Below, one piece after another: positions 1 to 64,000 of a stretch of 64,000 nucleotides of DNA. The notes under the pieces were generated by a model that was not told where the DNA came from, searched no databases, and was given only the letters and a program-made list of their open reading frames with translations. Position 1 is the first letter of the stretch, and each line of letters opens with the position of its first letter. The position numbers and the translations under genes are program-made. The DNA is from Eledone cirrhosa (taxonomy: Eukaryota): the NCBI GenBank assembly GCA_964016885.1, contig OZ024757.1, positions 43,028,001-43,092,000 of the forward strand, written 5' to 3'.

Positions 1-3000
1 CCGTAGTGCGCATGCGCCAAAGCCACCGAACCGTACTGCGCATGTGCCAAGGCCACCGGAACGTAGTGCGCATGCGGCAAGGTCGCCGGACCGTAGTGCG
101 CATGCGCCAAGACCGCCGGACCGTAGTGCGCGTGCGCCAAGGCCGCCAGACCGTAGTGCGCATAAGCACTACTGTCCGACGGCCTTGGGGCATGCGCAGT
201 AAGATCCGGCGGCCTTGGAGCATGCGCACTACGGTCTGGCGGCTTTGGCACGTGCGCACTACGGTCCGACGGCCTTGGGGCATGCGCAGTACGATCCGGC
301 GGTCTTGGTGCATGCGCAGTACCGTCCGGTGGCCTTGGCGCATGCGCACTACGGTGCAGCTGCTTTGGCGCATGCGCAGTACGGTTCGGCGGCCTTAGCG
401 CATGCGCACTACAGTCCGGCGGGCTTGGCACATGCGCAGTATGGTCCGGCGACCTTGACGCAGGCGCACTACGGTTCGGCAGCTCTGGCGCATGCGCACT
501 GCGGTCCGGCGGCCTTGGCGCATGCGCAGTACGGTCCGGCGGCCTTAGCGCATGCGCAGTTCGGTACTGGGACCTTGACGCATGCGCAGTACAGTCAGGC
601 GGCCTTGGCGCATGCGCACTACGGTCCGGCGGCCTTGGCGCATGCGCAGTATGGTCCGACGGCCTTGGCGCATGTGCACTATGTATCGGCGGCCTTGGCG
701 CATGCGCACTACGGTTCGGCGGCTTTGGCGCATGCGCACTACGGTCCGGCGGCCTTGGCGCATGCGCACTACGGTCCGGCAGCCTTGGCGCATGCGCACT
801 ACGGTCATGTGGCCTTGGCGCATGCGCACTACGGTACTGCGGCCTTGTCGCATGCGCACTACGGTCCGGTGGCTTTGGCGCATGCGCACTACGGTCCGGC
901 GTCCTTGGCGCATGTGCAGTACGGTCCGGTGGCCTTGGCGCATGCGCACTACGGTCCAGCTGCTTTGGCGCATGCGCAGTACGGTTCAGCGGCCTTAGCG
1001 CATGCGCACTACGGTCCGGCGGGCTTGGCGCATGCGCAGTATGGTCCGGCGACCTTGACGCATGCGCACTACGGTTCGGCGGCTCTGGCGCATGCGCACT
1101 GCGGTCCGGCGGCCTTGGCGCGTGCGCACTACGCTCCGGTGGCCTTGGCGCATGCGCAGTACGCTCCAGTGGCCTTGGCGCATGCGCAGTAAGGTCCGGC
1201 GGCTTTGGCGCATGCGCACTATGGTCTGTCAGTCTTGGCGCATGCGCACTACGGTCCGGCTGCCTTCGTGGATGCGCACTACGTTCCGGCGGCCTTGCCG
1301 CATGCGCACTACGGTCCGGTGGCTTTGGCGCATGCGCACTACGGTCTGGCAGACTTGGCGCATGCGCACTACGGTCCGGCGGTCTTGGCGCATGCGCACT
1401 ACGGTCCGGCGACCTTGCCGCATGCGCACTACGTTCCGGTGGCCTTGGCACATGCGCAGTACGGTCCGGTGGCTTTAGCGCATGCGCACTACGGTCTGGC
1501 AGACTTGGCGCATGCGCACTACGGTCCGATGGCCTTGGCGCGTGCGCACTACGGTCCGGTGGCCTTGGCACATGCGCAGTACGGTCCGGTGGCTTTGGCG
1601 CATGCGCACTACGGTCTGGCAGACTTGGCGCATGCGCACTACGGTCCGATGGCCTTGGCGCATGCGCACTACGTCCTGCTGGCCTTGGCGCCTGCACAAT
1701 ACAGTCCAGTGGCCTTGGCGCATGCGCAGTAAGGCCCGGCGGCCTTAGCGCATGCGCAGTAAGGTCCGGCGGCCATGGCGCATGCGCACTAAGGGCCAGC
1801 GGTCTTTGCGCATGCGCACAATGGTACGGCAACCTTGGCGCATGCGCACTACGTTCCGGTGGCCTTGACGCATGCGCAGTACTGTCCAGTGGCCTTGGCG
1901 CATGCGCAGTAAGGTACGGCGGCCTTAGCGCATGCGCAGTACGTTCCGGCGGCCTTGGCGCATGCGCACTAAGGGCCATCGTTCTTTACGCACCGTACTG
2001 CGCATGCGCCAAGGCCGCCGGACCGTAGTGCGCATGCGCCAAGGCCGCCTGACTGTACTGCGCATGCATCAAAGTCCCAGTACCGTACTGCGCATGCACC
2101 AAGACCGCCGGACCGTAGTGCGCATGCGCCAGAGCCGCCGAACCGTAGTGCGCATGCGCCAAGGCCGCCGGACCATACTGCGCATGCGCCAAGGCTGCCG
2201 GACCGTAGTGGGCATGCGCCAAAGACGCGGGCCCGTAGTGCGCATGCGCCAAGGCCACCTGACTGTACTGCGCATGCGTCAAGGTCGCAGTACTTAACTG
2301 CGCATGCGCTAAGGCCGCCGGATCGTAATGCGCATGCGCCAAGGCCGCCTGACTGTACTGCGCATGCGTCAAGGTCGCAGTACCGAACTGCGCATGCGTT
2401 AAGGCCGCCGGACCGTACTGCGCATGCGCCAAGGCCGCCGGACCGTAGTGCGCATGCGCCAAGGCCGCCTGACTGTACTGCGCATGCGTCAAGGTCCCAG
2501 TACCGAACTGCGCATGCGCTAAGGCCGCCGGACCGTACTGCGCATGCGCCAAGGCCGCCGGACCGCAGTGCGCATGCGCCAGAGCCGCCGAACCGTAGTG
2601 CGCATGCGTCAAGGTCGCCGGACCATACTGCGCATGCGCCAAGCCCGCCGGACCGTAGTGCGCATGGGCCAAAGCCGCCTGACCGTACTGCGCATGCGCC
2701 AAGTCCGCAGTACCGTACTGCGCATGCGACAAGGCCGCAGTACCGTAGTGCGCATGCGCCAAGGCCATATGACCGTAGTGCGCATGCGCCAAGGCCGCCG
2801 GATCGTAGTGCGCATGCGCCAAAGCCGCCGAACCGTAGTGCGCATGCGCCAAGGCCGCCGATACATAGTGCACATGCGCCAAGGCCGTCGGACCATACTG
2901 CGCATGCGCCAAGGCCGCCGGACCGTAGTGCGCATGTGCCAAGGCCGCCTGACTGTACTGCGCATGCGTCAAGGTCGCAGTACCGAACTGCGCATGCGCT

Positions 3001-5400
3001 AAGGCCGCCGGACCGTACTGCGCATGCGCCAAGGCCGCCGGACCGCAGTGCGCATGCGCCAGAGCCGCCGAACCGTAGTGCGCCTGCGTCAAGGTCGCCG
3101 GACCATACTGCGCATGTGCCAAGCCCGCCGGACCGTAGTGCGCATGCGCTAAGGCCGCCGAACCGTACTGCGCATGCGCCAAAGCAGCTGCACCGTAGTG
3201 CGCATGCGCCAAGGCCACCGGACGGTACTGCGCATGCACCAAGACCGCCGGATCGTACTGCGCATGCCCCAAGGCCGTCGGACCGTAGTGCGCATGTGCC
3301 AAAGCCGCCAGACCGTAGTGCGCATGCTCCAAGGCCGCCGGATCTTACTGCGCATGCCCCAAGGCCGTCGGATGGTAGTGCGCTTGTGCCAAGGCCGCCA
3401 GACCGTAGTGCGCATGCGCCAAGGCCGCCGAACCGTACTGCGCATGCGCCAAGGCCGCCGGATCTTTGTGCGCATGCGGTTCGGTGGCCTTGGCGCATGC
3501 GCACTACTGTCCGGCGACCTTCCCGCATGCGCACTACGTTCCGGCGGCCTTGGCGCATGCGCACTACGTTCCGGTGGCCTTGGCGCATGCGCAGTACTGT
3601 CCAGTGGCCTTGGCGCATGCGCAGTAAGGTCCGGCAGCCTTAGCGCATGCGCACTACGGTCCAGTGGCCTTATCGCATGCGCAGTAAGGTCCGGCGGCCA
3701 TGGCGCATGCGCACTAAGGGCCAGCGGTCTTTGCGCATGCGCACAACGGTCCGGCGGCCTTGGCGCCTGCGCACTACGGTCCGGCGGCTTTGGTGCATGC
3801 GCACTACGTTCCGGTGGCCTTGGCGCATGCGCAGTACTGTCCAGTGGCCTTGGCGCATGCGCAGTAAGGTCCGGCAGCCTTAGCGCATGCGCAGTACGTT
3901 CCGGCGGCCTTGGCGCATGCGCACTAAGGGCCATCGTTCTTTGCGCATGCGCACAACGGTCCGGCGGCCTTGGTGCATGCGCACTACGGTCCGGCGGCCT
4001 TGGCGCATGCGCACTACGGTCCGGCGGCTTTGGTGCATGCGCACTACGGTCTAGCAGCATTGGGGCATGCGCACTACAGCCCGGCGGCCTTGGCGCATGC
4101 GCAGTACGGCCCGGCGACCTTGGCGCATGCGCACTACGGTCTGGCGGCCTTGGCGCACGCGCACTACGGTCCGGCGGTCTTGGCGCATGCGCACTACGGT
4201 CCGGCGACCTTGCCGCATGCGCACTACGTTCCGGTGGCCTTGGCACATGCGCAGTACGGTCCGGTGGCTTTGGCGCATGCGCACTACGGTCTGGCAGACT
4301 TGGCGCATGCGCACTACGGTCCAATGGCCTTGGCGCATGCGCACTACGGTCCGGCGGCCTTGGCGCATGCGCACTACGTTCCGGTGGCCTTTGCGCATGC
4401 GCAGTACGGTCCAGTGGCCTTGGCGCATGCGCAGTAAGGTCCGGCGGCTTTGGCGCATGCGCACTATGGTCTGTCAGTCTTGGCGCATGCGCACTACGGT
4501 CCGGCGGCCTTGGCGCAGGCGCACTACGTTCCGGCGGCCTTGGCGCATGCGCACTACGTTCCGGTGGCCTTTGCGCATGCGCAGTACGGTCCAGCGGCCT
4601 TGGCGCATGCGCACAACGGTACGGCGGCCTTGGCGCATGCGCACTACGTTCCGGTGGCCTTGACGCATGCGCAGTACTGTCCAGTGGCCTTGGGGCATGC
4701 GCACTACAGTCCAGTGGCCTTGGCGCATGCGCAGTAAGGTCCGGCGGCCATGGCGCATGCGCACTAAGGGCCAGCGGTCTTTGCGCATGCGCACAACGGT
4801 CCGGCGGCCTTGGCGCATGCGCACGACGTTCTGGTGGCCTTGACGCATGCGCAGTACTGTCCAGTGGCCTTGGCGCATGCGCAGTAAGGTCCGGCGGCCT
4901 TAGCGCATGCGCAGTACGTTCCGGCGGCCTTGGCGCATGCGCACTAAGGGCCATCGTTCTTTGCGCATGCGCACAACGGTCCGGCGGCCTTGGTGCATGC
5001 GCACTACGGTCCGGCAGCCTTGGCGCATGCGCACTACGGTCCGGTGGATTTGGTGCATGCGCACTACGGTCTAGCAGCATTGGGGCATGCGCACTACAGC
5101 CCAGCTGCCTTGGCGCATGCGCAGTACGGCCCGGCGACCTTGGCGCATGCGCACTACGGTCTGGCGGCCTTGGCGCACGCGCACTACGGTCCGGCGGTCT
5201 TGGCGCATGCGCACTACGGTCCGGCGACCTTGCCGCATGCGCACTACGTTCCGGTGGCCTTGGCACATGCGCAGTACGGTCCGGTGGCTTTGGCGCATGC
5301 GCACTACGGTCTGGCAGACTTGGCGCATGCGCACTACGGTCCGATGGCCTTGGCGCATGCGCACTACGTCCTGGTGGCCTTGGCGCATGCGCAGTACAGT

Positions 5401-5633
5401 CCATATTTAGCCATTTTGAGTTATTTTAGTAATTTATGATGCAGTTTAACCATTTTAGAGCCATTTATAGTCATTTTAGACGTTTCAGTCGTGTTAGAGT
5501 CATTCTAGTCAATTATGATACGGTTTTAGCATTTTATTGTCACTTTAGTCATTTATTATGCCGTCTTAGCCATTTTGTTGTAATTTCAGACATACATGAT
5601 GACATTTCGGCCATGTTAGTCCTTTTTGATGAC
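5401..5633 (+). repeat. AT-rich spacer, 233-bp (medium) form, at a forward-to-reverse switch
   Basis: ccatatttagccattttgag...cctttttgatgac; built of degenerate TAGYCATTTT ~10-mers; near-identical copies elsewhere. Confidence 0.95.
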
Positions 5634-7448
5634 GTGCCCATGCGCCAAGACCGCCAGACCTTACTGCGCACGCGCCGAGACGGCGTGATCGTAGTGCGCA
5701 TGCGCCAAAGCCGCCTAACCGTAGTGCGCATGCGCCAAGGCCGCCGATACATAGTGCACATGCGCCAAGGCCGTCGGACTATACTGCGCATGTGCCAAGG
5801 GCGCCGGACCGTTGTGCGCATGCGCCAAGGCCGCTGGACCGTACTGCGCATGCGCAAAGGCCACCGGAACGTAGTGCGCATGCGCCAAGGCCGCCGGACC
5901 GTAGTGCGCATGCGCCAAGACTGACAGACCATAGTGCGCATGCGCCAAAGCCGCCGGACCTTACTGCGCATGCGCCAAGGCCACTGGAGCGTACTGCGCA
6001 TGCGCCAAGGCCACCGGAACGTAGTGCGCATGCGCCAAGGCCGCCGGACCGTAGTGCGCATGCGCCAAGGCTGCCAGACCGTAGTGCGCATGCGCCAAAG
6101 CCGCCGGAACGTAGTGCGCATGCGGGAAGGTCGCCGGACCGTAGTGCGCATGCGCCAAGGCCGCCGAACCGCATGCGCACAAAGGTCCGGCGGCCTTGGC
6201 GCATGCGCAGTACGGTTCGGCGGCCTTGGCGCATGCGCACTACGGTCTGGCGGCCTTGGCACATGCGCACTACGGTCCGACGGCCTTGGGGCATGCGCAG
6301 TAAGATCCGGCGGTCTTGGAGCATGCGCACTACGGTCTGGCGGCCTTGGCGCATGCGCACTACGGTCTGGCAGCCTTGGCGCATGCGCACTACGGTCCGG
6401 CGCCCTTGGCGCATGCGCACTACTTTCCGGTGGCCTTGGCGCATGCGCAGTACGCTCCAGTGGCCTTGGCGCATGCGCAGTAAGGTCCGGCGGCTTTGGC
6501 GCATGCGCACTATGGTCTGTCAGTCTTGGCGCATGCGCACTACGGTCCGGCGGCCTTGGCGCATGCGCACTACGTTCCGGCGGCCTTGGCGCATGCGCAC
6601 TACGTTCCGGTGGCCTTTGCGCATGCGCAGTACGGTCCAGCGGCCTTGGCGCATGCGCACAACGGTACGGCGGCCTTGGCGCATGCGCACTACGGCCCGG
6701 TGGCCTTGACGCATGCGCAGTACTGTCCAGTGGCCTTGGGGCATGCGCACTACAGTCCAGTGGCCTTGGCGCATGCGCAGTAAGGTCCGGCGGCCATGGC
6801 GCATGCGCACTAAGGGCCAGCGGTCTTTGCGCATGCGCACAACGGTACGGCGGCCTTGGCGCATGCGCACTACGTTCTGGTGGCCTTGACGCATGCGCAG
6901 TACTGTCCAGTGGCCTTGGCGCATGCGCAGTAAGGTCCGGCGGCCTTAGCGCATGCGCAGTACGTTCCGGCGGCCTTGGCGCATGCTCACTAAGATGGCC
7001 ATCGTTCTTTGCGCATGCGCACAACGGTCCGGCGGCCTTGGTGCATGCGCACTACGGTCCGGCAGCCTTGGCGCATGCGCACTACGGTCCGGTGGCTTTG
7101 GTGCATGCGCACTACGGTCTAGCAGCATTGGGGCATGCGCACTACAGCCCGGCGGCCTTGGCGCATGCGCAGTACGGCCCGGCGACCTTGGCTCATGCGC
7201 ACTACGGTCTGGCGGCCTTGGCGCACGCGCACTACGGTCCGGCGGTCTTGGCGCATGCGCACTACGGTCCGGCGACCTTGCCGCATGCGCACTACGTTCC
7301 GGTGGCCTTGGCACATGCGCAGTACGGTTCGGTGGCTTTGGCGCATGCGCACTACGGTCTGGCAGACTTGGCGCATGCGCACTACGGTCCGATGGCCTTG
7401 GCGCATGCGCACTACGTCCTGGTGGACTTGGCGCATGCGCAGTACAGT

Positions 7449-7504
7449 CCATATTTAGCCATTTTGAGTTATTTTAGTAATTTATGATGCAGTTTAACCA
7501 TTTT
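7449..7504 (+). repeat. AT-rich spacer, 56-bp (short) form
   Basis: First 56 bp of the medium spacer, joined directly to caaggccgcc of the reverse array. Confidence 0.95.
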
Positions 7505-8867
7505 CAAGGCCGCCGGACCGTACTGCGCATGCGCCAAGGCCACCTGACTGTACTGCGCATGCGTCAAGGTCGCAGTACCGAACTGCGCATGCGCTAAGGC
7601 CGCCGGACCGTACTGCGCATGCGCCAAGGCCGCCTGACTGTACTGCGCATGCGTCAAGGTCGCAGTACCGAACTACGCATGCGTTAAGGCCGCCGGACCG
7701 TACTGCGCATGTGCCAAGGCCGCCGGACCGTAGTGCGCATGCGCCAAAGCCGCCGAACCGTACTGCGCATGCGCCAAGGCCGCCGGACCGTAGTGCGCAT
7801 GCGCCAAGACCGACTGACTGTACTGCGCATGCGTCAAGGTCCCAGTACCGAACTGCGCATGCGCTAAGGCCGCCGGACCGTACTGCGCATGCGCCAAGGC
7901 CGCCGGACCGCAGTGCGCATGCGCCAGAGCCGCCGAACCGTAGTGCGCCTGCGTCAAGGTCGCCGGACCATACTGCGCATGCGCCAAGCCCTCCGGAACG
8001 TAGTGCGCATGCGGGAAGGTCGCCGGACCGTAGTGCGCATGCGCCAAGGCCGCCGAACCGCATGCGCACAAAGGTCCGGCAGCCTTGGCGCATGCGCAGT
8101 ACGGTTCGGCGGCCTTGGCGCATGCGCACTACGGTCTGGCGGCCTTGGCACATGCGCACTACGGTCCGACGGCCTTGGGGCATGCGCAGTAAGATCCGGC
8201 GGTCTTGGAGCATGCGCACTACTGTCCGACGGCCTTGGGGCATGCGCAGTACGATCCGGCGGTCTTGGATCATGCGCAGTACCGTCCCGTGGCCTTGGCG
8301 CATGCGCACTACGGTCCAGCTGCTTTGGCGCATGCGCAGTACGGTTCGGCGGCCTTAGCGCATGCGCACTACGGTCCGGAGGGCTTGGCGCATGCGCAGT
8401 ATGGTCCGGCGACCTTGACGCAGGCGCACTACGGTTCGGCGGCTCTGGCGCATGCGCACTGCGGTCCGGCGGCCTTGGCGCATGTGCAGTACGGTCCGGC
8501 GGCCTTAGCGCATGCGCAGTTCGGTACTGGGACCTTGACGCATGCGCAGTACAGTCAGTCGGTCTTGGCGCATGCGCACTATGGTCCGGCGGCCTTGGCG
8601 CATGCGCAGTACGGTTCGGCGGCTTTGGCGCATGCGCACTACGGTCCGGCGGCCTTGGCACATGCGCAGTACGGTCCGGCGGCCTTAACGCATGCGTAGT
8701 TCGGTACTGCGACCTTGACGCATGCGCAGTACAGTCAGGCGGCCTTGGCGCATGCGCAGTACGGTCCGGCGGCCTTAGCGCATGCGCAGTTCGGTACTGC
8801 GACCTTGACGCATGCGCAGTACAGTCAGGTGGCCTTGGCGCATGCGCAGTACGGTCCGGCGGCCTTG

Positions 8868-8923
8868 AAAATGGTTAAACTGCATCATAAATTACTAAAA
8901 TAACTCAAAATGGCTAAATATGG
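8868..8923 (-). repeat. AT-rich spacer, 56-bp form, inverted
   Basis: Reverse complement of 7449-7504. Confidence 0.95.
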
Positions 8924-11900
8924 ACTGTACTGCGCATGCGCCAAGTCCACCAGGACGTAGTGCGCATGCGCCAAGGCCATCGGACCGTAGTGCGCATGCG
9001 CCAAGTCTGCCAGACCGTAGTGCGCATGCGCCAAAGCCACCGGACCGTACTGCGCATGTGCCAAGGCCACCGGAACGTAGTGCGCATGCGGCAAGGTCGC
9101 CGGACCGTAGTGCGCATGCGCCAAGACCGCCGGACCGTAGTGCGCGTGCGCCAAGGCCGCCAGACCGTAGTGCGCATGCGCCAAGGTCGCCGGGCCGTAC
9201 TGCGCATGCGCCAAGGCCGCCGGGCTGTAGTGCGCATGCCCCAATGCTGCTAGACCGTAGTGCGCATGCACCAAAGCCACCGGACCGTAGTGCGCATGCG
9301 CCAAGGCTGCCGGACCGTAGTGCGCATGCACCAAGGCCGCCGGACCGTTGTGCGCATGCGCAAAGAACGATGGCCATCTTAGTGAGCATGCGCCAAGGCC
9401 GCCGGAACGTACTGCGCATGCGCTAAGGCCGCCGGACCTTACTGCGCATGCGCCAAGGCCACTGGACAGTACTGCGCATGCGTCAAGGCCACCAGAACGT
9501 AGTGCGCATGCGCCAAGGCCGCCGTACCGTTGTGCGCATGCGCAAATACCGCTGGCCCTTAGTGCGCATGCGCCATGGCCGCCGGACCTTACTGCGCATG
9601 CGCCAAGGCCACTGGACTGTAGTGCGCATGCCCCAAGGCCACTGGACAGTACTGCGCATGCGTCAAGGCCACCGGGCCGTAGTGCCCATGCGCCAAGGCC
9701 GCCGTACCGTTGTGCGCATGCGCCAAGGCCGCTGGACCGTACTGCGCATGCGCAAAGGCCACCGGAACGTAGTGCGCATGCGCCAAGGCCGCCGGAACGT
9801 AGTGCGCATGCGCCAAGGCCGCCGGACCGTAGTGCGCATGCGCCAAGACTGACAGACCATAGTGCGCATGCGCCAAAGCCGCCAGACCTTACTGCGCATG
9901 CGCCAAGGCCACTGGAGCGTACTGCGCATGCGCCAAGGCCACCGGAAAGTAGTGCGCATGCGCCAAGGGCGCCGGACCGTAGTGCGCATGCGCCAAGGCT
10001 GCCAGACCGTAGTGCGCATGCGCCAAGGCCGCCAGACCGTAGTGCGCATGCTCCAAGACCGCCGGATCTTACTGCGCATGCCCCAAGGCCGTCGGACCGT
10101 AGTGCGCATGTGCCAAGGCCGCCAGACCGTAGTGCGCATGCGCCAAGGCCGCCGAACCGTACTGCGCATGCGCCAAGGCCGCCGGACCTTTGTGCGCATG
10201 CGGTTCGGCGGCCTTGGCGCATGCGCACTACGGTCCGGCGACCTTCCCGCATGCGCACTACGTTCCGGCGGCTTTGGCGCATGCGCACTACGGTCTGGCA
10301 GCCTTGGCGCATGCGCACTACGGTCCGGCGGCCTTGGCGCATGCGCACTACGTTCCGGTGGCCTTGGCGCATGCGCAGTACGCTCCAGTGACCTTACTGC
10401 GCATGCGCCAAGGCCACTGGACAGTACTGCGCATGCGTCAAGGCCACCGGAACGTAGTGCGCATGCGCCAAGGTTGCCGTACCATTGTGCGCATGCGCAA
10501 AGACCGCTGGCCCTTAGTGCGCATGCGCCATGGCCGCCGGACCTTACTGCGCATGCGCTAAGGCCGCCGGGCCTTACTGCGCATGCGCCAAGGCCACTGG
10601 ACTGTATTGTGCAGGCGCCAAGGCCAGCAGGACGTAGTGCGCATGCGCCAAGGCCATCGGACCGTAGTGCGCATGCGCCAAGTCTGCCAGACCGTAGTGC
10701 GCATGCGCCAAAGCCACCGGACCGTACTGCGCATGTGCCAAGGCCACCGGAACGTAGTGCGCATGCGGCAAGGTCGCCGGACCGTAGTGCGCATGCGCCA
10801 AGACCGCCGGACCGTGGTGCGCGTGCGCCAAGGCCGCCAGACCGTAGTGCGCATGCGCCAAGGTCGCCGGGCCGTACTGCGCATGCGCCAAGGCCGCCGG
10901 GCTGTAGTGCGCATGCCCCAATGCTGCTAGACCGTAGTGCGCATGCACCAAAGCCGCCGGACCGTAGTGCGCATGCGCCAAGGCTGCCGGACCGTAGTGC
11001 GCATGCACCAAGGCCGCCGGACCGTTGTGCGCATGCGCAAAGAACGATGGCCCTTAGTGCGCATGCGCCAAGGCCGCCGGAACGTACTGCGCATGCGCTA
11101 AGGCCGCCGGACCTTACTGCGCATGCGCCAAGGCCACTGGACAGTACTGCGCATGCGTCAAGGCCACCGGAACGTAGTGCGCATGCGCCAAGGCCGCCGT
11201 ACCGTTGTGCGCATGCGCAAAGACCGCTGGCCCTTAGTGCGCATGCGCCATGGCCGCCGGACCTTACTGCGCATGCGCTAAGGCCGCCGGACCTTACTGC
11301 GCATGCGCCAAGGCCACTGGACTGTAGTGCGCATGCCCCACGGCCACTGGACAGTACTGCGCATGCGTCAAGGCCACCGGAACGTAGTGCGCATGCGCCA
11401 AGGCCGCCGTACCTTTGTGCGCATGCGCCAAGGCCGCTGGACCGTACTGCGCATGCGCCAAGGCCGCCGGAACGTAGTGCGCATGCGCCAAGGCCGCCGG
11501 ACCGTAGTGCGCATGCGCCAAGGCTGCCAGACCGTAGTGCGCATGCGCCAAAGCCGCCGGACCGTACTGCGCATGTGCCAAGGCCACCGGAACGTAGTGC
11601 GCATGCGGGAAGGTCGCCGGACCGTAGTGCGCATGCGCCAAGGCCGCCGAACCGCATGCGCACAAAGGTCCGGCAGCCTTGGCGCATGCGCAGTACGGTT
11701 CGGCGGCCTTGGCACATGCGCACTACGGTCCGACGGCCTTGGGGCATGCGCAGTAAGATCCGGCGGTCTTGGAGCATGCGCACTACGGTCTGGCGGCCTT
11801 GGCACATGCGCACTACTGTCCGACGGCCTTGGGGCATGCGCAGTACGATCCGGCGGTCTTGGATCATGCGCAGTACCGTCCCGTGGCCTTGGCGCATGCG

Positions 11901-12461
11901 CACTACGGTCCAGCTGCTTTGGCGCATGCGCAGTACGGTTCGGCGGCCTTAGCGCATGCGCACTACGGTCCGGAGGGCTTGGCGCATGCGCAGTATGGTC
12001 CGGCGACCTTGACGCAGGCGCACTACGGTTCGGCGGCTCTGGCGCATGCGCACTGCGGTCCGGCGGCCTTGGCGCATGTGCAGTACGGTCCGGCGGCCTT
12101 AGCGCATGCGCAGTTCGGTACTGGGACCTTGACGCATGCGCAGTACAGTCAGTCGGTCTTGGCGCATGCGCACTATGGTCCGGCGGCCTTGGCGCATGCG
12201 CAGTACGGTTCGGCGGCTTTGGCGCATGCGCACTACGGTCCGGCGGCCTTGGCACATGCGCAGTACGGTCCGGCGGCCTTAACGCATGCGTAGTTCGGTA
12301 CTGCGACCTTGACGCATGCGCAGTACAGTCAGGCGGCCTTGGCGCATGCGCAGTACGGTCCGGCGGCCTTAGCGCATGCGCAGTTCGGTACTGCGACCTT
12401 GACGCATGCGCAGTACAGTCAGGTGGCCTTGGCGCATGCGCAGTACGGTCCGGCGGCCTTG

Positions 12462-12517
12462 AAAATGGTTAAACTGCATCATAAATTACTAAAATAACTC
12501 AAAATGGCTAAATATGG
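12462..12517 (-). repeat. AT-rich spacer, 56-bp form, inverted
   Basis: Same sequence as 8868-8923, offset 3,594. Confidence 0.95.
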
Positions 12518-15500
12518 ACTGTACTGCGCATGCGCCAAGTCCACCAGGACGTAGTGCGCATGCGCCAAGGCCATCGGACCGTAGTGCGCATGCGCCAAGT
12601 CTGCCAGACCGTAGTGCGCATGCGCCAAAGCCACCGGACCGTACTGCGCATGTGCCAAGGCCACCGGAACGTAGTGCGCATGCGGCAAGGTCGCCGGACC
12701 GTAGTGCGCATGCGCCAAGACCGCCGGACCGTAGTGCGCGTGCGCCAAGGCCGCCAGACCGTAGTGCGCATGCGCCAAGGTCGCCGGGCCGTACTGCGCA
12801 TGCGCCAAGGCCGCCGGGCTGTAGTGCGCATGCCCCAATGCTGCTAGACCGTAGTGCGCATGCACCAAAGCCACCGGACCGTAGTGCGCATGCGCCAAGG
12901 CTGCCGGACCGTAGTGCGCATGCACCAAGGCCGCCGGACCGTTGTGCGCATGCGCAAAGAACGATGGCCATCTTAGTGAGCATGCGCCAAGGCCGCCGGA
13001 ACGTACTGCGCATGCGCTAAGGCCGCCGGACCTTACTGCGCATGCGCCAAGGCCACTGGACAGTACTGCGCATGCGTCAAGGCCACCAGAACGTAGTGCG
13101 CATGCGCCAAGGCCGCCGTACCGTTGTGCGCATGCGCAAATACCGCTGGCCCTTAGTGCGCATGCGCCATGGCCGCCGGACCTTACTGCGCATGCGCCAA
13201 GGCCACTGGACTGTAGTGCGCATGCCCCAAGGCCACTGGACAGTACTGCGCATGCGTCAAGGCCACCGGGCCGTAGTGCCCATGCGCCAAGGCCGCCGTA
13301 CCGTTGTGCGCATGCGCCAAGGCCGCTGGACCGTACTGCGCATGCGCAAAGGCCACCGGAACGTAGTGCGCATGCGCCAAGGCCGCCGGAACGTAGTGCG
13401 CATGCGCCAAGGCCGCCGGACCGTAGTGCGCATGCGCCAAGACTGACAGACCATAGTGCGCATGCGCCAAAGCCGCCAGACCTTACTGCGCATGCGCCAA
13501 GGCCACTGGAGCGTACTGCGCATGCGCCAAGGCCACCGGAAAGTAGTGCGCATGCGCCAAGGGCGCCGGACCGTAGTGCGCATGCGCCAAGGCTGCCAGA
13601 CCGTAGTGCGCATGCGCCAAGGCCGCCAGACCGTAGTGCGCATGCTCCAAGACCGCCGGATCTTACTGCGCATGCCCCAAGGCCGTCGGACCGTAGTGCG
13701 CATGTGCCAAGGCCGCCAGACCGTAGTGCGCATGCGCCAAGGCCGCCGAACCGTACTGCGCATGCGCCAAGGCCGCCGGACCTTTGTGCGCATGCGGTTC
13801 GGCGGCCTTGGCGCATGCGCACTACGGTCCGGCGACCTTCCCGCATGCGCACTACGTTCCGGCGGCTTTGGCGCATGCGCACTACGGTCTGGCAGCCTTG
13901 GCGCATGCGCACTACGGTCCGGCGGCCTTGGCGCATGCGCACTACGTTCCGGTGGCCTTGGCGCATGCGCAGTACGCTCCAGTGGCCTTGGCGCATGCGC
14001 AGTAAGGTCCGGCGGCTTTGGCGCATGCGCACTATGGTCTGTCAGTCTTGGCGCATGCGCACTACGGTCCGGCGGCCTTGGCGCATGCGCACTACGTTCC
14101 GGCGGCCTTGGCGCATGCGCACTACGTTCCGGTGGCCTTTGCGCATGCGCAGTACGGTCCAGCGGCCTTGGCGCATGCGCACAACGGTACGGCGGCCTTG
14201 GCGCATGCGCACTACGTTCCGGTGGCCTTGACGCATGCGCAGTACTGTCCAGTGGCCTTGGGGCATGCGCACTACAGTCCGGTGGCCTTGGCGCATGCGC
14301 AGTAAGGTCCGGCGGCCATGGCGCATGCGCACTAAGGGCCAGCGGTCTTTGCGCATGCGCACAACGGTACGGCGGCCTTGGCGCATGCGCACTACGTTCT
14401 GGTGGCCTTGACGCATGCGCAGTACTGTCCAGTGGCCTTGGCGCATGCGCAGTAAGGTCCGGCGGCCTTAGCGCATGCGCAGTACGTTCCGGCGGCCTTG
14501 GCGCATGCGCACTACGGTTCGGCGGCTCTGGCGCATGCGCACTACGGTCCGGCGGTCTTGGTGCATGCGCAGTACGGTACTGGGACCTTGATGCATGCGC
14601 AGTACAGTCAGGCGGCCTTGGCGCATGCGCACTACGGTCCGGCGGCCTTGGCGCATGCGCAGTACGGTCCGGCGGCCTTAGCGCATGCGCAGTTCGGTAC
14701 TGCGACCTTGACGCATGCGCAGTACAGTCAGGCGGCCTTGGCACATGCGCACTACGGTCCGGCGGCCTTGGCGCATGCGCAGTATGGTCCGACGGCCTTG
14801 GCGCATGTGCACTATGTATCGGCGGCCTTGGCGCATGCGCACTACGGTTCGGCGGCTTTGGCGCATGCGCACTACGGTCATATGGCCTTGGCGCATGCGC
14901 ACTACGGTACTGCGGCCTTGTCGCATGCGCAGTACGGTACTGCGGACTTGGCGCATGCGCAGTACGGTCAGGCGGCTTTGGCCCATGCGCACTACGGTCC
15001 GGCGGGCTTGGCGCATGCGCAGTATGGTCCGTCGACCTTGACGCATGCGCACTACGGTTCGGCGGCTCTGGCGCATGCGCACTGCGGTCCGGCGGCCTTG
15101 GCGCATGCGCAGTACGGTCCGGCGGCCTTAGCGCATGCGCAGTTCGGTACTGGGACCTTGACGCATGCGCAGTACAGTCAGGCGGCCTTGGCGCATGCGC
15201 ACTACGGTCCGGCGGCCTTGGCGCATGCGCAGTACGGTCCGGCGGCCTTAACGCATGCGCAGTTCGGTACTGCGACCTTGACGCATGCGCAGTACAGTCA
15301 GGCGGCCTTGGCGCATGCGCATTACGATCCGGCGGCCTTAGCGCATGCGCAGTTCAGTACTGCGACCTTGACGCATGCGCAGTACAGTCAGGTGGCCTTG
15401 GCGCATGCGCACTACGGGCCCGCGTCTTTGGCGCATGCGCACTACGGCCCGGCGGCCTTGGCGCATGCGCAGTATGGTCCGGCGGCCTTGGCGCATGCGC

Positions 15501-17147
15501 ACTACGGTTCGGCGGCTCTGGCGCATGCGCACTACGGTCCGGCGGTCTTGGTGCATGCGCAGTACGGTACTGGGACTTTGATGCATGCGCAGTACAGTCA
15601 GGCGGCCTTGGCGCATGCGCACTACGGTCCGGCGGCCTTGGCGCATGCGCAGTACGGTGCGCAAAGAACGATGGCCCTTAGTGCGCATGCGCCAAGGCCG
15701 CCGGAACGTACTGCGCATGCGCTAAGGCCGCCGGACCTTACTGCGCATGCGCCAAGGCCACTGGACAGTACTGCGCATGCGTCAAGGCCACCGGAACGTA
15801 GTGCGCATGCGCCAAGGTTGCCGTACCATTGTGCGCATGCGCAAAGACCGCTGGCCCTTAGTGCGCATGCGCCATGGCCGACGGACCTTAGTGCGCATGC
15901 GCTAAGGCCGCCGGGCCTTACTGCGCATGCGCCAAGGCCACTGGACTGTATTGCGCAGGCGCCAAGGCCAGCAGGACGTAGTGCGCATGCGCCAAGGCCA
16001 TCGGACCGTAGTGCGCATGCGCCAAGTCTGCCAGACCGTAGTGCGCATGCGCCAAAGCCACCGGACCGTACTGCGCATGTGCCAAGGCCACCGGAAAGTA
16101 GTGCGCATGCGGCAAGGTCGCCGGACCGTAGTGCGCATGCGCCAAGACCGCCGGACCGTAGTGCGCGTGCGCCAAGGCCGCCAGACCGTAGTGCGCATGC
16201 GCCAAGGTCGCTCGGCCGTACTGCGCATGCGCCAAGGCCGCCGGGCTGTAGTGCGCATGCCCCAATGCTGCTAGACCGTAGTGCGCATGCACCAAAGCCG
16301 CCGGACCGTAGTGCGCATGTGCCAAGGCCGCCTGACTGTACTGCGCATGCGTCAAGGTCGCAGTACCGAACTGCGCATGCGCTAAGGCCGCCGGACCGTA
16401 GTGCGCATGCGCCAAGGCCGCCTGACTGTACTGCGCATGCATCAAGGTCCCAGTACCGTACTGCGCATGCACCAAGACCGCCGGACCGTAGTGCGCATGC
16501 GCCAGAGCCGCCGAACCGTAGTGCGCACAACGCATGCGCACAACGGTACGGCGGCCTTGGCGCATGCGCACTACGTTCTGGTGGCCTTGACGCATGCGCA
16601 GTACTGTCCAGTGGCCTTGGCGCATGCGCAGTAAGGTCCGGCGGCCTTAGCGCATGCGCAGTACGTTCCGGCGGCCTTGGCGCATGCGCACTAAGGGCCA
16701 TCGTTCTTTGCGCATGCGCACAACGGTCCGGCGGCCTTGGTGCATGCGCACTACGGTCCGGCAGCCTTGGCGCATGCGCACTACGGTCCGGTGGATTTGG
16801 TGCATGCGCACTACGGTCTAGCAGCATTGGGGCATGCGCACTACAGCCCAGCTGCCTTGGCGCATGCGCAGTACGGCCCGGCGACCTTGGCGCATGCGCA
16901 CTACGGTCTGGCGGCCTTGGCGCACGCGCACTACGGTCCGGCGGTCTTGGCGCATGCGCACTACGGTCCGGCGACCTTGACGCATGCGCACTACGTTCCG
17001 GTGGCCTTGGCACATGCGCAGTACGGTCCGGTGGCTTTGGCGCATGCGCACTACGGTCTGGCAGACTTGGCGCATGCGCACTACGGTCCGATGGCCTTGG
17101 CGCATGCGCACTACGTCCTGGTGGCCTTGGCGCATGCGCAGTACAGT

Positions 17148-17380
17148 CCATATTTAGCCATTTTGAGTTATTTTAGTAATTTATGATGCAGTTTAACCAT
17201 TTTAGAGCCATTTATAGTCATTTTAGACGTTTCAGTCGTGTTAGAGTCATTCTAGTCAATTATGATACGGTTTTAGCATTTTATTGTCACTTTAGTCATT
17301 TATTATGCCGTCTTAGCCATTTTGTTGTAATTTCAGACATACATGATGACATTTCGGCCATGCTAGTCCTTTTTGATGAC
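17148..17380 (+). repeat. AT-rich spacer, 233-bp form
   Basis: Matches 5401-5633 (catgctag vs catgttag SNP). Confidence 0.95.
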
Positions 17381-20300
17381 GTGCCCATGCGCCAAGACCG
17401 CCAGACCTTACTGCGCACGCGCCGAGACGGCGTGATCGTAGTGCGCATGCGCCAAAGCCGCCTAACCGTAGTGCGCATGCGCCAAGGCCGCCGATACATA
17501 GTGCACATGCGCCAAGGCCGTCGGACTATACTGCGCATGCGCCAAGGGCGCCGGACCGTTGTGCGCATGCGCCAAGGCCGCCTGACTGTACTGCGCATGC
17601 GTCAAGGTCGCATTACCGAACTGCGCATGCGCTAAGGCCGCCGGACCGTACTGCGCATGCGCCAAGGCCACCTGACTGTACTGCGCATGCGTCAAGAACG
17701 CAGTACCGAACTGCGCATGCGCTAAGGCCGCCGGACCGTACTGCGCATGCGCCAAGGCCGCCGGACCGTAGTACGCATGCGCCAAGGCCGCCTGACTGTA
17801 CTGCGCATGCATCAAGGTCCCAGTACCGTACTGCGCATGCACCAAGACCGCCGGACCGTAGTGCGCATGCGCCAGAGCCGCCGAACCGTAGTGCGCATGC
17901 GCCAAGGCCGCCGATACATAGTGCACATGCGCCAAGGCCGTCGGACCATACTGCGCATGCGCCAAGGCCGCCGGACCGTAGTGCGCATGTGCCAAGGCCG
18001 CCTGACTGTACTGCGCATGCGTCAAGGTCGCAGTACCGAACTGCGCATGCGCTAAGGCCGCCGGACCGTACTGCGCATGCGCCAAGGCCACCTGACTGTA
18101 CTGAGCATGCGTCAAGGTCGCAGTACCGAACTGCGCATGCGCTAAGGCCGCCGGACCGTACTGCCCATGCGCCAAGGCCGCCGGACCGTAGTGCGCATGC
18201 GCCAAGGCCGCCTGACTGTACTGCGCATGCATCAAGGTCCCAGTACCGTACTGCGCATGCACCAAGACCGCCGGACCGTAGTGCGCATGCGCCAGAGCCG
18301 CCGGACCGTAGTGCGCATGCGCCAAAGACGCCGGACCGTAGTGCGCATGCGCCAAGGCCACCTGACTGTACTGCGCATGCGTCAAGGTCGCAGTACCGAA
18401 CTGCGCATGCGCTAAAGCCGCCGGACCGTACTGCGCGTGCGCCAAGGCCGCCTGACTGTACTGCGCATGCGTCAAGGTCGCAGTACCGAACTGCGCATGC
18501 GTTAAGGCCGCCGGACCGTACTGCGCATGTGCCAAGGCCGCCGGACCGTAGTGCGCATGCGCCAAAGCCGCCGAACCGTACTGCGCATGCGCCAAGGCCG
18601 CCGGACCGTAGTGTGCATGCGCCAAGACCGACTGACTGTACTGCGCATGCGTCAAGGTCCCAGTACCGAACTGCGCATGCGCTAAGGCCGCCGGACCGTA
18701 GTGCGCATGCGCCAAGGCGGCCGAACCGTACTGCGCATGCGCCAAGGCCGCCGGACCTTTGTGCGCATGCGGTTCGGCGGCCTTGGCGCATGCGCACTAC
18801 GGTTCGGCGACCTTTTCGCATGCGCACTACGTTCCGGTGGCCTTGGCACATGCGTAGTACGGTCCGGCGGCTTTGGCGCATGCGCACTACGGTCTGGCAG
18901 CCTTGGCGCATGCGCACTACGGTCCGGCGGCCTTGGCGCATGCGCACTACGTTCCGGTGGCCTTGGCGCATGCGCAGTACGCTCCAGTAGCCTTGGCGCA
19001 TGTGCAGTAAGGTCCGGCGGCTTTGGCGCATGCGCACTATGGTCTGTCAGTCTTGGCGCATGCGCACTACGGTCCGGCGGCCTTCGCGCATGCGGACTAC
19101 GTTCCGGCGGCCTTGGCGCATGCACACTACGTTCCGGTGGCCTTTGCGCATGCGCAGTACGGTCCAGCGGCCTTGGCGCATGCGCACAACGGTACGGCGG
19201 CCTTGGCGCATGCGCACTACGTTCCGGTGGCCTTGGCGCATGCGCAGTACTGTCCAGTGGCCTTGGCGCATGCGCAGTAAGGTCCGACAGCCTTAGCGCA
19301 TGCGCAGTACGTTCCGGCGGCCTTGGCGCATGAGCACTAAGGGCCATCGTTCTTTGCGCATGCGCACAACGGTCCGGCGGCCTTGGTGCATGCGCACTAC
19401 GGTCCGGCGGCCTTGGCGCATGCGCACTACGGTCCGGCGGCTTTGGTGCATACGCACTACGGTCTAGCAGCATTGGGGCATACGCACTAAAGCCCGGCGG
19501 CCTTGGCGCATGCGCAGTACGGCCCGGCGACCTTGGCGCATGCGCACTACGGTCTGGCGGCCTTGGCGCACGCGCACTACAGTCCGGCGGTCTTGGCGCA
19601 TGCGCACTACGGTCCGGCGACCTTGCCGCATGCGCACTACGTTCCGGTGGCCTTGGCACATGCGCAGTACGGTCCGGTGGCTTTGGCGCATGCGCACTAC
19701 GGTCTGGCAGACTTGGCGCATGCGCACTACGGTCCGATGGCCTTGCCGCATGCGGCCTGAGCGCATGCGCAGTACGTTCCGGCGGCCTTGGCGCATGCGC
19801 ACTAAGGACCATTGTTCTTTGCGCATGCGCACAACTGTCCGGCGGCCTTGGTGCATGCGCACTAAGGGCCAGCGGTCTTTGCGCATGCGCACAACGGTCC
19901 GGCGGCCTTGGCGCATGCACACTACGGCACGGCGGCCTTGGCGCATGCGCACTACGGTCTGGCAGCATTGGCGCATGCACACTACGGTCCGGCGGTCTTG
20001 GCGCATGCGCACTACGGTCCGGCGACCTTGCCGCATGCGCACTACGTTCCGGTGGCCTTGGCACATGCGCAGTACGGTCCGGTGGCTTTAGCGCATTCGT
20101 ACTACGGTCTGGCAGACTTGGCGCATGCGCACTACGGTCCGATGGCATTGGCGCGTGCGCACTACGGTCCAGTGGCCTTGGCGCATGCGCACAACGGTCC
20201 GGCGGCCTTGGCGCATGCGCACTACGGTCCGGCAGCTTTGGTGCATGCGCACTACGGTCTGGCAGCATTGGCGCATGCGCACTACGGTCCGGCGGCCTTG

Positions 20301-20501
20301 GCGCATGCGCAGTACGGCCCGGCGGCCTTGGCGCATGTGCACTACGGTCTGGCGGCCTTGGCGCATGCGCACTACGGTCCGGCGGCCTTGGCGCATGCGC
20401 ACTACGGTCCGGCGGCGTTGGCGCATGCGCACTACGGTTCGGAGGCCTTGGCGCATGCGCACGACGGTCCGAAGTCCTTGACGCATGTGCAGTACGGTCC
20501 G

Positions 20502-20768
20502 GATGACTTTTTAGCCATTTTAAGCCTTTATGTTGCCATATTTAGCCATTTTGAGTTATTTTAGAAATTTATGATGCAGTTTAACCATTTTAGAGCCATT
20601 TATAGTCATTTTAGACGTTTCAGTCGTGTTAGAGTCATTCTAGTCAATTATGATACGGTTTTAGCATTTTATTGTCACTTTAGGCATTTATTATGCCGTC
20701 TTAGCCATTTTGTTGTAATTTCAGACATACATGATGACATTTCGGCCATGTTAGTCCTTTTTGATGAC
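20502..20768 (+). repeat. AT-rich spacer, 267-bp (longest) form
   Basis: Medium spacer plus the 5' extension gatgactttttagccattttaagcctttatgttg. Confidence 0.95.
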
Positions 20769-23700
20769 GTGCCCATGCGCCAAGACCGCCAGACCGTACT
20801 GCGCACGCGCCGAGACGGCCTGATCGTAGTGCGCATGCGCCAAAGCCGCCTAACCGTAGTGCGCATGCGCCAAGGCCGCCGATACATAGTGCACATGCGC
20901 CAAGGCCGTCGGACCATACTGCGCATGCGCCAAGGGCGCCGGACCGTTGTGCGCATGCGCCAAGGCCACCTGACTGTACTGCGCATGCGTCAAGGTCGCA
21001 GTACCGAACTGCGTATGCGCTAAGGCCGCCGGACCGTAGTGCGCATGCACCAAGGCCGCCGGACCGTTGTGCGCATGCGCAAAGAACGATGGCCCTTAGT
21101 GCGCATGCGCCAAGGCCGTCGGAACGTACTGCGCATGCGCTAAGGCCGCCGGACCTTACTGCGCATGCGCCAAGGCCACTGGACAGTACTGCGCATGCGC
21201 CAAGGCCACCGGAACGTAGTGCGCATGCGCCAAGGCCGCCGGAACGTAGTGCGCATGCGCGAAGGCCGCCGGACCGTAGTGCGCATGCGCCAAAACTGAC
21301 AGACCATAGTGCGCATGCGCCAAAGCCGCCGGACCTTACTGCGCATGCGCCAAGGCCACTGGAGCGTACTGCGCATGCGCCAAGGCCACCGGAACGTAGT
21401 GCGCGCCGCCGGACCGTAGTGCGCATGCGCCAATGCTGCCAGACCGTAGTGCGCATGCACCAAAGCCGCCGGACCGTAGTGTGCAGGCGCCAAGGCCGCC
21501 GGGCCGTAGTGTGCATGCGCCAAGGCCGCCGGACCGTTGTGCGCATGCGCAAAGACCGCTGACCCTTAGTGCGCATGCGCCATGGCCGCCGGACCTTACT
21601 GCGCATGCGCTAAGGCCGCCGGACCTCACTGCGCATGCGCCAAGGCCACTGGACTGTACTGCGCATGCGCCAAGGCCACCAGGACGTAGTGCGCATGCGC
21701 CAAGGCCATCGGACCGTAGTGCGCATGCTTCAAGTCTGCCAGACCGTAGTGCGCATGCGCCAAAGCCACCAGACCGTACTGCGCATGTGCCAAGGCCACC
21801 GGAACGTAGTGCGCATGCGGCAAGGCCGCCGGACCGTAGTGCGCATGCGCCAAGACCGCCGGACCGTAGTGCGCGTGCGCCAAGGCCGCCAGACCGTAGT
21901 GCGCATGCGCCAAGGTCGCCGGGCCGTACTGCGCATGCGCCAAGGCCGCCGGGCTGTAGTGCGCATGCTCCAATGCTGCTAGACCGTAGTGCGCATGCAC
22001 CAAAGCCGCCGGACCGTAGTGCGCATGCGCCAAGGCCGCCGGACCGTAGTGCGCATGCACCAAGGCCGCCGGACCGTTGTGCGCATGCGCAAAGAACGAT
22101 GGCCCTTAGTGCGCATGCGCCAAGGCCGCCGGAACGTACTGCGCATGCGCTAAGGCCGCCGGACCTTACTGCGCATGCGCCAAGGCCACTGGACAGTACT
22201 GCGCATGCGTCAAGGCCACCGGAACGTAGTGCGCATGCGCCAAGTCCGCCGTACCATTGTGCGCATGCGCAAAGACCGCTGGCCCTTAGTGCGCATGCGC
22301 CATGGCCGCCGGACCTTACTGCGCATGCGCTAAGGCCGCCGGGCCTTACTGCGCATGCGCCAAGGCCACTGGACTGTACTGTGCAGGCGCCAAGGCCAGC
22401 AGGACGTAGTGCGCATGCGCCAAGGCCATCGGACCGTAGTGCGCATGCGCCAAGTCTGCCAGACCGTAGTGCGCATGCGCCAAAGCCACCGGACCGTACT
22501 GCGCATGTGCCAAGGCCACCGGAACGTAGTGCGCATGCGGCAAGGTCGCCGGACCGTAGTGCGCATGCGCCAAGACCGCCGGACCGTAGTGCGCGTGCGC
22601 CAAGGCCGCCAGACCGTAGGGCGCATGCGCCAAGGTCGCCGGGCCGTACTGCGCATGCGCCAAGGCCGCCGGGCTGTAGTGCGCATGCCCCAATGCTGCT
22701 AGACCGTAGTGCGCATGCACCAAAGCCGCCGGACCGTAGTGCGCATGCGCCAAGGCCGCCGGACCGTAGTGCGCATGCACCAAGGCCGCCGGACCGTTGT
22801 GCGCATGCGCAAAGAACGATGGCCCTTCGTGCGCATGCGCCAAGGCCGCCGGAACGTACTGCGCATGCGCTAAGGCTGCCGGACCTTACTGCGCATGCGC
22901 CAAGGCCACTGGACAGTACTGCGCATGCGCCAAGGCCACCGGAACGTAGTGCGCATGCACCAAAGCCGCCGGACCGTTGTGCGCATGCGCAAAGACCGCT
23001 GGCCCTTAGTGCGCATGCGCCATGGCCGCCGGACCTTACTGCGCATGCGATAAGGCCACTGGACCGTAGTGCGCATGCGCTAACGCTGCCGGACCTTACT
23101 GCGCATGCGCCAAGGCCACTGGACAGTACTGCGCATGCGCCAAGGCCACCGGAACGTAGTGCGCATGCGCCAAGGCCGCCGGAACGTAGTGCGCATGCGG
23201 GAAGGTTGCCGGACAGTAGTGCGCATGCGCCAAGGCCACCGAACCGCATGCGCACAAAGATCCGGCGGCCTTGGCGCATGCGCAGTACGGTTCGGCGGCC
23301 TTGGCGCATGCGCACTACGGTCTGGCGGCCTTGGCACATGCGCACTACCATCCGACGGCATTGGGGCATGCGCAGTAAGATCCGGCGGCCTTGGAGCATG
23401 CGCACTACGGTCTGGCGGCCTTGGCACATGCGCACTACGGTCCGACGGCCTTGGGGCATGCGCAGTACGATCCGGCGGTCTTGGTGCATGCGCAGTACCG
23501 TCCGGTGGCCTTGGCGCATGCGCACTACGGTGCAGCTGCTTTGGCGCATGCGCAGTACGGTTCGGCGGCCTTAGCGCATGCGCACTACGGTCCGGCGGGC
23601 TTGGCACATGCGCAGTATGGTCCGGCGACCTTGACGCAGGCGCACTACGGTTCGGCGGCTCTGGCGCATGCGCACTGCGGTCCGGCGGCCTTGGCGCATA

Positions 23701-25214
23701 CGCAGTACGGTCCGGCGGCCTTAGCGCATGCGCAGTTCGGTACTGGGACCTTGACGCATGCGCAGTACAGTCAGGCGGCCTTGGCGCATGCGCACTACGG
23801 TCCGGCGGCCTTGGCGCCTGCGCAGTACAGTCCAGTGGCCTTGGCGCATGCGCAGTAAGGCCCGGCGGCCTTAGCGCATGCGCAGTAAGGTCCGGCGGCC
23901 ATGGCGCATGCGCACTAAGGGCCAGCGGTCTTTGCGCATGCGCACAATGGTACGGCGGCCTTGGCGCATGCGCACTACGTTCCGGTGGCCTTGACGCATG
24001 CGCAGTACTGTCCAGTGGCCTTGGCGCATGCGCAGTAAGGTCCGGCGGCCTTAGCGCATGCGCAGTACGTTCCGGCGGCCTTGGCGCATGTGCACTAAGG
24101 GCCATCGTTCTTTGTGCATGCGCACAACGGTCCGGCAGCCTTGGTGCATGCGCACTACGGTCCGGCGGCCTTGGCGCATGCGCACTACGGTCCGGCGGCT
24201 TTGGTGCATGCGCACTACGGTCTAGCAGCATTGGAGCATGCGCGCTACAGCCCGGCGGCCTTGGCGCATGCACAGTACGGCCCGGCGACCTTGGCGCATG
24301 CGCACTACGGTCTGGCGGCCTTGGCGCACGCGCACTACGGTCCGGCGGTCTTGGCGCATGCGCACTACGGTCCGGCGACCTTGCCGCATGCGCACTACGT
24401 TCTGGTGGCCTTGGCACATGCGCAGTACGGTCCGGTGGCTTTGGCGCATGCGCACTACGGTCTGGCAGACTTGGCGCATGCGCACTACGGTCCGATGGCC
24501 TTGGCGCATGTGCACTACGTCCTGGTGGCCTTGGCGCATGCGCAGTACAGTCCAGTGGCCTTGGCGCATGCGCAGTGAGGTCCGGCGGCCTTAGCGCATG
24601 CGCAGTAAGGTCCGGCGGCCATGGCGCATGCGCACTAAGGGTCAGCGGTCTTTTCGCATGCGCACAACGGTCCGGCGGCCTTGGCGCATGCACACTACGG
24701 CCCGGCGGCCTTGGCGCCTGCGCACTACGGTCCGGCGGCTTTGGTGCATGCGCACTACGGTCTGGCAGCATTGGCGCATGCGCACTACGGTCTGGCAGAC
24801 TTGGCGCATGCGCACTACGGTCCGATGGCCTTGGCGCGTGCGCACTACGTTCTGGTGGCCTTGGCGCATGCACAGTACGGTCCAGTGGCCTTGGCGCATG
24901 CGCACAACGGTCCGGCGGCCTTGGCGCATGCGCACTACGGTCCGGCAGCTTTGGTGCATGCGCACTACGGTCTGGCAGCATTGGCGCATGCGCACTACGG
25001 TCCGGGGGCCTTGGCGCATGCGCAGTACGGCCCGGCGGCCTTGGCGCATGCGCACTACGGTCTGGCGGCCTTGGCGCATGCGCACTACGGTCCGGCGGCC
25101 TTGGCGCATGCGCACTACGGTCCGGCGGCGTTGGCGCATGCGCACTACGGTTCGGAGGCCTTGGCGCATGCGCACTACGGTCCGACGTCCTTGACGCATG
25201 TGCAGTACGGTCCG

Positions 25215-25481
25215 GATGACTTTTTAGCCATTTTAAGCCTTTGTGTTGCCATATTTAGCCATTTTGAGTTATTTTAGTAATTTATGATGCAGTTTAACCA
25301 TTTTAGAGCCATTTATAGTCATTTTAGACGTTTCAGTCGAGTTAGAGTCATTCTAGTCAATTATGATACGGTTTTAGCATTTTATTGTCACTTTAGTCAT
25401 TTATTATGCCGTCTTAGCCATTTTGTTGTAATTTCAGACATACATGATGACATTTCGGCCATGTTAGTCCTTTTTGATGAC
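25215..25481 (+). repeat. AT-rich spacer, 267-bp form
   Basis: As 20502-20768, with the ctttgtgttg variant. Confidence 0.95.
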
Positions 25482-28400
25482 GTGCCCATGCGCCAAGACC
25501 GCCAGACCGTACTGCGCACGCGTCGAGACGGCCTGATCGTAGTGCGCATGCGCCAAAGCCGCCTAACCGTAGTGCGCATGCGCCAAGGCCGCCGATACAT
25601 AGTGCACATGCGCCAAGGCCGTCGGACCATACTGCGCATGCGCCAAGGGCGCCGGACAGTTGTGCGCATGCACCAAGGCCGCCTGACTTACTGCGCATGC
25701 GTCAAGGTCGCAGTACCGAACTGCGCATGCGCTAAGGCCTCCGGACCGTACTGCGCATGCGCCAAGGCCACCTGACTGTACTGCGCATGCGTGAAGGTCG
25801 CAGTACCGAACTGCGCATGCGCTAAGGCCGCCGGACCGTACTGCGCATGCGCCAAGGCCGCCGCACCGTAGTGCGCATGCGGCAAGGCCGCCTGACTGTA
25901 CTGCGCATGCATCAAGGTCCCAGTACCGTACTGCGCATGCACCAAGACCGCCGGACCGTAGTGCGCATGCGCCAGAGCCGCCGAACCGTAGTGCGCATGC
26001 GCCAAGGCCGCCGGACCATACTGCGCATGCGCCAAGGCCGCCGGGCCGTAGTGCGAATCCTCCAAAGACGCGGGCCCGTAGTGCGCATGCGCCAAGGCCA
26101 CCTGACTGTACTGCGCATGCGTCAAGGTCGCAGTACTGAACTGCGCATGCGCTAAGGCCGCCGGACCGTACTGCGCATGCGCCAAGGCCGCCGGACCGCA
26201 GTGCGCATGCGCCAGAGCCGCCGAACCGTAGTGCGCCTGCGTCAAGGTCGCCGAACCATACTGCGCATGCGCCAAGCCCGCCGGACCGTAGTGCGCATGC
26301 GCTAAGGCCGCCGAACCGTACTGCGCATGCGCCAAAGCAGCTGGACCGTAGTGCGCATGCGCCAAGGCCACGGGACGGTACTGCGCATGCCCCAAGGCCG
26401 TCGGACAGTAGTGCGCATGTGCCAAGGCCGCCAGACCGTAGTGCGCATGCTCCAAGACCGCCGGATCTTACTGCGCATGCCCCAAGGCCGTCGGACCGTA
26501 GTGCGCATGTGCCAAGGCCGCCAGACCGTAGTGCGCATGCGCCAAGGCCGCCGAACCGTACTGCGCATGCGCCAAGGCCGCCGGACCTTTGTGCGCATGC
26601 GGTTCGGCGGCCTTGGCGCATGCGCACTACGGTCCGGCGACCTTCCCGCATGCGCACTACGTTCCGGTGGCCTTGGCACATGCGCAGTACGGTCCGGCGG
26701 CTTTGGCGCATGCGCACTACGGTCTGGCAGCCTTGGCGCATGCGCACTACGGTCCGGCGGCCTTGGCGCATGCGCACTACGTTCCGATGGCCTTGGCGCA
26801 TGCGCACTACGTTCCGGTGGCCTTTGCGCATGCGCAGTACGGTCCAGCGGCCTTGGCGCATGCGCACAACGGTACGGCGGCCTTGGCGCATGCGCACTAC
26901 GTTCCGGTGGCCTTGACGCATGCGCAGTACTGTCCAGTGGACTTGGGGCATGCGCACTACAGTCCAGTGGCCTTAGCGCATGCGCAGTAAGGTCCGGCGG
27001 CCATGGCGCATGCGCACTAAGGGTCAGCGGTCTTTTCGCATGCGCACAACGGTCCGGCGGCCTTGGTGCATGCACACTACGGCCCGGCGGCCTTGGCGCC
27101 TGCGCACTACGGTCCGGCGGCTTTGGTGCATGCGCACTACGGTCTGGCAGCATTGGCGCATGCGCACTACGGTCTGGCAGACTTGGCGCATGCGCACTAC
27201 GGTCCGATGGCCTTGGCGCGTGCGCACTACGTTCTGGTGGCATTGGCGCATGCACAGTACGGTCCAGTGGCCTTGGCGCATGCGCACAACGGTCCGGCGG
27301 CCTTGGCGCATGCGCACTACGGTCCGGCAGCTTTGGTGCATGCGCACTACGGTCTGGCGGCCTTGGCGCACGCGCACCACGGTCCGGCGGTCTTGGCGCA
27401 TGCGCACTACGGTCCGGCGACCTTGCCGCATGCGCACTACGTTCCGGTGGCCTTGGCACATGCGCAGTACGGTCCGGTGGCTTTGGCGCATGCGCACTAC
27501 GGTCTGGCAGACTTGGCGCATGCGCACTACGGTCCGATGGCCTTGGCGCATGCGCACTACGTCCTGCTGGCCTTGGCGCCTGCACAATACAGTCCAGTGG
27601 CCTTGGCGCATGCGCAGTAAGGCCCGGCGGCCTTAGCGCATGCGCAGTAAGGTCCGGCGGCCATGGCGCATGCGCACTAAGGGCCAGCGGTCTTTGCGCA
27701 TGCGCACAATGGTACGGCAACCTTGGCGCATGCGCACTACGTTCCGGTGGCCTTGACGCATGCGCAGTACTGTCCAGTGGCCTTGGCGCATGCGCAGTAA
27801 GGTCCGGCGGCCTTAGCGCATGCGCAGTACGTTCCGGCGGCCTTGGCGCATGCGCACTAAGGGCCATCGTTCTTTGCGCACCGTACTGCGCATGCGCCAA
27901 GGCCGCCGGACCGTAGTGCGCATGCGCCAAGGCCGCCTGACTGTACTGCGCATGCATCAAAGTCCCAGTACCGTACTGCGCATGCACCAAGACCGCCGGA
28001 CCGTAGTGCGCATGCGCCAGAGCCGCCGAACCGTAGTGCGCATGCGCCAAGGCCGCCGGACCATACTGCGCATGCGCCAAGGCCGCCGGACCGTAGTGCG
28101 CATGCGCCAAAGACGCGGGCCCGTAGTGCGCATGCGCCAAGGCCACCTGACTGTACTGCGCATGCGTCAAGGTCGCAGTACTTAACTGCGCATGCGCTAA
28201 GGCCGCCGGATCGTAATGCGCATGCGCCAAGGCCGCCTGACTGTACTGCGCATGCGTCAAGGTCGCAGTACCGAACTGCGCATGCGTTAAGGCCGCCGGA
28301 CCGTACTGCGCATGCGCCAAGGCCGCCGGACCGTAGTGCGCATGCGCCAAGGCCGCCTGACTGTACTGCGCATGCGTCAAGGTCCCAGTACCGAACTGCG

Positions 28401-31258
28401 CATGCGCTAAGGCCGCCGGACCGTACTGCGCATGCGCCAAGGCCGCCGAACCGCAGTGCGCATGCGCCAGAGCCGCCGAACCGTAGTGCGCATGCGTCAA
28501 GGTCGCCGGACCATACTGCGCATGCGCCAAGCCCGCCGGACCGTAGTGCGCATGGGCCAAAGCCGCCTGACCGTACTGCGCATGCGCCAAGTCCGCAGTA
28601 CCGTACTGCGCATGCGACAAGGCCGCAGTACCGTAGTGCGCATGCGCCAAGGCCATATGACCGTAGTGCGCATGCGCCAAGGCCGCCGGATCGTAGTGCG
28701 CATGCGCCAAAGCCGCCGAACCGTAGTGCGCATGCGCCAAGGCCGCCGATACATAGTGCACATGCGCCAAGGCCGTCGGACCATACTGCGCATGCGCCAA
28801 GGCCGCCGGACCGTAGTGCGCATGTGCCAAGGCCGCCTGACTGTACTGCGCATGCGTCAAGGTCGCAGTACCGAACTGCGCATGCGCTAAGGCCGCCGGA
28901 CCGTACTGCGCATGCGCCAAGGCCGCCGGACCGCAGTGCGCATGCGCCAGAGCCGCCGAACCGTAGTGCGCCTGCGTCAAGGTCGCCGGACCATACTGCG
29001 CATGTGCCAAGCCCGCCGGACCGTAGTGCGCATGCGCTAAGGCCGCCGAACCGTACTGCGCATGCGCCAAAGCAGCTGCACCGTAGTGCGCATGCGCCAA
29101 GGCCACCGGACGGTACTGCGCATGCACCAAGACCGCCGGATCGTACTGCGCATGCCCCAAGGCCGTCGGACCGTAGTGCGCATGTGCCAAAGCCGCCAGA
29201 CCGTAGTGCGCATGCTCCAAGGCCGCCGGATCTTACTGCGCATGCCCCAAGGCCGTCGGATGGTAGTGCACATGTGCCAAGGCCGCCAGACCGTAGTGCG
29301 CATGCGCCAAGGCCGCCGAACCGTACTGCGCATGCGCCAAGGCCGCCGGATCTTTGTGCGCATGCGGTTCGGTGGCCTTGGCGCATGCGCACTACTGTCC
29401 GGCGACCTTCCCGCATGCGCACTACGTTCCGGCGGCCTTGGCGCATGCGCACTACGTTCCGGTGGCCTTGGCGCATGCGCAGTACTGTCCAGTGGCCTTG
29501 GCGCATGCGCAGTAAGGTCCGGCAGCCTTAGCGCATGCGCACTACGGTCCAGTGGCCTTATCGCATGCGCAGTAAGGTCCGGCGGCCATGGCGCATGCGC
29601 ACTAAGGGCCAGCGGTCTTTGCGCATGCGCACAACGGTCCGGCGGCCTTGGCGCCTGCGCACTACGGTCCGGCGGCTTTGGTGCATGCGCACTACGTTCC
29701 GGTGGCCTTGGCGCATGCGCAGTACTGTCCAGTGGCCTTGGCGCATGCGCAGTAAGGTCCGGCAGCCTTAGCGCATGCGCAGTACGTTCCGGCGGCCTTG
29801 GCGCATGCGCACTAAGGGCCATCGTTCTTTGCGCATGCGCACAACGGTCCGGCGGCCTTGGTGCATGCGCACTACGGTCCGGCGGCCTTGGCGCATGCGC
29901 ACTACGGTCCGGCGGCTTTGGTGCATGCGCACTACGGTCTAGCAGCATTGGGGCATGCGCACTACAGCCCGGCGGCCTTGGCGCATGCGCAGTACGGCCC
30001 GGCGACCTTGGCGCATGCGCACTACGGTCTGGCGGCCTTGGCGCACGCGCACTACGGTCCGGCGGTCTTGGCGCATGCGCACTACGGTCCGGCGACCTTG
30101 CCGCATGCGCACTACGTTCCGGTGGCCTTGGCACATGAGCAGTACGGTCCGGTGGCTTTGGCGCATGCGCACTACGGTCTGGCAGACTTGGCGCATGCGC
30201 ACTACGGTCCGATGGCCTTGGCGCATGCGCACTACGGTCCGGCGGCCTTGGCGCATGCGCACTACGTTCCGGTGGCCTTTGCGCATGCGCAGTACGGTCC
30301 AGTGGCCTTGGCGCATGCGCAGTAAGGTCCGGCGGCTTTGGCGCATGCGCACTATGGTCTGTCAGTCTTGGCGCATGCGCACTACGGTCCGGCGGCCTTG
30401 GCGCAGGCGCACTACGTTCCGGCGGCCTTGGCGCATGCGCACTACGTTCCGGTGGCCTTTGCGCATGCGCAGTACGGTCCAGCGGCCTTGGCGCATGCGC
30501 ACAACGGTACGGCGGCCTTGGCGCATGCGCACTACGTTCCGGTGGCCTTGACGCATGCGCAGTACTGTCCAGTGGCCTTGGGGCATGCGCACTACAGTCC
30601 AGTGGCCTTGGCGCATGCGCAGTAAGGTCCGGCGGCCATGGCGCATGCGCACTAAGGGCCAGCGGTCTTTGCGCATGCGCACAACGGTCCGGCGGCCTTG
30701 GCGCATGCGCACTACGTTCTGGTGGCCTTGACGCATGCGCAGTACTGTCCAGTGGCCTTAGCGCATGCGCAGTACGTTCCGGCGGCCTTGGCGCATGCGC
30801 ACTAAGGGCCATCGTTCTTTGCGCATGCGCACAACGGTCCGGCGGCCTTGGTGCATGCGCACTACGGTCCGGCAGCCTTGGCGCATGCGCACTACGGTCC
30901 GGTGGATTTGGTGCATGCGCACTACGGTCTAGCAGCATTGGGGCATGCGCACTACAGCCCAGCTGCCTTGGCGCATGCGCAGTACGGCCCGGCGACCTTG
31001 GCGCATGCGCACTACGGTCTGGCGGCCTTGGCGCACGCGCACTACGGTCCGGCGGTCTTGGCGGATGCGCACTACGGTCCGGCGACCTTGCCGCATGCGC
31101 ACTACGTTCCGGTGGCCTTGGCACATGCGCAGTACGGTCCGGTGGCTTTGGCGCATGCGCACTACGGTCTGGCAGACTTGGCGCATGCGCACTACGGTCC
31201 GATGGCCTTGGCGCATGCGCACTACGTCCTGGTGGCCTTGGCGCATGCGCAGTACAGT

Positions 31259-31401
31259 CCATATTTAGCCATTTTGAGTTATTTTAGTAATTTATGATGC
31301 AGTTTAACCATTTTAGAGCCATTTATAGTCATTTTAGACGTTTCAGTCGTGTTAGAGTCATTCTAGTCAATTATGATACGGTTTTAGCATTTTATTGTCA
31401 C
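31259..31401 (+). repeat. AT-rich spacer, unique 143-bp truncated form
   Basis: Medium spacer cut after ...ttttattgtcac and joined to reverse monomers (~403-bp deletion relative to 38516-39060). Confidence 0.93.
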
Positions 31402-32903
31402 AAAGCCGCCGGACCTTACTGCGCATGCGCCAAGGCCACTGGAGCGTACTGCGCATGCGCCAAGGCCACCGGAACGTAGTGCGCATGCGCCAAGGCCGCC
31501 GGACCGTAGTGCGCATGCGCCAAGGCTGCCAGACAGTAGTGCGCATGCGCCAAAGCCGCCGGAACGTAGTGCGCATGCGGGAAGGTCGCCGGACCGTAGT
31601 GCGCATGCGCCAAGGCCGCCGAACCGCATGCGCACAAAGGTCCGGCGGCCTTGGCGCATGCGCAGTACGGTTCGGCGGCCTTGGCGCATGCGCACTACGG
31701 TCTGGCGGCCTTGGCACATGCGCACTACGGTCCGACGGCCTTGGGGCATGCGCAGTAAGATCCGGCGGTCTTGGAGCATGCGCACTACGGTCTGGCGGCC
31801 TTGGCGCATGCGCACTACGGCCTGGCAGCCTTGGCGCATGCGCACTACGGTCCGGCGCCCTTGGCGCATGCGCACTACTTTCCGGTGGCCTTGGCGCATG
31901 CGCAGTACGCTCCAGTGGCTTTGGCGCATGCGCAGTAAGGTCCGGCGGCTTTGGCGCATGCGCACTATGGTCTGTCAGTCTTGGCGCATGCGCACTACGG
32001 TCCGGCGGCCTTGGCGCATGCGCACTACGTTCCGGCGGCCTTGGCGCATGCGCACTACGTTCCGGTGGCCTTTGCGCATGCGCAGTACGGTCCAGCGGCC
32101 TTGGCGCATGCGCACAACGGTACGGCGGCCTTGGCGCATGCGCACTACGGCCCGGTGGCCTTGACGCATGCGCAGTACTGTCCAGTGGCCTTGGGGCATG
32201 CGCACTACAGTCCAGTGGCCTTGGCGCATGCGCAGTAAGGTCCGGCGGCCATGGCGCATGCGCACTAAGGGCCAGCGGTCTTTGCGCATGCGCACAACGG
32301 TACGGCGGCCTTGGCGCATGCGCACTACGTTCTGGTGGCCTTGACGCATGCGCAGTACTGTCCAGTGGCCTTGGCGCATGCGCAGTAAGGTCCGGCGGCC
32401 TTAGCGCATGCGCAGTACGTTCCGGCGGCCTTGGCGCATGCTCACTAAGATGGCCATCGTTCTTTGCGCATGCGCACAACGGTCCGGCGGCCTTGGTGCA
32501 TGCGCACTACGGTCCGGCAGCCTTGGCGCATGCGCACTACGGTCCGGTGGCTTTGGTGCATGCGCACTACGGTCTAGCAGCATTGGGGCATGCGCACTAC
32601 AGCCCGGCGGCCTTGGCGCATGCGCAGTACGGCCCGGCGACCTTGGCGCATGCGCACTACGGTCTGGCGGCCTTGGCGCACGCGCACTACGGTCCGGCGG
32701 TCTTGGCGCATGCGCACTACGGTCCGGCGAGCTTGCCGCATGCGCACTACGTTCCGGTGGCCTTGGCACATGCGCAGTACGGTTCGGTGGCTTTGGCGCA
32801 TGCGCACTACGGTCTGGCAGACTTGGCGCATGCGCACTACGGTCCGATGGCCTTGGCGCATGCGCACTACGTCCTGGTGGACTTGGCGCATGCGCAGTAC
32901 AGT

Positions 32904-32959
32904 CCATATTTAGCCATTTTGAGTTATTTTAGTAATTTATGATGCAGTTTAACCATTTT
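32904..32959 (+). repeat. AT-rich spacer, 56-bp form
   Basis: Matches 7449-7504. Confidence 0.95.
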
Positions 32960-35900
32960 CAAGGCCGCCGGACCGTACTACGCATGCGCCAAGGCCACCT
33001 GACTGTACTGCGCATGCGTCAAGGTCGCAGTACCGAACTGCGCATGCGCTAAGGCCGCCGGACCGTACTGCGCATGCGCCAAGGCCGCCTGACTGTACTG
33101 CGCATGCGTCAAGGTCGCAGTACCGAACTACGCATGCGTTAAGGCCGCCGGACCGTACTGCGCATGCGCCAAAGCCGCCGAACCGTACTGCGCATGCGCC
33201 AAGGCCGCCGGACCATAGTGCGCATGCGCCAAGACCGACTGACTGTACTGCGCATGCGTCAAGGTCCCAGTACCGAACTGCGCATGCGCTAAGGCCGCCG
33301 GACCGTACTGCGCATGCGCCAAGGCCGCCGGACCGCAGTGCGCATGCGCCAGAGCCGCCGAACCGTAGTGCGCCTGCGTCAAGGTCGCCGGACCATACTG
33401 CGCATGCGCCAAGCCCTCCGGACCGTAGTGCGCATGCGCTAAGGCCGCCGAACCGTACTGCGCATGCGCCAAAGCAGCTGGACCGTAGTGCGCATGCGCC
33501 AAGGCCACGGGACGGTACTGCGCATGATCCAAGACCGCCGGATCGTACTGCGCATGCCCCAAGGCCGTCGGACAGTAGTGCGCATGTGCCAAGGCCGCCA
33601 GACCGTAGTGCGCATGCTCCAAGACCGCCGGATCTTACTGCGCATGCCCCAAGGCCGTCGGACCGTAGTGCGCATGTGCCAAGGCCGCCAGACCGTAGTG
33701 CGCATGCGCCAAGGCCGCCGAACCGTACTGCGCATGCGCCAAGGCTGCCGGACCTTTGTGCGCATGCGGTTCGGCGGCCTTGGCGCATGCGCACTACGGT
33801 CCGGCGACCTTGCCGCATGCGCACTACGTTCCGGTGGCCTTGGCACATGCGCAGTACGGTCCGGCGGCTTTGGCGCATGCGCACTACGGTCTGGCAGCCT
33901 TGGCGCATGCGCACTACGGTCCGGCGGCCTTGGCGCATGCGCACTACGTTCCGTCGGCCTTGGCGCATGCGCAGTACGGTCCAGCGGCCTTGGCGCATGC
34001 GCACAAAGGTACGGCGGCCTTGGCGCATGCGCACTACGTTCCGGTGGCCTTGACGCATGCGCAGTACTGTCCAGTGGCCGTGGGGCATGCGCACTACAGT
34101 CCAGTGGCCTTGGCGCATGCGCAGTAAGGTCCGGCGGCCTTAGCGCATGCGCAGTAAGGTCCGGCGGCCATGGCGCATGCGCACTAAGGGCCAGCGGTCT
34201 TTGCGCATGCGCACAACGGTACGGCGGCCTTGGCGCATGCGCACTACGTTCCGGTGGCCTTGACGCATGCGCAGTACTGTCCAGTGGCCTTGGCGCATGC
34301 GCAGTAAGGTCCGGCGGCCTTAGCGCATGCGCAGTACGTTCCGGCGGCCTTGGCGCATGCGCACTAAGGGCCATCGTTCTTTGCGCATGCGCACAACGGT
34401 CCGGCGGCCTTGGTGCATGCGCACTACGGTCCGGCAGCCTTGGCGCATGCGCACTACGGTCCGGCGGCTTTGGTGCATGCGCACTACGGTCTAGCAGCAT
34501 TGGGGCATGCGCACTACAGCCCGGCGGCCTTGGCGCATGCGCAGTACGGCCCGGCGACCTTGGCGCATGCGCACTACGGTCTGGCGGCCTTGGCGCACGC
34601 GCACCACGGTCCGGCGGTCTTGGCGCATGCGCACTACGGTCCGGCGACCTTGCCGCATGCGCACTACGTTCCGGTGGCCTTGGCACATGCGCAGTACGGT
34701 CCGGTGGCTTTGGCGCATGCGCACTACGGTCTGGCAGACTTGGCGCATGCGCACTACGGTCCGATGGCCTTGGCGCATGCGCACTACGTCCTGCTGGCCT
34801 TGGCGCCTGCACAATACAGTCCAGTGGCCTTGGCGCATGCGCAGTAAGGCCCGGCGGCCTTAGCGCATGCGCAGTAAGGTCCGGCGGCCATGGCGCATGC
34901 GCACTAAGGGCCAGCGGTCTTTGCGCATGCGCACAATGGTACGGCAACCTTGGCGCATGCGCACTACGTTCCGGTGGCCTTGACGCATGCGCAGTACTGT
35001 CCAGTGGCCTTGGCGCATGCGCAGTAAGGTACGGCGGCCTTAGCGCATGCGCAGTACGTTCCGGCGGCCTTGGCGCATGCGCACTAAGGGCCATCGTTCT
35101 TTACGCACCGTACTGCGCATGCGCCAAGGCCGCCGGACCGTAGTGCGCATGCGCCAAGGCCGCCTGACTGTACTGCGCATGCATCAAAGTCCCAGTACCG
35201 TACTGCGCATGCACCAAGACCGCCGGACCGTAGTGCGCATGCGCCAGAGCCGCCGAACCGTAGTGCGCATGCGCCAAGGCCGCCGGACCATACTGCGCAT
35301 GCGCCAAGGCTGCCGGACCGTAGTGCGCATGCGCCAAAGACGCGGGCCCGTAGTGCGCATGCGCCAAGGCCACCTGACTGTACTGCGCATGCGTCAAGGT
35401 CGCAGTACTTAACTGCGCATGCGCTAAGGCCGCCGGATCGTAATGCGCATGCGCCAAGGCCGCCTGACTGTACTGCGCATGCGTCAAGGTCGCAGTACCG
35501 AACTGCGCATGCGTTAAGGCCGCCGGACCGTACTGCGCATGCGCCAAGGCCGCCGGACCGTAGTGCGCATGCGCCAAGGCCGCCTGACTGTACTGCGCAT
35601 GCGTCAAGGTCCCAGTACCGAACTGCGCATGCGCTAAGGCCGCCGGACCGTACTGCGCATGCGCCAAGGCCGCCGGACCGCAGTGCGCATGCGCCAGAGC
35701 CGCCGAACCGTAGTGCGCATGCGTCAAGGTCGCCGGACCATACTGCGCATGCGCCAAGCCCGCCGGACCGTAGTGCGCATGGGCCAAAGCCGCCTGACCG
35801 TACTGCGCATGCGCCAAGTCCGCAGTACCGTACTGCGCATGCGACAAGGCCGCAGTACCGTAGTGCGCATGCGCCAAGGCCATATGACCGTAGTGCGCAT

Positions 35901-38515
35901 GCGCCAAGGCCGCCGGATCGTAGTGCGCATGCGCCAAAGCCGCCGAACCGTAGTGCGCATGCGCCAAGGCCGCCGATACATAGTGCACATGCGCCAAGGC
36001 CGTCGGACCATACTGCGCATGCGCCAAGGCCGCCGGACCGTAGTGCGCATGTGCCAAGGCCGCCTGACTGTACTGCGCATGCGTCAAGGTCGCAGTACCG
36101 AACTGCGCATGCGCTAAGGCCGCCGGACCGTACTGCGCATGCGCCAAGGCCGCCGGACCGCAGTGCGCATGCGCCAGAGCCGCCGAACCGTAGTGCGCCT
36201 GCGTCAAGGTCGCCGGACCATACTGCGCATGTGCCAAGCCCGCCGGACCGTAGTGCGCATGCGCTAAGGCCGCCGAACCGTACTGCGCATGCGCCAAAGC
36301 AGCTGCACCGTAGTGCGCATGCGCCAAGGCCACCGGACGGTACTGCGCATGCACCAAGACCGCCGGATCGTACTGCGCATGCCCCAAGGCCGTCGGACCG
36401 TAGTGCGCATGTGCCAAAGCCGCCAGACCGTAGTGCGCATGCTCCAAGGCCGCCGGATCTTACTGCGCATGCCCCAAGGCCGTCGGATGGTAGTGCGCTT
36501 GTGCCAAGGCCGCCAGACCGTAGTGCGCATGCGCCAAGGCCGCCGAACCGTACTGCGCATGCGCCAAGGCCGCCGGATCTTTGTGCGCATGCGGTTCGGT
36601 GGCCTTGGCGCATGCGCACTACTGTCCGGCGACCTTCCCGCATGCGCACTACGTTCCGGCGGCCTTGGCGCATGCGCACTACGTTCCGGTGGCCTTGGCG
36701 CATGCGCAGTACTGTCCAGTGGCCTTGGCGCATGCGCAGTAAGGTCCGGCAGCCTTAGCGCATGCGCACTACGGTCCAGTGGCCTTATCGCATGCGCAGT
36801 AAGGTCCGGCGGCCATGGCGCATGCGCACTAAGGGCCAGCGGTCTTTGCGCATGCGCACAACGGTCCGGCGGCCTTGGCGCCTGCGCACTACGGTCCGGC
36901 GGCTTTGGTGCATGCGCACTACGTTCCGGTGGCCTTGGCGCATGCGCAGTACTGTCCAGTGGCCTTGGCGCATGCGCAGTAAGGTCCGGCAGCCTTAGCG
37001 CATGCGCAGTACGTTCCGGCGGCCTTGGCGCATGCGCACTAAGGGCCATCGTTCTTTGCGCATGCGCACAACGGTCCGGCGGCCTTGGTGCATGCGCACT
37101 ACGGTCCGGCGGCCTTGGCGCATGCGCACTACGGTCCGGCGGCTTTGGTGCATGCGCACTACGGTCTAGCAGCATTGGGGCATGCGCACTACAGCCCGGC
37201 GGCCTTGGCGCATGCGCAGTACGGCCCGGCGACCTTGGCGCATGCGCACTACGGTCTGGCGGCCTTGGCGCACGCGCACTACGGTCCGGCGGTCTTGGCG
37301 CATGCGCACTACGGTCCGGCGACCTTGCCGCATGCGCACTACGTTCCGGTGGCCTTGGCACATGCGCAGTACGGTCCGGTGGCTTTGGCGCATGCGCACT
37401 ACGGTCTGGCAGACTTGGCGCATGCGCACTACGGTCCGATGGCCTTGGCGCATGCGCACTACGGTCCGGCGGCCTTGGCGCATGCGCACTACGTTCCGGT
37501 GGCCTTTGCGCATGCGCAGTACGGTCCAGTGGCCTTGGCGCATGCGCAGTAAGGTCCGGCGGCTTTGGCGCATGCGCACTATGGTCTGTCAGTCTTGGCG
37601 CATGCGCACTACGGTCCGGCGGCCTTGGCGCAGGCGCACTACGTTCCGGCGGCCTTGGCGCATGCGCACTACGTTCCGGTGGCCTTTGCGCATGCGCAGT
37701 ACGGTCCAGCGGCCTTGGCGCATGCGCACAACGGTACGGCGGCCTTGGCGCATGCGCACTACGTTCCGGTGGCCTTGACGCATGCGCAGTACTGTCCAGT
37801 GGCCTTGGGGCGTGCGCACTACAGTCCAGTGGCCTTGGCGCATGCGCAGTAAGGTCCGGCGGCCATGGCGCATGCGCACTAAGGGCCAGCGGTCTTTGCG
37901 CATGCGCACAACGGTCCGGCGGCCTTGGCGCATGCGCACTACGTTCTGGTGGCCTTGACGCATGCGCAGTACTGTCCAGTGGCCTTGGCGCATGCGCAGT
38001 AAGGTCCGGCGGCCTTAGCGCATGCGCAGTACGTTCCGGCGGCCTTGGCGCATGCGCACTAAGGGCCATCGTTCTTTGCGCATGCGCACAACGGTCCGGC
38101 GGCCTTGGTGCATGCGCACTACGGTCCGGCAGCCTTGGCGCATGCGCACTACGGTCCGGTGGATTTGGTGCATGCGCACTACGGTCTAGCAGCATTGGGG
38201 CATGCACACTACAGCCCAGCTGCCTTGGCGCATGCGCAGTACGGCCCGGCGACCTTGGCGCATGCGCACTACGGTCTGGCGGCCTTGGCGCACGCGCACT
38301 ACGGTCCGGCGGTCTTGGCGCATGCGCACTACGGTCCGGCGACCTTGCCGCATGCGCACTACGTTCCGGTGGCCTTGGCACATGCGCAGTACGGTCCGGT
38401 GGCTTTGGCGCATGCGCACTACGGTCTGGCAGACTTGGCGCATGCGCACTACGGTCCGATGGCCTTGGCGCATGCGCACTACGTCCTGGTGGCCTTGGCG
38501 CATGCGCAGTACAGT

Positions 38516-38748
38516 CCATATTTAGCCATTTTGAGTTATTTTAGTAATTTATGATGCAGTTTAACCATTTTAGAGCCATTTATAGTCATTTTAGACGTTT
38601 CAGTCGTGTTAGAGTCATTCTAGTCAATTATGATACGGTTTTAGCATTTTATTGTCACTTTAGTCATTTATTATGCCGTCTTAGCCATTTTGTTGTAATT
38701 TCAGACATACATGATGACATTTCGGCCATGTTAGTCCTTTTTGATGAC
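38516..38748 (+). repeat. AT-rich spacer, 233-bp form
   Basis: Matches 5401-5633. Confidence 0.95.
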
Positions 38749-40563
38749 GTGCCCATGCGCCAAGACCGCCAGACCTTACTGCGCACGCGCCGAGACGGCG
38801 TGATCGTAGTGCGCATGCGCCAAAGCCGCCTAACCGTAGTGCGCATGCGCCAAGGCCGCCGATACATAGTGCACATGCGCCAAGGCCGTCGGACTATACT
38901 GCGCATGTGCCAAGGGCGCCGGACCGTTGTGCGCATGCGCCAAGGCCGCTGGACCGTACTGCGCATGCGCAAAGGCCACCGGAACGTAGTGCGCATGCGC
39001 CAAGGCCGCCGGACCGTAGTGCGCATGCGCCAAGACTGACAGACCATAGTGCGCATGCGCCAAAGCCGCCGGACCTTAATGCGCATGCGCCAAGGCCACT
39101 GGAGCGTACTGCGCATGCGCCAAGGCCACCGGAACGTAGTGCGCATGCGCCAAGGCCGCCGGACCGTAGTGCGCATGCGCCAAGGCTGCCAGACCGTAGT
39201 GCGCATGCGCCAAAGCCGCCGGAACGTAGTGCGCATGCGGGAAGGTCGCCGGACCGTAGTGCGCATGCGCCAAGGCCGCCGAACCGCATGCGCACAAAGG
39301 TCCGGCGGCCTTGGCGCATGCGCAGTACGGTTCGGCGGCCTTGGCGCATGCGCACTACGGTCTGGCGGCCTTGGCACATGCGCACTACGGTCCGACGGCC
39401 TTGGGGCATGCGCAGTAAGATCCGGCGGTCTTGGAGCATGCGCACTACGGTCTGGCGGCCTTGGCGCATGCGCACTACGGTCTGGCAGCCTTGGCGCATG
39501 CGCACTACGGTCCGGCGCCCTTGGCGCATGCGCACTACTTTCCGGTGGCCTTGGCGCATGCGCAGTACGCTCCAGTGGCCTTGGCGCATGCGCAGTAAGG
39601 TCCGGCGGCTTTGGCGCATGCGCACTATGGTCTGTCAGTCTTGGCGCATGCGCACTACGGTCCGGCGGCCTTGGCGCATGCGCACTACGTTCCGGCGGCC
39701 TTGGCGCATGCGCACTACGTTCCGGTGGCCTTTGCGCATGCGCAGTACGGTCCAGCGGCCTTGGCGCATGCGCACAACGGTACGGCGGCCTTGGCGCATG
39801 CGCACTACGGCCCGGTGGCCTTGACGCATGCGCAGTACTGTCCAGTGGCCTTGGGGCATGCGCACTACAGTCCAGTGGCCTTGGCGCATGCGCAGTAAGG
39901 TCCGGCGGCCATGGCGCATGCGCACTAAGGGCCAGCGGTCTTTGCGCATGCGCACAACGGTACGGCGGCCTTGGCGCATGCGCACTACGTTCTGGTGGCC
40001 TTGACGCATGCGCAGTACTGTCCAGTGGCCTTGGCGCATGCGCAGTAAGGTCCGGCGGCCTTAGCGCATGCGCAGTACGTTCCGGCGGCCTTGGCGCATG
40101 CTCACTAAGATGGCCATCGTTCTTTGCGCATGCGCACAACGGTCCGGCGGCCTTGGTGCATGCGCACTACGGTCCGGCAGCCTTGGCGCATGCGCACTAC
40201 GGTCCGGTGGCTTTGGTGCATGCGCACTACGGTCTAGCAGCATTGGGGCATGCGCACTACAGCCCGGCGGCCTTGGCGCATGCGCAGTACGGCCCGGCGA
40301 CCTTGGCGCATGCGCACTACGGTCTGGCGGCCTTGGCGCACGCGCACTACGGTCCGGCGGTCTTGGCGCATGCGCACTACGGTCCGGCGAGCTTGCCGCA
40401 TGCGCACTACGTTCCGGTGGCCTTGGCACATGCGCAGTACGGTTCGGTGGCTTTGGCGCATGCGCACTACGGTCTGGCAGACTTGGCGCATGCGCACTAC
40501 GGTCCGATGGCCTTGGCGCATGCGCACTACGTCCTGGTGGACTTGGCGCATGCGCAGTACAGT

Positions 40564-40619
40564 CCATATTTAGCCATTTTGAGTTATTTTAGTAATTTAT
40601 GATGCAGTTTAACCATTTT
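40564..40619 (+). repeat. AT-rich spacer, 56-bp form
   Basis: Exactly 7,660 bp after 32904. Confidence 0.95.
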
Positions 40620-43600
40620 CAAGGCCGCCGGACCGTACTACGCATGCGCCAAGGCCACCTGACTGTACTGCGCATGCGTCAAGGTCGCAGTACCGAACTG
40701 CGCATGCGGTAAGGCCGCCGGACCGTACTGCGCATGCGCCAAGGCCGCCTGACTGTACTGCGCATGCGTCAAGGTCGCAGTACCGAACTACGCATGCGTT
40801 AAGGCCGCCGGACCGTACTGCGCATGCGCCAAAGCCGCCGAACCGTACTGCGCATGCGCCAAGGCCGCCGGACCATAGTGCGCATGCGCCAAGACCGACT
40901 GACTGTACTGCGCATGCGTCAAGGTCCCAGTACCGAACTGCGCATGCGCTAAGGCCGCCGGACCGTACTGCGCATGCGCCAAGGCCGCCGGACCGCAGTG
41001 CGCATGCGCCAGAGCCGCCGAACCGTAGTGCGCCTGCGTCAAGGTCGCCGGACCATACTGCGCATGCGCCAAGCCCTCCGGACCGTAGTGCGCATGCGCT
41101 AAGGCCGCCGAACCGTACTGCGCATGCGCCAAAGCAGCTGGACCGTAGTGCGCATGCGCCAAGGCCACGGGACGGTACTGCGCATGATCCAAGACCGCCG
41201 GATCGTACTGCGCATGCCCCAAGGCCGTCGGACAGTAGTGCGCATGTGCCAAGGCCGCCAGACCGTAGTGCGCATGCTCCAAGACCGCCGGATCTTACTG
41301 CGCATGCCCCAAGGCCGTCGGACCGTAGTGCGCATGTGCCAAGGCCGCCAGACCGTAGTGCGCATGCGCCAAGGCCGCCGAACCGTACTGCGCATGCGCC
41401 AAGGCTGCCGGACCTTTGTGCGCATGCGGTTCGGCGGCCTTGGCGCATGCGCACTACGGTCCGGCGACCTTGCCGCATGCGCACTACGTTCCGGTGGCCT
41501 TGGCACATGCGCAGTACGGTCCGGCGGCTTTGGCGCATGCGCACTACGGTCTGGCAGCCTTGGCGCATGCGCACTACGGTCCGGCGGCCTTGGCGCATGC
41601 GCACTACGTTCCGTCGGCCTTGGCGCATGCGCAGTACGGTCCAGCGGCCTTGGCGCATGCGCACAAAGGTACGGCGGCCTTGGCGCATGCGCACTACGTT
41701 CCGGTGGCCTTGACGCATGCGCAGTACTGTCCAGTGGCCGTGGGGCATGCGCACTACAGTCCAGTGGCCTTGGCGCATGCGCAGTAAGGTCCGGCGGCCT
41801 TAGCGCATGCGCAGTAAGGTCCGGCGGCCATGGCGCATGCGCACTAAGGGCCAGCGGTCTTTGCGCATGCGCACAACGGTACGGCGGCCTTGGCGCATGC
41901 GCACTACGTTCCGGTGGCCTTGACGCATGCGCAGTACTGTCCAGTGGCCTTGGCGCATGCGCAGTAAGGTCCGGCGGCCTTAGCGCATGCGCAGTACGTT
42001 CCGGCGGCCTTGGCGCATGCGCACTAAGGGCCATCGTTCTTTGCGCATGCGCACAACGGTCCGGCGGCCTTGGTGCATGCGCACTACGGTCCGGCAGCCT
42101 TGGCGCATGCGCACTACGGTCCGGCGGCTTTGGTGCATGCGCACTACGGTCTAGCAGCATTGGGGCATGCGCACTACAGCCCGGCGGCCTTGGCGCATGC
42201 GCAGTACGGCCCGGCGACCTTGGCGCATGCGCACTACGGTCTGGCGGCCTTGGCGCACGCGCACCACGGTCCGGCGGTCTTGGCGCATGCGCACTACGGT
42301 CCGGCGACCTTGCCGCATGCGCACTACGTTCCGTTGGCCTTGGCACATGCGCAGTACGGTCCGGTGGCTTTGGCGCATGCGCACTACGGTCTGGCAGACT
42401 TGGCGCATGCGCACTACGGTCCGATGGCCTTGGCGCATGCGCACTACGTCCTGCTGGCCTTGGCGCCTGCACAATACAGTCCAGTGGCCTTGGCGCATGC
42501 GCAGTAAGGCCCGGCGGCCTTAGCGCATGCGCAGTAAGGTCCGGCGGCCATGGCGCATGCGCACTAAGGGCCAGCGGTCTTTGCGCATGCGCACAATGGT
42601 ACGGCAACATTGGCGCATGCGCACTACGTTCCGGTGGCCTTGACGCATGCGCAGTACTGTCCAGTGGCCTTGGCGCATGCGCAGTAAGGTACGGCGGCCT
42701 TAGCGCATGCGCAGTACGTTCCGGCGGCCTTGGCGCATGCGCACTAAGGGCCATCGTTCTTTACGCACCGTACTGCGCATGCGCCAAGGCCGCCGGACCG
42801 TAGTGCGCATGCGCCAAGGCCGCCTGACTGTACTGCGCATGCATCAAAGTCCCAGTACCGTACTGCGCATGCACCAAGACCGCCGGACCGTAGTGCGCAT
42901 GCGCCAGAGCCGCCGAACCGTAGTGCGCATGCGCCAAGGCCGCCGGACCATACTGCGCATGCGCCAAGGCTGCCGGACCGTAGTGGGCATGCGCCAAAGA
43001 CGCGGGCCCGTAGTGCGCATGCGCCAAGGCCACCTGACTGTACTGCGCATGCGTCAAGGTCGCAGTACTTAACTGCGCATGCGCTAAGGCCGCCGGATCG
43101 TAATGCGCATGCGCCAAGGCCGCCTGACTGTACTGCGCATGCGTCAAGGTCGCAGTACCGAACTGCGCATGCGTTAAGGCCGCCGGACCGTACTGCGCAT
43201 GCGCCAAGGCCGCCGGACCGTAGTGCGCATGCGCCAAGGCCGCCTGACTGTACTGCGCATGCGTCAAGGTCCCAGTACCGAACTGCGCATGCGCTAAGGC
43301 CGCCGGACCGTACTGCGCATGCGCCAAGGCCGCCGGACCGCAGTGCGCATGCGCCAGAGCCGCCGAACCGTAGTGCGCATGCGTCAAGGTCGCCGGACCA
43401 TACTGCGCATGCGCCAAGCCCGCCGGACCGTAGTGCGCATGGGCCAAAGCCGCCTGACCGTACTGCGCATGCGCCAAGTCCGCAGTACCGTACTGCGCAT
43501 GCGACAAGGCCGCAGTACCGTAGTGCGCATGCGCCAAGGCCATATGACCGTAGTGCGCATGCGCCAAGGCCGCCGGATCGTAGTGCGCATGCGCCAAAGC

Positions 43601-46175
43601 CGCCGAACCGTAGTGCGCATGCGCCAAGGCCGCCGATACATAGTGCACATGCGCCAAGGCCGTCGGACCATACTGCGCATGCGCCAAGGCCGCCGGACCG
43701 TAGTGCGCATGTGCCAAGGCCGCCTGACTGTACTGCGCATGCGTCAAGGTCGCAGTACCGAACTGCGCATGCGCTAAGGCCGCCGGACCGTACTGCGCAT
43801 GCGCCAAGGCCGCCGGACCGCAGTGCGCATGCGCCAGAGCCGCCGAACCGTAGTGCGCCTGCGTCAAGGTCGCCGGACCATACTGCGCATGTGCCAAGCC
43901 CGCCGGACCGTAGTGCGCATGCGCTAAGGCCGCCGAACCGTACTGCGCATGCGCCAAAGCAGCTGCACCGTAGTGCGCATGCGCCAAGGCCACCGGACGG
44001 TACTGCGCATGCACCAAGACCGCCGGATCGTACTGCGCATGCCCCAAGGCCGTCGGACCGTAGTGCGCATGTGCCAAAGCCGCCAGACCGTAGTGCGCAT
44101 GCTCCAAGGCCGCCGGATCTTACTGCGCATGCCCCAAGGCCGTCGGATGGTAGTGCGCTTGTGCCAAGGCCGCCAGACCGTAGTGCGCATGCGCCAAGGC
44201 CGCCGAACCGTACTGCGCATGCGCCAAGGCCGCCGGATCTTTGTGCGCATGCGGTTCGGTGGCCTTGGCGCATGCGCACTACTGTCCGGCGACCTTCCCG
44301 CATGCGCACTACGTTCCGGCGGCCTTGGCGCATGCGCACTACGTTCCGGTGGCCTTGGCGCATGCGCAGTACTGTCCAGTGGCCTTGGCGCATGCGCAGT
44401 AAGGTCCGGCAGCCTTAGCGCATGCGCACTACGGTCCAGTGGCCTTATCGCATGCGCAGTAAGGTCCGGCGGCCATGGCGCATGCGCACTAAGGGCCAGC
44501 GGTCTTTGCGCATGCGCACAACGGTCCGGCGGCCTTGGCGCCTGCGCACTACGGTCCGGCGGCTTTGGTGCATGCGCACTACGTTCCGGTGGCCTTGGCG
44601 CATGCGCAGTACTGTCCAGTGGCCTTGGCGCATGCGCAGTAAGGTCCGGCAGCCTTAGCGCATGCGCAGTACGTTCCGGCGGCCTTGGCGCATGCGCACT
44701 AAGGGCCATCGTTCTTTGCGCATGCGCACAACGGTCCGGCGGCCTTGGTGCATGCGCACTACGGTCCGGCGGCCTTGGCGCATGCGCACTACGGTCCGGC
44801 GGCTTTGGTGCATGCGCACTACGGTCTAGCAGCATTGGGGCATGCGCACTACAGCCCGGCGGCCTTGGCGCATGCGCAGTACGGCCCGGCGACCTTGGCG
44901 CATGCGCACTACGGTCTGGCGGCCTTGGCGCACGCGCACTACGGTCCGGCGGTCTTGGCGCATGCGCACTACGGTCCGGCGACCTTGCCGCATGCGCACT
45001 ACGTTCCGGTGGCCTTGGCACATGCGCAGTACGGTCCGGTGGCTTTGGCGCATGCGCACTACGGTCTGGCAGACTTGGCGCATGCGCACTACGGTCCGAT
45101 GGCCTTGGCGCATGCGCACTACGGTCCGGCGGCCTTGGCGCATGCGCACTACGTTCCGGTGGCCTTTGCGCATGCGCAGTACGGTCCAGTGGCCTTGGCG
45201 CATGCGCAGTAAGGTCCGGCGGCTTTGGCGCATGCGCACTATGGTCTGTCAGTCTTGGCGCATGCGCACTACGGTCCGGCGGCCTTGGCGCAGGCGCACT
45301 ACGTTCCGGCGGCCTTGGCGCATGCGCACTACGTTCCGGTGGCCTTTGCGCATGCGCAGTACGGTCCAGCGGCCTTGGCGCATGCGCACAACGGTACGGC
45401 GGCCTTGGCGCATGCGCACTACGTTCCGGTGGCCTTGACGCATGCGCAGTACTGTCCAGTGGCCTTGGGGCATGCGCACTACAGTCCAGTGGCCTTGGCG
45501 CATGCGCAGTAAGGTCCGGCGGCCATGGCGCATGCGCACTAAGGGCCAGCGGTCTTTGCGCATGCGCACAACGGTCCGGCGGCCTTGGCGCATGCGCACT
45601 ACGTTCTGGTGGCCTTGACGCATGCGCAGTACTGTCCAGTGGCCTTGGCGCATGCGCAGTAAGGTCCGGCGGCCTTAGCGCATGCGCAGTACGTTCCGGC
45701 GGCCTTGGCGCATGCGCACTAAGGGCCATCGTTCTTTGCGCATGCGCACAACGGTCCGGCGGCCTTGGTGCATGCGCACTACGGTCCGGCAGCCTTGGCG
45801 CATGCGCACTACGGTCCGGTGGATTTGGTGCATGCGCACTACGGTCTAGCAGCATTGGGGCATGCGCACTACAGCCCAGCTGCCTTGGCGCATGCGCAGT
45901 ACGGCCCGGCGACCTTGGCGCATGCGCACTACGGTCTGGCGGCCTTGGCGCACGCGCACTACGGTCCGGCGGTCTTGGCGCATGCGCACTACGGTCCGGC
46001 GACCTTGCCGCATGCGCACTACGTTCCGGTGGCCTTGGCACATGCGCAGTACGGTCCGGTGGCTTTGGCGCATGCGCACTACGGTCTGGCAGACTTGGCG
46101 CATGCGCACTACGGTCCGATGGCCTTGGCGCATGCGCACTACGTCCTGGTGGCCTTGGCGCATGCGCAGTACAGT

Positions 46176-46408
46176 CCATATTTAGCCATTTTGAGTTATT
46201 TTAGTAATTTATGATGCAGTTTAACCATTTTAGAGCCATTTATAGTCATTTTAGACGTTTCAGTCGTGTTAGAGTCATTCTAGTCAATTATGATACGGTT
46301 TTAGCATTTTATTGTCACTTTAGTCATTTATTATGCCGTCTTAGCCATTTTGTTGTAATTTCAGACATACATGATGACATTTCGGCCATGTTAGTCCTTT
46401 TTGATGAC
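46176..46408 (+). repeat. AT-rich spacer, 233-bp form
   Basis: Exactly 7,660 bp after 38516. Confidence 0.95.
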
Positions 46409-48223
46409 GTGCCCATGCGCCAAGACCGCCAGACCTTACTGCGCACGCGCCGAGACGGCGTGATCGTAGTGCGCATGCGCCAAAGCCGCCTAACCGTAGT
46501 GCGCATGCGCCAAGGCCGCCGATACATAGTGCACATGCGCCAAGGCCGTCGGACTATACTGCGCATGTGCCAAGGGCGCCGGACCGTTGTGCGCATGCGC
46601 CAAGGCCGCTGGACCGTACTGCGCATGCGCAAAGGCCACCGGAACGTAGTGCGCATGCGCCAAGGCCGCCGGACCGTAGTGCGCATGCGCCAAGACTGAC
46701 AGACCATAGTGCGCATGCGCCAAAGCCGCCGGACCTTACTGCGCATGCGCCAAGGCCACTGGAGCGTACTGCGCATGCGCCAAGGCCACCGGAACGTAGT
46801 GCGCATGCGCCAAGGCCGCCGGACCGTAGTGCGCATGCGCCAAGGCTGCCAGACCGTAGTGCGCATGCGCCAAAGCCGCCGGAACGTAGTGCGCATGCGG
46901 GAAGGTCGCCGGACCGTAGTGCGCATGCGCCAAGGCCGCCGAACCGCATGCGCACAAAGGTCCGGCGGCCTTGGCGCATGCGCAGTACGGTTCGGCGGCC
47001 TTGGCGCATGCGCACTACGGTCTGGCGGCCTTGGCACATGCGCACTACGGTCCGACGGCCTTGGGGCATGCGCAGTAAGATCCGGCGGTCTTGGAGCATG
47101 CGCACTACGGTCTGGCGGCCTTGGCGCATGCGCACTACGGTCTGGCAGCCTTGGCGCATGCGCACTACGGTCCGGCGCCCTTGGCGCATGCGCACTACTT
47201 TCCGGTGGCCTTGGCGCATGCGCAGTACGCTCCAGTGGCCTTGGCGCATGCGCAGTAAGGTCCGGCGGCTTTGGCGCATGCGCACTATGGTCTGTCAGTC
47301 TTGGCGCATGCGCACTACGGTCCGGCGGCCTTGGCGCATGCGCACTACGTTCCGGCGGCCTTGGCGCATGCGCACTACGTTCCGGTGGCCTTTGCGCATG
47401 CGCAGTACGGTCCAGCGGCCTTGGCGCATGCGCACAACGGTACGGCGGCCTTGGCGCATGCGCACTACGGCCCGGTGGCCTTGACGCATGCGCAGTACTG
47501 TCCAGTGGCCTTGGGGCATGCGCACTACAGTCCAGTGGCCTTGGCGCATGCGCAGTAAGGTCCGGCGGCCATGGCGCATGCGCACTAAGGGCCAGCGGTC
47601 TTTGCGCATGCGCACAACGGTACGGCGGCCTTGGCGCATGCGCACTACGTTCTGGTGGCCTTGACGCATGCGCAGTACTGTCCAGTGGCCTTGGCGCATG
47701 CGCAGTAAGGTCCGGCGGCCTTAGCGCATGCGCAGTACGTTCCGGCGGCCTTGGCGCATGCTCACTAAGATGGCCATCGTTCTTTGCGCATGCGCACAAC
47801 GGTCCGGCGGCCTTGGTGCATGCGCACTACGGTCCGGCAGCCTTGGCGCATGCGCACTACGGTCCGGTGGCTTTGCTGCATGCGCACTACGGTCTAGCAG
47901 CATTGGGGCATGCGCACTACAGCCCGGCGGCCTTGGCGCATGCGCAGTACGGCCCGGCGACCTTGGCTCATGCGCACTACGGTCTGGCGGCCTTGGCGCA
48001 CGCGCACTACGGTCCGGCGGTCTTGGCGCATGCGCACTACGGTCCGGCGACCTTGCCGCATGCGCACTACGTTCCGGTGGCCTTGGCACATGCGCAGTAC
48101 GGTTCGGTGGCTTTGGCGCATGCGCACTACGGTCTGGCAGACTTGGCGCATGCGCACTACGGTCCGATGGCCTTGGCGCATGCGCACTACGTCCTGGTGG
48201 ACTTGGCGCATGCGCAGTACAGT

Positions 48224-48279
48224 CCATATTTAGCCATTTTGAGTTATTTTAGTAATTTATGATGCAGTTTAACCATTTT
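48224..48279 (+). repeat. AT-rich spacer, 56-bp form
   Basis: Exactly 7,660 bp after 40564. Confidence 0.95.
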
Positions 48280-49189
48280 CAAGGCCGCCGGACCGTACTG
48301 CGCATGCGCCAAGGCCACCTGACTGTACTGCGCATGCGTCAAGGTCGCAGTACCGAACTGCGCATGCGCTAAGGCCGCCGGACCGTACTGCGCATGCGCC
48401 AAGGCCGCCTGACTGTACTGCGCATGCGTCAAGGTCGCAGTACCGAACTACGCATGCGTTAAGGCCGCCGGACCGTACTGCGCATGTGCCAAGGCCGCCG
48501 GACCGTAGTGCGCATGCGCCAAAGCCGCCGAACCGTACTGCGCATGCGCCAAGGCCGCCGGACCGTAGTGCGCATGCGCCAAGACCGACTGACTGTACTG
48601 CGCATGCGTCAAGGTCCCAGTACCGAACTGCGCATGCGCTAAGGCCGCCGGACCGTACTGCGCATGCGCCAAGGCCGCCGGACCGCAGTGCGCATGCGCC
48701 AGAGCCGCCGAACCGTAGTGCGCCTGCGTCAAGGTCGCCGGACCATACTGCGCATGCGCCAAGCCCTCCGGACCGTAGTGCGCATGCGCTAAGGCCGCCG
48801 AACCGTACTGCGCATGCGCCAAAGCAGCTGGACCGTAGTGCGCATGCGCCAAGGCCACGGGACGGTACTGCGCATGATCCAAGACCGCCGGATCGTACTG
48901 CGCATGCCCCAAGGCCGTCGGACAGTAGTGCGCATGTGCCAAGGCCGCCAGACCGTAGTGCGCATGCTCCAAGACCGCCGGATCTTACTGCGCATGCCCC
49001 AAGGCCGTCGGACCGTAGTGCGCATGTGCCAAGGCCGCCAGACCGTAGTGCGCATGCACCAAGGCCGCCGAACCGTACTGCGCATGCGCCAAGGCTGTCG
49101 GACCTTTGTGCGCATGCGGTTCGGCGGCCTTGGCGCATGCGCACTACGGTCCGGCGACCTTCCCGCATGCGCACTACGTTCCGGTGGCC

Positions 49190-50390
49190 TTGGCACATGC
49201 GCAGTACGGTCCGGCGGCTTTGGCGCATGCGCACTACGGTCTGGCAGCCTTGGCGCATGCGCACTACGGTCCGGCGGCCTTGGCGCATGCGCACTACGTT
49301 CCGGCGGCCTTGGCGCATGCGCAGTACGGTCAAGCGGCCTTGGCGCATGCGCACAAAGGTACGGCGGCCTTGGCGCATGCGCACTACGTTCCGGTGGCCT
49401 TGACGCATGCGCAGTACTGTCCAGTGGCCGTGGGGCATGCGCACTACAGTCCAGTGGCCTTGGCGCATGCGCAGTAAGGTCCGGCGGCCTTAGCGCATGC
49501 GCAGTAAGGTCCGGCGGCCATGGCGCATGCGCACTAAGGGCCAGCGGTCTTTGCGCATGCGCACAACGGTACGGCGGCCTTGGCGCATGCGCACTACGTT
49601 CCGGTGGCCTTGACGCATGCGCAGTACTGTCCAGTGGCCTTGGCGCATGCGCAGTAAGGTCCGGCGGCCTTAGCGCATGCGCAGTACGTTCCGGCGGCCT
49701 TGGCGCATGCGCACTAAGGGCCATCGTTCTTTGCGCATGCGCACAACGGTCCGGCGGCCTTGGTGCATGCGCACTACGGTCCGGCAGCCTTGGCACATGC
49801 GCAGTACGGTCCGGCGGCTTTGGCGCATGCGCACTACGGTCTGGCAGCCTTGGCGCATGCGCACTACGGTCCGGCGGCCTTGGCGCATGCGCACTACGTT
49901 CCGGCGGCCTTGGCGCATGCGCAGTACGGTCCAGCGGCCTTGGCGCATGCGCACAAAGGTACGGCGGCCTTGGCGCATGCGCACTACGTTCCGGTGGCCT
50001 TGACGCATGCGCAGTACTGTCCAGTGGCCGTGGGGCATGCGCACTACAGTCCAGTGGCCTTGGCGCATGCGCAGTAAGGTCCGGCGGCCTTAGCGCATGC
50101 GCAGTAAGGTCCGGCGGCCATGGCGCATGCGCACTAAGGGCCAGCGGTCTTTGCGCATGCGCACAACGGTACGGCGGCCTTGGCGCATGCGCACTACGTT
50201 CCGGTGGCCTTGACGCATGCGCAGTACTGTCCAGTGGCCTTGGCGCATGCGCAGTAAGGTCCGGCGGCCTTAGCGCATGCGCAGTACGTTCCGGCGGCCT
50301 TGGCGCATGCGCACTAAGGGCCATCGTTCTTTGCGCATGCGCACAACGGTCCGGCGGCCTTGGTGCATGCGCACTACGGTCCGGCAGCCT
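49190..50390 (+). repeat. 600-bp (20-monomer) local tandem duplication
   Basis: Lines 49201-49800 recur at 49801-50400 (e.g. gcacaaaggt; ccagtggccgtgggg). Confidence 0.88.
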
Positions 50391-50770
50391 TGGCGCATGC
50401 GCACTACGGTCCGGTGGATTTGGTGCATGCGCACTACGGTCTAGCAGCATTGGGGCATGCGCACTACAGCCCAGCTGCCTTGGCGCATGCGCAGTACGGC
50501 CCGGCGACCTTGGCGCATGCGCACTACGGTCTGGCGGCCTTGGCGCACGCGCACTACGGTCCGGCGGTCTTGGCGCATGCGCACTACGGTCCGGCGACCT
50601 TGCCGCATGCGCACTACGTTCCGGTGGCCTTGGCACATGCGCAGTACGGTCCGGTGGCTTTGGCGCATGCGCACTACGGTCTGGCAGACTTGGCGCATGC
50701 GCACTACGGTCCAATGGCCTTGGCGCATGCGCACTACGTCCTGGTGGCCTTGGCGCATGCGCAGTACAGT

Positions 50771-51003
50771 CCATATTTAGCCATTTTGAGTTATTTTAGT
50801 AATTTATGATGCAGTTTAACCATTTTAGAGCCATTTATAGTCATTTTAGACGTTTCAGTCGTGTTAGAGTCATTCTAGTCAATTATGATACGGTTTTAGC
50901 ATTTTATTGTCACTTTAGTCATTTATTATGCCGTCTTAGCCATTTTGTTGTAATTTCAGACATACATGATGACATTTCGGCCATGTTAGTCCTTTTTGAT
51001 GAC
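50771..51003 (+). repeat. AT-rich spacer, 233-bp form
   Basis: Matches 5401-5633. Confidence 0.95.
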
Positions 51004-51602
51004 GTGCCCATGCGCCAAGACCGCCAGACCTTACTGCGCACGCGCCGAGACGGCGTGATCGTAGTGCGCATGCGCCAAAGCCGCCTAACCGTAGTGCGCA
51101 TGCGCCAAGGCCGCCGATACATAGTGCACATGCGCCAAGGCCGTCGGACTATACTGCGCATGCGCCAAGGGCGCCGGACCGTTGTGCGCATGCGCCAAGG
51201 CCGCTGGACCGTACTGCGACCTTGACGCATGCGCAGTACAGTCAGGTGGCCTTGGCGCATGCGCAGTACGGTCCGGCGGCCTTGGCGCATGCGCACTACG
51301 TTCCGGCGGCCTTGGCGCATGCGCACTACGTTCCGGTGGCCTTTGCGCATGCGCAGTACGGTCCAGCGGCCTTGGCGCATGCGCACATCGGTACGGCGGC
51401 CTTGGCGCATGCGCACTACGTTCCGGTGGCCTTGACGCATGCGCAGTACTGTCCAGTGGCCTTGGGGCATGCGCAGTACGGTCCGGTGGCTTTGGCGCAT
51501 GCGCACTACGGTCTGGCAGACTTGGCGCATGCGCACTACGGTCCGATGGCCTTGGCGCATGCGCACTACGTCCTGGTGGCCTTGGCGCATGCGCAGTACA
51601 GT

Positions 51603-51658
51603 CCATATTTAGCCATTTTGAGTTATTTTAGTAATTTATGATGCAGTTTAACCATTTT
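51603..51658 (+). repeat. AT-rich spacer, 56-bp form
   Basis: Matches 7449-7504. Confidence 0.95.
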
Positions 51659-52852
51659 CAAGGCCGCCGGACCGTACTGCGCATGCGCCAAGGCCGCCTG
51701 ACTGTACTGCGCATGCGTCAAGGTCGCAGTACCGAACTGCGCATGCGTTAAGGCCGCCGGACCGTACTGCGCATGTGCCAAGGCCGCCGGACCGTAGTGC
51801 GCATGCGCCAAAGCCGCCGAACCGTACTGCGCATGCGCCAAGGCCGCCGGACCGTAGTGCGCATGCGCCAAGACCGACTGACTGTACTGCGCATGCGTCA
51901 AGGTCCCAGTACCGAACTGCGCATGCGCTAAGGCCGCCGGACCGTACTGCACATGCGCCAAGGCCGCCGGACCGCAGTGCGCATGCGCAAGAGCCGCCGA
52001 ACCGTAGTGCGCATGCGTCAAGGTCGCCGAACCATACTGCGCATGCGCCAAGCCCGCCGGACCGTAGTGCGCATGCGCTAAGGCCGCCGAACCGTACTGC
52101 GCATGCGCCAAAGCAGCTGGACCGTAGTGCGCATGCGCCAAGGCCACGGGACGGTACTGCGCATGCTCCAAGACCGATGGATCGTACTGCGCATGCCCCA
52201 AGGCCGTCGGACAGTAGTGCGCATGTGCCAATGCCGCCAGACCGTAGTGCGCATGCTCCAAGACCGCCGGATCTTACTGCGCATGCCCCAAGGCCGTCGG
52301 ACCGTAGTGCGCATGTGCCAAGGCCGCCAGACCGTAGTGCGCATGCGCCAAGGCCGCCGAACCGTACTGCGCATGCGCCAAGGCCACCGGACCTTTGTGC
52401 GCATGCGGTTCGGCGGCCTTGGCGCATGCGCACTACGGTCCGGCGACCTTCCCGCATGCGCACTACGTTCCGGTGGCCTTGGCACATGCGCAGTACGGTC
52501 CGGCGGCCTTAGCGCATGCGCAGTTCGGTACTGCGACCTTGACGCATGCGCAGTACAGTCAGGTGGCCTTGGCGCATGCGCAGTACGGTCCGGAGGCCTT
52601 AGCGCATGCGCAGTTCGGTACTGCGACCTTGACGCATGCGCAGTAAGTCAGGCGGCCTTGGTGCATGCGCACAACTGTCCGGCGCCCTTGGCGCATGCGC
52701 AGTATGGTCCGACGGCCTTGGCGCATGTGCACTATGTATCGGCGGCCTTGGCGCATGCGCACTACGGTTAGGCGGCTTTGGCGCATGCGCACTACGATCA
52801 GGCCGTATCGACGCGTGCGCAGTACGGTCTGGCGGTCTTGGCGCATGGGCAC

Positions 52853-53119
52853 GTCATCAAAAAGGACTAACATGGCCGAAATGTCATCATGTATGTCTGA
52901 AATTACAACAAAGTGGCTAAGACGGCATAATAAATGACTAAAGTGACAATAAAATGCTAAAACCGTATCATAATTGACTAGAATGACTCTAACACGACTG
53001 AAACGTCTAAAATGACTATAAATGGCTCTAAAATGGTTAAACTGCATCATAAATTACTAAAATAACTCAAAATGGCTAAATATGGCAACACAAAGGCTTA
53101 AAATGGCTAAAAAGTCATC
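52853..53119 (-). repeat. AT-rich spacer, 267-bp form, inverted
   Basis: Reverse complement of 25215-25481 (shares the ctttgtgttg variant). Confidence 0.95.
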
Positions 53120-56100
53120 CGGACCGTACTGCACATGCGTCAAGAACGTTGGACCGTAGTGCGCATGCGCCAAGGCCTCCGAACCGTAGTGCGCATGCGC
53201 CAACGCCGCCGGACCGTAGTGCGCATGCGCCAAGGCCGCCGGACCGTAGTGCGCATGCGCCAAGGCCGCCAGACCATAGTGCGCATGCGCCAAGGCCGCC
53301 GGGCCGTACTGCGCATGCGCCAAGGCCGCCGGACCGTAGTGCGCATGCGCCAATGCTGCCAGACCGTAGTGCGCATGCACCAAAGCTGCCGGACCGTAGT
53401 GCGCATGCGCCAAGGCCGCCGGACCGTTGTGCGCATGCGCCAAGGCCACTGGACCGTACTGTGCATGCGCCAAGGCCACCAGAACGTAGTGCGCACGCGC
53501 CAAGGCCATCGGACCGTAGTGCGCATGCGCCAAGTCTGCCAGACCGTAGTGCGCATGCGCCAATGCTGCCACACCGTAGTGCGCATGCACCAAAGCCGCC
53601 GGACCGTAGTGCGCAGGCTCCAAGGCCGCCGAGCCGTAGTGTGCATGCGCCAAGGCCGCCGGACCGTTGTGCGCATGCGCAAAGACCGCTGACCCTTAGT
53701 GCGCATGCGCCATGGCCGCCGGACCTTACTGCGCATGCGCTAAGGCCGCCGGACCTCACTGCGCATGCGCCAAGGCCACTGGACTGTACTGCGCATGCGC
53801 CAAGGCCACCAGGACGTAGTGCGCATGCGCCAAGGCCATCGGACCGAAGTGCGCATGCGCCAAGTCTGCCAGATCGTAGTGCGCATGCGCCAAAGCCACC
53901 GGACCGTACTGCGCATGTGCCAAGGCCACCGGAACGTAGTGCGCATGCGGCAAGGTCGCCGGACCGTAGTGCGCATGCGCCAAGACCGCCGGACCGTAGT
54001 GCGCGTGCGCCAAGGCCGCCAGACCGTAGTGCGCATGCGCCAAGGTCGCCGGGCCGTACTGCGCATGCGCCAAGGCCGCCGGGCTGTAGTGCGCATGCTC
54101 CAATGCTGCTAGACCGTAGTGCGCATGCACCAAAGCCGCCGGACCGTAGTGCGCATGCGCCAAGGCCGCCGGACCGTAGTGCGCATGCACCAAGGCCGCC
54201 GGACCGTTGTGCGCATGCGCAAAGAACGATGGCCCTTAGAGCGCATGCGCCAAGGCCGCCGGAACGTACTGCGCATGCGCTAAGGCCGCCGGACCTTACT
54301 GCGCATGCGTCAAGGCCACCGGAACGTAGTGCGCATGCGCCAAGGCCGCCGTACCATTGTGCGCATGCGCAAAGACCACTGGCCCTTAGTGCGCATGCGC
54401 CATGGCCGCCGGACCTTACTGCGCATGCGCCAAGGCCGCCGGACCGTAGTGCGCATGCGCCAATGCTGCCAGACCGTAGTGCGCATGCACCAAAGCTGCC
54501 GGACAGTAGTGCGCATGCGCCAAGGCCGCCGGACCGTTGTGCGCATGCGCCAAGGCCACTGGACCGTAGTGCGCACGCGCCAAGGCCATCGGACCGTAGT
54601 GCGCATGCGCCAAGTCTGCCAGACCGTAGTGCGCATGCGCTAAAGCCACCGGACCGTACTGCGCATGTGCCAAGGCCACCGGAACGTAGTGCGCATGCGG
54701 CAACGTCGCCGGACTGTAGTGCGCATGCGCCAAGACCGCCGGACCGTAGTGCGCATGCGCCAATGCTGCCAGACCGTAGTGCGCATGCGCCAAGGCCATC
54801 GGACCGTAGTGCGCATGCGCCAAGTCTGCCAGACCGTAGTGCGCATGCGCCAAAGCCACCGGACCGTAGTGCGCATGCGGCAAGGCCGCCGGAACGTAGT
54901 GCGCATCCACGAAGGCAGCCGGACCGTAGTGCGCATGCGCCAAGACTGACAGACCATAGTGCGCATGCGCCAAAGCCGCCGGACCTTACTGCGCATGCGC
55001 CAAGGCCACTGGAGCGTACTGCGCATGCGCCAAGGCCACCGGAACGTAGTGCGCACGCGCCAAGGCCGCCGGACCGCAGTGCGCATGCGCCAGAGCCGCC
55101 GAACCGTAGTGCGCATGCGTCAAGGTCGCCGGACCATACTGCGCATGCGCCAAGCCCGCCGGACCGTAGTGCGCATGCGCTAAGGCCGCTGAACCGTACT
55201 GCGCATGCGCCAAAGCAGCTGGACCGTAGTGCGCATGCGCCAAGGCCACCGGACCGTACTGCACATGCGCCAAGGACGCCGGACCGTAGTGCGCATGCGC
55301 CAAAGCCACCGGACCGTAGTGCGCATGCGACAAGGCCGCAGTACCGTAGTGCGCATGCGCCAAGGCCACATGACCGTAGTGCGCATGCGCCAAGGCTGCC
55401 GGACCGTAGTGCGCATGCGCCAAGGCCGCCGGACCGTAGTGCGCATGCGCCAAAGCCGCCGAACCGTAGTGCGCATGCGCCAAGGCCGCCGATACATAGT
55501 GCACATGCGCCAAGGCCGTCGGACCATACTGCGCATGCGCCAAGGCCGCCGGACCGTAGTGCGCATGCGCCAAGGCCGCCTGACTGTACTGCGCATGCGT
55601 CAAGGTCCCAGTACCGAACTGCGCATGCGCTAAGGCCGCCGGACCGTACTGCGCATGCGCCAAGGCCGCCGGACCGCAGTGCGCATGCGCCAGAGCTGCC
55701 GAACCGTAGTGCGCCTGCGTCAAGGTCGCCGGACCATACTGCGCATGTGCCAAGCCCGCCGGACTGTAGTGCGCATGCGCTAAGGCCGCCGAACCGTACT
55801 GCGCATGCGCCAAAGCAGCTGCACCGTAGTGCGCATGCGCCAAGGCCACCGGACGGTACTGCGCATGCACCAAGACCGCCGGATCGTACTGCGCATGCCC
55901 CAAGGCCGTCGGACCGTAGTGCGCACGTGCCAAAGCCGCCAGACCGTAGTGCGCATGCTCCAAGGCCGCCGGATCTTACTGCGCATGCCCCAAGGCCGTC
56001 GGACAGTAGTGCTCATGCGCCAAGGCCGCCGAACCGTACTGCGCATGCGCCAAGGCCGCCGGATCTTTGTGCGCATGCGGTTCGGTGGCCTTGGCGCATG

Positions 56101-56219
56101 CGCACTACTGTCCGGCGACCTTCCCGCATGCGCACTACGTTCCGGCGGCCTTGGCGCATGCGCACTACGTTCCGGCAGCCTTGGCGCATGCGCACTACGG
56201 TCATGTGGCCTTGGCGCAT

Positions 56220-56760
56220 GCGCAGTACTGTCCAGTGGCCTTGGCGCATGCGCAGTAAGGTCCGGCAGCCTTAGCGCATGCGCACTACGGTCCAGTGGCC
56301 TTATCGCATGCGCAGTAAGGTCCGGCGGCCATGGCGCATGCGCACTAAGGGCCAGCGGTCTTTGCGCATGCGCACAACGGTCCGGCGGCCTTGGCGCCTG
56401 CGCACTACGGTCCGGCGGCTTTGGTGCATGCGCACTACGTTCCGGTGGCCTTGGCGCATGCGCAGTACTGTCCAGTGGCCTTGGCGCATGCGCAGTAAGG
56501 TCCGGCAGCCTTAGCGCATGCGCACTACGGTCCAGTGGCCTTATCGCATGCGCAGTAAGGTCCGGCGGCCATGGCGCATGCGCACTAAGGGCCAGCGGTC
56601 TTTGCGCATGCGCACAACGGTCCGGCGGCCTTCGCGCCTGCGCACTACGGTCCGGCGGCTTTGGTGCATGCGCACTACGTTCCGGTGGCCTTGGCGCATG
56701 CGCAGTACTGTCCAGTGGCCTTGGCGCATGCGCAGTAAGGTCCGGCAGCCTTAGCGCATG
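56220..56760 (+). repeat. 240-bp (8-monomer) local tandem duplication
   Basis: The ccttatcgcatg variant occurs at ~56300 and ~56540; ORFs at 56278 and 56518 are offset by 240. Confidence 0.88.
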
Positions 56761-58915
56761 CGCAGTACGTTCCGGCGGCCTTGGCGCATGCGCACGAAGG
56801 GCCATCGTTCTTTGCGCATGCGCACAACGGTCCGGCGGCCTTGGTGCATGCGCACTACGGTCCGGCGGCCTTGGCGCATGCGCACTACGGTCCGGCGGCT
56901 TTGGTGCATGCGCACTACGGTCTAGCAGCATTGGGGCATGCGCACTACAGCCCGGCGGCCTTGGCGCATGCGCAGTACGGCCCGGCGACCTTGGCGCATG
57001 CGCCCTACGGTCTGGCGGCCTTGGCGCACGCGCACTACGGTCCGGCGGTCTTGGCGCATGCGCACTACGGTCCGGCGACCTTGCCGCATGCGCACTACGT
57101 TTCGGTGGCCTTGGCACATGCGCAGTACGGTCCGGTGGCTTTGGCGCATGCGCACTACGGTCTGGCAGACTTGGCGCATGCGCACTACGGTCCGATGGCC
57201 TTGGCGCATGCGCACTACGTCCTGCTGGCCTTGGCGCCTGCACAGTACAGTCCAGTGGCCTTGGCGCATGCGCAGTAAGGCCCGGCGGCCTTAGCGCATG
57301 CGCAGTAAGGTCCGGCGGCCATGGCGCATGCGCACTAAGGGCCAGCGGTCTTTGCGCATGCGCACAATGGTACGGCGGCCTTGGCGCATGCGCACTACGT
57401 TCCGGTGGCCTTGACGCATGCGCAGTACTGTCCAGTGGCCTTGGCGCATGCGCAGTAAGGTCCGGCGGCCTTAGCGCATGCGCAGTACGTTCCGGCGGCC
57501 TTGGCGCATGTGCACTAAGGGCCATCGTTCTTTGCGCATGCGCACAACGGTCCGGCGGCCTTGGTGCATGCGCACTACGGTCCGGCGGCCTTGGCGCATG
57601 CGCACTACGGTCCGGCGGCTTTGGTGCATGCGCTCTACGGTCTAGCAGCATTGGAGCATGCACACTACAGCCCGGCGGCCTTGGCGCATGCGCAGTACGG
57701 CCCGGCGACCTTGGCGCATGCGCACTACGGTCTGGCGGCCTTGGCGCACGCGCACTACGGTCCGGCGGTCTTGGCGCATGCGCACTACGGTCCGGCGGCC
57801 TTGCCGCATGCGCACTACGTTCCGGTGGCCTTGGCACATGCGCAGTACGGTCCGGTGGCTTTGGCGCATGCGCACTACGGTCTGGCAGACTTGAAGCATG
57901 CGCACTACGGTCCGATGGCCTTGGCGCATGCGCACTACGTCCTGGTGGCCTTGGCGCATGCGCAGTACAGTCCAGTGGCCTTGGCGCATGCGCAGTGAGG
58001 TCCGGCGGCCTTAGCGCATGCGCAGTAAGGTCCGGCGGCCATGGCGCATGCGCACTAAGGGTCAGCGGTCTTTGCGCATGCGCACAACGGTACGGCGGCC
58101 TTGGCGCATGCACACTACGGCCCGGCGGCCTTGGCGCCTGCACACTACGGTCCGGCGGCTTTGGTGCATGCGCACTACGGTCCGGCGGCGCGCACTACGT
58201 TCCGGTGGCCTTGGCGCATGCGCAGTACGCTCCAGTGGCCTTGGCGCATGCGCAGTAAGGTCCGACGGCTTTGGCGCATGCGCACTATGGTCTTTCAGTT
58301 TTGGCGCATGCGCACTACGGTCCGGCGGCCTTCGCGCATGCGCACTACGTTCCGGCGGCCTTGGCGCATGCGCACTACGTTCCGGTGGCCTTTGCGCATG
58401 CGCAGTACGGTCCAGCGGCCTTGGCGCATGCGCACAACGGTACGGCGGCCTTGGCGCATGCGCACTACGTTCCGGTGGCCTTGGCGCATGCGCAGTACTG
58501 TCCAGTGGCCTTGGCGCATGTGCAGTAAGGTCCGGCGGCCTTAGCGCATGCGCAGTACGTTCCGACGGCCTTGGCGCATGCGCACTAAGGGCCATCGTTC
58601 TTTGCGCATGCGCACAACGGTCCGGCGGCCTTGGTGCATGCGCACTACGGTCCGGCGGCCTTAGCGCATGCGCAGTTCGGTACTGCGACCTTGACGCATG
58701 CGCAGTACAGTCAGGTGGCCTTGGCGCATGCGCACAACGGTCCGGCGCCCTTGGCGCATGCTCAGTATGGTCCGACGGCCTTGGCGCATGTGCACTATGT
58801 ATCGGCGGCCTTGGCGCATGCGCACTACGGTTAGGCGGCTTTGGCGCATGCGCACTACGATCAGGCCGTCTCGGCGCGTGCGCAGTACGGTCTGGCGGTC
58901 TTGGCGCATGGGCAC

Positions 58916-59182
58916 GTCATCAAAAAGGACTAACATGGCCGAAATGTCATCATGTATGTCTGAAATTACAACAAAATGGCTAAGACGGCATAATAAATGA
59001 CTAAAGTGACAATAAAATGCTAAAACCGTATCATAATTGACTAGAATGACTCTAACACGACTGAAACGTCTAAAATGACTATAAATGGCTCTAAAATGGT
59101 TAAACTGCATCATAAATTTCTAAAATAACTCAAAATGGCTAAATATGGCAACATAAAGGCTTAAAATGGCTAAAAAGTCATC
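58916..59182 (-). repeat. AT-rich spacer, 267-bp form, inverted
   Basis: Reverse complement of 20502-20768 (shares the ttagaaattt and ctttatgttg variants). Confidence 0.95.
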
Positions 59183-62100
59183 CGGACCGTACTGCACATG
59201 CTTCAAGGACTTCGGACCGTCGTGCGCATGCGCCAAGGCCTCCGAACCGTAGTGCGCATGCGCCAACGCCGCCGGACCGTAGTGCGCATGCGCCAAGGCC
59301 GCCGGACCGTAGTGCGCATGCGCCAAGGCCGCCAGACCGTAGTGCACATGCGCCAAGGCCGCCGGGCCGTACTGCGCATGCGCCAAGGCCGCCGGACCGT
59401 AGTGCGCATGCGCCAATGCTGCCAGACCGTAGTGCGCATGCACCAAAGCTGCCGGACCGTAGTGCGCATGCGCCAAGGCCGCCGGACCGTTGTGCGCATG
59501 CGCCAAGGCCACTGGACCGTAGTGCGCACGCGCCAATGCCATCGGACCGTAGTGCGCATGCGCCAAGTCTGCCAGACCGTAGTGCGAATGCGCTAAAGCC
59601 ACCGGACCGTACTGCGCATGTGCCAAGGCCACCGGAACGTAGTGCGCATGCGGCAAGGTCGCCGGACCGTAGTGCGCATGCGCCAAGACCGCCGGACCGT
59701 AGTGCGCATGCGCCAATGCTGCCAGACCGTAGTGCGCATGCGCCAAGGCCGCCGTGCCGTAGTGTGCATGCGCCAAGGCCGCCGGACCGTTGTGCGCATG
59801 CGCAAAGACCGCTGGCCCTTAGTGCGCATGCACCAAGGCCGCCGGACCGTTGTGCGCATGCGCAAAGAACAATGGCCCTTAGTGCGCATGCGCCAAGGCC
59901 GCCGTAACGTACTGCGCATGCGCTCAGGCCGCCGGACCTTACTGCGCATGCGCCAAGGCCACTGGACAGTACTGCGCATGCGTCAAGGCCACCGGAAAGT
60001 AGTGCGCATGCGCCAAGGCCGCCGTACCGTTGTGCGCATGCGCAAAGACCGCTGGCCCTTAGTGCGCATGCGCCATGGCCGCCGGACCTTACTGCGCATG
60101 CGCCAAGGCCACTGGACTGTACTGCGCATGCGCCAAGGCCACCAGGACGTAGTGCGCATGCGCCAAGGCCATCGGACCGTAGTGCGCATGCGCCAAGTCT
60201 GCCAGACCGTAGTGCGCATGCGCCAAAGCCACCGGACCGTACTGCGCATGTGCCAAGGCCACCGGAACGTAGTGCGCATGCGGCAAGGTCGCCGGACCGT
60301 AGTGCGCATGCGCCAAGACCGCCGGACTGTAGTGCGCGTGCGCCAAGGCCGCCAGACCGTAGTGCGCATGCGCCAAGGTCGCCGGGCCGTACTGCGCATG
60401 CGCCAAGGCCGCCGGGCTTTAGTGCGTATGCCCCAATGCTGCTAGACCGTAGTGCGTATGCACCAAAGCCGCCGGACCGTAGTGCGCATGCGCCAAGGCC
60501 GCCGGACCGTAGTGCGCATGCACCAAGGCCGCCGGACCGTTGTGCGCATGCGCAAAGAACGATGGCCCTTAGTGCGCATGCGCCAAGGCCGCCGGAACGT
60601 ACTGCGCATGCGCTAAGGCTGTCGGACCTTACTGCGCATGCGCCAAGGCCACTGGACAGTACTGCGCATGCGCCAAGGCCACCGGAACGTAGTGCGCATG
60701 CGCCAAGGCCGCCGTACCGTTGTGCGCATGCGCCAAGGCCGCTGGACCGTACTGCGCATGCGCAAAGGCCACCGGAACGTAGTGTGCATGCGCCAAGGCC
60801 GCCGGAACGTAGTCCGCATGCGCGAAGGCCGCCGGACCGTAGTGCGCATGCGCCAAGACTGACAGACCATAGTGCGCATGCACCAAAGCCGCCGGACCTT
60901 ACTGCGCATGCGCCAAGGCCACTGGAGCGTACTGCGCATGCGCCAAGGCCACCGGAACGTAGTGCGCATGCGCCAAGGCCGCCGCACCGTAGTGCGCATG
61001 CGCCAAGGCTGCCAGACCGTAGTGCGCACAAAGGTCCGGCAGCCTTGGCGCATGCGCAGTACGGTTCGGCGGCCTTGGCGCATGCGCACTACGGTCTGGC
61101 GGCCTTGGCACATGCGCACTACGGTCCGACGGCCTTGGGGCATGCGCAGTAAGATCCGGCGGTCTTGGAGCATGCGCACTACGGTCTGGCGGCCTTGGCA
61201 CATGCGCACTACTGTCCGACGGCCTTGGGGCATGCGCAGTACGATCCGGCGGTCTTGGATCATGCGCAGTACCGTCCCGTGGCCTTGGCGCATGCGCACT
61301 ACGGTCCAGCTGCTTTGGCGCATGCGCAGTACGGTTCGGCGGCCTTAGCGCATGCGCACTACGGTCCGGAGGGCTTGGCGCATGCGCAGTATGGTCCGGC
61401 GACCTTGACGCAGGCGCACTACGGTTCGGCGGCTCTGGCGCATGCGCACTGCGGTCCGGCGGCCTTGGCGCATGCGCAGTACGGTCCGGCGGCCTTAGCG
61501 CATGCGCAGTTCGGTACTGGGACCTTGACGCATGCGCAGTACAGTCAGTCGGTCTTGGCGCATGCGCACTACGGTCCGGCGGCCTTGGCGCATGCGCAGT
61601 ACGGTTCGGCGGCTTTGGCGCATGCGCACTACGGTCCGGCGGCCTTGGCACATGCGCAGTACGGTCCGGCGGCCTTAACGCATGCGCAGTTCGGTACTGC
61701 GACCTTGACGCATGCGCAGTACAGTCAGGCGGCCTTGGCGCATGCGCAGTACGGTCCGGCGGCCTTAGCGCATGCGCAGTTCGGTACTGCGACCTTGACG
61801 CATGCGCAGTACAGTCAGGTGGCCTTGGCGCATGCGCACTACGGTCCGGCGTCTTTGGCGCATGCGCACTACGGTCCGGCGGCCCCGGCGCATGCGCAGT
61901 ATGGTCCGGCGGCCTTGGCGCATGCGCACTACGGTTCGGCGGCTCTGGCGCATGCGCACTACGGTCCGGCGGTCTTGGTGCATGCGCAGTACGGTACTGG
62001 GACCTTGATGCATGCGCAGTACAGTCAGGCGGCCTTGGCGCATGCGCATTACGGACCGGCGGCCTTGGCGCATGCGCAGTACGGTCCGGCGGCCTTAGCG

Positions 62101-62187
62101 CATGCGCAGTTCGGTACTGCGACCTTGACGCATGCGCAGTACAGTCAGGTGGCCTTGGCGCATGCGCAGTACGGTCCGGCGGCCTTG

Positions 62188-62243
62188 AAAATGGTTAAAC
62201 TGCATCATAAATTACTAAAATAACTCAAAATGGCTAAATATGG
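62188..62243 (-). repeat. AT-rich spacer, 56-bp form, inverted
   Basis: Same sequence as 8868-8923. Confidence 0.95.
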
Positions 62244-64000
62244 ACTGTACTGCGCATGCGCCAAGGCCACCAGGACGTAGTGCGCATGCGCCAAGGCCAT
62301 CGGACCGTAGTGCGCATGCGCCAAGTCTGCCAGACCGTAGTGCGCATGCGCCAAAGCCACCGGACCGTACTGCGCATGTGCCAAGGCCACCGGAACGTAG
62401 TGCGCATGCGGCAAGGTCGCCGGACCGTAGTGCGCATGCGCCAAGACCGCCGGACCGTAGTGCGCGTGCGCCAAGGCCGCCAGACCGTAGTGCGCATGCG
62501 CCAAGGTCGCCGGGCCGTACTGCGCATGCGCCAAGGCCGCCGGGCTGTAGTGCGCATGCCCCAATGCTGCTAGACCGTAGTGCGCATGCACCAAAGCCAC
62601 CGGACCGTAGTGCGCATGCGCCAAGGCTGCCGGACCGTAGTGCGCATGCACCAAGGCCGCCGGACCGTTGTGCGCATGCGCAAAGAACGATGGCCATCTT
62701 AGTGAGCATGCGCCAAGGCCGCCGGAACGTACTGCGCATGCGCTAAGGCCGCCCGACCTTACTGCGCATGCGCCAAGGCCACTGGACAGTACTGCGCATG
62801 CGTCAAGGCCACCAGAACGTAGTGCGCATGCGCCAAGGCCGCCGTACCGTTGTGCGCATGCGCAAAGACAGCTGGCCCTTAGTGCGCATGCGCCATGGCC
62901 GCCGGACCGTAGTGCGCATGCGCCAAGGCTGCCAGACCGTAGTGCGCATGCGCCAAAGCCGCCGGACCGTACTGCGCATGTGCCAAGGCCACCGGAACGT
63001 AGTGCGCATGCGGGAAGGTCGCCGGACCGTAGTGCGCATGCTCCAAGGCCGCCGAACCGCATGCGCACAAAGGTCCGGCGGCCTTGGCGCATGCGCAGTA
63101 CGGTTCGGCGGCCTTGGCGCATGCGCACTACGGTCTGGCGGCCTTGGCACATGCGCACTACGGTCCGACGGCCTTGGGGCATGCGCAGTAAGATCCGGCG
63201 GTCTTGGAGCATGCGCACTACGGTCTGGCAGCCTTGGCGCATGCGCACTACGGTCCGGCGGCCTTGGCGCATGCGCACTACGTTCCGGCGGCCTTGGCGC
63301 ATGCGCACTACGTTCCGGTGGCCTTTGCGCATGCGCAGTACGGTCCAGCGGCCTTGGCGCATGCGCACAACGGTACGGCGGCCTTGGCGCATGCGCACTA
63401 CGTTCCGGTGGCCTTGACGCATGCGCAGTACTGTCCAGTGGCCTTGGGGCATGCGCACTACAGTCCAGTGGCCTTGGCGCATGCGCAGTAAGGTCCGGCG
63501 GCCATGGCGCATGCGCACTAAGGGCCAGCTGTCTTTGCGCATGCGCACAACGGTACGGCGGCCTTGGCGCATGCGCACTACGTTCTGGTGGCCTTGACGC
63601 ATGCGCAGTACTGTCCAGTGGCCTTGGCGCATGCGCAGTAAGGTCGGGCGGCCTTAGCGCATGCGCAGTACGGTCTGGCGGCCTTGGCACATGCGCACTA
63701 CGGTCCGACGGCCTTGGGGCATGCGCAGTACGATCCGGCGGTCTTGGTGCATGCGCAGTACCGTCCGGTGGCCTTGGCGCATGCGCACTACGGTGCAGCT
63801 GCTTTGGGGCATGCGCAGTACGGTTCGGCGGCCTTAGCGCATGCGCACTACGGTCCGGCGGGCTTGGCACATGCGCAGTATGGTCCGGCGACCTTGACGC
63901 AGGCGCACTACGGTTCGGCGGCTCTGGCGCATGCGCACTGCGGTCCGGCGGTCTTGGCGCATACGCAGTACGGTCCGGCGGCCTTAGCGCATGCGCAGTT

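Follow-up and report, generated by a model that had tools for sequence, protein, structure and literature searches.

A 64-kb satellite array with 49 orientation switches probably descends from two founder inversion junctions

The array described here raises the question of which unit is repeated and how a satellite came to switch its orientation so often through so few kinds of junction. In the window (the whole analysed stretch of 64 kb), a two-strand scan with its commonest 30-mer identified 2,016 monomers of 30 bp with a mean identity of 26.9/30. They are split into 50 blocks of alternating orientation, and the resulting 49 switches, one about every 1.3 kb, equal the number given by the first-pass annotation. 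The inner arms (n = 48) are 180-2,940 bp long with a mean of 1,239 bp, and the longest arm within the window comprises 98 monomers. Exact 100-mers occurring more than once make up 95% of the window. The commonest monomer variant carries a core, CATGCGCA, which is kept in 1,812 of the 2,016 monomers, and a palindrome, GCGCATGCGC, which is intact in 1,283. The array is a non-coding satellite. A protein-coding 10-residue repeat was rejected, as the core is conserved at all positions including the would-be third positions; the strand flips further contradict a coding origin, and the stop-poor frames are due to the codons of the monomer itself. Searches of metagenome, viral and prokaryotic genome collections with monomer-pair patterns gave no match and no hint of a microbial origin. 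Two further sequence sets (X5 and X6) contain next to none of the array's words, which is no proof of absence.

One polarity accounts for 25 switches: 21 are copies of a single junction, A (13 on the forward and 8 on the reverse strand), and four are unique. The 24 switches of opposite polarity comprise 18 with an AT-rich spacer, five copies of junction B and one unique junction. The recount of the spacer, A and B classes agrees with the earlier annotation. The gaps that hold the spacers fall into the classes 272 (4x), 235 (5x), 162 (1x) and 76 (8x), with 13 on the forward and 5 on the reverse strand, and a single 262-bp AT sequence, truncated to nested extents, accounts for all 18 spacers. 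The monomers belong to two separate lineages, alpha and beta, which appear as ordered variant strings and meet at A and at the AT spacer. These labels are based on 10 seed blocks picked by us; the alpha and beta seed blocks have only 2 variants in common out of 96 and 72, and monomer pairs are at least 3 bases apart. Alpha lies on one flank of junction A and beta on the other in 21 of 21 copies, and at 47 of the 49 switches overall. The copies of A form 8 diverged haplotypes over both strands with linked flanking variants. Over 91 bp they differ in 0-6 bases from the copy at 18758, and the junctions are not better conserved than the arms. The overlaps at the A, B, 235 and 76 junctions were read directly, since near-copies confounded the computed values. 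Junction B is likely a derivative of the spacer junction by deletion of the spacer. Each of the four unique A-polarity junctions leads from alpha to beta via 6-8 bases common to monomers of opposite orientation, which is consistent with deletions across A. Taken together, B and the less frequent junctions seem to have arisen by deletion. Nearly all switches are copies of A, B or a nested spacer, and the stereotyped junctions proposed earlier are confirmed.

An Rfam scan of 16000-27000 gave 18 matches, mostly hairpins at junction A and all under the gathering score, and a known structured RNA family was therefore rejected for this interval. The hairpin predicted at A is strong (z = -17), as expected since any inverted junction gives one.

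Table 1. Positions of the array, its modules, duplications and junctions in the window.
Feature	Position	Strand	Remarks
Whole array	1..64000		2,016 30-bp monomers in 50 alternating blocks; ~67% GC in arms; continues past both window ends
Commonest monomer variant	742..771	+	56/2,016 monomers; 320 variants overall
Least rearranged module	17149..20536	+	3,388 bp; junction A between a pure beta and a pure alpha arm, preceded by a 235-type spacer
Pure beta arm of this module	17379-18758		46 monomers
Pure alpha arm of this module	18770-20494		57 monomers
Near-perfect 4.4-kb palindrome	5982..10390		2,032-bp arms 99.61% alike; 345-bp centre with junction A
7,660-bp higher-order tandem duplication	31401..48486	+	9,426 bp at 99.83%; six arms per unit; extra copy 1543-8013
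3,594-bp-offset duplication	8211..13984	+	2,180 identical bases
Junction A, type copy	18759..18769	+	two truncated monomers of opposite orientation abut with 2-bp overlap and no foreign DNA
Junction A, other + copies	3466, 10190, 13784, 26589, 29354, 33756, 36581, 41416, 44241, 49106, 52395, 56067	+	
Junction A, - copies	6172, 8061, 11655, 23247, 31627, 39287, 46947, 63060	-	
Full-length AT spacer	20505..20766	+	262 bp, 68% AT; decayed 10/40-bp T-tract repeat, no inverted ends
Further full AT spacers, in gaps	25208-25479 (+), 52855-53126 (-), 58918-59189 (-)		
235-type spacer	5397..5631	+	left-truncated derivative, 3-bp overlap; also 17144, 38512, 46172, 50767
76-type spacer	7445..7520	+	235-type with additional right truncation; also 32900, 40560, 48220, 51599 (+)
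76-type spacer, - copies	8852, 12446, 62172	-	
162-type spacer, single copy	31255..31416	+	right-truncated, running into chimeric arm
Junction B	27860..27883	+	alpha monomer to inverted beta monomer, no spacer, 1-bp overlap
Junction B, other copies	1972, 35087, 42747 (+); 15655 (-)		
Unique A-polarity junction	16519..16543		one of four (153, 16518, 51211, 61019)
Unique alpha-to-alpha switch (10380)	10381..10394		outer edge of 4.4-kb palindrome; 1-bp overlap

The best explanation, with a probability of roughly 0.7, is that the unit is a two-junction module and that the 49 switches go back by copying to two founder inversion junctions, not to 49 separate inversions. The module which the first-pass annotation had named as best preserved (about 17148-20768) indeed contains an unrearranged spacer-beta-A-alpha unit. 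Its beta arm is without about 11 monomers of other beta arms, and the founder was therefore likely longer. The proposal of a repeat unit of about 3.4 kb holds for the composition of alpha arm, AT spacer, beta arm and A but not for the period: the spacer-to-spacer distance is about 3.4 kb in 1 of 17 cases (range 832-6,063), and the actual long periods are 7,660 bp and 3,594 bp. Pieces of the module repeat on both strands, direct and inverted, at 97-100% identity. Judged from its sequence, the 4.4-kb palindrome appears to be a recent inverted duplication.

Switches could also be mis-joins in a collapsed repeat. The duplication at the 3,594-bp offset, 100% identical over 2,180 bp, is either very recent or an assembly duplication, and the read support concerns the spacer joins. 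For this comparison the spacer region (20435-20830) was searched in 4 of 9 listed runs; the matching pieces each cover part of it, and X1 and X2 possibly represent the sample that was assembled. In X7, a different sample with the same species label, raw reads cover both the arm-to-spacer and the spacer-to-arm join, with the 235-type junction in 27 reads (9 starts) and the 76-type junction in 139 reads (7 starts). The spacer-to-beta arm join is also spanned, over 247 bp with 2 differences, by a contig (X4) carrying a second organism label. The presence of the spacer joins in other samples, the diverged and linked haplotypes of A on both strands and the private substitutions in the larger duplications make an assembly artefact very improbable. 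Loose ends of AT letters in X7 were considered as flanks and rejected as library ends (agreement 0.35-0.72, one adapter-like). Spacer depth, a rough guide, is about 4 in organism B, similar to its AT relatives, and 184-725 for single spacer contigs in the source organism; the ratios hint at tens to about 100 spacers, which is not a copy number. In organism B the interval 20505-20546 is uncovered, which at so low a depth does not imply absence.

Tandem amplification and rearrangement between inverted monomers, as suggested before, are supported by the two lineages with their two common variants and by arms in which the lineages are combined. In 20 of the 50 arms the lineage changes between alpha and beta in exact 30-bp register. 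From their sequence, we interpret these chimeric arms as the trace of inverted recombination. Out of 18 candidate exchange points, 8 distinct ones were retained as matching the change of label (one borderline, and leaving out blocks 1/44, 4/30/36, 18, 19 and 40), and each has 5-27 bp of perfect shared sequence. The core is included in 4 of these 8 intervals, with no clear clustering on it. Spacer(+)/A(-)/spacer(+) arrangements with two chimeric arms are also found (e.g., 5397-7520). The array would thus document naturally occurring recombination between inverted repeats that are 82% alike, through perfect matches of 5-27 bp.

Descent from two founder junctions may have proceeded in four steps. 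The starting point would have been a 30-bp minisatellite that was already old and diverged (about 82% identity among monomers, random-pair background 82.5%). Break repair would have created two junctions in it, and at one of them a piece of an AT-rich 10/40-bp repeat would have been captured or come to lie next to the join. Recent amplification in the lineage of the source organism would have followed through tandem duplication of multi-kb segments (3.6 and 7.66 kb). Since an inverted partner lies within 1-2 kb of each monomer, crossover or template switching between the two would reverse A with respect to the spacer and produce chimeric arms as well as inverted duplications, the 4.4-kb palindrome among them. 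Finally, microhomology-type deletions (0-8 bp) would trim the founders to the 235, 162 and 76 spacers, B and the unique junctions. Inverted-repeat arrays in yeast amplify with frequent inversions and deletions, forming multimers of an inverted-repeat unit as here (PMC6007334), and foldback priming yields inverted duplications, palindromic with a short centre like the one in this array (PMC10622511). Those events were engineered or induced, whereas this array is natural and its junctions are common to several samples.

The strict polarity rule of the first-pass annotation holds in the window. It is no evidence by itself, since a junction keeps its polarity when reverse-complemented and descent alone preserved polarity in 100% of the switches in toy simulations. 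The simulation parameters are arbitrary. A first setting with one span distribution gave a mean of about 14 switches per 2,016 monomers (5-95% about 1-60), so that the observed 49 lie in its upper tail. With 200 runs per setting, a second, neutral set with large duplications and small deletions reached at least 49 switches in 11-69% of them; it overshoots the chimeric fraction (0.66-0.78 vs about 0.4 observed), and its longest arm stayed at or below the observed 98 monomers in 3-49% of runs. Stereotyped junctions and strict polarity are reproduced by two founder junctions with ordinary duplication, inversion and deletion. In the founder-junction model, polarity and switch density would not require selection.

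Foldback elements such as FB and TU consist of inverted tandem-subrepeat arms around a non-coding middle. A foldback or MITE origin was one option of the first-pass annotation; the module would then be a non-autonomous transposon with internally repetitive arms around the AT spacer, tandemised at A. Arms of 30-bp monomers do converge on a short non-coding spacer, as in Tetris/TIR-220 (PMC4079207) and Xmix/Xstir (reviewed in PMC12628747, PMC9659126); these reviews describe satellites derived from transposable elements as common. The short conserved core of each subrepeat would also fit a transposase-binding motif. However, facing arms are only 80.9% alike at spacer/B junctions and 82.7% at A-type junctions, compared with 82.5% for random monomers, and are thus not terminal inverted repeat pairs. 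Within the window, which does not reach the array ends, junction A is a direct join of truncated monomers with neither a flanking terminal domain nor an 8-10-bp target-site duplication. Within the spacer no inverted match of at least 7 bp occurs, and with 262 bp and a longest stop-free frame of 67 codons it is too small for a transposase. Loose ends of the spacer region in X1 and X2 run on into monomer and not into unique DNA in all 12 cases read from a table with 118 further rows. A foldback or MITE-derived satellite is therefore quite unlikely.

In a comparison of organisation as described, the array is closer to the back-to-back satellites of flour beetles than to a foldback transposon. Macro-dyad satellites were described in Tribolium freemani (TfSat01/TfSat03; PMC12581902) and T. 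madens (TmSat1/TmSat2; PMC13081366), and are documented in Tribolium only (PMC13081366). Both systems share inverted subarrays of unequal arm length, few types of conserved inversion segments in many copies (here A 21x, B 5x and the spacer 18x in 50 inversely oriented blocks), a truncated monomer directly abutting an inverted one without foreign DNA (here A and B), and alternate switches occupied by another type of repeat. The first-pass suggestion of an undescribed palindromic class was therefore overstated. Tribolium satellites form megabase (peri)centromeric blocks seen by FISH, with intercalary cassettes of about 4 kb; TfSat01 arrays have medians of 9.3-16.3 kb and mostly two subarrays (PMC12581902). 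In contrast, this array switches every 1.3 kb (several-fold denser), has a 30-bp monomer of 67% GC and spacers of at most 262 bp, and contains two traceable lineages recording inverted recombination. Its lineage likely differs from Tribolium. The literature searched, which did not cover most subscription journals or Dfam/Repbase, neither describes this monomer nor reports a macro-dyad array outside Tribolium. Conserved inversion sites were taken by the Tribolium authors as a sign of structural function, with spread alone as the alternative (PMC12581902, PMC13081366). The present array allows separating the two, as monomer divergence suffices to trace every arm.

A selected architecture, i.e. 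a (peri)centromeric or regulatory array whose dyads and CATGCGCA core are maintained because an NRF1-like or other protein binds or hairpins form, would agree with this structural role and with arms never longer than 98 monomers. The 1,283 intact palindromes match the NRF1 consensus (PMC10810270), and the core overlaps it. At core G/C sites old substitutions are about 7-fold depleted (1.2 events per site vs 8.3 outside), whereas recent single-step changes are not (5.2 vs 5.8; Fisher p = 2e-5). The core/non-core ratio drops steadily as variant abundance rises (4.6/4.1, 1.6/2.75, 0.6/2.1, 0/1.1); this signal is weakened by possible sequencing errors in singletons and by the 2-4-copy class, which is not significant by itself (p = 0.10). 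Conservation of the palindrome is confined to its right part, with positions 17-19 as variable as the rest, whereas an NRF1 homodimer reads both halves. Selection on one monomer among thousands would be weak, the junctions are freely trimmed and deleted, neutral simulations can reach the observed switch density, and the hairpin at A is expected of any inverted junction. We consider a selected architecture rather unlikely. Equally doubtful is the wider reading as the first macro-dyad satellite beyond Tribolium, an extreme short-armed, self-inverting and self-amplifying form with thousands of NRF1-type sites purged of core mutations, which would act as a protein-loaded, hairpin-prone domain (centromere-like or a transcription-factor sink) under selection on motif and switch spacing. 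A metal-response-element reading of the core was rejected, as position 28 varies freely. A purely neutral model does not predict that old substitutions are depleted in the core. Descent from founder junctions does not explain the conserved core, which may reflect past or present protein binding or core-biased conversion, and the depletion is a testable lead for both.

A two-strand scan resolved the window into a single array of a 30-bp monomer, with 2,016 monomers in 50 alternating blocks and hence 49 switches of orientation. One polarity accounts for 25 switches, 21 at a recurrent junction between a monomer and an inverted monomer (junction A) and 4 at unique junctions. The other 24 comprise 18 AT spacers, 5 copies of a second recurrent junction (B) and 1 unique junction; A, B and the spacers each occur on both strands. 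The first-pass annotation had counted the same numbers in each class, and its description of the switches is accurate. In all, 320 monomer variants were found, and each arm is a string of variants when read outward from A. The arms belong to two lineages, alpha and beta; in five seed blocks per lineage, alpha shows 96 variants and beta 72, with only 2 in common. Alpha lies on one side of every A and beta on the other. Alpha is joined to beta at 47 of the 49 switches, the exceptions being the 162-type spacer, named for its gap class, and the switch at 10380.

The best explanation, to which we assign a probability of roughly 70%, is that two founder junctions were amplified and then reshuffled. 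The 18 spacers all represent nested truncations of a single 262-bp sequence (68% AT) that does not resemble the monomer and has a T-tract period of 10/40 bp, now decayed. In the full-length copy (20505-20766) T-tracts recur about every 10 bp, possibly as bent DNA. Junction B joins alpha to inverted beta and lacks the spacer, as would be expected from a deletion across it. The four unique junctions of A polarity connect alpha to beta via 6-8 bases common to monomers of opposite orientation; three of these junctions lie inside the palindromic core of the monomer. None of the four is a mirror-image foldback, and their structure is as deletions across A would leave it. Since the spacers are nested, B is spacer-less and the unique junctions are deletion-like, 48 of the 49 switches can, by their structure, be derived from two junctions; that at 10380 may be a new one.

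A module of ~3.4 kb had been proposed as the repeat unit. One unrearranged unit of this length is present (see table), but no 3.4-kb tandem exists today, and spacer-to-spacer distances range from 832 to 6,063 bp. Because this unit has a truncated spacer and a beta arm ~11 monomers shorter than elsewhere, the founder module was likely longer than 3,388 bp. Inverted copies are numerous among the long repeats of the window. The palindrome likely represents a recent foldback or template-switch duplication; it has persisted within the array. The exactly identical copy is either a very recent duplication or an assembly artefact. A 720-bp (24-monomer) internal duplication in alpha arms (21537-23049 and 56666-58111, ~97.4% identity) is one of the window's oldest segmental copies. 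Out-of-register breaks inside arms are rare (19746-19760, also arms 20767-23246 and 56078-58917), and one interruption is a 15-bp insert behind a truncated monomer. Indels are otherwise nearly absent from arms, and 2-bp and 1-bp shifts recur through copying.

Repeat units and long duplications in the window
Feature	Position	Size or spacing	Identity	Remark
Pure spacer-beta-A-alpha unit	17149-20536	3,388 bp		
Long direct duplication		7,660-bp period	99.83%	
Duplication at 3,594-bp offset	8211-10390 = 11805-13984	2,180 bp	exactly identical	
Near-perfect 4.4-kb palindrome	5982-10390	arms 2,032 bp	99.61%	345-bp centre on an A

A change of lineage with the 30-bp register kept was found in 20 of 50 arms (block 40 borderline). 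Eight distinct exchange points, placed in some of the chimeric arms, were retained of 18 candidates; the sequence shared perfectly at each runs to 5-27 bp. Where A is flanked by two chimeric arms, it is inverted between spacers of unchanged orientation (e.g., 5397-7520), which we read as the signature of inversion between inverted monomers. The in-register chimeric arms and the inverted A thus back the central proposal of the first-pass annotation, recombination between inverted monomers. The strict polarity rule is automatic, because reversal leaves the polarity of a junction unchanged, and the rule was preserved in every switch of toy simulations. The simulated switch density depends on parameters. 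In one setting switches were diluted to ~14 on average; with large duplications and small deletions at least 49 were reached in 11-69% of runs, at a chimeric fraction above that observed. Selection is therefore not required for polarity and switch density, given the automatic polarity and the neutral settings that reach 49 switches, and is also compatible with both.

The array had also been read as foldback-like, which holds for its outline. Tetris transposons, as described in PMC4079207, share this outline, but they also have paired TIRs with an outer domain, and target-site duplications of 8-10 bp, none of which is seen here. The identity between arms that face each other is 80.9-82.7%, the level of random monomers (82.5%), A carries no terminal sequence or target-site duplication, and the spacer has neither inverted ends nor coding room. 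Foldback membership was rejected on these grounds; the monomer itself may still descend remotely from a transposon. Xstir is covered in reviews (PMC12628747, PMC9659126). The nearest described system is the Tribolium macro-dyad satellites, with inverted subarrays and few conserved inversion segments of truncated monomers (PMC12581902; PMC13081366), a likeness in organisation. PMC13081366 states that arrays of this type had been documented in Tribolium only. Compared with Tribolium, the arms here are several-fold shorter, the monomer is short and GC-rich, and a two-lineage history is traceable. Yeast inverted-repeat amplicons (PMC6007334) and foldback-primed inverted duplications (PMC10622511) are mechanistic analogues. 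A literature search found no published description of this repeat. The array is an unusually dense, analysable macro-dyad case with an unexplained motif constraint.

The spacer with short flanks was compared with 4 of 9 sequencing runs. In a second sample with the same species label (X7), raw reads cover both spacer joins and show gap classes 235 and 76; their pile-ups fit restriction cuts, so that X7 depth is not quantitative. In X1/X2, possibly the assembly's own sample, single spacer contigs had depths of 184-725 and diverged AT relatives 5-22. In a second organism (organism B), a 331-bp contig aligned over 247 bp, spanning spacer and beta arm, and showed 2 differences; its depth of ~4 resembles that of the other AT-repeat contigs of organism B. 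The depths in X1/X2 and organism B suggest that amplification was recent in organism A, the organism of X1/X2, and reached tens of spacers or about a hundred, depth being no copy number. These values also suggest that the spacer came from an AT repeat family of low copy number; in both organisms its diverged relatives are found at low depth and run on into more of the same repeat. Summed monomer depth in X1/X2 is ~100x spacer depth, close to the 112 monomers per spacer of the window, suggesting the same build throughout the family.

The core of the monomer (positions 20-27, CATGCGCA) is conserved. Its G/C sites show 1.2 old events per site versus 8.3 elsewhere, about a 7-fold depletion, counted on a minimum-spanning tree of 116 common variants. 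Rare single-step variants are nearly even (5.2 versus 5.8 per site; old/new contrast p = 2e-5), and the commoner the variants, the larger the core deficit. Little change is seen at positions 14-15 and 29-30 as well, and position 28 swaps C/G freely (61/38%). The NRF1 consensus GCGCATGCGC (PMC10810270) overlaps this core and is intact in 1,283 monomers; since its left half is not conserved, NRF1 would explain the core poorly. The constraint may reflect a protein that binds or once bound the core, or core-biased conversion. Among recent changes CpG transitions are favoured 2.4-fold (p = 0.002), which suggests methylation, with platform error as a possible source. C>A changes are also frequent among rare variants (38/145 events). 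The CpG observed/expected ratio of the whole window is 1.16, indicating little long-term CpG loss.
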